Assembly: GCF_004010195.1 (NCBI RefSeq)
Contig: NC_057718.1
Span: forward strand, 88,331,355-88,395,354
Origin: Chiloscyllium plagiosum
Lineage: Eukaryota
Direction: 5' to 3'
Length of the DNA stretch: 64,000 nt
The position numbers and the translations under genes are program-made. Below are positions 1 to 64,000 of this stretch, piece by piece; positions within the stretch are counted from its first letter, which is position 1, and each line of letters opens with the position of its first letter. Below the pieces are notes generated by a model, which ran no database searches, had not been told where the DNA came from, and saw nothing but the letters and a program-made list of their open reading frames with translations.

Positions 1-200
1 TCTCTCGCGCACTCTCTCTCGCGCACTCTCTCTCGCGCACTCTCTCTCGCGCACTCTCTCTCGAGCACTCTCTCTGTGGCACACTCTCTCACTCTCTCGC
101 TCACTCTCGCGCACACTCTCTCGCACTCTCTCTCGCACTCTCTCTCGCACTCTCTCTCGCACTCTCTCTCTCGCTCTCTCTCTCGCTCTCTCTCTCTCTC
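1..200. repeat. Compound microsatellite (TCTCTCTCGCGCAC)n grading into (TC)n
   Basis: Directly visible tandem repeat at the window start. Confidence 0.95.
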
Positions 201-240
201 ACCTGTTGGACTAAAACCTCATGTTGTGTGATTTTTATCT
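201..240 (+). mobile_element. Fragment of Penelope-like family B terminal repeat
   Basis: acctgttggactaaaacctcatgttgtgtgattttta matches copies at 31741-31780 and 29322-29360. Confidence 0.6.
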
Positions 241-1706
241 TCAGAGGAGCGCAGGTATTTACCAGAATGTTGAGGCATGGAGGGATGTGTAATCTAAACT
301 GACCTTATAAAGTAGAGTCATAGTCAAACTAGGAGTAAACATAGATCACCAAGCACAGGTACACAGGGCTGGATGCAAGTTGCAATGAGTTTTGAATGCA
401 GTTAATGTTATAGAGGGTGCAAAATTATACACTGACCTTGAGAATATTGAAATGTGAAGAAAAACAGGATTGAGGGTTTTCGTAGCAGAAGGACTGAGGT
501 GGGGCAAAGATGGTAGATGTCATGCAGAAATAAACTGTCTGTTTTCCTAGCAATCTGCCCAGGTGTTACTCACTGCTTGAGAGTTGGCAATTTTGATACA
601 AGATCGTTCACGTGATCAAATTGTGACAGAAATTTATGTGTGAGACCTGCATGATGTAACTAGCATAATATATATAAACCTTTTTGATACATGATGGACC
701 TTGTTATGGTCTTATTGAATATTGAATAAACACTGGTATGTGCTAGCTATTACTCCATAGATTGAGAGTGTGATAAGTGACATTCATAGAAATTAACTTT
801 CTGTGGACCTCCCTTAACCTTCCCTTGCTGTAAAGGAGGGTGATCTTAATTTCTCTCATTTTTCTATGCATACATTGTACTTATTGCTTTTCTTTAGTGA
901 AGGTAAAGAAATTTGGTATTTAATGTTTTAAGGAAGCTAATGATCTGTTGTAAATTGTTTGGCACATAAAATCTTCAATCTCTGCAAGTGACCGTATCCT
1001 CTGACTTGAGTTCAAAACAATAGAGAGCATTTTAAATGAATTATGCTTTTCATTTTTAGCTAAAACTGGGGTTCCTGTTAAAACAAAACAATTACAATGA
1101 AATATTGTAAATGACTTTCCTTTATCTAATCAGGATATAGATTTGTATATGCTGATCCTAACTAATGTTTAGCAGTTCTCCTCATCATCATGCTAAAGAA
1201 TCTGAATTTGTGCATTATGAAATCCATTGTGAATCCATGGAGCTAACTTTGACCAAAGGAAGCATTGAGTTTTTCTCCAGGTTCTTTGTTCACAATCTAG
1301 TCCATTCAGCTTCTCCCTCAAGTATTCTGACCAGCCCACCCAAGTTTATTATCCAACTGCATTTGAATCACCTGACCCTCTTTGACTTCACTCCATCATT
1401 AATAGTTGTTACCAATGTTTCTCAGAGCAGAATTTCATAATGTCCTGAATAATGTGGGCTATTGTGAAATCTGCAAGAATTCTATGAGAAATCCAGCAAG
1501 ACCTTACTCTGCCTCTGAAACAACAAGCTGCATTTTCCAGCAGAGTTCTGGATATCAAGACAAGATTCTCACTCATGAGCAGCGAGATGTCTATTGGCAA
1601 GTATTATTGCTTGTTATCGCCTTCATTAGCACTGAATCTTCCCTGTAGGTTTCTATTCTACCATGTGTCAGGTAGAAACTACATGCTGAGAATTCCTGAT
1701 ACTATT

Positions 1707-2029
1707 GGGCGGCACGGTGGCACAGTGATTAGCACTGCTGCCTCACAGCGCCAGAGACCCGGGTTCAATTCCCGCCTCAGGCGACTCTCTGTGTGGAGTT
1801 TGCACGTGCTCCCGTGTCTGCGTGGGTTTCCACCGGGTGCTCCGGTTTCCTCCCACAGTCACAAAGATGTGCAGGTTAGGTGAATTGACCATGCTAAATT
1901 GCCCGTAGTGTTAGGTTAGGGGTAAATGTCGGGGTATGGGTATGGGTGGGTTGCGCTTAGGTGGGTCAGTGTGGACTTGTTGGGCCGAAGGGCCTGTTTC
2001 CACACTGTAATGTAATCTAATCTAATCTA
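1707..2029 (+). mobile_element. HE1-type tRNA-derived SINE, full length
   Basis: tRNA-like head with A box (tggcacagtga) and B box (ggttcaattcc), CR1-like 3' end and (AATCT)n tail; near-identical to copies at 21682, 22286 and 37516. Confidence 0.9.
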
Positions 2030-2048
2030 CTGGACCAATATCTTGGAT

Positions 2049-2278
2049 ATCCTAAAGGGGCAACTTTTTCATGCAGAGGGTGGTACATGTGTGGAGTGGG
2101 CTGCCAGAGGAAGTGTGGAGGCTAGTACAATTGCAACATTTAAAAGACATATGGATTGGTTTTGGGGGAAATGGGCCGGGTACTGGCAGGTGGAACTAGA
2201 TTGGGTTGGGATATCTGGTCAGTCTGGATGAGTTGGATCGAAGGGTCAGTTTCTGTGCTGTATATCTCTATGACTCTG
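2049..2278 (+). mobile_element. CR1/HER1 LINE 3' fragment
   Basis: ORF2 C-terminus (VEASTIATFKRHMD) followed by the 3' UTR ending ctctatgactct. Confidence 0.85.
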
Positions 2279-3334
2279 TAACATTACCAACATTTTGGGC
2301 ATAATCTAGGGCAACAGTCACATGCTTTACACATCCACATCCCATGGCATTAGATAATGCTAGCCTGTCTGCACTATCGTGGCACATCTCCAGTCCCTTT
2401 AAAATCTGTTTCTGCACACTTTGAAGCTGATAGCAACTCTCATTGCAGTACTGCTGCAAGGACACCTTGTGCCTACTTGAATGCATTTCTGCATTGCCTT
2501 TAATGCAGACACAAACCCAGCAATTCGCCATGCTTGTCAGTGCTAATCAATTGACATGAACATGTTGCTGCATCTCACCACACTACATTAACATCATATC
2601 AGCCAACAGCTTCATGGTAACTGCTTCAACCAAATGGCCATGTCTTAAAGTTGGAGTGGCGACAGCCTCCTATTGGGATATCATTGCACAGTAACTCAAG
2701 GGCAACCTTTGATATTAATCAACGGGGTTGGGTCTAGTCAGGACCCTCTAGGTGTAGGGGGTGAGGAGCTGAAAGTTATTCACTAGCATCACTTGTAGTG
2801 GTTTTTTCTCTCTTATGGATTGTTTTCTTCTGGATGTGAGAGAGAGAGAGAGATCAAATGAGATGCAAGTGGCTGGCTACTACGATTGGGGGAAAGATGT
2901 AAAATGAATCTGGGGATTTATTGGGAGTATATTATTGAATATCATTGCAAGGTGGTTAGATTTATCTGAATGGGAGCACTATTCATTTTCAGGTCTTTGC
3001 TTATATTTCTCAAGTGAAACCTTTGTCCTCATCCTGTTTTACCTATAATCCTAGGTAAATCATATAATCATAGCTTCAACTGTCCAATCCCCAAGCTCTG
3101 AAATCCACTCCCTAAATCTCCCTAACTCTGAGACCTCCTTTAAAAATGCTTTTAAAAATGCTTGTTTTTCAAAGCTTTTGATCACCTGTAATAATATTAT
3201 CTAATAGGTATTAGCACCAAGTGGTATCTGATAATATTCCAGTGAAGTATCTTGGGACCTATTATTCTGTTAAAGGTGCTATATAAATATAACCTGCTGC
3301 TGTGGTTCTGTTCGCCGAGCTGGAAGTTTTTGTT

Positions 3335-3374
3335 GCAAACGTTTCGTCCCCTGTCTAGGTGACATCCTCAGTGC
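3335..3374 (-). ncRNA. Minimal type I hammerhead ribozyme (family C, left arm)
   Basis: Reverse complement of 3462-3501 with the core intact. Confidence 0.75.
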
Positions 3375-3461
3375 TTGGGAGCCTCCTGTGAAGCGCTTCT
3401 GTGGTGTTTCCTCCGGCATTTACAGGAAACATGACAGAAGCGCTTCACAGGAGGCTCCCAA

Positions 3462-3501
3462 GCACTGAGGATGTCACCTAGACAGGAGACGAAACGTTTG
3501 C
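3462..3501 (+). ncRNA. Minimal type I hammerhead ribozyme (family C, right arm)
   Basis: gca-CUGAGGA-u-[GUCaCCU agac AGGaGAC]-GAAA-CG-UU^ugc; stem I gca/ugc; palindromic ACGU stem III. Confidence 0.78.
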
Positions 3502-4069
3502 AACAAAAACTTCCAGCTCGGCGAACAGAACCACAGCAATGAGCACCCGAGCTACAAATCTTCTCACAAACTTTGAATAAATATAACCTTTTGCTTTTGT
3601 TCTGTGCACTTCAATTTGTGTATATTGCTACTGGTAAGAGCAGAAACACAACTTGGGATGCTAACCAATCCATTAGAATGTCCCAGTATAATTTTTAGAC
3701 CTGTGCTGCCCTACTGCTCTAGATATACATTAGCAACGTTTTCAAACTGGGCTGTCTACTTTGTCTGGACATTGAAAACTTATTGATATTCTGAAGTCAC
3801 CCTGTGCTAATTCTGTTCTTTTAATTGCTTTGGTAGTTGTTCATTCCTTCTCCCAATGTGTCCCAATTAGCATGTCAGGATTGGATTTAATTCTTTTTCA
3901 GGTAACTGAACACAATTCCTTTCCCAAATTGTGACTGCAACCACTATGCTATGGCACTCTGTTTTAGTGTTTGTTGGCCTTTGGCTTCCTTCTCTCAGTT
4001 GCATGTGTCTTTGACAAAAACAATCCCATACATTGATACAGTACTTCCTTGGTCTGATTTGTAGAGGAT

Positions 4070-4295
4070 TTCATGGCATCATTTGAAAAAGAGCAGGGGC
4101 ACGCTTCTTAAAGTCCTTGATAATACTTATCCCTCAAACAATACTTCAAACAAAACCGGTGTTCTGGTCATTATCATATTTTCTGTTTGTGAGGCTTCCC
4201 TGCATTACAGCAGTGACTTCACTCAAAGTACTTCATTTTGCATTGGGATATCCTGAGGTTGTGGATTATACTACGAAGACTCAAATATTTCTTCT
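4070..4295 (+). mobile_element. Decayed DeuSINE/SacSINE1-like SINE (Deu domain plus L2-like tail)
   Basis: catggca..tttgaaaaagagcagggg..tatccctcaa..ctggtcattatca..tgtttgtg..cattacagcagtgact resembles the Deu domain as I recall it; related copies at 8735, 24080, 52905 and 62170. Confidence 0.6.
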
Positions 4296-4759
4296 TCTAA
4301 AACAAAGACACAAAAGTTAGTGGAGAAAGTGATTGATGATTATTCTGCCAGCTGCACCTTACCATTGCTATTACATTGGTGAATCCATGTAACTTGTAGT
4401 CTTAGTGTCACTGCATGAGATATACATTCTACTTTTGTCTACTGCTGTCATACTTTTCCAAAGTACATATAAACACTAATTTATGTAATCTATACATTAC
4501 CATTTGTATCTAGAGATTCTGATTGACTAACCTGTACAATTTGAAGTTTGAGATCTGGTTGTCAGAGTTGTATCCATTTAGCTGTGACATGCTGATGTAA
4601 AGTTGGTTTGTTTTCAAAAGGGACAAAACAAATGGACCAACTTGAACATTGTTGGTGCAATGTAGAGTGGACCATGAAAGGCTTGGTGATAATTTAAACC
4701 TGTTAATGAGACAAATGTTTGTGATAACATTTGAGTGGAAACTGGTGGACCATAATTCA

Positions 4760-5131
4760 TAAGCTGGGCTATTTTCCCTGGAGCATCAGAGGCTGAGGGT
4801 TGACCTTAGAGGTGTATAAAATCATGTGGATCATGGCTAGGGTGGATAGCCAAGGTCTTTTCCTCAGGGTAGTGGAGTCCAAAACTAGCCTGCATAGGTT
4901 TACTGTGAGAGGGGAAAGATTTAAAGGGGCCCGAAGGGACAACATTTGATGAACGCTGGTACAATTACGACATTTAAAAGGCACCTGGATGGATATATGA
5001 ATAGGAAGGGTTTAGCGGAATATGGGCCAAATGCTAGCAAGTAAGACTAGATTATTTAGGATACCTGATAAGGGGTATCATGGACGAGTTGGACTGAAGG
5101 GTCTGTTTCCAAGCTGTACATCCCTATGACT
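4760..5131 (+). mobile_element. CR1/HER1 LINE 3' fragment
   Basis: LGLFSLE..RLRxDL motif region and CR1 3' UTR. Confidence 0.85.
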
Positions 5132-5479
5132 ATCTTGTATGTGGCTCAAGATAAGTGATAAGATAACAATTCATCATTCCCAGATTTATTTGATGTTGGA
5201 GTTGATTTTACCATTGCTGCGACGTTAACAAATTGTACCTTGGCAAATGTAGACTTAAAGTATATGCCACTGAGGAATGAAGATGATTATTGTAGAAGAA
5301 TTCTGGAGTTTGGTTAAATTATTTGTTCTGAACTAAATAGTGGAGTCCCTTGACAGACATTGTACATTGTTTACACAACCTTAAAGCTTGCTTAGTTTTT
5401 CAAAGGAATTGGAAAAGGTCAAATTAAACATTTTCAGTAAGCTTTCAAAGTAGCATGCAGTTAGATAGTCAGCTGAATT

Positions 5480-5557
5480 TGTGTGTGTGTGTGTGTTGTG
5501 TGTGTTGTGTGTGTTGTGTGTGTTGTGTGTGTTGTGTGTGTACGTGTACACGCGCGC
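5480..5557. repeat. (TG)n / (TGTGTGT)n microsatellite
   Basis: Directly visible. Confidence 0.95.
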
Positions 5558-6659
5558 ATACTAATAATTTAAAACAAACATCTCTTGTAAACTAAACTTC
5601 ATTTAAATTCAGGGAATTGTACTCGATAAGATATTATCATTCATTTTAAAGGAATATTGCTTGTTCCTTTATAAAGTCCTAACTTTCAGTGTTGTTCTCT
5701 GGTTTACAATGCACAAGAATAATTTATTTACGTATAGACCATATTCTGATAGAGATCCAAAACACTGTTAGGAATTGGAAAGTTAGAATTGGCCTTCAGC
5801 TAAATGAAAGTTGAGTTGAATGCTGATCAACTGATTCCTCATCATAGTTCATGCCCCTAAGAATCCAGTTCTGAGAGTGTTATACTGCGTTTGGGAAAGG
5901 GAAAAGGAACTGTTGCTTAATACATATAATAACAAGTCTGTTTAGCTGGTAACAGTTTTTAGCTTGTGCCAATCTATTGTGGTGGTAATAGCCAAATATA
6001 GGGAAAGGAGAACAGAATTTCTCCGGCAGTTTGATCACTGACCACGTTTGGCTTTAACAGACACCGTAAATTCACCATGGTTTGTAATGCAAACATATAA
6101 AGCCTTTTAACTTGTTCAGTGTGAAGCTATAACTTGGAATGGTTACCTTTCAAAACCAGAAGAGTTCAATGTGGGTGAGAAGTAATCAGTTTTCTTTATG
6201 CATTCAAGACAATTAATGTACAGAAGGAGGAATGTTTAAGGCGTTTCTGGTCATTCTGAACACATGACTCCGGATGGAATCAAACAGTTGGGAGTCATTG
6301 GATTAATTCATAATTGGGATGTTTCAAATTGATTTGTGTTCGTGTGGATGAATGTTTATGGGTGAAGAATGTGAACCATTGAGAGCTCTGAAAGCTGGTG
6401 GTAGAAAAAGGGGAAATTTAGAGGATTAGTGGGTGAAGAGGGAATTAAGGAATTTAACTAATAGTCATGAGCCAAAACAAATGTTTCCTTCATTTCAGAT
6501 TTAATGAAAAACATCTGTATGCAAATATTATCCAATGGTGCACAAAATAAACTTCCTAATTCTAATAGCAACATCAATGAGCATCTCTAGGGTTAACTAG
6601 ATAACACAAAGCACTTAATGACACTGGACAAGCAATGCTTTCTTCTCTCTAAGTGACAG

Positions 6660-6960
6660 TTTGACTCTTTGATGGCACTGTCCCCTTCATGTTATAATGT
6701 TAGACTCAAGTCCCACTACCAAGGTTTGAAAATATAATCCAGGCTGACATTTCAATACAATGCAGAGAGTGCTTATTGAATTTTGACGTTCAGATGACAA
6801 GTTAAACTGAGACCTAATCAGCCCTTCATGGACATAAAGTCGCTATTACTGGCAAAATTCAATTAGAAATATGCCAGTACTTTATGCACAGTGCAATCCT
6901 CCAAATAACAATGTGATTAAAGACTACATCATCTGTGTTGGTTAAAGGCAAGGCACAAGA
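6660..6960 (+). mobile_element. Decayed DeuSINE/SacSINE1-like SINE, 5' part
   Basis: tcaagtcccact..ataatccaggctgaca..agatga..gttaaactgagac motif shared with other copies. Confidence 0.5.
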
Positions 6961-8254
6961 TAACACTTTTTCTTTCCCCCCACAGGGCTACTTTTGAGAT
7001 TTTCTTAGCTACGTTTTGGTTTTCAGAGGCTCCTTTTTCATTCTAACTAACTCCTTTATTAGGTGATGCAGCTACATAGTGGCCCATTTTTGATGGATAT
7101 GGGATATTTAGATTTACACAAAAGCAGAAATAGAATTCATTAATATTCTCAATTATTAACTATCATTCAAATTAAATCTACAACATGCAAGAGAGAATTC
7201 ATTTCCTCAATACCAAAGTATATAAATTGGTACAATGCAGCAGGCTTAGATTGACACCAAAACCTTTTCTAAACTAACTGACACTTGTGTCCACATACAA
7301 AAAGTCTTGACCCTAAACACAACCTTACCACACCACACCACATCGCACCTCACCCCGAACAAAAATCTGGCAAGAGTTCTTACTGGAGTTTGAGTGACGA
7401 AGTGGTTTTATTGCCTGTCAAAGCAGTGCGGAGAATTGCCGGCTTAAACCACTGGCTAGTCCTTGACTACAGTTATGTCTAGCATTTGAAGAGTTAAGTT
7501 TAACATAAACCTAGCCAAGCAACTCCCACACAGTCTGACCTTTTTTTGACAATATGAGGTTACTTCTCTTGGTGTCTGCAGTACAAGGCAGTGAGTAATC
7601 TTTTCTCCAGGAAGTAAGAAAAGGCTCATGCTGAGGTATTCTATTCTGCTCTGGGTGTCTATCTTGGAAGTGGATCGTGTACAGTTTCTGTACCTCATTA
7701 GAATCTCTAGTTTGCGTGGACAAAGTTTGTAGCGGCAACTAAATTTTTATGTTGTAATCCACCAAAGCCTCATTAAGTAGGCAATAAAGCTTGCTTAAGC
7801 AATCTGTCCGATACTTTACTAATTATGTGGCCTTTTTACTTGTATCCTGTATTCCCATTAATGATCAAAATATAATGAACTGCAGATGGTATTGAACCAG
7901 TGCCCTGTTTCAGTCTGAATCTCTGAGCATAATAGACACAGTACCCTTCATGAGGTGACAGAGGAATTATCAAGGAAAAAAGCATGTCTTTGACTTGTGG
8001 TGCCCTATTGTTTTATTTTTTTTCTGTTCGGTATTTTTCTTCTTGACAATTGCTGCAAAGATATTTCTGTGAATGGTAACCACCTTTTTTGTTTCTTTCT
8101 ACCAATATCATGTACAAAATGTTACCCGTGGCTGAGTTGGTGGAACACAGTGCTAGAAAATGGTTATAAAGTCCTAACTGATGGTCAGTACTGCATTTGA
8201 AAAGGAGTGCTGAACTGTCAGGAGTATCATCTTCAAGATGAGCTGTTCTATTTT

Positions 8255-8720
8255 CACTCGTGGGACATGGGGATCACTGGCTGGATTTCTCACCCCTAAT
8301 GGTCTTTAAGAAGGTGATAGTGAGCTGCCTTCTTGAACCGTTGCAGTCAATGTGCTGGAGGTAGATCCACGATGCCGAGAGGCAGGGACTTCTAGGATTT
8401 TGACCCATTGATACTGAAGGAACAGAAGTAGATTTCCAAATTGGTGGTGAATTCCTTGGAGGGGAACTCTCAGGTGGTACCGTTCCCATGTATCTGCTAC
8501 CCTTGTCTTTCTAGTTGGAAGTGGTTGTGTGTTTGAAAGATGCTGCCTAAGGAGCCTTGGTGAATTACTGCAGTGCATCTTGTATATGATACACACTGCT
8601 GCTACTGAGCATTGGTAGTAGAGAGAGTGAATGCTTGTGGATGGCAATCAGGTGGACTGCTTTATCCTGGATGATGTCAAAGTTCTTAAGTGTTGTAGGA
8701 CCTGCAGTTATCCAGGCAAA
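8255..8720 (-). mobile_element. 3' fragment of the second CR1/L2-group LINE family (same family as 59515-60490)
   Basis: ORF 8306-8647 (SIHSLYYQCSVAAVCIIYKMHC) matches ORF 59997-60488. Confidence 0.8.
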
Positions 8721-8734
8721 CATGTTGAAACAAG

Positions 8735-8962
8735 GTTAAGCCTGTCCCATCAGGTGGGCATAAAATATCCCAGGACAGTTATCGCAAAAGGGAGCAGGTG
8801 AATATTCCTGTTGTCCTTGTCAATATTTATTCCGAGAACTAATTATCTGATATTGTTCACATAAGTGTATGGAAGAGCTGTGCTTGTGAACCACAGAAAT
8901 TTTGCTGTGCCATTGAGATGTCTAGAAATTGTGAAGAGTGCTATATATGGAGCTCTTCTTTC
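8735..8962 (+). mobile_element. Decayed DeuSINE/SacSINE1-like SINE
   Basis: caggtgggcataaaatatccca..gagcagg..gtccttgtcaatatttat..gtgctatata, similar to the 4070 copy. Confidence 0.55.
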
Positions 8963-10509
8963 GATTTAAAATTTTTATTAATTTTTCCATGGTTTATCAT
9001 ACAGAGTTCCATGTTTAGAGCATCTGTGGTTAGCTCAATGGAATTGTTTGGAGAAACCAAAACAAACCAAAATCCCAGGTGGGTTTTTGAATCAAAACTA
9101 CACTTAAAATTCCACACTTAATTTTTTATGTCGCACCTCATGATGTATTTTGAAATGGGAGGGGTATTTAATTGGCCAACGTGGTAGGTTGCCTTGACCC
9201 CTCTGTACCAGAATTAACTTGAGGCACGAAAGACCATAGTTGGACTTCCTGTCCTGTCACCAATTGAGGCTTCAAATAGACAATGCCCACTTGGGGGGTC
9301 TCACTGACCAGTCAGTGCAGCCTACCTGTGCTGTTGCAGAGAGCAGGGCTGGGGCCCCTTGTTCAAATGCCTGATTGAGGAACAGGACATAAGGAAGAGT
9401 GGGAGAGTTGCTGAGAGCCATCCTTGCCATAGAGACCTATTCCCCACGTGCTCATAACTCTTCACGCGACAGATATCCAACAAAACCCCTTCTGTCATAA
9501 CTCACCAGTGGGCTAAGTTGCTCCTCAATCCTGGGCCTCAGCCACAGTCAAAACCTGTCGAGTGGCACTGTAGTTCAAAAGAACTGCCAGCCTCTGGGCC
9601 AGGTGCTCTCAGTTAGCAGAATTTTCTCCCTGGGATATTTGATCCATGGAAAAGCCTGCTACTGGCTAGAGTGATGCTTAATATTGCCAGGATTTCCCAG
9701 AGGTGGCAATGCTAGCTTTTTGCAAAGTCTCCATAAAATCAAAATCCGGATACTTTCTACCATAAAATCAGATTAGGCTGTCAATAAAAAATATTTTGGA
9801 TGTTTTGTTTACAAACATTGCTAAACTTGCTAAACATTGCAGATAGTTGATAGGTATCTTATTGTATTAGTGATGAGTCATATTTTGAATGGTATTTTTG
9901 AACTTGTATGTTAGTTAAGTCTTTACAGATTAATACTTTCTGGTGACAATGTCATGTATTCATAAATACTTTATGGCTTTGTGAAATGCTTTGGCTCATT
10001 AGGAAAAATGGTGGAGAGGTGACCAAAACTTTGGGCAAGGAGGAGGATTTTGAGGAGGGGCAAATGAGAGAATTCCAGATGTTGTAGCCTGACAGGTGAA
10101 GTCAGAGCCATTTTGCTAAAGTGACTAAAATTGGGGATATATAAGAGACTAATTAGAGGAGCACAAATGGGAGGTTACAAAGTTAAGGAATGGTGAGACC
10201 AATAAGAGAATTGGAAACAAGTTAGAATTTTAACATCAAGGTGCTGCTGGGCCAAGAGATAACGAGCTAATAATGGTCAGGAACACAAGTGGTGGGCATT
10301 TATATAAATACAAGTTTGTTCATTCTTATTACAAACAATTAATGTCTTGCTACCATCCATTTCATGATCTTCGCCAGTTATCTAACGTGATAACTGAAAT
10401 TCCTCATCCTTGGTATTTGGAGAGACGAGAGGAGCTGCAATAGTTGCCCGCCTGCAGAAATGTTTGCTGACGATGTAGTGGAGGTATTCAAAATCATCAG
10501 TAGTTGGAG

Positions 10510-12172
10510 GCAGAGTCGTAGACATTGTGTAAGTGGACTTTAGTAAAACCTTCAAAGTTCTGCATGGTAAACTGATAAATAAGGTTAATCACATGAGATC
10601 AAAGGAGAGCTAACCACTTGCATACTAAATTGGTTTGGTGCTAGGAAACAGAGGGTTGTGGTACAGGGTGGTTGTTCAGACTGGAGGCCTGTAAACAGCA
10701 GTGTGCTGCAAAGATTGGTGCTGGGTCCTCTCTTTATTTTATATAAAATAATGTCGATGAGGTTATCTGCAGCATGGTTAGTATGTTTGTGGATGACACC
10801 AAAATTATAGTGAACGGTGAAGAAGGTAAGAGTACAACAGGATTTGATCAACTGGGCCAGTGGGCCGAGGAATGACAGATGGGGTTTAATTCAGATAAAT
10901 GTGAGGTGTTGCGATTTGGTAAGACAAACCAGGACAGGACTTAGACAGTTAATGGTAGGGCCCTGTGGGATGTTGTCAGAAAGAAAGACCTTGGGGTGCA
11001 GGTACATAGTTCTTTGAAAGTGGCTTTATCAGTAGAAATGGTGATGAGCACGTTGTTTGGCACGCTTACCTTCATCATCGGAGCATAGGAGTTGAGTTGT
11101 CATTTTATGGCTGTACAAGACGTTGGTAAGGCCACATTTGGAGCATTCTGTTCAATTCTGGTCACCCTGTTATAGGGGAATATTACCAAGACTGGAGGGT
11201 TTGGATTATAAGGAGAGGCTGGATAGGCTGGGCTTCTTTCCCTGGAGCAGAGGAGGCTAAGTGCTGAGATATTTGTATCATTGATAGTCACAGGTGAGGT
11301 GCCAGAAGACTGGAGATTGGCTAATGTGGTGCTACTGTTTAAGAAGGGTGGTAAGGACAAGCCAGGGAACTGTAGACCAGTGAGCCTGATATCGGTGATG
11401 GGTAAGTTGTTGGAGGGAATCCTGAGGGACAGGATGTACACATATTTGGAAAGGCAAGGACTGATTGGCGATAGTCAACATGGCTTTGTGCATGCAAAAT
11501 TATAGTTCGTGAACTTGATTGAGTTTTTTGAAGAAGTAACAAAGAGGATTGATGAGGGCAGAGCGGTAGATGTGATCTATATGGCCTTCAATAAGGCATT
11601 CAACTTTCCCCATGGGAGACTGGTTAATAAGTTTAGATCTCACAGAATACAGAGAGAACTAGCCATTACGAAACAGAACTGGCTCAAAGGCAGAAGACAG
11701 AGGGTGGTGGTGGAGGGTTGTATTTCAGACTGGTTGACAATTTGAGCTACAGGGAGAGGCTGATCATGCTGAGGTTGTTTTCCCTGGAGTGTAGGAGGCT
11801 GAGGGGTGACCTTAGAGGTTTACAAAATTATGAGGGGCATAAATAGGATAAATAGACAAAGTCTTTTCCCTGGGGTGGGGGAGTCCAGAACTAGAGGGCA
11901 TAGGTTTGGGGTGAGAGGGGAAAGATATAAAAGGGACCTGAGGGGCAGCTTTTTTATGCGGAGGGTGGAATGTGTATGGAATGAAATGGTAGAGGAAGTG
12001 GTGGAGGCTGGTATAATTGCGACATTTAAAAGGCATTTGGATGGGTATATGAATAGGAAGGATATGGGCCACGTGCTGGCAGGTCGGACTAGATTGGGTT
12101 GGGATATCTGGTCGGCGTGGACAAGTTGGACCAAAGGGTCTGTTTCCATGCTGTACATCTCTATCACTCTAT
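10510..12172 (+). mobile_element. Composite CR1/HER1 LINE RT fragments in non-colinear order
   Basis: ORFs 11281-11505 (VPEDWRLANVVLLFKKG), 11509-11745 (NLIEFFEEVT) and 11806-12177; later RT motifs at 10510-11260 precede earlier ones. Confidence 0.88.
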
Positions 12173-12540
12173 GTTGACCTTTTAGAGATCAATGAAATAA
12201 TGACTGACAATGGGTAAGGTGAATAGCCAACATATTTTCCCACGGTATGGGAGTTCAAAAATCGAGGGCATACGTATAAGGTGAGGAAGGAAAAATTTAA
12301 AAGGAACCTAAGGGACAATTTTTCACCCTGTTTGGTGTGTTTATGGAACATGCTGTCAGAAAAAGTGGTAGACGCAAGTACAATTATAACATTGAAAAGA
12401 CATTTGGACAGGTACATGGATAGGGACGGTTTCGAGGGATGTGAGCCAAACTAGTTCAATGGGACTAGTTCAATTTAGGCTACCTCGTCGACATGGACGA
12501 GTTGGACCAAAGGGTCTGTTTCAGTGTTGTGAGACCCTAC
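12173..12540 (+). mobile_element. CR1 LINE 3' fragment, tandem to the previous copy
   Basis: Second ORF2 C-terminus plus 3' UTR (ggacgagttggaccaaagggtctgtttc). Confidence 0.8.
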
Positions 12541-13895
12541 GATAAGAGTAAATTGAAAGAAACTGTTACCATTGACAGAGGGGTCAATAATTAAATGTCA
12601 GAGATTTAAGATGTTTGGCAAACATTATTGTGAATACGATGAGTTTTTATTAGAATGCATTGCTGGAGGCACAGGAACAAGATTCAATCATAACTTTCAA
12701 AGAGAAGGATATATATATTTAGAAAGGAAATGTTTCAGAATTGTGGGAAACGAATAGGGCTGATAGCTCTTTCACAGGATGGCCCAGTGAACTGAATGGC
12801 TTCTTCGTGTTGTGATGAGTTTCTGTGTTTCAACCTAGGGTAAATGGATGTTGTTGCAGTTATTTTGCAAAGAACAGAACTCTTGTGATTGTTCTAATTT
12901 AATTTGATAGGATTTTTTGAGTTTTGTGTACAAGTCTGTAAACAGGAACTCACAAGATGTGTCCTGTGAATTTTGTAAAGTTAGACAAAGTAACACTCCA
13001 TAGCACCCCCAAGTCATGGGAAAAAATTTTAGGTGCAGATTTCAGTCCAATCATTTGATTTTTTTTTTATTAGGTTGGAATGTCTAATTCAATGCAAGCA
13101 GTGTCCTTTTAACACAATAAACTGCATTGCTGTTCAGTGATGAGCATGAAAGCCTATCAAATGACCTGCAGACTTCTGTTCAGTCAGCAAATAGTAAGCA
13201 AACAATTCCCTCACAACTGGCTTGTAATGTAGAATGTTAAATGGTAATATTGGAAGTAATATCAAATCACACTATTTGTGTGTGATGGGAATGACTCCCT
13301 GTATGCCAAGAGTTGCATTACATAGTCAATCATTGCATTACTCAGACAAGTTTCTACAGCACTCACCTCTGATTGAGGCTGCCAAGCTAAAAGCTGCAGG
13401 CTTTGCACTTCCCAGATTCAGTTGGACCTTGAAAGTGCTTCTTTACTGTCACTAAAGATTGCTTCTCATCACTAACCACATGAATAGAGCAATAACAAGT
13501 CTTTTCTCGAGGGAGAATGGGAATTCTGCTCTTGATTCGACTAACCTTCCTTCTGCTAGATTGAGACATATACTGGATTATTTTGAAACCCAGCATCCAA
13601 CAATAACGTGCCAGATGCTTTATGTTCACACCAACAACTTGGGCTCTTGTTTCAGTCTGGTGCTGATTTGAGGTTGAATGAAGATATCAGCTAGGTTTTC
13701 AGATGTTCACAGACAAACTATTTAGAATCACCATTTTTGAGCTGCTTTCTCTTCCTCACTTGATTTTCTGCACCATTTTTGGCATTCTAGTTTTCTGTGT
13801 TATTTGCTGATTTGCTCATTCTTTGTCTGGCTTCCTGTGGTTTATTTCATGCCTGGACCCAGTTGTCCTTTGTTCCTATTACTCCAACATAACAG

Positions 13896-13998
13896 TGCGA
13901 AAGCTAGTGCTTCCAAATAAACCTGTTGGTCTATAATCTGGTGTTGTGATTTCTAACTTTATACACCCCAGTTCAACACCAGCATCTCCAAATCATGA
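13896..13998 (+). mobile_element. Penelope-like family B terminal repeat fragment with tail
   Basis: gaaagctagtgcttcc...catctccaaatcatga; 5'-truncated inside the hammerhead. Confidence 0.8.
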
Positions 13999-15129
13999 CC
14001 TCAGATGAAGAGTTCCATCCTTGTGTTTGAATTCTTCCATGTCCTTGTTCTTTGCTATCTCATGAACCTCTAATCCTGCAGTATCTGAACTCTCCAGTTC
14101 TCTGGTTCTGGCCTCTTGTGCTCCTTGCATCCAGATAAGTAGCAATGGACTTCTGCCATCCATGCTGTATGATCTGTAATTCTTTCTCTGATCATCTGGG
14201 CCAGTCCTCTTTTTATATTTAAAACCCATCTGTTTGACCACATTTTGGATTCATTCCTAATCTGTCTTCCCTTGGCTTAACATTTTTTTTCTTTACCTTT
14301 GTTTTCATTTTCTTTGCTAATGCAAGTTTTGTTCCAGTATTTTGTGTCATTGGGTTAACTAGATTATAAATACAAGAAAAGAATCTTAACATCTCAAGAG
14401 AGTTTGCAGAATACATCTTCATGGATTTCATGTTGTTTTTTGAGCTTGTGTGAATAGGAATCTAGAGCCTTTGTGCAAATTTGTTAAAGTGCCACTCTTG
14501 AGCTCTTTTGTGGTTAATTATCAGCCCAGGTGGGGGAGTATGTCTGTCAGGATAAGGGTATATGCATTGAAATACAATTTTATGAACACTATTTTAAGCT
14601 TTAGCAACTTGCATATAGATAACAACTTGACCATAAAATTTCTTAAGGCACTTAGGTGATATCAATGCTTGATCAGCAAGATAGACCAGGAGAAGATTAG
14701 AAGTAGAGATCTCAGATTTGCAAACCAGAATAAGAATTTTGTTCAGGAGCCAATATCTTGCATCGAACGTGATTGATGGGTACTTGGTGTTATGGGTACT
14801 TGGTGTTAGTTGGGAGATGGGAATTATTTTGGATGAATTTAAGTTGATGATAGATATAAAGTAGCCCTAAAAATATACAAGGGCAGCGGGTTCATCCAGA
14901 TCTGAAAGTCTGCAAATCATTTGGGGAAAGTTCACTCCCAGGAATGACCAGATTGTGAACAGAATGGGAGGGAAGTGAGGAACTGCTGCTACAATCACTG
15001 GTTGGATCTTTTTCTGTTTGCCACTGAGCCTATCAGCAGCAAGCAAGGATGAGATGTGCTGATAGTGAAGGAGTCACTGGGGTGTTGGAGCTGGGTCGTC
15101 CATGCAGTTGTGGTGATCCTGAAGTTGAA

Positions 15130-15725
15130 ACGAATAAGTTATTTAGAAAAGGCAGGCATGAGCAAATCAGAGAACAAAGTAACTCTGAAGAGTTAAACTG
15201 CTTTTATTTCTATGCAAGGGGTGTTACAGGTAAGGCAGATAAAAGTGTGACTGGGATTATTACAGAAACATGACTGAGGAAAGGACAGGACGAGCAGCTC
15301 AATGTTCTGGGGTTTCAATACTATTGGAAAGATAGAAAGGCAGACAAAAAATGAAGGGGAGTGGTGTTTTTGTTTAAGGAAACATTACCGCTGTACTTTA
15401 TGAAGATATTTCTGAGTTAAACACATATAGCTTCATTGGACGATCCCTCACAAAGAAGGGGATAATCAGAATTATTGATGATTGTTAGAATTAAAAACTG
15501 ATAAATCTCCAGATCCCAATAATCTACATCCCAAGATACTTAAGCAAGTGGCCCTAAAAATAGTGCATGCATTGTTGCATTGTATTTTAAGGTTTTGTAG
15601 ATTCTCAAACAGTTCCTATGGATTGAAGGACAGCTAATGTAACCTCACGTTTTAAAAAAAAAAGGAGGTTGAGAAAAATTACAAAATTGTAGACCAGTTC
15701 GCCTGATGTCAGTAGTGAGGAAAAT
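15130..15725 (+). mobile_element. Decayed CR1 fragments (endonuclease start and pre-RT region)
   Basis: LNCFYFYARGVTGKAD (APE start); KTDKSPDP and FKK.G..NCRPV-like segments. Confidence 0.7.
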
Positions 15726-15925
15726 GCTGGAGACCAGAGTTTGAAAAATGTGGTGCTGGAAAAACACAGCAGGCCAGACAGCATCCGAGGAGCAGGAGAA
15801 TCGACGTTTCGGGCATAAGCTCTTCTTCAGGAATGAAGGCTTCCTGAAGAAGGGCTTATGCCCAAAATGTCGATTCTCCTTGGATATTGTCTGGCCTGCT
15901 GTGTTTTTCCAGCACATTTTTCAAC
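15724..15925 (-). mobile_element. Penelope-like fold-back insertion, family A
   Basis: Inverted arms about 15741-15833 and 15841-15924 carrying ctgaagaagggcttatgcccgaaacgtcga-type hammerhead cores, each with one substitution; partial tail on the left. Confidence 0.82.
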
Positions 15926-16899
15926 AATAATTATTTTATGCCTTGGTCCAAGGTAGGAAGCCTGTCAAATTTAAGAGGTTCGTCCCAAGGTCAATTAGAA
16001 TGCCACATTTGTTAACTGTCTGGAGTCAGTTCTGGGGGAATGGATTATGTGGTGGGCAACCAAAGATTATGGCGATACTTAATGAAATACCGTAGTCTCC
16101 ATCTCACTCCGCTCATTAGAAAAGCTGATATTGGGTCCCGCAGCTATTTAACACTGGGAGCTGTGTGAATTTGTTTGACATAGGACTTCAACCCTGATCA
16201 AGAGGAAATCCCACTTTATGGAGATGGTAGTCAGTAAGCTAAAAAGTCTGAAGACCTAGCTGTGCCACTAGGATTGTTTGCTCTCAACTATGTTACACCA
16301 AGGAGCCCAGATAAGTTTGGGGTGTCTTTGAGTGCACGTTAGCAGGCACCAGTTAGGAATGATTTTAGAGACCAGAATAGTTTGTTAGGGAGCTGCAGGG
16401 TTTTCTATTGAGAGATTGCCTTTGGGCCTAAATATGGCCCCTCAAAGATTCCAGTTTCCCTCACAAACTGCTGAATTTCTCGACTGCTGTGGGCCTTTTC
16501 TGTGACTGGTACAGAAAAGATTACAGATTCTAGTCAACATGTGTGGTGATGGTGTTGCACATTTCTGAAGTAAGTAGGACTTGAACTGGGCCTTCTGGCT
16601 CAGAAGGACACTACCACTGAGCCACAAGAGTCACCATCACAAACCCCCTCCACTGGGATAACACTGGCAGTAGAATGAGGCCCTTAAGTGGACAATAATT
16701 GACCACTTGACAGGCTTAATAGGCTTGACGAGTGGCTTCCTTGGCATTGCCTCTGTTTAATTTCTGAAGGCCTAGGGACGGGTGGGAAGGTGGTGGAAAT
16801 GGCACTTGTTGGATTTTATGTGCTACACTACCTTCATACCACCAAGATGGGAGTATGTACGTGGCCCATTGGTCTCAGTATCCCTAATACTTAATTGGA

Positions 16900-17130
16900 G
16901 ACTTCTTTTTTCTTATTAATTTGAAATATGGGTATTGCTGGCTGAGCCCAGCAGCACTTATTGCCCACCCTTAATTGCCTTTGAAAAGTGGTTGCGAAGT
17001 GCCATCTGAATCGCTGCAGTCCATTTGCTGTATGTTGATCCACAATGCTGTTAGGGAGGGAATTCCAGTAGTACTGAAGGAATAACAATATATTTCCAAA
17101 TCTGGATGGTGATTGGCTTGGAGAGGTCAC
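16900..17130 (-). mobile_element. 3' end of the second LINE family
   Basis: Matches the tail of 59515-60490 (WNSLPNSIV..GLQRF..). Confidence 0.7.
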
Positions 17131-17935
17131 CCAATAAACACAATGTTTATTGTTTATGACTCTAATAGAGTGAGATGGATGTAGGTGAGTTCAAAATGAT
17201 GAGCCACACATCTCACTTGCCGTTTTATGGCAGCCTTATGTTCATAATCTTAACTTTTGACATTTTTTATCAGTTTAAATTGCATTTACTCTCAACAGTG
17301 CAGTAATTACAATCACATATTAGAAGAACAGTTATTCCTCTTTTAGCCTGGTTTGTTATTGAAACTTTTTATTCTGTGTTTTCAACTGAAAGCAGATTTA
17401 AAGGGATAGAAATTAGCATAAAACAGTATTTTTTTTTGTGGTATAGCAAGTTAGTGATTTTGACAGTGAGCTATGAACCCAGAGGCCATGATTTCTATTC
17501 CCGCCACTGCAAATTGTAAAGTTGAATTCATTAATTCTTTGTAGATGGCAGCAGGAACATTTAGCATGAAGCTGTCACATCATTATATAAACCCATTTGG
17601 TTCACAGCTTTCCTTTAGGGAGGGGTTTGCTATCCTTACCAGGAATGTCTATTTGATTGTGGACCCATATTTTCCGGATCTGCTGAGTTTCTCTAGCAAT
17701 TTCTGTCTTAGCTTCAGGTTTTTATGACAATTGATAGAGACATGCTCACCATTAATGATACCACCATTTTATTCCAGATTTATTTAACAGAATTAAAATG
17801 TAGGATTTGAACTCATGTATATGTTCATTAGTTTAGGCCTTTAGATTTATAATTCAGTACGTAAATAGTATGGTATGGTTCCCATAACCTAACTTATATG
17901 ACCAATGTGTGGGGGAGGAAAAACCCCAAAGAACC

Positions 17936-18121
17936 GGATGCTGGCAATCCGAAACAAAAACAGAACTTGTTGCAAAAGCTCAGCAAGTCTAGCAGCATCC
18001 ATGGAAAGAAAACCGAGTTATTGTTTCGCATTCTGGAAAAGGGTCACTGAACCTGAAACTTTGCTTTCTCTCTATACATGTTATCAGACCTGCTGAGTTT
18101 TCCCAGTAATTTTGTTTTTGT
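17936..18121. mobile_element. Old, degenerate Penelope-like fold-back (family D)
   Basis: Imperfect inverted arms (ctcagcaagtctagcagcatc / gttatcagacctgctgag) around a decayed core ctggaaaagggtcactgaacctgaaac; related single copy at 53180. Confidence 0.6.
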
Positions 18122-18999
18122 GCCCTATAAGTGACTCCAGTCCTACACCAGTTGCTTTTTAACTGCCCTTTGAAATGGCCATGCCATTCGCACCCATTCT
18201 CTGGGCAATTAGGTGGAGGCAATAAATGGCAACCTTGGCAATGGTACCCACATCTCACAGGTGAATGAAAAATATGATATTGTCAGAGGTTGCAAGATAC
18301 AGTTTTAGTCATTTGGAAGGCTGGTGGTGCAGGGAAGTGCCATGGATTTCTTCTATTATTTTTAATTTGAAACGATTTTTTGAAGCTGTGCGATTCTTGT
18401 GCTTTTTACCTTGTGGTCCCGTAACTGTCAAAATTTTAATGGATTTCATGAGTTATTGCCCATTCTGGTGCTACCGCCCTAATTAAAAGTCTGATTTACA
18501 GTGTTTTTCTTCTGTCGCACTACTTTAAATTCAGGTGGAGTAGCTGTGCAGCAAATCTTGTCAGTACTGCAGTGTAAGATCCGAATTAGAGTTCACGAAA
18601 GCAACTCTGCATTATTGCCCTTCTTCCCTGCTATCTTTGCCCTGCTTCTCTTGCCTCTGCTGCCAATGCTGAAGAATCTTAAGTTCATTCTGGAAAAGCA
18701 GTGCACCTTGTTACTGTAAGAAAGCAAGAACTGTACTCTGAAATATGTAATCTTTGCAACCCAGAAATAGACCATTCCACCTAACTGATCCAATTTCAGA
18801 CTGCAAACAGCCCTCCACCCAGCTTCATTCATTGAGATAAAGTTATTGCATTCCTTTATCCTTCATCTGTCACTGATCACTACAGAATTCTAACATTTTC
18901 TGAACTTGGAGTCTCAAGTCCCACTTGCTCCAGAAGTGTGCGATTTCATTACTGAACGGGTTAATTAGAAAATATATTAAATTATGCAAACTTCCTAAT

Positions 19000-19538
19000 T
19001 ATGAGCAGATAAGGTAAATTGACAAGGTCTTTTCCCTGGTTAAAAATCACACAATACCAGGTTATAGTCCAACAGGTTTAATTCTAAGCACATTAGCTTT
19101 TGGAGCGTGAAGGAGCGGCGCTCCAAAAGCTAGTGTGCTTCCAATTAAACCTTTGGACTATAACCTGGTGTTGTGATTTTTAACTTTGTACACCCTAGTC
19201 CAACACCAGCATCTCCAAATCTTCTTTTCCCTGAGGTTGGGAGTTGAGAACTGGAGGGCATAGGTTTAGGGTGAAAGGGGAAAGATTTAAAAGGGACCTA
19301 ACGGGCACCGTTTTCACCCAGAGGGTGATTCGTGTATGGTGTGAGCTGCCAGAGGAAGTGGAGGCTGGTACAATTACAGCATTGAAAGGGCATCTGGATG
19401 GGTATATGAATAGGAAGGGTTTGGAGGGATGTGGGCCGGGTGCTGGCAGGTGGGACGAGATTGGGTTTGGGATATCTGGTCGGCATGGACAGGTTGGACC
19501 GAAGGGTCTGTTTCCGTGCTGTACATCTCTATGACTCT
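19000..19538 (+). mobile_element. CR1/HER1 3' fragment interrupted by a Penelope-like insertion
   Basis: ORF 19244-19534 (HRFRVKGERFKRDL) and 3' UTR; continuity restored across the TSD. Confidence 0.85.
19039..19222 (+). mobile_element. Penelope-like fold-back insertion, family B
   Basis: Arms 19039-19107 and 19119-19184, 38-nt tail, 11-bp TSD tcttttccctg at 19028-19038 and 19223-19233. Confidence 0.85.
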
Positions 19539-20039
19539 AGATCAAACATAGATAAAGAAAACACGTGCTCGTTACCACCTCTGCATTCCCGTCAGCTAAT
19601 AAATCAATTCAATCCTCCATGTTGAACATCACTTGAAAGAAGCATTGAGGATAGCAAAGGTGCAAAATGTCCTCTGGTTCGGGATCTCCTATATCCATTA
19701 CCAAGACTGGCTCAGTGGCACCACTACTAACTGAGATGGATATGTCCTAAATAACATAGCTTCTAGTCTGAAGCTGTAGTGAGGGAACCAACAGGAGGGA
19801 GAAATCTACTTCACTTTTTTCTCACCAATCTATCTGTCGCTGATGCATCTATACGTTATGGTATCCGTGGGAGTGGCCACTGCACATCCCTTGTGAAAAC
19901 TGTCCCATCTTTGAGGGTATCCTGCATTGCATTACGTGGCACTCCATATTACTAAATGGGACAGATTTCAAAAGGTGTAACAGTTCAAAATTGGTTATCC
20001 TTGAGTTGCTGTGGGCCACCTGCTTACCTTACTTATCGA

Positions 20040-21035
20040 ATACCTTACTGAAGTCCATAAAGAGCATGTCCACCACTCTGCCCTCATCAATCCTCTTTGT
20101 TACTTCTTCAAAATACTCAATCAAGTTTGAGAGACATTTCCCAAGCACAAAGCCATGTTGACCATCCCTGATGCCTTTGAAAGTACATGTAAATCCTGTC
20201 CCTCAGGATTCCCCCCAGCAACTTGCCCAAGTGGCGATGGAGTTTAATTTAGATAAATGCGAGGTACTGCATTTTGGAAAAGCAAATCAGAGCAGGACTT
20301 GTACACTTAATGGGAATGTCCTAGGGAGTGTTGCTGAACAAAGAGACCTTGGAGAGCAGATTCATAACTCCTTGAAAATAAAGTCGCAGGTAAGGAAGGG
20401 TAGTGAAGAAGGTGTTTGGTATGCTTTCCTTTATTGGTAAGAGTATTGAGTATAGGACTTGGGAGGTCATGTTGTGGCTGTACAGGATGTTGGTTAGGCC
20501 TCATTTGGAATATTTCGTGCAATTCTGATCTCCTTCCTAATGAAACTTGAAAGAGTTCAGAAAAGATTAACAAGGATGTTGCCAGGGTCAGAGGATTTGA
20601 GTTATAGGGAGAGGCTGAAAAGGCTAGGGCTGTTTTCCCTGGAGCATCGGAGGCTGAGGGGTGACCTTATAGAGGTTTATAAAATCATGAGGGGCAAGGG
20701 TAGGATAAATAGACAAGGTCTTTTCCCTGGGTTGTGGGAGTCCAGAACTAGAGAAAATATGTTCAAAGTGAGAGGGAGAAGATATAAAAGAGGCCTAAGG
20801 GGCAACATTTTCACACACTGTGGTGTGTGTATGGAATGAGCTGCCAAAGGAAGTGGTGGAGGCTGGTACAACTGCAACATTTAAAAGGCATATGGCTGGG
20901 TGTATGAATAAGAAAGGTTTAGAGGGATGCAGGCCAAGTGCTGGCAAATGGGACTAGATTAGTTTGGGATATCTGGTCGGCATGGATGAGTTGGACTGAA
21001 GGTTCTGTTTTCCTGCTGTATATCTCTGTGACTCT
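20040..21035 (+). mobile_element. CR1/HER1 LINE with an inverted 5' segment
   Basis: 20040-20228 is RT sequence on the minus strand, joined to plus-strand RT-to-3' UTR at 20229-21035 (MEFNLDKCEVLHFG). Confidence 0.85.
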
Positions 21036-21199
21036 ACGGCACAATCAAGGAGTCCTGGATGACCGATATAAACAGGAGTGTCGGGGGTTCTACTCCCTCT
21101 CTACACGGCTCTTGAGAAAGCTGGGTCTGGTGTTATGTACTATGCACATGTAAATAAAGGGTGATTTTAGGAGGGGGTACCGACCTTAATGGAATAATT

Positions 21200-21430
21200 T
21201 CAGCTGTACAAGCATCGGTGGTGGAGGGAATGGACACTTGTGGATGCAGTGCCAATTAAACAAGCTGCTTTGTCCTGGATAATGTCAAGCTTCTTGAACA
21301 GTGTAGTTCCAACAACACTCCAGGCAACTGGGAAATATTCAATCACAGTCCTGACTTGTGTTTTGTTATTGGTGGACAGGCTCTGGGGAGTCAGGAAGTG
21401 AATTACTCGCCTCACTATTCCTAGACACTT
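21200..21430 (-). mobile_element. Fragment of the second LINE family
   Basis: ORF 21200-21469 (KKLDIIQDKAACLIGT) matches ORF 59997-60488. Confidence 0.75.
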
Positions 21431-21681
21431 CACCATAAATGGTCCTGCCCTCTCGGGTTTGCCCCTCACCTGAGGTGTGGTAACCCTCAGGTCAACCCAT
21501 CATTGGTCCCCTCTGTCTCATGAGAGAGCAATCTGTGGTCTTCTGGGACTCTGGCAACTTTGCCTTTATTTTGGTACCAGTATTTTGAATGAAAAATTGT
21601 GGATTTGTTTGTGAATGAATTGATTTGAAGATTGTAAGTTCATCCATTTCAACCAAACCTGTTCAACCAAACAGGTTTGGT

Positions 21682-21991
21682 GGGTGGCACGGTGGCACAG
21701 TGGTTAGCACTGCTGCCTCACAGCGCCAGAGACCCGGGTTCAATTCCCGCCTCAGGCGACTGACTGTGTGGAGTTTGCATGTTCTCCCCGTGTCTGCGTG
21801 GGTTTCCTCCGGGTGCTCCGGTTTCCTCCCACAGTCCAAAAGATGTGCAGGGTCAGGTGAATTGACCATACTAAATTGCCCGTAGTGTTAGGTAAAGGGT
21901 AAACGTAGGGGTATGGGTGGGTTTCGCTTCAGCGGGTCGGTGTGGAGTTGTTGGGCCGAAGGGCCTGTTTCCACACTGTAATCTAATCTAA
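21682..21991 (+). mobile_element. HE1-type SINE, full length
   Basis: Same sequence as 1707-2029. Confidence 0.9.
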
Positions 21992-22135
21992 TTATGCTGG
22001 GAAGGAAGATATAAGGGTTTCTTGAATCTCCAGACCTGTGAAATCACTTAGCAGTATTTCTTTAGGGACCCTGCCAGCTTGAGAGCGCTTCCTTAAGGGT
22101 GAGTACAGTATTGCAGTAATTGTGTTTTCATTTTA

Positions 22136-22276
22136 TCATGATTTGGAGATGCCGATATTGTACTGAGGTGTACAAGGTTTAAAAATCACAGAACACCAGG
22201 TTTAGTCCAACAGGTTTGATTGGAAGCACTAGCTTTCAGAGCACTGCTTCTTCATCAGGTAGTTGTGGAGTAGGCA
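22136..22276 (-). mobile_element. Penelope-like family B terminal repeat with tail
   Basis: Reverse complement reads cctgatgaagaagcagtgctctgaaagctagtgcttcc...catctccaaatcatga. Confidence 0.8.
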
Positions 22277-22285
22277 CGGTAGTTT

Positions 22286-22598
22286 GGGTGGCACGGTGGC
22301 ACAGTGGTTAGCACTGCTGCCTCACAGCGCCAGAAATCCGGGTTCAATTCCCGCCTCAGGCGACTGATTTTGTGGAGTTTGCACGTTCTCCCCGTGTCTG
22401 CGTGGGTTTCCTCCGGGTGCTCCGGTTTCCTCCCACAGTCCAAAGATGTGCAGGTCAGGTGAATTGGCCATGCTAAATTGCCCATAGTGTTAGGTAAGGG
22501 GTAAATGTAGGGGTATGGGTGGGTTGCGCTTCGGCGGGTTGGTGTGGACTTGTTGGGCCGAAGGGCCTGTTTCCACACTGTAATGTAATCTAACCTAA
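22286..22598 (+). mobile_element. HE1-type SINE, full length, about 200 bp upstream of the exon acceptor
   Basis: Same sequence as 1707-2029. Confidence 0.9.
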
Positions 22599-22802
22599 AT
22601 CATAGAAGTCTTTTTGAGTGTTCTTGTGCCTGTCTTCACAGTGGAGTATGAAGTTTGTAAAAATGGCACCTGTCCTAGCATATGACAGCATAAATGGCTT
22701 TTCTTAATGCTATGAATGTTTTGATATATATTTTGTTATTGCTTTTATTTCAGTCTTGTTTGTCTTTATTTCAGTTTTTTGTTTACTTTTGATTCCTTAC
22801 AG

Positions 22803-22892
22803 ATGAGCACCATGCCAGGATTGCCCACTCGGTCCTGTTTTTATGACATTGACATTGATTCAGACACTGAGCAAATCAGTGGATTGTTCTAA
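22803..22892 (+). CDS. MTHFD1L: Last coding exon of a C1-tetrahydrofolate synthase (formyl-THF synthetase C-terminus), most likely mitochondrial monofunctional MTHFD1L
   Basis: Translates to [29 protein letters not shown], matching the MTHFD1/MTHFD1L C-terminus. Polypyrimidine tract and cag acceptor at 22800-22802; donor gtatga at 22895. MTHFD1L is preferred over MTHFD1 because no other exon is seen in the 22.8 kb upstream (inference). Confidence 0.88.
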
Positions 22893-23370
22893 AGGTATGA
22901 CTCTTTGAAGTATTGCTTTCCTCTCTCTCCTTGCCAGACTGACACAATATTCTGCTTTGTATCTAAAAACCTTGAAGTACTACAGATTTTACTTCTCTTA
23001 CCTTAAGTTTAGCGATAGAGATTTTTGTAAGGTTAAAATTAAAGAGAATTGGGGTACAGTTTGACCATGATTTAGTTGAATTGCCGAGCAGGCTGGAGGT
23101 CAAAAATGGTCTTTTCCCCAGTCTATAATCCAGACATGAGAGGCAACTTTCTAATAGCTGACTGCATCATCTACTATAACAGAAAATAACCCCTACTTCA
23201 GTTATAATTGGTAGCAGCAGTTAGCAAGCCTGAAGAATTGTGGAACATGAGGGAAAATGATACATTTAAAAATCTCCAATTTTACATGGTGTTGTACTGT
23301 TTGCAATTCACACAACCCTGCAAGATTTATTTCAAATCATTCATATTCTGGCTCTTCTTTCTTATCCCTT

Positions 23371-23500
23371 ATTAGAGTCATGAGAACAGATCTTTCAGTC
23401 CAACTTTGTTCATGCCTACCAAGTTTCCCAAACTAAACTAGTTCCATTTACCTGCACTTGACCCATATCCCTTTAAACCTTTCCTATTCATGTACCTGTC
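23371..23500 (-). mobile_element. CR1 3' end fragment
   Basis: tagagtcatgag..ttcagtccaact..ccatatccctttaaacctttcctattca is the reverse CR1 3' UTR. Confidence 0.7.
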
Positions 23501-23833
23501 CACAATTGTAGAGTACAGTTTTGATTTATGTTAGAATGTAAAGTTTCATCCAATCAATTACAGCGCAGTATAGAAATTTGTACGTACAGATTTGGAGCGA
23601 TGTTTGTTGTGAAACATAGGATAAGACTGGTGGGTACTGCAGTGGACTCTTGCATCCCATGGATTTGTCCCTGTTGGCTTCTGTTTTTTAATGTGTGCAT
23701 CATGTTCCTGTCGTTTGCCTTGAAAATTTGAACTCCTCTCCATCATGATTGAAAGGAAAAGATGGGTGTGATTACCAGACCAGTTTTTGCTGATCAGATT
23801 ATCATTACCTGTAACTATCACTGATTCAGGAAA

Positions 23834-23985
23834 AAGTTAAAAATCACACAACACCAGGTTATAGTCCAACATGTTTAATTGGAAGCAGCTGATGAAGGAG
23901 CGTTGCTCCGAAAGCTAGTGTGCTTCCAATATTGTGTGATTTTTAACTTTGTACACCCCAGTCCAACACCGGCATCTCCAAATCA
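23834..23985 (+). mobile_element. Penelope-like fold-back insertion, family B, in the last intron
   Basis: 12-bp TSD tgattcaggaaa at 23822-23833 and 23986-23997; inverted arms and tail; intact core ctgatgaaggagcgttgctccgaaagctagtg at 23889-23920. Confidence 0.85.
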
Positions 23986-24079
23986 TGATTCAGGAAAGGG
24001 TAATTATGAATATGATAGATTTCAAAATTGAGTGTGCAAAGCAAGATATTGATAAGTAGCAGTAAAATGAAAAGGGGAA

Positions 24080-24450
24080 TGAGCTTGCATTTATATAACC
24101 TTAGGAGGTGTCGAAGTGCTCTCAAGCTCATTGAAAACTGTTTAATTACAATCATTGTTGTAGTATAGGGAACACAGCAGCCAATTTATACACCTCAATG
24201 TCCTTTCAATAACAAAGAGGTAATGACCAGGCCATTACTTGGTGTTAGTTGAGAGATGTATATCAACCAGATGATCAACGAAAAGGTTTCCTTGCTTTTT
24301 ATTGAAAGAATGTCACAGTCTTGGAATGCCACGCCTGACAGTGTTGCTTACCCTCCGTAAACGCTGTGAATATCAGTTTTAATGATAAATTCAATTTCGA
24401 GAATGGGACTTGATCCCACAACTCTCAGAACAAGTGAGAGTACTACCAAC
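24080..24450 (-). mobile_element. Decayed DeuSINE/SacSINE1-like SINE
   Basis: cttgcatttatata..gggaacacagcagccaattta..taatgaccag..tgggacttgatcccacaac in reverse orientation. Confidence 0.6.
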
Positions 24451-24580
24451 TAAACTCTGGTTCATGCAAAAAGAGGAAAGTTACAGTGGCTGGGGGAAGG
24501 TGGCATTCATCTCAATTGTTCAGACAGCTAGGCATATTTTTCAGATGAAAACTAACAGGGTTTGAGTCTTATTCTGAAAT

Positions 24581-24606
24581 AGACTCAGACTCAGACTCAG
24601 ACTCAG
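24581..24606. repeat. (AGACTC)4 microsatellite
   Basis: Directly visible. Confidence 0.85.
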
Positions 24607-25493
24607 GAGAACCTGCTTGTTTACCTTATCCAAAATAAAGAATTGACAGCACTTTGTTGTGATTCAGCAAATAATTGGCAACGGATCTGCCTTCATGCGA
24701 GAACTGAAGACGTTTAACAATAGTTTAGGGTAGGTTAACTGCAGAAAGTATAATTACGTGTTTTCATTTGTATTGTAACTTTTTGCAGTTGTGCTCACCA
24801 GGGCAGTCACAGTTAGCTATGTTTTTGTCTGTTATGTGTAATGTAAAACCTAGTTGAGTTAAAGGCAAGTTCAGGGTTGAGTTTGTGTTCCACCACAGAA
24901 CACATAACACATTTGCATGAAGAAATTCAATCCTGGTTGGACCTGATGTTGGTTTCAATCAGTTATTTCAGTCTCAGCTCAGTGATAAAACACTCCTGTG
25001 AAAGATGGTGATTTGAAGCCTGGCTCTAATTACTTGAGCACAAAATGCAAGCTGGCACTCCCATGCAACCTTTCTGATTGTGTAATGTGGAAGGTCTCTG
25101 CTTTAAGACTCTCCTTAAAACTTCCTATTTTAGTCATCTGTCCTAATACTTCACTCCATTCCAACGTTTTGTTTGATAACTCTTGTACACCTTTACTACA
25201 TTAAAGAAGCTATGTAAATACATGTTGTTATTTTTGTTTAGATCAGAGTGGTGCTGAAATGTTATTTTTGTTGACAACACTGCCAGTTGTATCAAGCAGA
25301 TGCCTCCCAATTAGGAGTTTGAGAGTTGTAATAGCTATTGTGTGTGAACCTGAGTCTTTGTTACACAAAGGTCCAGAGTGCAGTCGATGAACAGGCACAT
25401 GGTAACCTATTCAATGTGGAAGAGGAGGAGGAGAGGAATGGTTTATAAAATGCCCGTTAAATTGTATCTTGCTTCATTTTCTTTGTCTTTCAG

Positions 25494-25800
25494 ATTGCCC
25501 AGAAATATCTTGTCCTATTTCCTGAATTGAACAAATGTAATCTCTGATTGCATATTAAAGAATCTATGGGAAAATAATGGACTCAAGGTTCTCTCAACCT
25601 CTCCTGAGAGATTCTGAGGAGTGTAACCAGTTCATGTGATTCTTTATTTCCTCGATCGATCCACTTTGTGTGCTTTGATAGATTAAATCCAGATTTTGAA
25701 ACCCACCCAATGGATCTATTGAATTTTATACACAATTTTTTCAGCAATTGTTAGAAGTATTTAATTTTTTAAACAATTAATATTAAATGACTTGTTTCAA
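25494..25800 (+). other. MTHFD1L: Probable non-coding terminal (3' UTR) exon of the MTHFD1L-like gene; 3' end uncertain
   Basis: Strong acceptor cttcattttctttgtctttcag ending at 25493, non-repetitive AT-rich sequence after it, ATTAAA hexamers at 25554, 25682 and 25782; the upstream exon has a donor 2 nt after its stop codon. Confidence 0.6.
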
Positions 25801-26051
25801 TGTTGCATCTCCATATTTCAGTAATCTTAAGATTTTTGAAACTGAAATGCCTTTGCAATACCTTGTTACATCAACCAAATGTACCTTGAAGGGTAGCAAG
25901 TGTTGTGCATCTATCTTGTATACCAGAGTCCATGAAATAATTGACCAAGGAATCTCAGGCAAACTAAAAATGATGTATGGTACTAACACCTAAGTTGAAA
26001 CTTTATTGCTGGAACAGCACAGCAGGTCAGGCAGCATCCAGGGAACAGGAG

Positions 26052-26087
26052 ATTCGACGTTTCGGGCACAGGCCCTTCTTCAGGAAT
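26052..26087 (-). ncRNA. Minimal type I hammerhead ribozyme (family A, left arm)
   Basis: Exact reverse complement of 26678-26713. Confidence 0.78.
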
Positions 26088-26677
26088 GAGCAGAGAGTGT
26101 TCAGCAGGAGAAGATAAAAGGTAGGGAGGAGGGACTTGGAGGAGGGGCGTTGGAAATGTGATAGGTGGAAAGAGGTCAAGGTGAGGGTGATAGGTCGGAG
26201 TAGGATGGAGGCGGAGAGGTCAAGAAGAAGACTGCAGGCCAGGAAGGCGGTGCCGGGCGGGAGGGATCCGGCTGAGACAAGGGGGGGGGAGGGGGATGAA
26301 GAAACTGGTGAAGTCCAAGTTCATCCCCTGCGGTTGGAGGGATCCCAGTCGGAAGATAAGACGCTCCTCCTCCGACCGTCGCGTTGTTGTGGTTTGGCGG
26401 TGGATGAGTCCAATGACCTGCATATCCTCGGTGGAGTGGGAGGGGGAGTGGAAATGCTGTGCTACAGGGTGATTGGGTTGGCCCAGAGGTGCTCTCTGAC
26501 GGTCCAGCCCGGCACCGCCTTCCTGTCCTGCAGTCTTCTTCTTGTCCTCTCCGCCTCCATCCTACTCCGACCTATCACCCTCCCCTTGACCTCTTTCCAC
26601 CTATCCCATTTCCCACGCCCCTCCTCCAAGTCCCTCCTCCCTACCTTTTATCTTCTCCTGCTGAACACTCTCTGCTC

Positions 26678-26713
26678 ATTCCTGAAGAAGGGCCTGTGCC
26701 CGAAACGTCGAAT
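26678..26713 (+). ncRNA. Minimal type I hammerhead ribozyme (family A, right arm)
   Basis: auuc-CUGAAGA-a-[GGGC cugu GCCC]-GAAA-CG-UC^gaau; 4-bp stem I auuc/gaau; predicted cleavage after 26709. Confidence 0.8.
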
Positions 26714-28087
26714 CTCCTGTTCCCTGGATGCTGCCTGACCTGCTGTGCTGTTCCAGTAATAAAGTTTCAACTTTGATCTCCAACATCTGCAGACCTCACT
26801 TTCTCCACTAACACCTAAGCAAAGCCAAGTATTTGTTAGTTATGAAGACCTATGATTTTGAGGTATTTTCAACCATTTTTCTTTACAAACCCCACAGTTA
26901 TTTCTTGGCTTATATATATTTCTCACTATAAATACAATCAAAATATATTCCATGCAAAGCCATGCTAGTGTTTACAAGGTTTTCTTTCAAATTTATCAGC
27001 TCTGCATCACATGAGTATTATTAGGTAATTTTCTATTTGATTCATCAACATTTTTAGGAAAAAATTAAGGAAAATTTCAAATGATGTTAAAACTTATTGT
27101 GTTTGATTGAAAGGAATTATACTGAGGTAAGAATTATACTAATGTTGGTTTAACCTCTTTGATGCATGAAGCTACCTGATCCCTCACTGAAGTGTCTGTT
27201 TGAATTTGTTTTTTTATGTTTTCATGCTTTTCTGAATCCCTCATTGACTGCTTTCTGGAACAGTGACTGCAGTTTTAACATCTATTCCTCTTCTAACAGT
27301 GTCCTCTCTGAGCACCTTCAGGTGCTGGAGTTCAGTGATGATGAAGGGATTCTGGGAACAATGTTGGTGAATTCTGTACACTTTATTCCTTTTACTTGTG
27401 GTGGGGTCAGTTCGTGTGTCTGTGTCTTTGATAAGTGATTAATGATTAATTTGTTAATGTTTCTTCTTTGTTCTCTGGCTGTATTCCAATGATCACTAAT
27501 TTATCTGTGTTTTGTTCTATTTTGTTTCTAATGAGTATTGAAATACTTTGCAATCCATGTTTACAAGCTAATAAAAATCATGCAAATGTTATTTCAAACT
27601 GACATCACATTATCTCTACGGAATCTTTTGTGTGTGGTTATTTAAATGTACAGTTCAAAAACAGGCCATTTAACCCAACTGGTCCACACCAGTATTTAAG
27701 GCTCATAAGTCTCCTCCCACTGTATTTCATCTCACCTTATCAGCATTCCCTATTATTCCATTCTCTCTTGTGTTTATCTGGCTTCTTAAATGTATATAGG
27801 CTGTTCATCTCAACTATTTTCTGTTCTGATTTATAATTCCATGTTGTCACCATGTTTTGGATGAAGAATTTATTCTTGAATAACTTTTTGGATTTATTTG
27901 TGTTTATCTTAATTTTTATGGGCCCTAGTTTTGTGTTTGCCACAAGTGGAGAAACATTTTTATTACTACTATCTGCAGAATTGTAAGGACTTGTTAGGTC
28001 ATTGTTTAACCTTTTTCTAGAGAAATAGACCCCAGATTGTTCAGTTTTGTGGTCGTTATAATCCCAATCCTAATATCTCTCCTTTTT

Positions 28088-28308
28088 TTGACATGGACAA
28101 CCACAACATGACCTCCCAATGCCTATAGAACAATAAAGGTAAGCAGACCAAATGCTGCCTTCACTATCCTGTCCACCTATGGTTGCACTTTTTCAAGGAA
28201 CTATGAATTTGCACTCCAAGGTCTCTTTGTTCAGCAACATTCCCCAGGATCCTACCATCAAGCGTATAAGTCCTGCCCAGATTTGCCTTTCCAAACTGCA
28301 GCACCTCT
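28088..28308 (-). mobile_element. CR1 RT fragment
   Basis: aacatgacctcccaa..caaggtctctttgttcagcaac..tgcagcacctc matches 33140-33360. Confidence 0.75.
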
Positions 28309-28399
28309 GATATTCAGTAGTGACCTAGTAGAAATTTTCTCTCAATTGGGAAAACTGAAGCCATTGTTTTCTGTCCTTGCTCCAAATTTCATTTCTGAG

Positions 28400-29054
28400 C
28401 TGCTGACTCTATCCATCTCTTTGGGAACACTGAGATTAAGCCAACTGATCGTAATCTTGGTGTCACATTTGATCCCAAAATGACCTTGTGATGACCTGTG
28501 CATACCAACACTAAGTTCATTGCTAACACCATAACATCACCCTTCTTTGTCCTTCTCATCTGCTGCTAAAAACCTCGTTCATATCGTTCTTAGCTCTCGA
28601 TTTGACAGTCCCAGTGTACAGCTGGTTTATCTCCTATCTTGCACCCTGCATAAAACTAAGAGCATCTAAACATTCAAAACCTTCACCATCTGCATCTTAA
28701 GATGTACGATGTCCTGTTAGCCCATTAACCCTGACCTTGCTTACCTACATCGTCTCCCAATCAAGCATCATTCAAATTTTAAAATTTTCATCTTTGTTTT
28801 CAAATCCCTCCATGGCCTTGCCCCACACCATCTTTAAAATGTCTTCAAGCCCCTTGAGATAAAAGTTCTAATTCTGGTTCCTTGTGTCTCAGATTTTAAA
28901 TGGTAGCTGTGTTTTAAGTTACCTGGGTCCTACATTCTGGAAGCCCTTCCTAAACCTCTTTGCCTTTCTAACTCGCCTTCACTTAAAGCTCCTTAAAATT
29001 TACCTTTCTGACTAAGGTTTTTATTGGCTCTCGGTATGTTACTTGGTGTCATAT
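28400..29054 (+). mobile_element. Decayed L2-like LINE 3' region
   Basis: NLGVTFD, LVH..SRFD and L..LHRLPI...FKI-like segments typical of the L2 RT C-terminus. Confidence 0.6.
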
Positions 29055-29067
29055 TTTGTTTTATAAT

Positions 29068-29359
29068 TTGGAGGTGCCGGTATTGAACTGGGGTGTACAA
29101 AGTTAAAAATCTCATAACATCAGGTTATAGTCCAACAGGTTTATTTGGAAGCACCAGCTTTCGGAGCGCTGCTTCTTCCTGGCAACCACCTGATGAAGGA
29201 GCAGCGGTCCAAAAGCTAGTGCTTCCAAATAAACCATGATTTGGAGATGCCGGTGTTGGATTGGGGTGTACAAAGTTTAAAAATCACAACACCAGGAACC
29301 GTTGGACTATAACCAAATAAACCAGTTGGACTATAACCTGGTGTTGTGTGATTGTTAAC
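29068..29359 (-). mobile_element. Penelope-like family B fold-back containing a second, nested family B insertion
   Basis: Outer TSD tttgttttataat at 29055-29067 and 29360-29372; inner TSD ccaaataaacca at 29225-29236 and 29313-29324. Confidence 0.85.
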
Positions 29360-30105
29360 TTTGTTTTATAATGTTCCCAAAAGTCTTGAACGCAGTGACT
29401 TAGTGGGTTAAAATGCATGTCCAGTAAAGATCAGATCCTGAGTTAAAACCTAAGGGGTGTCTGTCCGAGTCTGTTCCATTATTCCTTGGAATGAGATTCA
29501 ATGCTACAAAAATATCAGTTGGTCACCTGAATAGTTCCCACTACAAAATAGTTTCCCTTTTATGTCACTCAATAAAACCTGGAATCTAAACAAAGCCTTT
29601 AAAAATTGATGTTTTAAGCAATGGAAGCAGCTGACCAAATTTCTCACTCAAAGATCTCATGTATTTGGACTTCAGGCAAACGGCTTGGTTTCACCCTTGC
29701 AGTGGAAGAGCCCAAAACAGTTCCTTTCAATCTTTTTTTTTTGGTTTGGCCCAAAAATTGGCTCTTTGTTAATTTGAGATACTTTCTCACCTGGACTTCA
29801 GATTATGCTACAGGTGATTGACCCTGTCTAGACAAAGGGTCAAACTGTCACTAACTGATGAATCATAAAATCTTACAGCATGGGGAGGCGTTTGACCCTT
29901 TCTGCTGTGCCATCCTTTTGAAGGAGCTATCTAATTTCATATCTCACCCTAGGTTTTTCGGGACTGCCTTGCAAATTCCAGAAGTCCTGCTATTCGTAAC
30001 TCTGAAGTCAAGTCCTCTGGGGTGGGGTAGGTTCCTGTGGGAAGGGACAGCCTGTGTGCATTCCATATTGAACAGGAAAAAAAAATGTGGTTGGATGTCA
30101 GGATG

Positions 30106-30435
30106 GGATCGATTTGACTCTGATTCAACATGAAATCTGGATCAGACTGACTTCAGTTTGACCTTAGGACTGGATTACACTGGCCATAGTTTGACATTAG
30201 CATTGGATCAGACATGACTCTGGGTCAGCTTCGGATTGAATCAGACTGACTCAGTTTTGACATTGAGACTGGTTTGAAATGACTCTGGCTCAAATATAGG
30301 ATTGGATCAAAGCAAGTCCAGATCAGCATTAGGATTATATCGGAATAACCCTAGTTTATCATTAGGAGTAGATCAGATAAACCACAGTTTGTCGTAAGGA
30401 CTAAATCGGATTGACTCTGCTTAAACTTTAGGTCT
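30106..30435. repeat. Diverged 33-bp tandem array, 10 units
   Basis: Units start at 30106+33n; approximate consensus GGATCAGACTGACTCNAGTTTGACATTAGGATT. Confidence 0.85.
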
Positions 30436-31550
30436 AGCTTAGCTATAATGATCTGCATTCACTTGTGCTAAAATTTCCATGAAGTCGTTTAATTCTCTAC
30501 ATGCCGAATGATTCAAATACCATCATGTGAACATTTGTAACTCTCGTCCAGGCTACTGGAAACTTATGCAGCTCCTAAATATCTTTACATTCCAATTTGA
30601 AAACCGAATACAGCAAATGTTGGAAATCTAAGTGACTTGGCATTTTAATTGTTTTAGTTTCAGTCATTTAGTGAATTATTGCCTTGGGGCAAAGATGTCT
30701 GAAGACCACATCCTAATTTCATCCTGAAAAATCATCAACCCTATTTGTCACAGGATGCTATCATCTTGTTTTTATTCCCCAAATAGTTTGGTTCCATTTC
30801 TTTCATGTGCTACTTGGCTGTCAAGTTTGACAGTGTAGCTATATGTACTAGTCAATTGAAGCACTTTCAGTTGGAACTGACTCTAAGTTTTTATGGGCAA
30901 GAGATGCTTTGCTAATTTGTATCAGATCACTGTAGTATCCAAAGTAGGCCTTCGTTTTCTTCTTTAACATTGTGTTGGTGGCTGGTTTTATTTCTATAGA
31001 AATGCGCTTATGTACTGTATGTAGTCTAATGTTACCATGTCAAAAGTGGGCCTCATCTTGCATAAGAATGTTACAAAGAATTACATTGTCACTTTGATCT
31101 TCGAGTTTGATCTGTCATTCAACAAGGCTAACTATCCTCTACCTCAGCCCTATCTTCTCATTCTATTTCCGTGTCTCTTAACTTGTTTAGTGAGAATAAA
31201 TAAGCATTGATTTTTGTCCTGAATATTCTCAAAAAGTGATCATCTGCCATACATTCTTGGTCTTTTACCTGTGGATTTAAACAGTCACTGGTTAGACAAT
31301 AGCTATCAGACACTCTGACCTTGGGATTTGGCAGAGTAGAATTATTCTTTTTGCGGCCAAGCTGCCACCATTCTTCTCAGCCCCTATTCCATGGCACCAT
31401 TAGTGATATAGTGTGATGGCTACTAACACATGCAATGAGTTCTGAATCTATCAATGTTCTCATTACCCTGCCTCTGACAATAGCTGCTATCCCAGGTCTA
31501 AGTGTCTTCATCTATTCTATAATCAACAGAACACTGTGCATCCAAATCCA

Positions 31551-31780
31551 TGATTTGGAGATGTACTATCATGGTATTCGAACAGATGAAAGACTCAACA
31601 AACAATCAAGGTATTTTTCAATGTGTCATTTCAATTACATCACACTGTAAACTTTTGCTATAAATTCTGTGTCTTACAATTGTGTCCTCCACAACCACCT
31701 GATGAAGGAGCAACGCTCTGAAAGCTAGTGCTTCCAATTAAACCTGTTGGACTATAACCTGGTGTTGTGTGATTTTTTAA
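31551..31780 (+). mobile_element. Penelope-like family B insertion (longer terminal repeat with a short inverted tail remnant)
   Basis: Starts tgatttggagatg (reverse tail); degenerate 12-bp TSD catccaaatcca at 31539-31550 and cattctaatcca at 31781-31792. Confidence 0.78.
31696..31730 (+). ncRNA. Minimal type I hammerhead ribozyme (family B)
   Basis: cac-CUGAUGA-a-[GGAGC aac GCUCU]-GAAA-GC-UA^gug; stem I cac/gug; palindromic AGCU stem III. Confidence 0.75.
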
Positions 31781-32054
31781 CATTCTAATCCAGTGATACA
31801 TGAATAGTATGCTTGTCATTTTGTTAAATTTAGGTATTTGTCCTTTGAAACTGTGTCACTGCTTGGCTCAGGAACCAATCTCAGAGCCCAACCTTTGAGC
31901 TGTACATGGCCATCTTGGGAAGATACTGGAAATCTTAGCCGCTGTACCCAGATCATTCTCAAACATTGTTTAGTATAAATCTCTGTGACATATAAATCTT
32001 TGGTTCTGGAAGGAGTGAGAAAACCGGAAACTATGGGCCAATATCTTAACATAT

Positions 32055-32545
32055 GTCATAGGGAAGACGTCAGCACCTATGATTAAACTTGTCAGAGCAG
32101 GGCACTTAAAGTTCAAAGTAATAAGGCAGAGTCAACATGGTCTTGTGAAAGAAAAATCATGTTCAGCCAATTTATTGGATTTCTTTGAAGAAGTAACGTA
32201 CATGGATAAAGGGGAATCAGTGGATAGACTATTCTTGGATTTCCAGAAGGTGGTTAACAAGCAAGGTTGGTGTAGAAAACAAAAGCACATGGTGCAGGGC
32301 ATAACATATTGACGTGGATAGGAGATTGACTGACACTGCCATAAAAGGGATGTAATTGATGGTGTTACATATGATTCAATAGTGAAGCCTCAACCTTTCA
32401 CAATTTTTACAAATGGATGAAGTGATCAAAGGTACATTAGCTAAATTTGTTGTGGAGCAGACATGAGGCTATAAACGAATATAGACAGATAGGTAGATAC
32501 CTCACAAGTGGTGTATATTGTATGAAAATATAAAATTGTCTATTT
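32055..32545 (+). mobile_element. Old CR1 RT fragment
   Basis: ORF 32079-32312 (SQHGLVKEKSCSANLLDFFEEVT..LDFQK). Confidence 0.75.
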
Positions 32546-34063
32546 CATCAAGAATTTATAAAAATATATTTATATATAATCTAAATAGTCATAGCGAAGT
32601 ACAGCATGGAAATGGACCCTTCAGTCCAACTCGTCCATGCTGACCAGATATCCTAACCTAATCTAGTCCCATTTGCCAGCACTGGCCCGTAACCTCCTAA
32701 ACCTTTCCTATTCACATACCCATCCAGGTGCCTTTTAAATGCTGCAATTGTACCAGCCTCCTCCACTTCTTCTGGTAGTTCATTGCATACACGCACCACA
32801 CTCTGCGTGAAAAAGTTGCCCCTTAGGTCCTTTTTATATCTTTCGCCTCTCACTCTAAACCTATGCCCTCGATTTCTGAACTTCCCCCACCCCAAGGAAA
32901 AGATTTTGTCTATTTATCCTATCCATGCCTCTCATGATTTTTTCAACCTCTCTAAGGTCACCCCTCAGCCTCCAATGCTCCAGGAAAAACAGCCCTAGCC
33001 TATTCAGCCTCTCCATATAGCTCAAATCCTCCCAAGCTTGGCAACATGCTTGTAAATCTTTATGAACACAACATCCTTCCAATGGGACGGAGACCAGAAT
33101 TGCATGCATTATTCTAAAAGTGGCCTAACCAACGTCCTGGAAGCCACAACATGACCTCCCAACTCCTGTATTCAATGCTTTGACCAATAAAGGAAAACAT
33201 ACCAAACGCTGCCTTCATTATCCTATCTGCCTGTGACTCTACTTTCAAGGAGTTATGAACCTGCTCTCCAAGGTCTCTTTGTTCAGCAACACTCCCAAGG
33301 ACCTTCCCATTAAGTGTATAAGTCCTGCTAAAATTTGTTTTTCCAAAATGCAGCACCTCGCATTTATCCAAATTAAACTCCTTCTGCCACTCCTCAGCCC
33401 ATTGGCCCATCTGATCAAGAGCCCATTGTAATCTGAGGTAACCTTCTTCTCTGTCCACTGCACCTCCAATTTTGGTGTGATCTGCAAACTTACTAATGAT
33501 ACCTCTTATGTTCACATCCAAATCATTTATGTAAATGACAAAAAGTAGTGGACACAGCATTGCTCCTTGAGGCACTCTACTGGTCACAGGCCTCCAGTCT
33601 GAAAAACAGCCCTCCATCACCACCCTCTGTCTTCTACATTCGAGCCAGTTCTATATCTAAAAGGCTAGTTCTCTCTGTATTCCATGAGCTCTAACCTTGC
33701 TAACCAGTCTCCCATAGGGAACCTTGTTGAACACCTTACTGAAGTCCATATAGATCACGTATGTGGCTCTGCCCTCATCAATCCTCTTTGTTACTCAATC
33801 CAGTTTGTGACACATGATTTCCCACAGACAAAGCCATGATGACTGTCCTTAATTGGTTCTTGCCTTTCCAAGTACATGTGAATTCTGTTCTTCAGGATTC
33901 CCTCCAACAACTTGCCCACAACCAATGTCAGGCTCGCAAGTCTATAGTTTCCTGACTTGTCCTTACCACCTTTCTTAAATAGTGGCACCACATTAGCCAA
34001 TCTCCAATCATCCGGTCCTCACTTATGACTATCGATGATACCACTTTTAAAAATTTGTTTTTT

Positions 34064-34419
34064 GGGTGACATGGCGCAGTGGTTAGCACTGCTGCCTCAC
34101 AGTGCCAGGGACTGGGTTCAATTCCAGCCTCGGGCACTGTCTCTGTGGAGTTTGTGCAAACTCCCCGTGTCTGCATGGCTTTCCTCCAGGTGCTCTGGTT
34201 TCCTTCCACAGTCTGAAGATGTGCAGGTTAGGTGGATTGGCCATGCTAAATTGCCCATAGTGTACAGGGATGTGTAGGTTAGGCGCATTAGTCAGAGGTA
34301 AAATGTGGAGTAATGCGGTAGGGGAATGGGTCTGGGTGGGTTGCTCTTAGGAGGGTTGGTCTAGACTTGTTGGGCCGAAGGGCCTGTTTCCGCATTGTAG
34401 GAATTCTATGATTCTATGA
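34064..34419 (+). mobile_element. HE1-related SINE, second subfamily with (ATTCTATG)n tail, nested in CR1
   Basis: tRNA-like head tggcgcagtggttagcac..ggttcaattcc; host CR1 resumes at 34420. Confidence 0.85.
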
Positions 34420-36142
34420 AATATCTCAACAAGGCGCCCAGCAATCACTTCCCTAGCTTCCCACAGAGTTCTGGGGTACACCTGATCAGGTCCTGGGGAT
34501 TTATCCACTTTTATGGATAATGTAATATGGGCATTTTTTCAATATGTCACCATCCATTTCCCCACATTCTATATCTTCCATGTCCTTCTCCACTGTAAAC
34601 ACTGATGCAAAATACTCGTTTAGTATCTTCCCCCATCTCCTGCAGCTTCACACATAGGCTGCCTTGTTGACCTTTGAGAGACCCTATTTTCTCCCTAGTT
34701 ACCCTTTTGTTCTTAATGTATTTATAAAAACCCTTTGGATTCTCCTTAACCAAAGCTATCTCATGTCCCCTTTATGCCCTCCTGATTTTCCACTTACATA
34801 TCCTCCTACTGTCTTTATGCTCTTCTAAGGATTCTCTCGATCTCTCCTGTCTATACCTGATATATGCTTTCTTCTTTTTCTTAAACAAAACCTCCGGTCA
34901 TCCAGCATTCCCTACACCTACCAGCCTTTCCTTTCACCCTAACAGGAATATATTGTCTCTGGACTCTTGTTATCTCGTTTTTGAAGGCTTCCCATTTTCT
35001 AGCCATTCCTTTACCTGTGAACAACTGCCCCCCCAGTCAGCTTTTGAAATTGCTTGCCTAATACCGTCAGAGTTAGGCTTCCTCCAATTTAGAACTTCAA
35101 CTGTTCGATCTGGTCCATCCTTTTCCTTCACGATTTTAAAACTAATAGGATTATGGTCGCTGGCCCCAAAGTGCTCCACCACTGACACCTCAGTCACCTG
35201 CCCTGCATTTTTTCCCAAGACTGGGTCAAGGTTTGCACTTTCTGTAGTAGGAACATCCGCATATTGAATCAGAAAACTTTGTTGTAGACACTTAACAAAT
35301 TCCTCTCCACCTAAACCCAGTCCTCTGCTTTGTCACTGCCTGCCCTGACTGTTTGAGTCGCTATCTTTCTCAACTGTACCAGTCTCAGATGATCTTTTTC
35401 CTCATTATTTCCCTGTCCCGCCCCAACCCTACTAGTTTAAATCCTCCTGAGCAGTTTTAGCAAATCTCCCTGCCAGTATATTAGTCCCCTTCCAATTCAG
35501 GTGCAATCCGTCCTCCTTGTACAGGTCACTTCTACCTCAGAAGAGATTTCAATAATCCACAAACGTGAACCCTTCTCCCACACACCAGCTCCTTAGCCAC
35601 ACATTGATCTGCTCTATCCTCCTATTCATACCCTCACTAGCTCATAGCACTGGGAGTAATTCAGATATTACTACCCTTGAGGACCTGCTTTTTAAATTCC
35701 TGCCTAGCTTTCTATATTCTCCCTTCAGAATTTCATCCTTTTCCCTTCCTATGCCGTTGGTTCCAATGTGTACAATGACCTGCTGGTCCCTCTTCCCCCC
35801 CCCTCCCCCTTGAGAACATATTGCACCCTCTCTGAGACTATCTTGATCCTGGCAACAGGGAGGCAAAACACCATTCTGAATTTTTGCTGCTGGCCACAGA
35901 AATGACTGACTGTGCCTCTGACTAGAGAGTGCCCCATCACAATTGATCGCTTGGAATCCAACATACCCCTCATTACATTAGAACCTGTTTTGATACCAGA
36001 AGCTTCTCTGTTCATGCTACGTTTCCCTGAGAGTCCATCACCCCCTACATTTTCCATAACAGCATACGTATTTGAAATGGGGATAGCTACAGAAGACTCC
36101 TGCACTACCTGCCTACCTCTCCCACCTTTCCTGGACCCATCT

Positions 36143-36279
36143 TTGCTCTTCATTCCTGATGAAGGGCTTATGCCCGAAATGTCGATTCTTTTGGTCCTCG
36201 GATGCTGCCTGACCCGCTGTGCTTTTTCAGCACCACATTCTCGTCTGATCTCCAGCATCTGCAGTCCTCACATTCTCCT
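36143..36279 (+). mobile_element. Penelope-like family A terminal repeat with tail, nested in CR1 ORF1
   Basis: cattcctgatgaagggcttatgcccgaaatgtcgatt...tgatctccagcatctgcagtcctcacattctcc. Confidence 0.8.
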
Positions 36280-37515
36280 ACCTGACTGCATCTGTGGCTT
36301 TTCTCCCTTCCTATAATTGTCATCCATCACACCCCCCAGCTCTTGTAAATTTCTCATTGCCTCTACCTGTTCCAACTGATCCATTCGATCTGATAGGAGT
36401 CACGACTAAAGACACTTCCTGCAGACACAATTCTCAGTAACATAAACTCTCCGTAAACTCCCACATCCAACAAGAAGAGCAAATCACTCTACTAAAGGAC
36501 ATTTTGCACCTTCACAATCTATAGACCCAGAAAATAGCACCATCGTTTTGCTCTTAAAAACGAATACTGCTCCAAGCTAACTTTGTACTTACAGTTTATA
36601 TTTTTAAAATTTAATAAAATGGTGAGAGTTCGGAGATGTCCTAGTGCATGAATCACAAAAGGTTAGTACATATGTACAGCAGATAATTAGAAAACTAATA
36701 TAATTTTCTTGTTTATCGTGAGGGAAATTGGGTATAAAAATAGGGAGGTCATGCATCAATTATTGTCATCAGCAATTACTCACTGATGAACAGTATTATA
36801 CACTTAAGAGGTTCCATATCACTGGTCATGGGTTCTGTGACTCCTAGTGTGGCCAATGAGCTCAATCCTAGAGCCATATCTCCAATCGCACATTTGGTCA
36901 GTGTTTCCAGGAAGTGCGATTAGTCCTTGGCCTCAAGCTCACTGGCATGCCTTTCTCCAGTTCCTTTTCCATACTTCCTTTTAGAGTCATAGAGTCCTAC
37001 AGCAAGGAGACAGGCCCTTTGGCCCAAACTGGTCCATGCCGACCAAAATGTACATCCATGCTAACCACAAATCTCTGCACTTGGCAGTATCCTTCTAAAC
37101 CTTTCCTATCCGTATATTTATCCAAATACCTTTTCAATCTTGTTAATGTATCTGCCTCAACCACTTCCGCTGGCCGTTCATTCCATAAGCATACCACCCT
37201 CTGTTTTAAAAAAAAGTTGCCCCTCCGGTTCCTTTTTACTCTTTTTCCCTCCAACCTTAAACTGATGCCCTCAATTCCCCAACCATAGGAAAAAGATTGA
37301 GTGTGTTCACTCTATCCATGCCACTCGAGATCTTATACCCCTCTATAAGGTCCTCCCTCAGTTTTCTACTCTCTAAAGAAAAAGGTCCTAACTTGTCCAA
37401 CCTCTCCCTATAACTCAGGCCATTGAGTCCTGGCAACATCCTTATAAACTTCTTCTGCACTCTTTCCAGTTTAATAACATCCTTCCTATAGTAAGGTGAC
37501 CAAAATCGAATACAA

Positions 37516-37827
37516 TAGATTAGATTACATTACAGTGTGGAAACAGGCCCTTCAGCCCAACAAGTCCACACCGACCCGCCGAAGCGCAACCCACCCATAC
37601 CCCTACATTTACTCCTTACCTAACACTATGGGCAATTTAGCCTGGCCAATTCACCTGACCTGCACATCTTTGGACTGTGGGAGGAAACCGGAGCACCCGG
37701 AGGAAACCCACGCTGACACAGGGAGAATGTGCAAACTCCACACAGTCAGTCGCCTGAGGCGGGAATTGAACCCGGGTCTCAGGCGCTGTGAGGCAGCAGT
37801 GCTAACCACTGTGCCACCGTGCCGCCC
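37516..37827 (-). mobile_element. HE1-type SINE nested in CR1
   Basis: Reverse complement of 22286-22598. Confidence 0.9.
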
Positions 37828-39592
37828 AGGAGCGGTCTCACTAATGTCCTGTATAACTGCAACATAACTTCCCAACTTTTGTACTCAATGCCCTGACTGA
37901 TGAAGGCCAGTGTGCCAAAAGCCACCTTCACGGCCCTGTCTACCAAGTGACTGCACTTTGAGAGAACTGTGAACCTGAATTCCAAGATCCCTCTGTTCCA
38001 CTACATCCCATGAAGCTCCTACCATGATTTGATTTTCTAAAATGCAAGACCTCACACTTATCTATATTAAACTACATTTGCCATTTTTCAGCCCACTTCC
38101 CCAGCTGATCAAGGTCCTGCTGCAATTTCTGATCACCTTCCTCACTGTCCATGATACTGCCTATTTTAGTGTCATCTGCAAACTTACTAATAGTGCCTTG
38201 TACAGTCTCATCCAAATCATTGATATAGATAAAAACAGCAATGGGCCCAGCACCGACCCTGAGGCACTCCACTAGTCACAGACCTCCAGTATGACGATTA
38301 CCTCCGCTTCCTACCATCAAGCTATTTGTGTATCCAATTTGCCAGCTTCCCCTGGATTTCATGTGATCTAACCTTCCAGAGCAGCCTATGATGTGGAACC
38401 TTATTAAAGGTCTTACTGAAATCCATATAGACTATGTTTATTGCCCTGCCCTCACAAACCTTCCTGATCACTTCATTAAAGAACTCTAACAAATTTGTGA
38501 GGGATGATCTCCCACTCAAAGCTATGCTGACTACTCCTAATCTAATCCAGTCTTTCCAAATGCACATACATCTTAGCTCTCAGAATCTTCTTAAGTAATT
38601 GTCCTCCACAGATGTTAGGCTCACTGGTCTGTAGTTCCCAGGCTTTTCTTTGCAGCTCTTGTTGAAAAAGGGCACAACATTCGCTACCCTCCAGTCTTCA
38701 TCAATGGCTAGTGAGGTCCCCGCAATTTCTTCTCTAGCCTCTTGCAGTGTTCTTGGATATATTTGGTCAGGATCAGGAGATTTGTTCACCTTCATACATT
38801 TTAATACATCCAACACCACCTATACTGTGAGATGGACTGTCCCCAAGGTATTGCCACTAACTTCACCAAGTTCCCAAGTCTTTCATGACTTTCTCCATGG
38901 TAAACACAGAGGAGAAATAGTCCTTGATGACACCCATCTCCTCCGGTTCTATATGTACATGTCCACTTTAGTCCTATTTCCTCTCCAGTTATTCTTTTTC
39001 CTTTAATATACTTAAAATGCCTCTTTGGATTCACCCTAATCTTCTCAGCCAAGGTTATCTTGTGCCCCCTTTTTGCCCTCCTGATTTCCTTCAGTAAATT
39101 CCTGTATTCCCTGTATGCCTTTAGGAGTTCATTTGATCTGCCATGCCTCCTTTTTTCTGGTCAAAGCCTCAATATCTCTTGTCATCCAGGGTTCCCTATT
39201 CCTGCCAACCTTCTCCTTCACCCTTACAGGAGCATATAGACCTTAAACTCGAGCTAACTCACACTTACAGGCCTCCCACCTGCCAGAGGTCCCTTTGCCT
39301 GGAAACAAACTAATCCAATCAACCCTTACAAGCTCCTGTCTACTTTCATCAAAATTCGCCTTGCCCCAATGTAGAACTTGAACCTGTGGACCAGTTTTGT
39401 CCCTATCTGTAACTATTTTAAAATTAAAACTATGGTCATTGTTCCCAAAATGCTCCCCTACTGTCTCCTCAGTCACCTGTCCTGCCCTATTTCCCAATAT
39501 AGGTCGAGTTTTGCCCCTTCCTGAATAGGACCCTCTATATACTGCTTAAGGAAACTTTCCTGAATGCATTTAACAAATTCCACCACATCTAA

Positions 39593-39666
39593 GCTTCGGC
39601 GGGGTGGTGTGAACTTGTTGGGCCGAAGGGCCTGTTTCCACACTGTAAGTAATCTAATCTAATCTA
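39593..39666 (+). mobile_element. 5'-truncated HE1 SINE 3' end nested in CR1
   Basis: ttgttgggccgaagggcctgtttccacactgta..(aatct)n flanked by atctaag on both sides. Confidence 0.8.
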
Positions 39667-40439
39667 AGTTCTTAATGCTCTGGCAGTCCCAGTCTGTTTT
39701 AGGAAAATTAAAGTCCTCTGCTGTGACAACCTTATTGTTCCTGCAAGTCTTCCCAATCTCCCTGCATATTTGTTTCTCTAATTCCCATTGACTATTTTGG
39801 GGTGTAAGTACAACCCCAATAACGTCATCATCCCCTTCTTAGCTCCACCCACAAAACCTCACTGGATGGTCTTTCAATTATTTCATCTCTGACTATTACT
39901 GTGATACTTGCCTTAATCAAAAATGCAACTCCCACTACCAACTTTCCACCACCTCTGTTCTGCCTAAAGTACCTATACCCTGGCACATTAAGCTATCAGT
40001 CCTGTCGCTCCCTTAGCCATGCTTTTGTAATGGCTATAATGTCCCAATCCCACGTACCTATCTACGCCCTGAGTTTATCGGCCTTACCTGTCAGCACTCT
40101 AGCATTGAAATAGATGCAATTTATTCCAACAGGCATTCCTTGTTTCCTGTTGTGTTGTAGCCTGACCTGTCTCTTCAACTTACTATTTCTGATTAGTGTG
40201 TCTCCTTCCAGCCTCGCACTTGTGTTCCTGCTGTTGAGCATCTCTCCCCACCCCACCCCCCCAGCAAATCTGGCCACCAACATATTGGTTCTCCTCAGGT
40301 TCAGATGTAATCCATCCTTTTTGAACAGGTCACCTCTGCTTCAGAAAAGATCCCAAAGATCTAAAAATCTGAATCTCTGCCCCCTGCACCAATTCTTTGG
40401 CCACACATTTATGTGCCATTTCACTCATTTTTCCAATGA

Positions 40440-40775
40440 GTGTTCTTGAAAACTTGTGTCCCTTCATACAGGCGATTCCTCCAAGTTAGTTTCTTCTGAG
40501 CAAGTTGTCCTGGGTATTAATGTCTATGTTTCATTTCTTGAGAGGAACCTTCAAAGTCTTTCAAGTGCTTCCTTGATCCTCTGCTCCTTCAAGTGTCTTT
40601 CTTGAGCTGAGCGAAGACTATTTGCTTTGGTAGTCAGAACTTGGACATCCTTAGCACCTGGCTGGCCCAGCAGAGTTGGTTTCACATGTTCATGGCCTCA
40701 ATGCTGGTGCTACTGGTTACTTAAAGAACAAATGTGATGTTCGTGTACCTGTTCTCCCAGCTGATACAGAGAATT
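40440..40775 (-). mobile_element. Decayed RTE-clade LINE C-terminal fragment
   Basis: Reverse strand gives ILCISWENR, LCWASQ and HLKDFE-like segments resembling the RTE C-terminus. Confidence 0.5.
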
Positions 40776-41905
40776 CAACCACCTTTTAATCTTTTATACT
40801 CAAGGGAATACAAACTTCGTTTCTGCAATCTCCCTTTGTAATTTAACCATTTTACCCTATTTTTTCCTGAGGAACCTGTTCAGAGAATGTTGGTGAATTT
40901 ACACTGACACACAGTTCCAAATCCAATTTATCCTCCTTGAGTTGCACTGCCAGAAGTGAGCATAGTACTTCCAGTTCGTTCTGATCAGAGCTTTCTATAA
41001 CTTACCAACTACCAGTAGTAACATGGGTCATTTCCACATTTTTCATGCTGACATGCTCTGTTACACTGCTGGTTGTCAGCTTCCCAAGTTAGCAGAGCTC
41101 TCGATCTGAAATCTTGCTTTCCCACCAAATTTCAACATTTTTCTTAAAAGAATCTCCTCCACCAGCATGACAAATATTATAAGCAAGATTCCAGGCTAAA
41201 CTGCTGTCCAATTAGAAGTTGTGCCAACAATTCCTACCCTTAGCTTTCTATGAAATAGCCAATTTAGCATCCAGTTTACAATTTCCTCTTAAATCCTATG
41301 GGACTTTTGCCTTTGCTACTGACCTTGTTCTGATTTCTCCCAACAGTCATTCAACAGTCCAGTTTCAAGTTGAACTAGTGCCATCAGTTTCTTGACCTGC
41401 CTCTCAAAGGCCAAACTGACTTGGAACTATTTCCTTTGAACTCAGTAAACGTCTTTGAAGGGGCTGCCTTAGTAAAAATATTCCAATGTTTTCTCACACA
41501 CTGTTAGGTGTAATCTTGAATAGGTTCTGTACTTCCCAGAAAACCTGGTTTCTGAAAAATGAAGCAAGCGCAGCAATTTTCTCGGACTAGTTTTCTGGTT
41601 ATTGAACTGCCAAAAATTTCAGCTACAATTCTCCACTCTTGTTTAACAGAATGGTGGCCTGTCCACTGCTGTTCCAAGCGAAAATGTTGGTTGGGCATCT
41701 GACCCTCACAATACTGTTGTTTATCCTGTAAAACCTTGTTATTGCTTTCCTTTCCATTCTGTTCTGTACCTCTCTTATCTTACAGGAAATCTGCTTGCAG
41801 TTACACACAGGCAGTGGCTGTATAACAATTTCCAGGGACCGGGCGGCCATCTGTGAGTGGGCAAAGGGGAAACTGAGGACAGGGAAGAATGGAGCACAAA
41901 CGTGA

Positions 41906-41974
41906 GGAGGAATTCACAAAAGGGCAAACAGAGATCGGAGGAATTCATAAAAGGGCAAGCAGAGATCGGAGGAA
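41906..41974. repeat. 31-bp tandem duplication (about 2.2 copies)
   Basis: ggaggaattcacaaaagggcaaacagagatc / ggaggaattcataaaagggcaagcagagatc / ggaggaa. Confidence 0.9.
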
Positions 41975-42029
41975 CTTTCAATGCTCACCCACTGACATTG
42001 CATAAATAGCTGCTAATAACACTAATTGC

Positions 42030-42388
42030 TAATACCTGTTCTTGTGGCATTGTGTACAAGAGCTGCAACTTATTGCCAATCCTCCATTACTCTTGAGAAG
42101 GTGAATAGAACTTCTCCTGGAACTGATACAGCTGATGTGGTGAAGGTACTTGCACTGTCCTGGTAGCGAGGGAGTTCCAGGACTTTGTTCAAGTGCCAGT
42201 GAAGGAATGGCAATTATATTTCCAATCTGGTGTTGCCATGCATCTACAGCCCACTGTTCTTCTAGGTGCTGGAACTTAGGGTTTTTGGAGGTTCTGTCAA
42301 AGGAGCTTTGGTTCATTGATGCAACACAACTTTTATGCACCGTGGCCACAGTATACCAACAGTAAAAGAAAATAGCGATGTGGCTCAA
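42030..42388 (-). mobile_element. Old 3' fragment of the second LINE family
   Basis: Similar to 8255-8720. Confidence 0.6.
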
Positions 42389-42394
42389 AACACC

Positions 42395-42595
42395 AATGAA
42401 AGATTCAGAAGCTTGAGCACATGCTCCAGCAGGTTAAAGAACAACTTCTTCCTTGCCATTATTAGACTGGTGAATGGACTCCCTAACTTCAACTAATGCT
42501 GATCTTATTAATGCTGATCTGGTGAGCACTTGGTGTAACTTGTATGCTTTACTCTGCCCAAGTTTTTATTTCACCCTATGATCTGCATGTCTTTA
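42395..42595 (+). mobile_element. Rex1/Babar-like LINE 3' end, left part
   Basis: RFRSLSTCSSRLKNNFFLAIIRLVN matches the Rex1-type ORF end; continues at 46275-46357. Confidence 0.6.
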
Positions 42596-45230
42596 TAGAG
42601 TCATAGAGATGTACAGCATGGAAACGGACCCTTTGGTCCAACCTGTCCATGCCAACCAGATATCCCAACCCAATCTCGTCCCACCTGCTAGCACTCGGCC
42701 CATATCCCTCCAAACCCTTCCTATTCATATACCCATCCAAATGCCTCTTAAATGTTGCAATTGTACCAGCCTCCACCACACCTTCTGGCAGCTCATTCCA
42801 TACACGTACCACCCTCTGCGTGAAAATATTGCCCCTTAGGTCTCTTTTATATCTTTCCCCTCTCACCTAAACCTACTCAAATCCTCCAACCCTGGCAACA
42901 TCCTTGTAAATCTTTTCTGAACCCTTTCAAGTTTCACAACATCATTCTGATAGGAAGGAGACCAGAATTGCACGCAATATTCCAACAGTGGCCTAACCAA
43001 TGTCCTGTACAGCTGTAACATGACCTCCCAACCCCTGTACTCAATACTCTGACCAATAAAGGAAAGCATACCAAATGCCTTCCTCACTATCCTATCTGTG
43101 TGATTCCACTTTCAAGGAGCTATGAACCTGCACTCAAAGGTCTCTTTGTTCAGTAACACTCCCTAGGACCTTACCATTAAGTGTATAAGTCCTGCTAAGA
43201 TTTGCTTTCCCAAATTACAACACCTCGCATTTATCTGAATTAAATTCCATCTGCCACTTCTCAGCCCATTGGACCATCTGATCAAGATCCTGTTGCAATC
43301 TGAGGTAACCTTCTTCGCTGTCCACTACATCTCCAATTTTGGTGTCATCTGCAAACTTACGAACTGTACCTCTTATGCTCGCATCCAAATCATTTATGTA
43401 AATGACAAAAAGTAGAGAACCCAGCACCAATTCTTGTGGCACGCCACTGGTCGCTGGCCTCCAGTCTGAAAAACAACCCTCCACTACCACCCTCTGTCTT
43501 TTACCTTTGAGCCAGTTCTGTATTCAAATGGCTAGTTCTTCCTGTATTCCATGAGATCTAACCTTGCGAATCAGTCTCCCATGGGGAACCTTGTCGAACG
43601 CCATACTGAAGTCCATATAGATCACATCTACTACTCTGCCCTCATCAATCTTCTTTGTTACCTCTTCAAAAAACTCAATCAAGTTTGTAAGACATGATTT
43701 CCCACGTACAAAGCCATGTTGACTATCCCTAATCAGTCCTTGCCTTTCCACATACATATACATCATGTCCCTCAGGTTTCCCTCCAACAACTTGCCCACC
43801 ACTGAGGTCAGGCTCACCGGTCTTTAGTTCCCTGGCTTGTCTTTACCACCCTTCTTAAACAGTGGCACCACATTTGCCAACCTCCAGTCTTCCAGGACCT
43901 CACCTACGACTATCGATGATACCAATATCTCAGCCAGATTCCCAGCAATCACTTCCCTAGCTTCCCACAGAGTTCTAGGATACACCTGATCATGTCCTGG
44001 GGATTTGTCCACCTTTAACCATTTCAAGACATCCAGCACTTCCTCCTCTGTAATCTGGACATTTTGCAAGATGTCGCCATCTATTTCCCTACGGTCTATA
44101 TCTTCCATATCCTTTTCCACAGTAAATACTGATGCAAAATATTCATTTAGTATCTCTCCCATTTTCTGTCTTGCTGATCTTTGAGGGGCCCTATTCTCTC
44201 CCTAGTTACCCTTTTGTCCTTAATATATTTGTAATAACCCTTTGGAATCGCCTTAATTCTATTTGCCAAAGCTACCTCATGTCCCCGTTTTGCCCTCCTG
44301 ATTTCCCTCTTAAGTATACTCCTACTTCCTTTATACTCTTCTAAGGATTCACTCGGTCTATCCTGTCTATACCTGACATATGCTTCCTTATTTTTCTTAA
44401 CCAAACCCTCAATTGCTTTAGTCATCCAGCATTCCCNNNNNNNNNNNNNNNNNNNNNNNNNNNNNNNNNNNNNNNNNNNNNNNNNNNNNNNNNNNNNNNN
44501 NNNNNNNNNNNNNNNNNNNNNNNNNNNNNNNNNNNNNNNNNNNNNNNNNNNNNNNNNNNNNNNNNNNNNNNNNNNNNNNNNNNNNNNNNNNNNNNNNNNN
44601 NNNNNNNNNNNNNNNNNNNNNNNNNNNNNNNNNNNNNNNNNCTGAATCAGAAAATTGTCTTGTACACACTTAAGAAATTCCTCTCCATCTAAACCTTTAA
44701 CACTATGGCAGTCCCTGTTGATGTTTGGAAAGTTAAAATCCCCCACCATCACTACCCTGTTATTCTTACAGATAGCTGAGATCTCCTTACAAGTTTGATT
44801 CTCAATTTCCCTCTGACTATTGGGGGGTCTGTAATACAATCCCAATAAGGTGATCATCTCTTTCTTATTTCTCAGTTCCACCCAAATAACTTCCCTGGAT
44901 GTATTTCTGGGAATATCCTCCCTTAGCACAGCTGTAATGTTATCCCTTATCAAAAATGCCACTCCCCCTCCTCTCTTGCCTCCCTTTATATCCTTCCTGT
45001 AGCAGTTGTATCCTGAAACATTCAGCTGCCAGTTCTGTCCCTCCCTGAGCCATATTTCTGTAATTGCTATGATATCCCAGTCCCATGTTCCTAACCATGT
45101 CCTGAGTTCATCTGCCTTCCCTGTTAGGCCCCTTGCATTGAAATAAATGCAGTTTAATTTATTAGTCCTGCCTTGTCCCTGCCTGCCCTGACTGTTTGAC
45201 TCACTTCTGTTCTCAGCTGTACCTGTCTCA
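42596..45230 (-). mobile_element. Relatively young CR1/HER1 ORF2 (APE-RT-3' UTR) spanning an assembly gap
   Basis: LGLYYRPPNS..VMVGDFNFP, VDKSPGHDQVYPR and SGVPQELVLG..FADDTKIG in successive ORFs. Confidence 0.92.
44437..44641. other. Assembly gap (205 N)
   Basis: Run of n characters. Confidence 1.
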
Positions 45231-46274
45231 GGATTCCCTCCAACAACTTGCCCACCACTGAGGTCAGGCTCCGGTCTATAGTTCCCTGGCTTGTCTATAG
45301 CTCAAATCCTCCAACCCTGGCAACATTCTTGTAAATCTTTTCTGAATCCTTTCAAGTTTTGCCACATCTTTCTGATAGGAAGGAGACCAGAATTGCAAGC
45401 AATATTCCAAAAAATGGCCTAACCAATGTCCTGTACAGCCACAACATGACCTCCCAACTCCTGTACTCAATACTCTTAAGTGTATAAGTCCTGCTAAGAT
45501 TTGCTTTTCCAAAATGCAGCATCTCTCATTTATCTAAATTAAACTCCATCTGCCACTTCTCAGTCCATTGTCCCATCTGATTATAATCCCGTTGTAATTT
45601 GAGGTAATCTTTGCTGTCCACTACACCTCCAATTTTGATGTCATCTGCAAACTTACTAACTACACCTCTTATGCTTACATCCAAATAATCTATATAAATG
45701 ATGAAAAGTAGTGGACCCAGCACCGATCCTTGTGTCACAGGCCTCCAGTCTGAAAAACAACCCTCCACCATCACCATCTGTCTTCTACCTTTCAGCCAGT
45801 TCTGTATTCAAATGGCTAGTTCTCCTTGTATTCCATGAGATCTAACCTTGCTAATCAGTCTCCCATGGGGAACTTTGTCGAAAGCCTTAATGAAGTCAAT
45901 TTAGATCACATCTACCTCTCTGCCCTCATCAATCCTCTTTGTTACTTCTTCAAAAATCTCAATCAAGTTTGTGAGACATGATTTCCCACACACAAAGCCA
46001 TGTTGACTATCCCTAATCAGCCCTTGCCTTTCCAAATACATGTACATCCTGTCCCTTAGGATTCCCTCCAACAATTTGCCCACCACCAACATCAGGCTCA
46101 CTGGTCTATAGCTCCCTGGCTTGTCCTTACCACCTTTCTTAAACAGTATCACCACGTCAGCCAACCTCCAGTCTCCCGGCACCTCACCTGTGACTATCGA
46201 TGATACAAATGTCTCAGCAAGGGGTTCAGCAATCACTTCCCTCGCTACCCACAGAGTTCTCGGGTACACCTGAT
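45231..46274 (-). mobile_element. Additional CR1/HER1 RT segment in tandem with 42596-45230
   Basis: ORFs 45901-46269, 45526-45777 and 45276-45512 repeat RT motifs found at 42863-43990. Confidence 0.88.
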
Positions 46275-46357
46275 CTGGCTTACTGTGATCTGCCTGTACT
46301 GCTCACAAGTGAAGCTTTTCACTTACGTGATAACAAATCAAATCAAATCAAATCAAA
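46275..46357 (+). mobile_element. Rex1/Babar-like LINE 3' end, right part with (AAATC)n tail
   Basis: tgatctgcctgtactgctc..aagcttttcact..aacaaatcaaatcaaatcaaa. Confidence 0.55.
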
Positions 46358-47614
46358 CTGATACATTGGCAGAAGATGGTAAACATTATTACGTACCCCC
46401 CAGAACAAGATTTAAACTGTCTAAATATTCCAAACGCTGAACCCAATGAAAGTACCAACATGAACATGAATTCATGCTAATACCTAGACTCACTTGTTCC
46501 ACTGCTTTAGTTGGTGGTTGTTTCTATGTTTGGCAGTGGAAGTAAATGAGAACTTGTGTTCCCTCATTGTCCTGCTGCACGCCTCCATTTTTCATCTACC
46601 TATGTGTATATGCTCATGATTTGCTAGTGTTCCATGGAAGGGGATGTTGTCATCACATCCTGGCAATTTAACATTGACTGTACAAATACATCCTGTGGCA
46701 GCTGAGCCTTTGAGCTTGTGTCATGCTCCTTGGATAAAACGGATCAGACCTTGTGCCCTACAGGAAGCCTGGATCAGCACACATTTATTTCCTCTCTCTC
46801 CGAAGAAAACATATTTAAGTGTTTTCAGCACAAGCCAACTCTATCACAACAAATTACAAACAAAGCTAAGGATTCAAATCTCTAATTGAAGTTGGAGCAG
46901 GCTTCACATGTTGTGAACCATTCTGCTAATGGTTCTAATGGACCATGACTTCTAATGAAATAATTGCATCTTTCCAATCATCTGATTTTTTTACTTGTCA
47001 CAAGATGGTCGCCATGTGACTGCACTTTGTCAGCAAGATTCAGGCCAGTTTTTCCAAACCTTTGGACTTTTTGCAAATGAATCCCCAAATGAGAAGACAA
47101 GGGAGTAGCCAATTCCTCAGCCTTTCTGTTCAGGTTTTATACTCTTGAGGACTTTTTTTTTCTCAGCAATGAATAGTTCAGCACTTTTGAGTATGTTCCA
47201 CTGTTCCATCAGAGGCTAATTTTCTACTTCAGCACCATCTTCTCACAGAATCCTCAAGTTCTTTGAATGCCTTAGTGATTATCAATCTTTGCCTTGTATG
47301 TGCCTAATGGCTGGGCATCCGCAGCTCACTGGGGTCCAGTGTTCCAAAGATTTGCAACTCTTTAAGAAATCCCTCATTAGTTCGGACCACATAAGGCCTG
47401 CCCCTTATTCTGAGATGATGGCCTGGTCCTCCCAGCTGGCAAAAACCTTGTCAAGCCCGCTAAAATGTTTCAGTGAGATTTCCATAGATTTTTGGAAGAG
47501 TGAGAGGCAGAGATGCCTGTTCCACCCTATCTCTCCACATTGAAAATCCCACTATCCTTGCAATCAGCCTACTGAACCTTTGTTGCAGTCCCTCTAAATG
47601 AATCATTTTTCACA

Positions 47615-48330
47615 ACTACATCGTAGGATCTCAAAGGAAGTGGCTACAGAGATAGTAGATACATTGGTTGTAATCTTTCAATATTTGCTGGATTCTGCGA
47701 AGATCTCAATTGATTGGAAAATCCACACGTAACACTATTATTCAAGAAATGACGGAGACTGAAACTAGGCTGTCTAGTCCAACATTGGGAAAATACTGGA
47801 ATCCTTCGTTAAAGTGATAGTTGCAGGAATTTTAGAAGCTCTTAATACATTCCAATACAGTCAAAATGGTTATGTGAGACAGAAATTGCATTTGACGGAT
47901 TTATTAGAATTCTTTGACTATGTGACAAGCAGGATGGATATAAGGAAACCAGGAGATGGAATCTGTTTGGATTTCCAAAACACTTTGCTACATTACACCA
48001 TAAAGTAGTGTTGGGGAAGATATATTCACATGGAGGCATGATGGCTGACTAATAGGAAATAGAGAGTCAACACAAATTTGTCATTTTCTAATTGACATCC
48101 TGTTAGCGATGGGAGTGCCACAGAGACCACTGATGTGGCCTCAATTAGATACAATCTATAGTCATGATTTGGATGGAGGGACCAACTGTATGACACTGCA
48201 AATGGATGTGGATAAGGTGAGAGAGTAATAAATGGTTAGCAGACATAATATTCTGTGGGAAAATGTGACGCTGTCCACTTTGGAAGGTAGAACATTATTA
48301 AAGGGAGAGAGAGGCTGGTCTCTCATCATG
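47615..48330 (+). mobile_element. Old CR1 RT fragment
   Basis: ORF 47814-48008 (LTDLLEFFDYVTSRMD..LDFQ). Confidence 0.75.
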
Positions 48331-48419
48331 TGGGATTTATCCATCCAAATCAGTCAGAGGAGAGAGAAGCAGGGTCCATGTCACAGAGTGGTTATCAGAG
48401 CTCACCACAGTGGGAGCAA

Positions 48420-49945
48420 AGCAAGTCAGCATGGGTTTAGTAAGGGGAGTCCATGCCTGACAAACCTGTTAGAATTCTTTGAAGAGGTAACAAGTAGGAT
48501 AGACCAGAGAAACTCAGTGGATGTTGTCTATCTAGACTTCCAAAAGGCCTTTGATAAGGTGCCTAACAGGAGGATGCTGAGTAAGGCGAGAACCCATGGT
48601 GTTCGAGGTGAGCTACTGGCATGGATTGAGGATTGGCTGTCTGACAGAAGGTAGAGAATTGAGATAAAAGATTCTTTTTTGGAATGGCAGCTAGTGACAA
48701 GTGGTGTCCCACAGGGTTCAGTGTTGGGACTGCAGCTGTTCACTTTATATCTTAATGATCTGGATGAAGGAACTGGGGGCATTCTGGCTAAGTTCACCGA
48801 TGATACGAAGTTGGTAGACAGGCAGGTAGTTCTGAGGAGATGGGGAGGATACAGAAAGATTTAGACAGTTTAGGAGAGTGGTCCAAGAAATGGCTGATGA
48901 AATTCAACGAGAGCAAATGTGAGATCTTGCACTTCGGAAACAAGAATTCAGGGACAGACTATTTTCTAAACGGTGAGAAAATTCCTAAAGCCAAAGTACA
49001 AAGGGGTCTGGAAGTGATAGTCCATGATTCTCTAAAGGTTGACTTGCAGGTTGAGTCCGTGGTTAAGAAAGTGAATGTCATGTTGTCATTTATTTCAAGA
49101 GGGTTGGAATGTAAAAGCAGTGATGTGCTACTAAGACTTTATAAAGCTCTGGTTAGGCCCCATTTAGAATACTGTGTCCAGTTTGGGGCCCCACACCTCA
49201 GGAAAGACATGCTGGCACTGGAGCATGTCCAGTGGAGATTCACATGGATGATCTCTGGAAAGAGCTGGAAATGTGTTGCTGGAAAAGCGCAGCAGGTCAG
49301 GCAGCATCCAGGGAACAGGAGAATCGACGTTTCGGGCATAAGCCCTTCTTCCTGAAGAAGGGCTTATGCCCGAAACGTCGATTCTCCTGTTCCCTGGATG
49401 CTGCCTGACCTACTGCGCTTTTCCAGCAACACATTTCCAGCTCTGATCTCCAGCATCTGCAGACCTCACTTTCTCCTCAATGATCTCTGGAAAGGCAGAC
49501 CTAATATACGATGAATGGCTGAGGATCCTGGCATTGTATTCATTAGAGTTTAGAAGGTTGAGGGAAGATCTAATAGAAGCTTACAAGATAATGCATGGCT
49601 TAGAAAGGGTGGACACAAGGAATTTGTTTCTGTCAGGCAGAGAGACTAGGACGTGTGGGCACAGCCTTTGAATTAGAGGGAGTCAATTTAGAATGGAAAT
49701 GAGGAGACATTTCTTCAGCCAGAGAGTGGTGAGCCTGTGGAATTCATTGCCACAGAGAGCAGTGGAAGCCTGACATTAAATGTCTTCAAGCTAGAGATTG
49801 CTAAATTCTTAATCTCACAAGGAATTAAGGGATATGGGGAGAGTGCGAGTAAGTGGTGTTGAAATGCCCATCAGCCATGATTGAATGGCGGAGTGGACAC
49901 TATGGGCCAAATGGCCTTACTTCCACTCCTATGTCTTATCGTCTT
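48420..49945 (+). mobile_element. CR1 LINE RT-to-3' end (third subfamily) interrupted by a PLE hairpin
   Basis: [39 protein letters not shown] and LVRPHLEYCVQF; tail gtcttatcgtcttacggtctta. Confidence 0.9.
49261..49479 (+). mobile_element. Penelope-like near-perfect palindromic insertion, family A
   Basis: 91-bp arms 49261-49351 and 49354-49444 (1 mismatch, 2-nt spacer), 35-nt tail, TSD atgatctctggaaag at 49248-49262 and 49480-49494; hammerhead core from 49352 on +. Confidence 0.9.
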
Positions 49946-50238
49946 ACGGTCTTAAAACTGGGAAGTTACTTGCGAAGGTTGGAGACAGCACACAGCGATG
50001 CAGAGAGAGCGTAATGCTGAAGGGGGTCAACTCAGTGGGAGAGAGATGATAATATATTGGAGGACATGTGTTACAGTGGAGTGTGAGGGGGTTGCCAGGG
50101 GGGAGGCGATGGTATAGCCACCCTGGCAACAGTAGAAGGGCAGTGCAGCACCATGGTCAACATGAGTATGCTGTAGGAATTTGGCTCAGGAGGTAATGTT
50201 GGAAGATGAAGATGTAAATTGAAGAGGTGCGTGGGAAT

Positions 50239-50560
50239 GGGGTGGCACACTGGCTCAGTGGTTAGCACTGCTGCTTCACAGTGCCAGGGACCTAAGTTCG
50301 ACTCCACCTTTGGGCAACTGTCTGGGTAGAGTTTGCACATTCACCCCGTGTCTGCATGGGTTCTCTGTGGGTTCTCTGGTTTCCTCTCACTGTCCAAAGA
50401 TGTGCAGGTTAGGTGGAGTGGCCATACTAAATTGTACATAGTGTCCAGGAATATGTATGTTAGGTAGATGAGCCATGGGAGATGCAGGGCTATAGTGTAG
50501 GGGGGTGGGATGCTCTTAGACTGGTTGATGGGCTGGATGGCCTGCTTCTAGATTGTAGGG
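50239..50560 (+). mobile_element. Older HE1-related SINE
   Basis: tggctcagtggttagcactgctgc..gttcgactcc head and conserved body. Confidence 0.8.
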
Positions 50561-50664
50561 GCTCGAAATATTTATCTAAAGCATGTGTGGAAGCTCAGTC
50601 TTGATGTTGGTGCCCACAGTGAGTGCAAGCAACAAACGTTCCTTTAGATTCACAGGGGACCTAT

Positions 50665-51230
50665 GCAGCTTTATCAAACTTTAGAGAGGCCACACTTGGA
50701 GTATTGTGCACACGTCTGGTCACCCACACTACCTGAAGGATGTGGAAGCTTTGGAGAAGGTACAGAAAAGGTTTATGGGTCTGATACGTGAAATTGTAGC
50801 TCTGAAGAAAGGTTGGACAGACTGGGTTTGTTTTCATTGGAATGCAGGAGGTTGAGGGGTGACCTGATAAAAGTTTATGAGGTTATGAATGGCATGGATA
50901 GAGTGGAAAATATGAGGCTTTTGCCTAGGCTAGAGGGGTCAATGACTTGGGGACACGGGTTCAAGGTGAGAGGGGTCAAGTTGAACAGAGATGTGTGAGG
51001 CAAGTTTTCACACATTGGGTGGCGAGTGCCTGGAGAACACTGCCAGAGGATGTTGTGGAAGCAGACATAACGACAGCATTCAAGAAGCATCTGGACAAAT
51101 ACACGAATAGGAAGGGAATAGAGGGATACGGATCCTGTAAGTGAAGACAGGTTTAGTATGGAAGGGCAAAATGTGTCAGCACAGGTGTGGAGGGATGAAG
51201 GGCCTGTTCCTGTGCTGTAATGTTCTTTGT
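50665..51230 (+). mobile_element. CR1 3' fragment
   Basis: ORFs 50813-50998 and 50947-51144; tail tgttctttgttc. Confidence 0.85.
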
Positions 51231-52477
51231 TCTTTTTTCTTGTTCCTTGGCCTCTTCATTACCAGGCAGAGCCTCTGACTCAATCTTATAAACGATACTG
51301 ACTTTCTTGGGTGTTGTGAGAGTGGGGAGAGGGACAAGGCACCAGTAATCACACAGGGCTTACAATCTCCTACTGCAATCACACACAGTGGCTTTTAGTG
51401 CAAAGAATAAAGTAAGGTCTTCAGTGAGAGGTCCACGTCAAGACATTCCCACGAGGTCTCACACACAGTGGTGGGGTAAGAACCAGGTAATCTGCTTTTG
51501 TGATGCTGTTTCAAGGGTGAAAATTGACCAGGCCTCTGAAGAGATCCATCCCAGGGATCAGAGGGGATCATGAGTTTGAAGGGCTGTTTATGGAAGAAGA
51601 AAGTCTGCTGCCTTGGGGTTAAAGGAGAGTGTTCCTGAGAAATAGTTAAATATGAAACACTAAATTCCTCTAATTGTTACTTCAGAAAGGATGAGAAAAA
51701 CACGACCAACAATCAAAAATGTAAACTTGTAGAAACTGACATTAGAAGTAAACACCTCTGGTCAAAGAGAAAGATATTTGAGAGCAGACGGCAATGAACA
51801 AACTCACGCCATACCCACTGGGTCTAGTGTACAGGCCCAGAAAACTCCCACTAAGAAAAATCTCATTAATTTCAGTAAACTGTGTGATTGGGTTCCACTA
51901 AGAAATAGCGAAGGTAGCAAAGAGTGGACTTTCACAATCTCAGACTGTCCCAAACAGCTAGAGCTTCACTGGGTCAATGTTGTGAAGGTAGGAAAACGTA
52001 AAATTCCCAGAAGCAGTGATAGTTTTCATTTGTATTGTATTTACACTTCCTCTAAAGCAACTTTTGTTTGTCTCATTAGCCACTCTCTTTTGCCTTACAG
52101 TATCAATCAGTCAGTAGTACCTTCCACACTATAACAGATCTTTTCTTTATGTCTTTCCTACCTTTCCTTGCTCCTGGACTTGCCAAAAACATTTCTATTT
52201 CCAATAAAAGGCCACAGACCTGAAATGTTGGTTGAATCTCATGGTTCCACCTCCCATGGCACAATAGCAGGCAGGAAGGATGTAAAATTGTTTATGCCCA
52301 CCCTCATCCAACTGTCCAGTTTTTTTTACTCCTGAGTCAGGCAAGTACCCGGTCGCCCCATCAGACCATGGATCAATTGAGGCCTTTAATAAAGGCCTCC
52401 TCTCCTAACTATGGCTTTTACCTGCAATGGGGGAGGGTGGTGCCAAGTCTGCTTAAGACTCAGCCCATTAACCCTCG

Positions 52478-52811
52478 AATCTCTACAGGTGCAAGTAGGC
52501 CATTTGGCCCAATTAATCCACAACGACTCTCAGAAAGAGCACCCCCACCACATCCCTGTAACCATGCATTTCCCATGGTTAATCCACCTAGCCTGCACAT
52601 CCCTGGACATGATGGCAACTTGGCGTGGCCAATCCATCTAACTTGCACATCTTTCGACTGTCGGAGGAAACTGGAGCACCTGGAGGAAACCCACTCAGAC
52701 ACGGAGAGAATGTGCAAACTCCCCACAGACAGTCAGCTGAGGGTGGAATTGAACCTGGGTCCCCTGGTGCTACAAGGTAGCAGTGTTAGCCACTGAGCCA
52801 GAGTGTTGCAC
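52478..52811 (-). mobile_element. HE1-related SINE with a different 3' region
   Basis: Shares head and body with HE1 (gcacatcttt..ggaggaaactggagcacc..gaattgaacctggg). Confidence 0.75.
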
Positions 52812-52904
52812 TAACCCTGTTTCTCACTGCACACATACTGCATGACCTGCTGAGTATTTCCAGCATTTTCAACTTGAACGACGTGAACTGTTTAAGGGTT
52901 TTGC

Positions 52905-53160
52905 TGAGGGTTACATATTGGCCCAGGACATCAGGAAGACTTTTCTGGTTCTTTGAAAAAGCATTAAGGGATCTTTGAGCTCCACCTGAGAGAAAACGTT
53001 GGACCTCTGTTTATTGTCTCGTTCAAAAGACGAAACCACAGACAGCGCAAAACCTCTGGTAGTACTGCACTTGATTGTCAGTCTCGATTCTGTGCTAATA
53101 CCTTTGGGGTACAAATTGAACCTACAGCCTCCTGGCTTAATGTAGTCAGTCAAGGCTGAT
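52905..53160 (-). mobile_element. Decayed DeuSINE/SacSINE1-like SINE
   Basis: atattggcccaggaca..gggatcttt..ccacctgagag..aaaagacg..gacagcgca..gtactgcact in reverse orientation. Confidence 0.6.
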
Positions 53161-53179
53161 ACAAAAAGTAGAGCTGTGA

Positions 53180-53312
53180 GTTCTGACAGAGTCATATCAA
53201 ACTCAAAACATTGACTCTGTTTCTCTCTCCACAGATGCTGCCAGACTTGCTGAGATTTTCCAGCATTTTTCTGTTTGTTTTAGACTTTCACCGCCTCTAG
53301 TACTTTGCCTTT
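53180..53312 (+). mobile_element. Penelope-like family D terminal repeat, decayed hammerhead
   Basis: ctgacagagtcatatcaaactcaaaacattgactctgtttctctctccacagatgctgccagacttgctgag; shares the gatgctgcc(t/a)gac.tgctg motif with family A. Confidence 0.6.
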
Positions 53313-55289
53313 ATTGGAAGAGTTGCAGACTGTTTGGAATAAAAGGAATGTGTTTGCAAATTCACATTGTGTCTTGTGTTCCAGCCAGGTTAGGTTGAAT
53401 GTGTTGCAAAGATAAGCTCACATCAAACTGTCAGATTTTGTGCAAATGGGTGATTCAGGAACTCTGGTCCCAACCTCTCGCCATGTCTATTTGACATGAG
53501 GTTGCTATGTTCCTCAGTGACTTGAACATATCATTTCTGAGGCACTCAGAGAAACAGCAGAAACTCATTGGCATGGAATCACTCTTGGAGCTGTTACATT
53601 CCTAGACCCCATTGTCAGAATGCAGCCAAGCGATCACAAACTTGCTGCTAATTAAAGTTTGTCGAATAAATAATTGTTGGTACTCTTCTTCAGCCACTCA
53701 GTGTCCACTTGTCTGATGGAACAATACTGTTTTTAGCCTGTTGTATACAGCAAGCCTCCGAGTAACGGGCAACTCTCAGAAATGTGCCAATTTAGAGGAA
53801 GTAAATTTAATTATAACTAAACATTGTTGTTTTGGAAGCAGTCAGCGTGGAAAGGATTTTGTTGCTACACCATCTGCTTCCAATGACCATTTGTACACTT
53901 CGTTTTAACTGACTGACCCCAATTCATGTTTGATTTTGTTTTAAAAACACAAGGATTTGGTTTGCTACATAATTAGAAACTGACCCTTCTTACAAACATT
54001 TCGGTATAGACACATTACTGCCTCTCAGTTCTATAAACTGTTGACTATAATCTCATTGCTAGCACTAATCATTATAAACCAGATGTTAACAGTTTCAAAC
54101 CCTATTCCAGGAATATCAGCGTGTAATCCAGACTAAAATTCCCAACTAGCCCTTCAGACAAGATCACTGAACAGATTATGGAGTCACCATCACATTGTTG
54201 TTTGTGGGATCTTGCTGTGTATAAATTCACTTCCACATTTTTCTGCATTATATCAGATCATGTCTTAGGTGTAGGTTGAGGGATAAATCTGGCTAGGAAG
54301 AACCCCACTGCTCCCCTTCAAAACACATCCCTCCAAGACGGCAGACAAGAGATAACTGAAAGAACGCTTTCCTCAGATAGAGAGTTTGTCGCTATCTCCT
54401 GTGGCTTCAGACACTGCAAGAGAATTCTTTTGATGACCAGATGGCCTTATTTGCTTGTCCAATCCCTGGTTTCCAACTATTTCATCTCAAATTGAACTTT
54501 GTATTGTAGATATATTCATGGGTTCCCTCCGATAGTCTCTCCGATAGTGAATAATTGAGCTAAATACAAGTGAGACTGCAGCAATGGCATTCGAATTTAT
54601 AGTGGCACTCATGTCACTACCACGACATCAAGGTAATGAATGCCTCTAAAACTAACCTTATCCTTGGCCCTTGCTGTTCACATTGAATTAATACATTGGA
54701 AACTATAGACCACGAATTTCTACCCTGACATCAGCAGCGCTGGTATAAAGGACTGGGGAGGGTGAACTGCAAATTATATTTGGCGTGAAAGAAGCTTCCC
54801 TGAGTTCTTGTGCGAGTGAGAAAAACACATTGTTGGAAGCTGGCTCAAGCATAGTCCCATTCACTGAAGACGAATCAATCACTTTCCACTAATTGCATTT
54901 GTTTGTAAGGCTTTGAGGGAGGTCCAAGTCTGCAAACAGGAACATTTGTTTGCAAAGAAATTAATTATTGTGCCTTATAGGGTTCCATAGGGTTTCTAAA
55001 TGTAATTTTTAATTATCTCAAATACAGCTTCTCTTAAATGGTGGATTGATGCTGATTGAAATACTTTTATGTTAAAAAAAAGCTGGACAAATTGCACTGA
55101 GTTATCAGTCTGAAATAAATCACTGAATTGCTTCTTCATATAAAACTGCTCTGGTTTGCAGCAGCCTTTTATATCTGGTAATATTTAATGCAAAGGGATC
55201 TGATACCCACACGACAAAAGGAATCATGCAGGATAATGAGGCCATTTTTGTTACAAAAATCCCAAATATTAAGGTGTATTTCTTCAGCG

Positions 55290-55820
55290 TCTAAGTCTGT
55301 ATTGAACACACTTTAAGGACCCTGCACAGTTTCGGTTGCCATGTTATGAAACGGTGGTAGATATGCTGGAGACCGTGAAAACAACATTTGCAAATATCTT
55401 ACCAAACATGCATGATTATGAGTGTCAAAAACAAATGAACAGCCAAGGTCTCTTTACTCCTGACAAAGAGAATGATCCGGGATGACCTGAAAGAGACATG
55501 TAAAACTTTAACATAGTAGGCAAAGAGGGGATACGTTTATTCATAAGAGAAGAGCAGAACAGGAGGCACATCAATGTTAAATAGTCATCAAGAGATCAAA
55601 CAGGGAATTCTGAGGAAATGCCTTAATCTCAAAAGTGGTGAGAGGGTGGAAATTACGACCACAGGAAATAGTCCAGGCAAGTAGTATGGTGTGTATTTAA
55701 AGGGAGGTGAGATGAGTTTGAGGGCGAACAGGGATAGAGATGTATGAGAAGAATAAGTAGGAAAGATAGTGAAGGCTCAAGCATCGCCTGTTTCTGAGCT
55801 GCTTGTTTGGTGTAATGTTG
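55290..55820 (+). mobile_element. Very old CR1 3' fragment
   Basis: Degenerate RPHLE, LRGDL and FSQRVV..WN-like segments. Confidence 0.5.
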
Positions 55821-55985
55821 AAATGTCAGTGGCACTCTTTACCAGATGAAATATTAAACTGAGAAGCTACCTGCATCTCTATTGACAGGAATGGAATCAT
55901 CACACATGACAATCTCTATACGTGTTTGCATAGCTAATCTGATTTTGACTCCATGACCTGTAAGCCTTGGTGGTCTTTATGTCAT

Positions 55986-56263
55986 GGTGAATTGGAAAAT
56001 GATGGCCTAGGCCTCTGCTATTTTCCTTTTTATGCTTCACTTAGCATTCAAGGACACATCTCTTTTCAGCTTAGCAATTTATATACTTTCAAAGATGTAA
56101 AATCACTTAGTATTTCCTCTCATTCTGTTTATCCCATCCACCATTGTACACCTCCTCCTCCTCCTTAATATTTCAATATTTACATTGCTTTGTGAAGATT
56201 TTTTTTTGTTGAAGCATAAAAAGGAAAATAGCAGAGGCCTAGGCCATCATTTTCCAATTCACC
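55986..56263. repeat. Perfect 54-bp inverted repeat with a 170-bp spacer, within an old CR1 fragment
   Basis: 55986-56039 is the exact reverse complement of 56210-56263. Confidence 0.92.
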
Positions 56264-56934
56264 CTGGCTACAGACTTGGTGTAGGACGGCTGCTAATGTA
56301 AACTTGTTTAAAAAGGGAGGAAGTGATATACTGAATGATTACGCAGCAGTCAGCCGAACCTCAGTGGTGGGAAATTTATTGGAAAAATTCAGAGATCATA
56401 AGGAACAAAGGCTGGAGTAGGCCATTAAACCATTTAAACTTATCGACCGTCGAAAACATCTTCTGCCTCAACATCACCATTCCACAATATCACCATATCT
56501 TTAAATTCCTTTTACTCCCCCCCACAAATCTATCAATTGTGTCCTTCATAAAGAGGGCGATTCCACCCTCCCCAGCCCACAGTTTCCGTGCAATTGTTCC
56601 GAACATATTATAGGGAACCTTCCGAAACCAGGGACCAGGGGACTGCTGGGAAGGTATGTTGCACATTTAAATGAATGAGCTTGCTCCTATCTGGGGTTTT
56701 GGGTTTCCGTAGTTGGTCGTGGAATCTATCCCCCGCAGGTATGTGGGGACCACTGTATTTAACAACTGGCAGGCTCCCTTCTCCCCATTTGTAGAAACTG
56801 GGGCTCTCGCAAGATGTAGAGGGAAGGAAAGGAAGAAGATCTTCTGAGAGCAAATAGATGTCAGGGATGGCACTTCAGTGTAAATATGTTCTCACATTGA
56901 TAATTATCCATTCGCTTTTTATCAGAATAGTATT

Positions 56935-57855
56935 CAACTGGAGTGGGTTCAGAGAAGATTTATCAGGATGTTGCCGGGTAAGGAAGGTCTGGATAGCTGG
57001 GACTTCTTTCACTGGACTGTCCGAGATTGAGAGGTAACCTTACAGGAGTTTATAAAATCGTGAGGAGTATACATAGAGTTACTGGGAGGTGTCTTTTCCC
57101 GAGAATGGAGGATTTCAAGACTGGGAGGCATATTTTTAAGGTGAGAGAAGATAGAGTTTAAAAAGTTATGAGGGACAAAATATTTACACAGAGGGTGGCT
57201 CACAAGTGGAATGAACTTCCTGAGGAAGTGGTGGATATGAGCACAATTAAAAGATATTTGGCCCTTGACATTGAGAATTTGTTCCTTCTCAATGTAATTC
57301 CAGAACCATTTCACCATCCTATGTGGAGAAAATTCTGCCCTTAGACTTGGTGATTCCTGATTGGCCAACTCTATACAGACTGGAGCAAGGGAGATTGAAG
57401 GTCACTCAGCCCCTGGAACCTGTTATGCTGTTTATTCGGATTCCTGTTGGTCTGTACCGTAACTTCAACCATTCATTTTTACTCCAAATCTCTCGACATC
57501 CTAAACCAACAGAGATGAGCTATTGGGAGAGGCTGAATAGGCTAGGGCTGTTTTCCCTGGAGCATCGGAAGCTGAGGGGTGACCTTAAAGAGATCTGTAA
57601 AATCATGAAATGTTTGGATAGGATAAATAGACCAGGTCTTTTCCTTAGGATGGGGGAGTCCAGAACTAGAGAGCTAGATTTAGGGTGAGAGGGGAAAAAT
57701 TTAAAAGAAACCTAAGGGGCAACATTTTCACGCATGTGGTGCATGAACAAATGAGCTGCCAGAGGAAGTGGTGGAGGCTGGTACAATTACACCATTTAAA
57801 AAGTATCTGGATGGCTATATAAATAGAAAAGAGTTAGATTGATATGGGCCAAGTG
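56935..57855 (+). mobile_element. Two CR1 3'-region fragments (about 56935-57250 and 57512-57855)
   Basis: RVQRRFIRMLPG..LRGNL and ERLNRLGLFSLEHRKLRGDL. Confidence 0.8.
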
Positions 57856-59514
57856 AATCATTGTATTGCTTTTGCCTCACAGGCATAATGTTGCATGATG
57901 GGGTCAACAGAACTTGGGTCAGAATTTTTGGCCCACGAAGAAGTCAAGGTCTAAGGTCAAAGGTGTCTTGTGTGGGGGTCCGTTTAATCCTCATGATCTT
58001 TGAATGACCTCATATCAGACAGAAGTGGAGCCCCCTTGTTCACAGAATGAAACCCTGATCCTGCCCATTCCAGTTGTGGCAACAGCCATTTTTATCTCCA
58101 TTACCATGTTTGATTGAGAGTGGGAGGAAACATTGATCGCATTTCATTGAGTGAGTCACAGACTCAACCTCCCACGTGACCCCTCTATCCCCAAATGTAT
58201 ATATTCCCTTCCTGGTTGCCTTCCCTGTCAACTCTATTGCTTTGATCATCCCCACATTCCCACCTAACTAATCTATTAAACTGTCCATCGCTCTAATTTA
58301 CTGCCTTAGCCCAGTCTCATTGCATTACCATGTCAAACATCGTGGTGCATTGTCACTCCACTGACACCTTCATGCTCTGCCCATCCCACTCCCTGAATGC
58401 ACATTTCCATCCCATCCTTTATCATCTCTATATTTTGAGTTGCTCCTCCTTCATGATTATTTTCCCCCTGTATCCCAGTACGCTGCCTCCAATCACCAGA
58501 AATGCGGTCCTCAGCTTTCCTGACAAATCCTCCCTTGACTTTCAGTGAGCAGACTCCCAGGTCTTCCTGTGAGTCACTCTCTTCATCAACAAGGAAAGAC
58601 AGCCCTGACTAATGAATGACCATAAACCAGACAACCTCCATGTCCAACTCCCTGACTGACTCACTGTGACAACTCTTGCTTGGTTGTCCTGGACTATCAG
58701 GACTGACCATGGCCCCACTCCTTGGAGTGCTGTGATATGGCGCCCTTGGCTCTGATCTTCCCAAGTGGCCAATCAGTCAGGCACAAGCTCCTGGACTGAT
58801 GGTCGATATTGCCATTGACTTACTGGGCCCAGTTCCCTTGACTGGTGGCTGCCTTCTTTGACTTTGTTGAACTGTTCACCCGGAGAGTTTAAGATGTGGT
58901 TGTTTGGTTGAAGATAAGCAGTAGGTTTGCACAGTAGGCAGGTGGCATATGAAATAGGTGTGTGATTGATGCAGCACGGCGCTGGACAACAACATGTCCC
59001 TTCCCTTTGATTGATCACTGCTAACAATCATGACAACATACTTGGCTTTGTGTCTGCTTTAAACAGCAAAGCAAGACAGAACTACAGTGAGCCTTTTAGC
59101 TCTGGCTGAGGGAACAAAGTGCAAAAAGACATGGCAAAGATGCTATGAACATCTCATTTCTGCTGGCCTCACTCTGTTTCTTAACTGGCCTGTCAATGCC
59201 CACATTGTTCAGGAGCCAGGAAGATCCAACCGACTGTTACTTGCTGAGATTGATGTTTCCTGAAGATACCATGAGGTAATGGCCTCCCGATAAGAGTCCT
59301 TCCCTCTCTCCCTGTGTCTTCATGCAGCTTGACCTTCTCTGTGCTGCCTCTTTCCTGTCTGTGTCACCCTGCAGGCCAAGGTGATTGAAATTTTCAGCAG
59401 CTATGACTGGGAGTACATGCCCTGAGCAGAACATTTGAGATCAGACCCAAGATCTTTGCCAAATGCAAACAAACTCACTGTAGACTTCAGCAACATTAAG
59501 TAGCAGAACAAACT

Positions 59515-60490
59515 CTGCAGGAGTTCCTCAGGATAGTGTCCTAGGTTCAACCATCTTCAGCTGCTTCATCAATGACCTTTCCTCCATCATAGGGTCAGAA
59601 GTAGGGATGCTCGCCGGTGATTGCACAATGTTCAGCACCATTTGTGAATCCTCAACTACTGAAGCAATCAATGTTCAAATGCAACAAGATCTGGACAATA
59701 TCCAGGCTTGGGCTGGCAAGTGACAAGAAACATTTGTGCCACACAAATTTCAGTTTATGACTGTCAAAAGTAAGAAACAATCTAACTATCGCCCCTTGGC
59801 ATTAAATGGTGTTATCATCACTGAATCCTCCACTATCAACAACCTGGGGGTTATCAATGACTAGAAACTCAACTGGACTCACCACATAAACACAGTGGCT
59901 TCAAGAGCAGGTCATAAGCTAGGAATACTGCAGTGAGTAATTCACCTCCTGACTCCTCAAAGCCTGTCCACTATCTACAAGATACAAACCCAGATTGTGA
60001 TGGAATACTCCTCACTTGCCTGGATGGGTGCAGCTCCAACAACACTCAAGAAGCTTGACACCATCCAGGACAAAGCAGTCTGCTTGATTGGCACCACATC
60101 CACAAGTATCCACTCCCTCCACTACCAATGCTCAGTAGCAGCAGTGTGTACTGTTTACAAGATGCACTGCAGAAATTCACCAAAGATCCTCAGACAGTAT
60201 CTTCCAAACACATATAGGACAAGGACAGCAGATATATGGGAACACCACCACCTTCAAGTTCTCCTCCAAGTCACTCACCATCCTGACTTGAAAATATATC
60301 ACCGCCCCCTTCACTGTTGTTGGGTGAAAATCCTGGAATTCCCTCCCTCATGGCATTGTGGGTCAACCCACAGCAGGTGGACTGCAGCAGTTCAAGAAGG
60401 CAGCTCACCACCGCCTTCTCAAGGGCAACTAAGGACAGGCAATCTATGCAGGCCAGCCAGCGACGCCCATTACCTATTAAATGAATAAAT
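59515..60490 (+). mobile_element. LINE RT-to-3' end, second CR1/L2-group family
   Basis: GVPQDSVLGSTIFSCFINDL..MLAGDCTMF (RT catalytic region), ORF 59997-60488 and 3' end aatgaataaa. Confidence 0.82.
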
Positions 60491-60590
60491 TAAAAGGACT
60501 ATCAAATCTAACTCAACAACAGTAAATGAATCAGCATCGATCTGAGTGGATGATGCTTTCTTCAAAAGTGATTATCGTTCCTCCTGCTCC

Positions 60591-60758
60591 TGTCAATGTT
60601 CAGGGCAAGATGTTTAATGACAAGGGGGAGACCATTCTTGTTCACAGGCTGCTTGTTAATGTTCGGAGGGAGATTGTTAGCGCCCAGGGGGAGACTGTTC
60701 CAATCCAGTGTCAGATTGTTAATATCCAGTTGGGCAGCATTAATGGGTGTGGAGGGGA
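60591..60758. repeat. Diverged 21-bp tandem array, 7-8 units
   Basis: Units start at 60591+21n; approximate consensus TGTTAATGTCCAGGGGGAGAT. Confidence 0.8.
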
Positions 60759-62251
60759 GCATTTTCTGTTGGCATTGAATTAATACAGTATATTTTCTGA
60801 CTCCCACCAAATGAAGTAAATTGAAAGTATTGCATGCATTTGTCTCAAAAAAATTCCATCACATTCTTTGTCACTCTTTCCTTCATTTCATTTTTATTTC
60901 TTATTTCTCTCTTCTTTTGCCTCCAGCTTTTCTTTTAACGCGTCACGTGCGCAAGTTGGGGGTTGGGACGAGAGCATAAATATGAAGACTGTTTGACATT
61001 CTGTTTAATACTGTACGGCAAGGCATTAATCATGCTCACTTCAGTCAACCTAAATTTGATGAATGGGTGAGCTGTGGTATTCTCTACAACTCATTTCCTG
61101 GAAATATTTAACAAGAGCATAGGGAGTGAAAGGGAAAGAAAGAAAAATGAAAGGTAAAGAAACATGAAAGCCTATGTAACAAAAAGCAGGAAATGTGAAG
61201 AGAAAAGCAAAAACATCTGAATGCTTTTAAACACCACATCACAATCCCTCAGTTAAATGGCATCTCTGCAAAACTAAAGCAGAATAAATTCACTGCCTGA
61301 TGTTCTAAACATGCATTTAAGTCAGAGCTGATCACCTTGTGGACCTCCTTCCTCCTGAGTGCTATAACATTACTAGAATAATGCATTCTGCATTTTAATT
61401 ATTAAAATTCCAGCCAGCAGCTTCTGAGTCTAAGCAAGTTATGGAATACCGCACCATGCAGAGGAAGCACTCCTGTAAAGATTGAGTACAGTATTGAATT
61501 CAGGCTAAATTATACCTGCTCCACATTAGCTGCTGCATGCTTATTTTCATCTAACCCTCATCTCATGTCCTTCTGCTCTTTTGTCTTTCAGACACTTATC
61601 TGGCATTCTATGAGATGCATTGATGCCATTTCTCTCAATGTGATAGCAAATCATTCTATCGCTCTTTTCCATGAAGAAGTTTCTCCTGAATTTCGTATTG
61701 CATTTATCAATAATTATTTTATACTTATGGCCCCAAGTTTTAGCCTTGAACAACAAGTGAAATTATCTGTTTCACTCAATCCCTTTATAATTTTAAAAGG
61801 TCTACCAGGTCACCTCCAAAAATGTTCTTTTTGACAAAAAGAATCCCAGTCTGTTTAGTCTATACTGTTGGTTAGGAGCTCGGAGTTCTGCAATTCATCC
61901 TTTTTTTTTGCACCTTCGCTTATGTTTATATATCCTTATTACTAGACTTTGCACAGTCCTCCAAAATATGTTCACATGGGCTTCATCAGAACTATTTTAG
62001 CTAACTTTGAGTTTAACAGTTATAGCGCTGTGGTTCAAAAAATTACACTCCTATAAAATGACAAATCCACAGAATAAAACATATTTGAATGGTTACTTGT
62101 CAGTTTTCGCTAAACATAACCTGGCAAATTTAAACAAGGAGATAGCAGAAAATCAAACAGAGCTCCAGCATGTGAACAGGGAAACAGTTCTTCAAGCATG
62201 GCACTGTGGTTAACCTCAGGACATCCCATAGTAGTTTACAACCACTGAACC

Positions 62252-62430
62252 AGAGTCATAGAGATGTGCAGCACGGAAACAGACCCTTCAGTCCAACTTG
62301 TCCATGACCAGATATCCTAACATAATCTAGTCCCATTTGCCAGCACTTGGCCCAAATCCCTCTAAACCCTTCCTATTTGTATACCATCCAGATGCCTTTT
62401 AAATGTTGTAATTGTACCAGCTCCCACCTA
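62252..62430 (-). mobile_element. CR1/HER1 3' end nested in a DeuSINE-like relic (about 62170-62520)
   Basis: agagtcatagagatgtgcagcacggaaacagacccttcagtccaac.. is the reverse CR1 3' UTR. Confidence 0.8.
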
Positions 62431-63244
62431 CTTATAGAAACATAGTTTCTGCTGTAATTAAGGAAACGTGTCAATTAATTTTCACACAGCAAAATCTCAC
62501 ATGCAGCAATGACTTTGGTTTAATGAATACCACAGAATTTCAGAATGTTTACAGCACTGAAGGAGGTCAGTCATCTGTGCATCCAGGTCAGCTTTGATTG
62601 GAGTTCCCAATTTCATATCCTACATGCCACCAATGCCTGATCATTCCTACCCTTACAAATCGGATTGGTAAAGATTAATGTACTGTAAGTCTCTATCATT
62701 CTTACTGGGGTAGCAGTTCAGTGGATACCTGTAGTATGCAAGGTTGCAGTTCTAGCCTGTAGGAACTCATTTGAAAGTTAGAAGCTCTGCAGTGGAGGCT
62801 ACTTTCTCTGCATGTTAGACATTCTCACAATTCCCCATGCCGCCAATTCATCACTGTCTCCTCCTTCCTCTCCACAATGTGGGTGACACATCTGTAAATA
62901 CTGGCCAAGTTTCTGACATACCCCTAGTGCTCATAACTGGAGAGAATTATTTCCACCACTCTAACAAACAACACAATCATGCCATCAAGGTTTAGCACTG
63001 GTGCATGGTAGTACATCCTATGACAGTACACCCTCAGAAAGAATGAGGTCCTCTGAAAACCTGTGAAACATGGATGTCCTGTGTTACTTGCTGCACAAAT
63101 CGAGGCCCTGGAATTCAAAGGAAAATCTAGTCACTTAGTGGTGGCAATGTCCCAGTGTTGACAACCATCATTCTCTATCCTGCCATAGCTCATCGATGAA
63201 ATGAAATCAATATGTGTGAGTCATTTGTAATCCAGCTTCATTTT

Positions 63245-64000
63245 AATTTCAAAAATAAACTTTATTCATAAAAAAAAGTCTCTTTGTATATATACATTGA
63301 CGCAAAAGCGATTTGGTTCTGCATTGTTGCAAATCAAGCAAACAAACAAAACATTGAACTTTGAAGACAGCCTTGGGTACATTCTTCCCCCCCTTAGCCA
63401 GGGTTTTGTACATGGTGTCCCTGCAGATCCGGTCTATCTTAGACCTCCAGATGAAATGGAGGATGACTTGGATGACTGCGACTGCACAGTTTTGTGGAAT
63501 GGGCCAGACCTGCGCCACATACAACAGAGAGAGTCACACCTGATGACCAGCTTTTTGCCCTCATTGGAAAGGGAGCAGTGCTCCCAAAAGACCAGTTTCT
63601 GCTATACCTTGGCAATGCGCACCTCCCAAGATTTTGTGCATGCCAGAGTCCCTCCAAACCGTATTCCCAGCACCTTCAGGTAATCTGTCCTGATGGTGAA
63701 GGGGATAAAGGATCAGTCGGCCCAGTTCCCAAAGAGTATGGCCTCGTTCTTGCTTCAATTCACCTTAGCTCCCAAGGCCAGTTCAAACTAGTCGCAGGTG
63801 CTCATCAGTCTGCACACTGACAGCGGATCCAAGCAGTAAACAGCAATATCATCTATGTACAGAGAGGCTTTGACCTGCAAGCCCCCACTGACTGAATAGT
63901 CCACTCTCTCAGGCGCGCATCCTTCCTGATGGAATCAGCAAAGGGCTCAAGCAACATACAAACAAGACAGGAGGGAATGGGCAGCCCTGCCTGACTCCGG
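63245..64000 (-). mobile_element. Tx1/L1-clade LINE RT region plus 3' end, internally deleted; runs off the window
   Basis: Reverse strand gives GVRQGCP, SLYIDDI and YVAQVWPIP..FIWRSK..YKTLAKGGKNVP, then jumps to an aataaa/A-rich terminus. Confidence 0.8.

Follow-up and report, generated by a model that had tools for sequence, protein, structure and literature searches.

The window, a 64,000-nt stretch of the Chiloscyllium plagiosum genome (contig NC_057718.1, 88,331,355 to 88,395,354), contains 24 copies of short elements associated with a minimal hammerhead ribozyme (min-HHR), namely 23 tail-bearing copies and one short copy (29183-29235). They lie at 14 loci, 13 of them inside 3283-53312, and an earlier description of about 14 elements at one per 5 kb is therefore true of loci. 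The copies fall into families A to D and are listed below, with signed numbers counted from C3 of the motif.

3298..3421, minus strand: family C (Poseidon-type) copy, short tail, starting ~50 nt upstream of C3, intact core (C3 3371); the inverted arm of a fold-back pair
3424..3583, plus strand: family C copy, long tail, starting ~41 nt upstream of C3
3462..3501, plus strand: min-HHR of family C with C3 at 3465 and cleavage predicted after 3498; an ATG begins at A9; within the fold-back hairpin and buried in the predicted fold
13898..13999, plus strand: family B copy that begins within the motif (+20), has a long tail and lacks the CUGA box
15710..15920, both strands: family A fold-back pair; minus arm 15710-15840 with intact core (C3 15830) and broken stem II, plus arm 15841-15920 starting at -3 with G12 changed to A
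17954..18121, both strands: decayed inverted pair of family D
19039..19221: family B fold-back pair, junction inside stem II, neither arm with an intact core
22138..22270, minus strand: solo family B copy starting at -12, intact core (C3 22258), broken stem II, long tail
23833..23988: family B fold-back pair, plus-strand core intact at 23889
25992..26502, minus strand: family A (Neptune-type) copy of 511 nt with the GIY-YIG C-terminal end, 3' UTR, min-HHR (C3 26083) and short tail
26503..26806, plus strand: family A copy, inverted mate of 25992..26502, starting at -179, long tail
26678..26713, plus strand: min-HHR of family A with C3 at 26682 and cleavage predicted after 26709; the A of an initiator-like motif is at 26678; in the predicted fold the fold-back hairpin buries the motif
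29057..29364: compound family B locus made up of four fragments, oriented both ways, none with an intact core
31567..31777, plus strand: family B copy starting at -132, short tail
31659..31664, plus strand: TATAAA of this copy, 40 nt upstream of C3, a putative promoter element
31696..31730, plus strand: min-HHR of family B with C3 at 31699 and cleavage predicted after 31727
31737..31754, plus strand: family B poly(A) signal ATTAAA (31737-31742), with 31754 equivalent to the poly(A) site given by RNA reads on another B copy (L082) and a GU-rich stretch after it
36148..36276, plus strand: solo family A copy starting at -8, intact core (C3 36156), palindrome position reading AUGU, long tail
49263..49477: family A fold-back pair, junction at the 5' edge of the motif (+2/-3); plus-strand core intact, C3 49352, predicted cut after 49379
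53170..53282, plus strand: decayed family D copy with a broken core and a tail related to that of A

A scan of both strands of the window for the hammerhead core returned 13 core-like matches, of which ten are family cores (C3 at 3465, 23889, 26682, 31699, 36156 and 49352 on the plus strand, and at 3371, 15830, 22258 and 26083 on the minus strand) and three have no stems. The motifs quoted in the earlier note (A at 26678-26713, B at 31696-31730, the B core at 23889, C at 3462-3501 and the core at 49352) were all recovered where it had placed them, and the B motif at 31696..31730 is the best candidate in the window outside a long hairpin. In eight window cores stem II is 3 bp or longer; 100 first-order Markov simulations gave 0.05 such cores on average (maximum 1). 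Rfam gave no hammerhead family match over the window; its four matches at E ≤ 5, one to an sRNA and the others to three miRNA families over fold-back copies, were all below the gathering score, and the miRNA assignments were rejected.

The boxes CUGANGA, GAAA and UH are intact in all ten cores, as is an unpaired extra base between 9 and 10.1, while the 10.1-11.1 pair is G-C in eight and G-U in two; the same extra base and a G-C or G-U pair recur in all 16 stem types listed. Positions 15.2-16.2 are palindromic without a loop 3, reading CG in A and C and GC in B. Stem III had been described as always palindromic, which is so in nine of the ten cores but not at 36156. The accompanying statement that the stems keep pairing is likewise true in part: both stems have at least 3 bp in five of the ten cores, but stem I spans 0 to 4 bp (4, 4, 3, 3, 3, 3, 2, 2, 2 and 0), its 5' strand is missing from the core at 23889, and stem II is broken after one pair at 15830 and 22258. 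Comparison of the families showed a fixed core with variation at N7, N9.1, stems I and II and the palindrome (CG versus GC), which bears out the proposal that stems and palindrome change while the core does not. The families are not, as had been supposed, unrelated: D is a fourth family whose tail is common to A, and A and B both carry a Neptune-type linker.

These copies are very probably terminal-repeat (pLTR) fragments of at least three EN+ Penelope-like element (PLE) families that carry the known minimal type I hammerhead, left as decayed, dead-on-arrival insertions. The family A motif lies ~160-180 nt past the stop of 749-893-aa frames (loci L107 and L113), which contain a CX4CX2C linker and match RVT_1 above the cut-off (E = 1.2e-8 and 6.4e-8) and, at their C-terminus, a GIY-YIG domain just under it (E about 3e-4); the window's own minus-strand A copy encodes the GIY-YIG end. 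Upstream of the B motif, a CX4C linker and GIY-YIG-like text were recognized by eye, with only the GIY-YIG end tied to the motif, and upstream of the C motif GIY-YIG without the linker was recognized in the same way (Pfam GIY-YIG E = 0.009 on one such fragment). A Zn-finger-like RT-EN linker is present in Neptune and Nematis and absent in Poseidon (PMC8557442), and by this linker motif, not by a tree, A and B are assigned as 3' ends of Neptune-type and C of Poseidon-type PLEs; D is assigned, without a linked ORF, as a family related to A by its tail. None of 12 long loci, many of them gapped, had the matching upstream pLTR of a complete pLTR-ORF-pLTR unit.

The motif is of a kind already known, described in 2014 for PLEs of fish, coelacanth, frog and others (Cervera and de la Pena 2014, PMC4209133), a study whose main text and one supplement name no shark. 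Shared with that description are the core boxes, the extra base 9.1, the G10.1-C11.1 pair, the palindromic 15.2-16.2 without loop 3, several consensus families per genome, copies that are for the most part single and truncated, pairs on opposite strands at 100-700 bp from each other and occurrence in Poseidon and Neptune PLEs, there those of fish. Unlike the published motifs, A and B have a stem II of 4-5 bp and a stem I of 2-4 bp. Helix I, 4-5 bp in the schistosome families of that study, spans 0-4 bp in the window (4 bp in two of ten cores). Counts here reach about 1.8-2.3e5 with simple patterns, compared with 4,000 in coelacanth and 9,000 in Xenopus with a structure descriptor (PMC4209133). 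Family C also resembles the Anolis carolinensis Poseidon PAc (Frangieh et al. 2024, PMC11167929) in that its ATG lies where stem II starts, ~27 nt ahead of the cut, and our copies resemble PAc in having two 3' ends separated by about 35-40 nt, copying of RNA that is uncut and no RNA-seq ends at the cut. PAc was studied in assays, in which cleavage was protein-assisted and dispensable for insertion in vitro, whereas the motifs described here are known from sequence and one RNA run; the available part of that paper describes no 5' pile-up or poly(A) site. As in canonical EN+ PLE units (Craig et al. 2021, PMC8557442; Schostak et al. 2008, PMC2377424), the copies are 5' truncated, with an inverted mate, an optional tail and a putative promoter and start site within the pLTR, and the inverted 5'-truncated mate, the 30-40-nt optional tail and the linker rule all match PMC8557442. 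Drosophila Penelope has a TATA-less internal promoter with its start site 46 nt before an intron (PMC8557442; PMC2377424), whereas TATA-like (B, C and D) and initiator-like (A and D) motifs lie just upstream of the hammerhead here.

A simple pattern count gave 229,246 cores genome-wide against 1,080 in the control, and family counts of 125,983 (A), 29,720 (B), 19,377 (C) and 7,066 (D) against 0, 0, 10 and 0; the proposal that PLE minimal type I hammerheads occur here in several families and in very large numbers is thus supported by pattern counts. The exact family A 33-mer occurs 29,848 times, its C11.1-to-T variant 2,166 times (7.3%) and its G12-to-A variant 2,323 times (7.8%). Genomic copies therefore decay neutrally, catalytic G12 being lost as often as its CpG partner C11.1, and this symmetric CpG decay means that G12 is not maintained in dispersed copies. 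To describe copy architecture, 40 regions of 10 kb from contigs C7-C33 were combined with the window (464 kb); of 192 BLAST matches, 32 starting at or beyond +66 (mostly flank of one reference) were dropped, leaving 160 copies. An inverted copy adjoins 84 of these 160, and the sense motif is fully paired in the predicted fold of three of four folded inverted loci. Same-direction pairs within 5 kb number three among 51 intact cores, none being a regular array, and since direct tandems are this rare, in-place dimer cleavage is unlikely.

The earlier note had gone further and envisaged, as a possibility, a very large set of self-cleaving RNA motifs. Taken at full strength, this would make the dispersed copies an active set whose dimers cut transcripts of the host or the element, whether in trans or in cis, which is highly improbable, even with about 2e5 intact cores in the genome: the loss of G12 at the rate of the neighbouring C, the adjoining inverted mates and the scarcity of same-direction pairs all argue against it. 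Family B RNA is predominantly sense with the motif intact (strand depth 1,015 versus 113 in one poly(A)-primed run), which makes trans pairing conceivable, and the slight excess of G12A over C11.1T could be read as removal of active copies. However, reads run across the B cut site uncleaved, and no pile-up of RNA ends or beginnings was listed at either predicted cut in one run (X20), although this is a weak test because a 28-nt product would be lost in library making; of the further data sets, X21 contributed no reads, and X6 and X15 are contigs, in which RNA ends do not show. Moreover, min-HHR monomers are inactive and their dimers weak in vitro (PMC4209133; dimer cleavage also in Lunse et al., as cited in PMC6765202), and eight of nine frog dimers are inactive (bioRxiv 10.64898/2026.07.22.740005).

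Hardly less improbable is the alternative that, instead of being truncated PLE insertions, the short copies belong to non-autonomous elements of retrozyme or SINE type that have source genes of their own and pass through circular RNA. Non-LTR retrozymes (PMC7229834; bioRxiv 10.64898/2026.07.22.740005) share with our copies type I hammerheads, very high copy number (126,247 in axolotl) and a relation to pLTRs, and tandem hammerhead repeats derived from pLTRs are reported from one chondrichthyan (bioRxiv 10.64898/2026.07.22.740005). A length of only 90-135 nt and a common start, seen in most A and B copies, are in keeping with such elements, as is one short direct tandem with a 151-nt period (L015). 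Retrozymes, however, form tandem 170-400-nt units mostly with a canonical helix III, whereas our copies are scattered singly or as inverted pairs and are loopless, lacking the stem III/loop 3 of canonical retrozyme hammerheads; the tandem units with a complete hammerhead that mark retrozymes were not found here, nor were tandem arrays in the window or the 400 kb sampled. Longer copies form a continuum reaching into the ORF, and fold-back junctions vary from copy to copy, both of which argue against this alternative. Self-targeted insertion into older copies was considered; the short pairs in the window have no flanking upstream element sequence. Across the genome, fold-back copies also give rise to predicted double-stranded RNA and to false annotations of miRNAs.

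The ends of the copies are sharply placed. The 5' ends of A and B pile up at the upstream edge of the motif, beside TATA- or initiator-like motifs, with 37 of 45 A and B copies with a sure fold-back junction reaching +6 stopping within -12..+6. Of 25 A copies, 24 have an initiator-like A at -4, and all 14 B copies with native upstream sequence have TATAAA at -38..-40, both reflecting a family consensus and not independent cases. The D pile-up is unreliable, with short references and at least 88% identity in only 2 of 24 copies. The 3' ends of B are bimodal (18 of 37 at +72..+89, 18 of 37 at +116..+126 and one at +57), and the long 3' ends are sharp and without poly(A), as in PMC11167929; family A 3' ends near +90/+96 are partly fixed by reference ends, so that bimodality is argued from B and from the sharp long ends. 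Poly(A) reads from one poly(A)+ RNA run, aligned to B copy L082, end at +57/+60 (738 + 106 reads), placing the used B poly(A) site 28 nt past the uncut cleavage site and upstream of both RT start sites.

We propose that the motif would be kept by selection in active source elements only, where the hammerhead probably processes element RNA, helped by a second copy (through a 4-bp intermolecular stem III) and/or by an element protein. Reverse transcription would begin internally on the RNA, as the literature describes, in the PLE 'tail', where two alternative sites lie 45-100 nt past the cut; it would cross the motif while this is still uncut and, for most A and B copies, end at its upstream edge; two such cDNAs may often be joined head to head, giving the fold-back hairpins, and the resulting dead-on-arrival insertions would decay neutrally and rarely be cleavage-competent. 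We infer that the RNA 5' end is the reason for the stop and that these motifs are active in the source elements. An energy model, neutral to unfavourable for dimer cleavage, counts against this reading: the catalytic dimer fold lies 5-11 kcal/mol above the best dimer fold and is no better than two monomers.

More tentatively, and with the balance tilted against it, the Neptune pLTR could be organized like a retroviral LTR, with U3 (TATA/initiator), R (start site, hammerhead and poly(A) site) and U5 (tail and RT starts), the short copies suggesting inserted run-off cDNAs. Reverse transcription from the upstream pLTR tail would then run off the RNA 5' end after 90-135 nt, yielding a product like minus-strand strong-stop DNA; a failed jump would leave the roughly 1e5 short hammerhead-headed copies, and a successful one would regenerate the pLTR, a step of the PLE cycle with no agreed mechanism (PMC2377424). 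If so, the hammerhead would lie within 30-40 nt of the mRNA start, where it would govern either the jump or the removal of the cap. Family C does not fit this arrangement. Within the PLE reading, the 5' pile-up may instead stem from EN cutting at ATT, RT stalling at a protein or structure, or stem I microhomology, an explanation to which we give somewhat less than an even chance. The Anolis Poseidon EN prefers 5'-ATT-3' (PMC11167929) and A has ATT at -4..-2 and no canonical TATA, several junctions join -2..0 to +28, and C has TATAAA at -53 with no matching pile-up (none of eight well-matched copies in -12..+6). The B edge, however, has no ATT and still piles up, ~30 nt after TATAAA, and solo copies without a mate start at the edge too. 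Ends also pile up a second time, at the cut site (+28..+36; 12 of 79 A and B fold-back arms, three or four exactly at +28 by eye). This was not accepted as a fossil trace of cleavage, since the bin was picked once the data had been seen, two of its matches represent internal deletions, and these junctions are equally explained by stem I microhomology.

As a catalogue item the set is of little weight, the motif class and its PLE link being published and the copies mostly inert, but its copy number provides a natural mutation-accumulation test, which shows selection on the ribozyme to act only in source elements, and the sharp copy ends and used poly(A) site make terminal-repeat regeneration and the purpose of the hammerhead testable. 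In family B, per-column conservation is unusable beyond the indel separating subfamilies. Among 36 A copies, core variation averaged 3.6%, against a tail median of 6% and mean of 9.2% that include subfamily differences, and this slightly lower core variation was counted against the preferred reading of decayed PLE fragments.

The hammerhead motifs in the window are very probably known minimal type I hammerheads (min-HHRs) of Penelope-like elements (PLEs), selected in source elements and inert in dispersed copies. The motif is real, was correctly identified and is of a kind already known; what is new is at most the member lineage, and the points of interest are copy number, the test of neutral decay and a lead on poly(A) and start sites. 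Re-inspection of the sequence found the motifs quoted by the earlier note in place, and its predicted cuts (3498, 26709, 31727 and 49379) are consistent with the C3 positions of the scanned cores. A scan of both strands of the window for CUGANGA...GAAA-NN-UH gave 13 matches, 10 of them within repeat families, and stem II reached at least 3 bp in 8 cores, against 0.05 expected (100 Markov simulations, maximum 1). With natural copies as BLAST references, 24 family copies were located at 14 window loci, 23 tail-bearing and one short. Stem III, claimed always to be a palindrome, is one in nine of the ten cores and fails to be in the other; stems I and II, said to keep pairing, both reach at least 3 bp in five cores and do not in the other five, stem I ranging from 0 to 4 bp. 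The families had also been called unrelated, but family A shares its tail with family D, and therefore not all of them are. Rfam 15 yielded no hammerhead model matching the window motifs. A further family B tail fragment lies at 201-241, directly following a simple repeat and outside the interval 3283..53312, and fragments that by eye resemble CR1/L2-type LINE reverse transcriptase (RT) and endonuclease lie at 33114-33650, 43824-46302 and 48232-49355; nested in one such CR1/L2-like fragment is a family A fold-back pair, two copies inverted head to head (49263-49477).

Exact patterns including stem II, counted over the 3.56-Gb assembly with reversed patterns as controls, matched 125,983 times for family A (control 0), 29,720 for B (0), 19,377 for C (10) and 7,066 for D (0), and the generic core pattern matched 229,246 times (control 1,080), or once per 15.5 kb. 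Published counts are about 4,000 min-HHRs for coelacanth, 9,000 for Xenopus (PMC4209133) and 126,247 canonical type I hammerheads in axolotl (PMC7229834); the number here exceeds these, an excess that is only indicative because the counting methods differ. Our literature search found no account of shark PLE min-HHR counts, and shark terms are absent from the results, the discussion and one of the two supplements of PMC4209133; Lunse et al. (RNA Biol 14:1499) may list shark examples, and PLEs together with tandem retrozymes are described in one chondrichthyan (bioRxiv 10.64898/2026.07.22.740005).

Comparison of families and subfamilies shows an invariant core beside changing stems I and II, N7, N9.1 and palindrome (16 stem types, each in at least two copies), and a core fixed amid such change argues for constraint on the motif in source elements. 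Dispersed copies, by comparison, are under neutral decay, with inactive copies at most slightly in excess. C11.1-G12 is a CpG: without the C a G-U pair remains, and without the G the general base is gone, the role of G12 in hammerhead catalysis (PMC6155905). In one A subfamily the counts were 29,848 for the exact 33-mer, 2,166 (7.3%) for the C variant and 2,323 (7.8%) for the G variant. Conservation of core over flank, proposed earlier as a check, is seen in direction among 36 sampled A copies, the core varying by 3.6% (mean) and the tail by 6% (median), but the gap is small and inflated by subfamily variation.

The architecture of dispersed copies was surveyed over the window and 40 regions of 10 kb, 464 kb together, where an inverted mate or stub adjoins 84 of 160 tail-bearing copies.

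Tail-bearing copies adjoining an inverted mate or stub
Family A: 54 of 85
Family B: 25 of 38
Family C: 3 of 13
Family D: 2 of 24

Same-direction pairs within 5 kb numbered only three among 51 intact cores. For three of the four inverted window loci that were folded, the prediction pairs the sense motif wholly within a long hairpin, and the catalytic dimer fold is modelled at 5-11 kcal/mol above the best dimer fold, with no gain over two monomers, in a model that omits core contacts. Min-HHR monomers are reported as inactive and dimers as weak (PMC4209133), eight of nine frog dimers stayed uncut (bioRxiv 10.64898/2026.07.22.740005), and in PAc, the Anolis carolinensis Poseidon element, cleavage requires protein yet is dispensable for insertion in vitro (PMC11167929). 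The suggestion of a large set of self-cleaving motifs is thus not supported for copies in place, since dispersed copies decay neutrally, often adjoin an inverted mate and seldom have a same-direction partner. One short direct tandem of family A, retrozyme-like with a 151-nt period, was seen on the minus strand of another locus (L015, ~500-720); it runs about 20 nt past the long tail (the longer of two 3' ends beyond the cut), its second core is altered and its first copy lacks a core. Fold-back copies match the Rfam models MIR860, mir-680 and mir-873 below gathering score (19043-19179, 49302-49402 and 3359-3479), and their hairpins could be wrongly annotated as miRNAs or could be genuine sources of double-stranded RNA.

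Ahead of its hammerhead motif, a minus-strand family A copy (25992-26502) codes for the final part of a GIY-YIG domain. Genomic copies 97-99% identical to it over the last 270 nt lead into long frames; a protein search gave 145 scored matches out of 103,809 first-look candidates. By eye, the family B motif follows GIY-YIG text and a linker like that of family A, and the family C motif follows GIY-YIG without the linker; by the linker rule of PMC8557442, rather than an RT tree, A and B would be Neptune-type and C Poseidon-type. Family C and PAc both have an ATG where stem II begins (PMC11167929). The core also occurs in older Poseidon-like subfamilies whose stem II differs (for example at 512390 and 1898693 of assembly contig G000:C1, and at loci L070, L074 and L085), which brings the genome-wide number of families above four. 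No ORF was tied to family D, and none of 12 long loci examined, many of them gapped, held a complete unit of ORF between two terminal repeats (pLTRs). In one locus an 893-aa frame opens with some four tandem repeats of 120 nt, which may be an assembly artefact (L107:6000-6515).

Copy ends were placed relative to C3 of the core, the predicted cut falling near +28. Family B 3' ends are bimodal (18 of 37 at +72..+89, 18 at +116..+126 and one at +57), the long end being sharp and without poly(A); the two sites agree with the pair of positions inside the PAc RNA at which RT starts (PMC11167929). The 5' ends of 38 of 85 A copies and 16 of 38 B copies fall within -12..+6, piling up at the upstream edge of the motif, as do those of 37 of the 45 A and B copies that extend to +6 and have a certain fold-back junction; contigs from another run also have joints at -4/-5, and none of eight well-matched C copies joins this pile-up. 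A weaker excess of 5' ends near the cut was set aside as confounded. As features of family consensus, family A copies with native upstream sequence have an initiator-like motif whose A is at -4 (24 of 25), and TATAAA is placed at -38..-40 in family B (14 of 14 copies), at -53 in family C (10 of 17) and at -33/-29 in family D (2 of 6); these, like the poly(A) signals below, we take to be such from general consensus sequences. TTATCT stands at -34 in 21 of 25 A copies across subfamilies, at the site of TATAAA in B and D. By eye, family A stretches at about -27..-20 and +68..+76 appear complementary; changes in one are matched in the other from subfamily to subfamily, and the two may extend stem I distally.

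It is conceivable, if somewhat doubtful, that the pLTR is U3-R-U5-like: RT would run off the RNA 5' end, and the resulting short cDNAs would be inserted, often as two head to head. Cutting at ATT by the endonuclease, stalling, or microhomology of stem I could also produce the 5' pile-up, a serious possibility without being quite the probable one. For the U3-R-U5-like reading, a search confined to the literature found no strong-stop/poly(A) model of the pLTR.

RNA reads were mapped on another locus, L082, which holds one A and one B copy with native upstream sequence, the A copy being of a subfamily other than the youngest. Run X20, poly(A) single-cell reads of which about 2% were used and whose donor species may differ from the genome's, gave 3,592 reads, and run X21 none. 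X20 showed no concentration of molecule ends at cuts or inferred starts on L082, a test made weak by library type. In family B, poly(T) loose ends fell at the +57 equivalent in 738 reads and at +60 in 106, a position 12 nt past ATTAAA and ahead of a GU-rich stretch (L082:8118-8121; window counterpart 31737-31754), and strand depth was 1,015 against 113 over the motif and still about 400 against 30 as far as -160. In B-sense RNA the hammerhead is therefore left uncut and poly(A) is added 28 nt beyond its cut site, ahead of either RT start site. The B reads seem, from their indel variants, to stem from several loci, and they may originate in host 3' UTRs; the B tail, with ~30,000 intact-motif copies, could terminate host transcripts too. 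Family A reads lay on both strands alike (430 against 308). Of the A copies with native upstream sequence, 12 of 25 have AATAAA near +76 (youngest subfamily; window 26757-26762 region).

Follow-up and report, generated by a model that had tools for sequence, protein, structure and literature searches.

Short mirror-image repeats in a shark genome are best read as 5'-truncated Penelope-like insertions, probably primed from both target ends

Insertions of EN+ Penelope-like elements (PLEs) that combine an inverted pseudo-LTR (pLTR) with a one-sided tail have been described for Pen2a_Av and its relatives, as given in the available part of PMC3846280, and a general scheme is outlined in PMC8557442, whose accessible text leaves the formation of PLE tandem and inverted ends undefined. 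According to the available portion of PMC11167929, PAc (Poseidon of Anolis carolinensis) has two reverse-transcription (RT) start sites that bracket the tail, both target strands are cut and extended in vitro, and a dimer is predicted; within that portion, terms for inverted arms occur once in another sense and terms for target duplications (TSDs) not at all. It should be noted that the inverted pLTR, the one-sided tail of 30-40 nt and the two RT start sites bounding it are already published for PLEs. The anatomy of the elements reported here is not new; what our window (the whole stretch of 64,000 nucleotides analysed) adds is a modest lead, namely an asymmetry in arm length and a tail at one end in eight out of eight copies.

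L1 twin priming is the other system to be considered. There, as in the mechanism we propose below, reverse transcription of the element RNA is primed from both target ends, terminally from one and internally from the other, the cDNAs are joined via short complementarity, and a TSD surrounds the inverted unit. The internal position varies among L1 products, with hardly any overlap between the two pieces. Annealing of the internal primer relies on microhomology (accessible part of PMC2912911). A literature search that covered mostly open papers, with Repbase and Dfam outside it, returned no paper describing the present shark families and none applying twin priming to PLE inverted repeats; the available parts of PMC9977147, PMC12910113, PMC8969392 and bioRxiv 10.64898/2026.07.22.740005 held nothing on insertion geometry.

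The best reading of the short mirror-image repeats in the window is that they are heavily 5'-truncated insertions of a known class of jumping genes, the PLEs, and not MITEs. They split into three repeat families (A, B and C), each with a minimal-hammerhead core, and comprise eight insertion events with target duplications of 11-15 bp. Inverted pLTR copies were present in seven elements, and direct tandem pLTRs were not seen among the window copies. As in Pen2a_Av-type PLEs (judged from the accessible descriptions), a 5'-truncated copy lies next to an inverted copy, a tail of 30-40 nt occupies one end, a TSD encloses the whole unit, and the pLTR carries a hammerhead. In contrast with those elements, the shark copies are reduced to stubs of 100-840 bp in which little or nothing of an ORF is left, and their TSDs measure 11-15 bp against 8-10 bp in rotifer PLEs.

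The family A insertion (3283-3589, plus strand) consists of an inverted arm (3298-3412), an 11-nt spacer, a second arm (3424-3538) and a 38-nt tail (3539-3576), enclosed by an exact 13-bp TSD (3283-3295/3577-3589) with no overlap between arm and target. Hammerhead-like cores lie at 3465-3495 (plus) and 3341-3371 (minus). In family B, the largest insertion (26k; 25982-26819, plus) has an exact 13-bp TSD (25982-25994/26807-26819), an inverted arm of about 511 nt (25992-26502) that overlaps the target by 3 nt, a tail-side arm of 271 nt (26503-26773) and a 33-nt tail (26774-26806). The youngest member (49k; 49248-49494, plus) lies inside a LINE reading frame. Its two arms (49261-49351 and 49354-49444) differ by one mismatch in 91 and meet at a joint with 3 nt of shared sequence, and they are accompanied by a 35-nt tail (49445-49479), a 2-nt overlap and an exact 15-bp TSD (49248-49262/49480-49494). 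An older palindrome (15.7k; 15718-15924, minus) has a tail, with an internal deletion, at its left end only, and no TSD was found around it; a single arm with tail at 36145-36279 (plus) also showed no TSD.

Family C accounts for the remaining copies. An insertion in a CR1-type LINE remnant (19k; 19028-19233, plus) has an exact 11-bp TSD (19028-19038/19223-19233), an inverted arm from 19039, another arm to 19184 and a 38-nt tail (19185-19222); its overlap is 0, or 1 assuming a mutation in the base that follows the second TSD. The 23k insertion (23822-23997, plus; exact 12-bp TSD, 23822-23833/23986-23997) has an inverted arm from 23833, an arm to 23950 and a 35-nt tail; the overlap is 1 nt where the arm meets the target and 3 nt on the tail side. 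The 29k insertion (29055-29372, minus; exact 13-bp TSD, 29055-29067/29360-29372) is reversed, with its tail at the left. Its tail-less arm ends at 29364 with a 5-nt overlap and extends upstream beyond the tailed arm by about 9 nt, and a 7-nt filler lies at the centre. A second stub (29225-29324, minus) with its own exact 12-bp TSD (29225-29236/29313-29324) is nested inside it. The 31.5k insertion (31539-31792, minus; 1-nt overlap) is not a palindrome: 14 nt of the tail end (31550-31563, minus) are followed by about 220 nt of the opposite strand (31564-31781), a piece that stops at the internal site. Its TSD, the eighth, is a degenerate 12-bp one (31539-31550/31781-31792; 10/12 identical, as read by eye, the alignment being out of register). 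Single arms with tails were also found at 13900-13998 (plus), with neither partner arm nor TSD, and at 22135-22275 (minus), where the copy adjoins a SINE-like repeat and no TSD was found.

Protein evidence is limited to family B, which appears to be Penelope-like of the Neptune/Nematis type, and not Poseidon like PAc, because one copy keeps the end of an RT plus GIY-YIG protein. This C-terminal remnant (26271-26501, minus) is carried by the inverted arm of 26k only. The encoded peptide had 392 relatives at E<=0.001; a GIY-YIG match (E<=0.01) was obtained in 10 of the 16 relatives scanned, 3 of which also matched RT. It aligned to the extreme C-terminus of an RT, Cys-linker and GIY-YIG protein (52% over 54 aa), and only the last ~60 aa of the family B protein survive. 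Three relatives (P0005, P0054 and P0121) carry between RT and EN a CX2-5CxxC linker, a region missing from the window copy; this zinc-finger-like linker marks the Neptune/Nematis clades in the available text of PMC8557442. Pfam gave no GIY-YIG match for the 77-aa remnant itself, a word-indexed search of longer proteins gave no match among 11 candidates, and an atlas search with the remnant returned eukaryotic clusters without names and, at 0.90, a GIY-YIG cluster, which is a lead only. Neither RT sequence in the window copies nor a recognizable coding remnant upstream of 31.7k was found, families A and C had no protein evidence, and an autonomous partner element was not recovered. Pattern scans for further copies gave 0 in viral contigs and 0 in metagenome contigs; 15 bacterial records from the scan of genome contigs were taken as chance matches.

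The hammerhead core pattern matched six times, all within families A and B (0.8 expected), and family C has the same core with a different stem III. Like the minimal hammerheads of metazoan PLEs in the accessible part of PMC4209133, the shark motif has a CUGANGA core, an unpaired base before stem II, GAAA, a short stem I and almost no stem III. Rfam gave no match at gathering score and no hammerhead among the weak matches in three stretches. The pLTR contains a minimal hammerhead motif whose self-cleavage is putative. With respect to the AC-rich stem-loop in which PAc starts, families A and C show a resemblance. The internal site of family C falls in the loop of a predicted stem-loop (z -3.7), in which 0 of 13 pairs showed compensatory changes; the stem-loop in family A was not significant (z -0.9), and folding of the family B ends gave no significant structure and no stem-loop.

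Duplications of 11-15 bp at both element boundaries in seven places are, by inspection, far beyond chance. All seven were exact and had the lengths that the preliminary description had reported from the letters alone (its 13-15 bp at 49k being 15 bp), and comparison of the duplications in the window revealed no common sequence. They also appear to be true target duplications, as a single copy was found in uninterrupted LINE paralogues at both sites tested. The 19k target occurs once in two such paralogues. At 49k, 449 reads from 125 start places skipped the element and kept one 15-nt copy, and the same form was present in contigs of three other runs; positions 49254 and 49486, in the two TSD copies, share a base missing from about 90-95% of LINE reads. 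These empty forms are paralogous LINE copies and not a proven orthologous locus, no piece spanning the stretch. Within the window, neither the LINE stretch at 49k nor the repeat flanking 3283 had a second copy.

The four tails first noticed (at 3283, 19k, 26k and 49k) had the lengths given for them, and each fills exactly the gap from the end of the inverted match to the second copy of the target. Over copies, tail lengths were 38, 38, 35, 33 and 35 nt, and 29 nt at 29k with overlaps removed. Loose read ends piled up at 49476-49478 (8,743, 16,350 and 6,799 reads among the rows listed), and the family B tail end is fixed genome-wide. The inverted arm was said to begin at a near-fixed point, which holds to within about 5 nt per family but not to the base. 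Similarly, the proposal of one geometry for independent insertions stood as far as tails and TSDs are concerned, but three families are involved and some copies do not fit: 13900, 22135 and 36145 are single arms without duplication, and 15718-15924 has the tail without the duplication. Arm lengths ranged from 14 to 511 nt across copies.

On the basis of these data, we consider it reasonably probable (about 0.6) that the stubs of all three PLE families arose by staggered cutting, priming of both target ends at two RNA sites and end-joining of the cDNAs. The RT/GIY-YIG protein would cut the target in a stagger 11-15 bp apart, as the TSDs suggest, and both free 3' ends would be extended by reverse transcription of the hammerhead-bearing end of the element. 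One target end would start at the terminal site and the other, in the assignment we infer, about 35 nt inside, the internal site being set by RNA sequence or structure and not by target pairing; short overlaps at target junctions would be a mild bias at most. The two cDNAs may then stop at unrelated lengths and be joined to each other, presumably by end-joining, with a central joint that has 0-4 bases in common or holds a short filler, which agrees with the junction sequences seen. Where the cDNAs covered the same RNA stretch, a palindrome with a one-sided tail would result; where they covered different stretches, a small inversion would arise, as in L1 twin priming, and the 31.5k copy has exactly this appearance. 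The shark copies differ from L1 in an internal site fixed within about 5 nt, with no need of homology, and in that the two cDNAs mostly cover the same stretch. Priming at two sites, at the terminus and about 35 nt inside, had been put forward from the letters and remains the best reading in view of the arm-length asymmetry and the two published start sites.

An unlikely alternative is a single priming followed by fold-back or self-priming, in which the cDNA, or else an antisense template, doubles back at the centre and is extended along its own sequence, stops about 35 nt short of the start and joins its new end to the other target end by microhomology. Near-perfect palindromes with centres of 2-11 nt, the 3-nt shared sequence at the 49k centre and minority variants shared by the arms of one copy (49311 with 49394) would fit, and self-priming has been proposed for PLE inverted repeats in the accessible part of PMC3846280; four of the eight two-ended copies (15.7k, 19k, 23k and 49k) are also compatible with it. 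However, a fold-back arm cannot exceed the strand copied. In three of the eight (26k, 29k and 31.5k) the tail-less arm outreaches the tailed one; simple fold-back is thereby excluded for these copies, and priming from the two target ends is favoured. The excess is 240 nt at 26k, where the tail-less arm holds coding sequence absent from the tailed arm, and about 9 nt at 29k; at 31.5k, where the tailed piece is only 14 nt, the pieces do not overlap at all. Fold-back also gives no reason for a fixed stop equal to the start site measured in vitro.

Similarly improbable is internal priming guided by microhomology between target end and RNA, as in L1 twin priming, which was the version originally put forward. 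The three overlaps named for it (25992-25994, 49261-49262 and 29360-29364) are real, but overlaps of 2-5 nt occur at only three of seven junctions, the values being 0, 0 (possibly 1), 1, 1, 2, 3 and 5 nt. The total of 12 nt exceeds the 4.7-6 or so expected (two-sided geometric null, p about 0.01 at a match rate of 0.25 to 0.04 at 0.30, calculated by hand and driven by one case), and in family C the larger overlaps move the point at which synthesis could begin by as much as 5 nt. However, four junctions have 0-1 nt only, and leaving out the 5-nt case gives 7 nt in total over six junctions, against 4-5 expected; AT-rich targets facing a T-rich arm end raise the chance rate, and overlaps at the tail-side junctions are similar (0, 3, 0, 2, 2, 2 and 0). 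The start also stays within about 5 nt without homology (19k and 31.5k), and published in-vitro work sees initiation without it. Microhomology as a requirement was rejected, and guidance by it was not borne out.

We regard it as very improbable that the tail was left when an endonuclease resolved a transposition intermediate, or that whole two-armed units were copied from tandem or inverted masters formed beforehand. In the available part of PMC11167929, the ends of the tail are mapped to RT start sites. Both in the window and genome-wide the centres vary among copies, with many distinct joints of 0-4 shared or 1-7 filler bases, so the units were not copied from a few masters, and this origin was rejected. 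Despite the palindromic shape, small size and very high copy number, hardly any credence can be given to MITEs moved by a DNA transposase, as argued by the single target copy in LINE paralogues together with variable centres and arm lengths (identical ones would be expected of a fixed MITE), by TSDs of variable length (11-15 bp), by the one-sided tail outside the inverted repeat, by hammerhead cores and a PLE endonuclease remnant, and by the non-palindromic 31.5k copy; the view that the products are retrotransposed, as first suggested, is supported.

Within two-ended priming, the tail at exactly one end in all eight two-ended copies suggests coupling of the two ends. Tentatively, integration in these families may be obligately two-ended and asymmetric, the halves of a dimer being committed to different RNA start sites and cutting 11-15 bp apart, such that every complete insertion is one-tailed. 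Were the two ends to pick their sites independently of each other, one-tailed copies should make up no more than half, and eight of eight would have p of at most 0.5^8, ~0.004 by hand. In PAc, by contrast, the two strands did not differ in their start site in vitro (available part of PMC11167929), and a strictly one-sided tail is thus not predicted by that text.

If true, obligate two-ended priming would account for both the inverted pLTR and the one-sided tail with a single mechanism. The one in-vitro PLE study leaves the steps after initiation open. In such short stubs, a single read covers the centre as well as the two target junctions, so that counting them across the genome could tell two-ended priming from fold-back with no further experiments, and the abundance of copies in the shark would offer a data set already at hand for testing coupled priming. 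In annotation, such palindromes are easily misfiled as MITEs. For family B, a hand estimate puts the density at about one arm in every 20 kb of read sequence. Finally, three families coexist within 64 kb of this shark genome, which also sets the locus apart from Pen2a_Av-type PLEs, and the nesting of one insertion in another at 29k may be compared with the insertion of PAc into its own pLTR.

By inverted-repeat searches, three repeat families making local inverted repeats could be recognized in the window: family A with one copy (3283-3589), family B with copies at 15718, 25982, 36145 and 49248, and family C with copies at 13900, 19028, 22135, 23822, 29055 and 31539 (copies are named below by position, for example 26k for 25982). 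The preliminary description was accurate on their ends: the four unpaired tails it claimed (3539-3576 and 19185-19222, 38 nt each; 26774-26806, 33 nt; 49445-49479, 35 nt) and the target overlaps it named were all present. Seven of the target site duplications (TSDs) are exact at the element boundaries (13, 11, 12, 13, 13, 12 and 15 bp), including that of a second family C stub nested within the 29k element, and an eighth, 10/12 identical, was read by eye on both sides of 31539-31792. The search found no TSD at the three single arms or at the 15.7k palindrome. The last 16 nt of the nested stub (29297-29312) duplicate the sequence directly downstream of its own target and resemble templated end-joining filler.

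Judged from sequence, these elements are Penelope-like (PLEs). A 77-aa stretch encoded on the minus strand by the extra 240 nt at the middle of 26k has 392 relatives (E<=0.001), the best of which were from skates and the whale shark. Among 16 relatives scanned for domains, out of 150 listed, 10 had a GIY-YIG match (E<=0.01) and 3 of these 10 had RT as well. The peptide aligns (52% over 54 aa) at the very C-terminus of a protein in which RT is followed by a Cys-linker and GIY-YIG, an order given as the Neptune/Nematis layout in PMC8557442. A hammerhead core pattern gave 6 matches, all within families A and B, versus 0.8 expected, and family C carries the core with a different ending. These cores were not detected by Rfam search; they agree with the minimal hammerheads of PLE pLTRs described in PMC4209133. 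Families A and C are putatively classed as PLEs from hammerhead, tail and geometry only.

The duplications at 19k and 49k are true target duplications, and the empty forms are paralogous LINE copies. The 19k element sits within a LINE remnant, and its 11-mer target is single in two other window copies of that LINE, both of which align across the insertion. The 49k element splits a LINE reading frame, with five identical codons on either side. When four public runs (one of raw reads and three with contigs) were aligned to 48850-49900, a joint omitting 232 bases and retaining a single 15-nt TSD copy was found in the raw-read run (449 reads, 125 start places) and also in contigs of the other three. 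Both TSD copies carry T (49254, 49486) versus C in 90-95% of LINE reads; thus, the variant was duplicated at insertion. In run X9, joints connect the tail end of family B (49477) with positions 49091 and 49095 of the same LINE; these are further independent insertions in that family of LINEs and could serve as a nested-target data set.

The possibility that these are MITEs, for which identical arm lengths and centres would be expected, is ruled out by arm lengths of 14 to about 511 nt and by many distinct centre joints of family B genome-wide (with 0-4 bases shared, or 1-7 bases of filler, among the joints listed), as the preliminary description had proposed. The family B tail end is fixed: loose ends concentrate at 49476-49478 (8,743, 16,350 and 6,799 reads) and, in each of the other three runs, at 49477. 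Among window copies, the arm start lies within about 5 nt per family.

The tail was located at exactly one end in all eight two-ended copies, and no two-tailed or tail-less palindromes of families A-C were seen among the 25 longest pairs listed per inverted-repeat search, which would show them. Were sites chosen independently at each end, this would have a probability of at most 0.5^8, about 0.004 by hand arithmetic. Our tentative reading (probability roughly 0.4) is coupled asymmetric priming at the two target ends. The tailed arm is the longer in four of the eight copies (15.7k, 19k, 23k and 49k) and the tail-less arm in three (26k, 29k and 31.5k), the order at 3283 being unassigned. An arm made by fold-back never exceeds the strand copied; the tail-less arm exceeds the tailed one by 240 nt in 26k and by about 9 nt in 29k. 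In 31.5k, 14 nt of the tail end abut an opposite-strand piece of about 220 nt, which ends at the internal site, and the two pieces have no overlap. Most simply, the copies would derive from two cDNAs, one per cut target end: one would begin at the terminal site and the other at the internal site, and they would subsequently be joined to one another. Minority variants are common to both arms of one copy (for example, 49311 with 49394), and therefore the two arms share a source or subfamily. In family C, a stem-loop is predicted (z -3.7) whose loop holds the internal site, with compensatory changes in 0 of 13 pairs; family A has a similar AC-rich loop (z -0.9, not significant), and folding gave no comparable stem-loop for family B.

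Much of this has published counterparts. Rotifer PLEs have an inverted pLTR, a 31-bp tail and 9-10-bp TSDs, with self-priming proposed (PMC3846280), and PLEs in general have a 30-40-bp tail, often one-ended, and an inverted 5'-truncated copy, both traits being described as undefined in origin (PMC8557442). In PMC11167929, two start sites flank the tail, both strands are cleaved and extended, a dimer is predicted and initiation requires no homology with the cut DNA. The nearest mechanistic analogue is L1 twin priming (PMC2912911). No paper uniting these pieces for PLE inverted ends was found in the literature covered, which leaves out most subscription papers. The window elements are a real, well-formed case of an anatomy already known for PLEs; the shark families that show it here are new.

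It had been suggested that two priming events occur on one RNA end, one terminal and the other about 35 nt internal and guided by microhomology. The first part is backed by the arm-length asymmetry and consists largely of published pieces; the microhomology clause is weak. Arm-junction overlaps were 0 (3283), 0 or 1 (19k), 1 (23k), 3 (26k), 5 (29k), 1 (31.5k) and 2 (49k), a total of 12 nt over 7 junctions versus 4.7-6 nt expected (p about 0.01-0.04 by hand arithmetic). The null used two geometric variables per junction (match rate 0.25-0.30) because chance extension is possible on either side. With the 5-nt case at 29k left out, the total was 7 versus 4-5 expected. Tail-junction overlaps, read against other copies, were similar (0, 3, 0, 2, 2, 2 and 0). 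A mild homology bias is thus possible at both junctions, but homology is not needed for internal priming and apparently does not set the site.

Several other features were observed. The 26k arms (26503-26773 versus 25992-26262) differ at 7 positions (6 transversions and 1 transition), all 6 transversions falling within the first 112 nt beside the centre and 5 of these being purine to pyrimidine in the tail-side arm; this is unlike ordinary decay and may reflect either low-fidelity synthesis close to the joint or an artefact of polishing across a long palindrome. The family B tail (49457-49479) ends with a branch-point-like CTCAC followed by a pyrimidine run, and the loose letters after it begin AG or CAG, so that together they resemble a 3' splice acceptor; the consensus of the loose letters is weak (agreement 0.33). 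An inverted repeat at 55983-56266 (57-nt arms, 98% alike, 170 nt apart), in which hammerhead core, tail and TSD were sought and none found, may be a genuine MITE or else a local fold-back. Decayed LINE remnants lie at 33114-33650 (minus strand, Pfam RT match), 44147-45301 (minus), 48804-49900 (plus) and 59937-60488 (plus), and an N-run at 44437-44641. Decayed short single arms related to family B occur at 52846-52870 and 53234-53275. At 17935-18121, outside the eight counted, lies an older palindrome of a B-related family with no TSD seen; its arms are about 75% alike, its hammerhead-like core has decayed, and only its left end seems to carry a tail.
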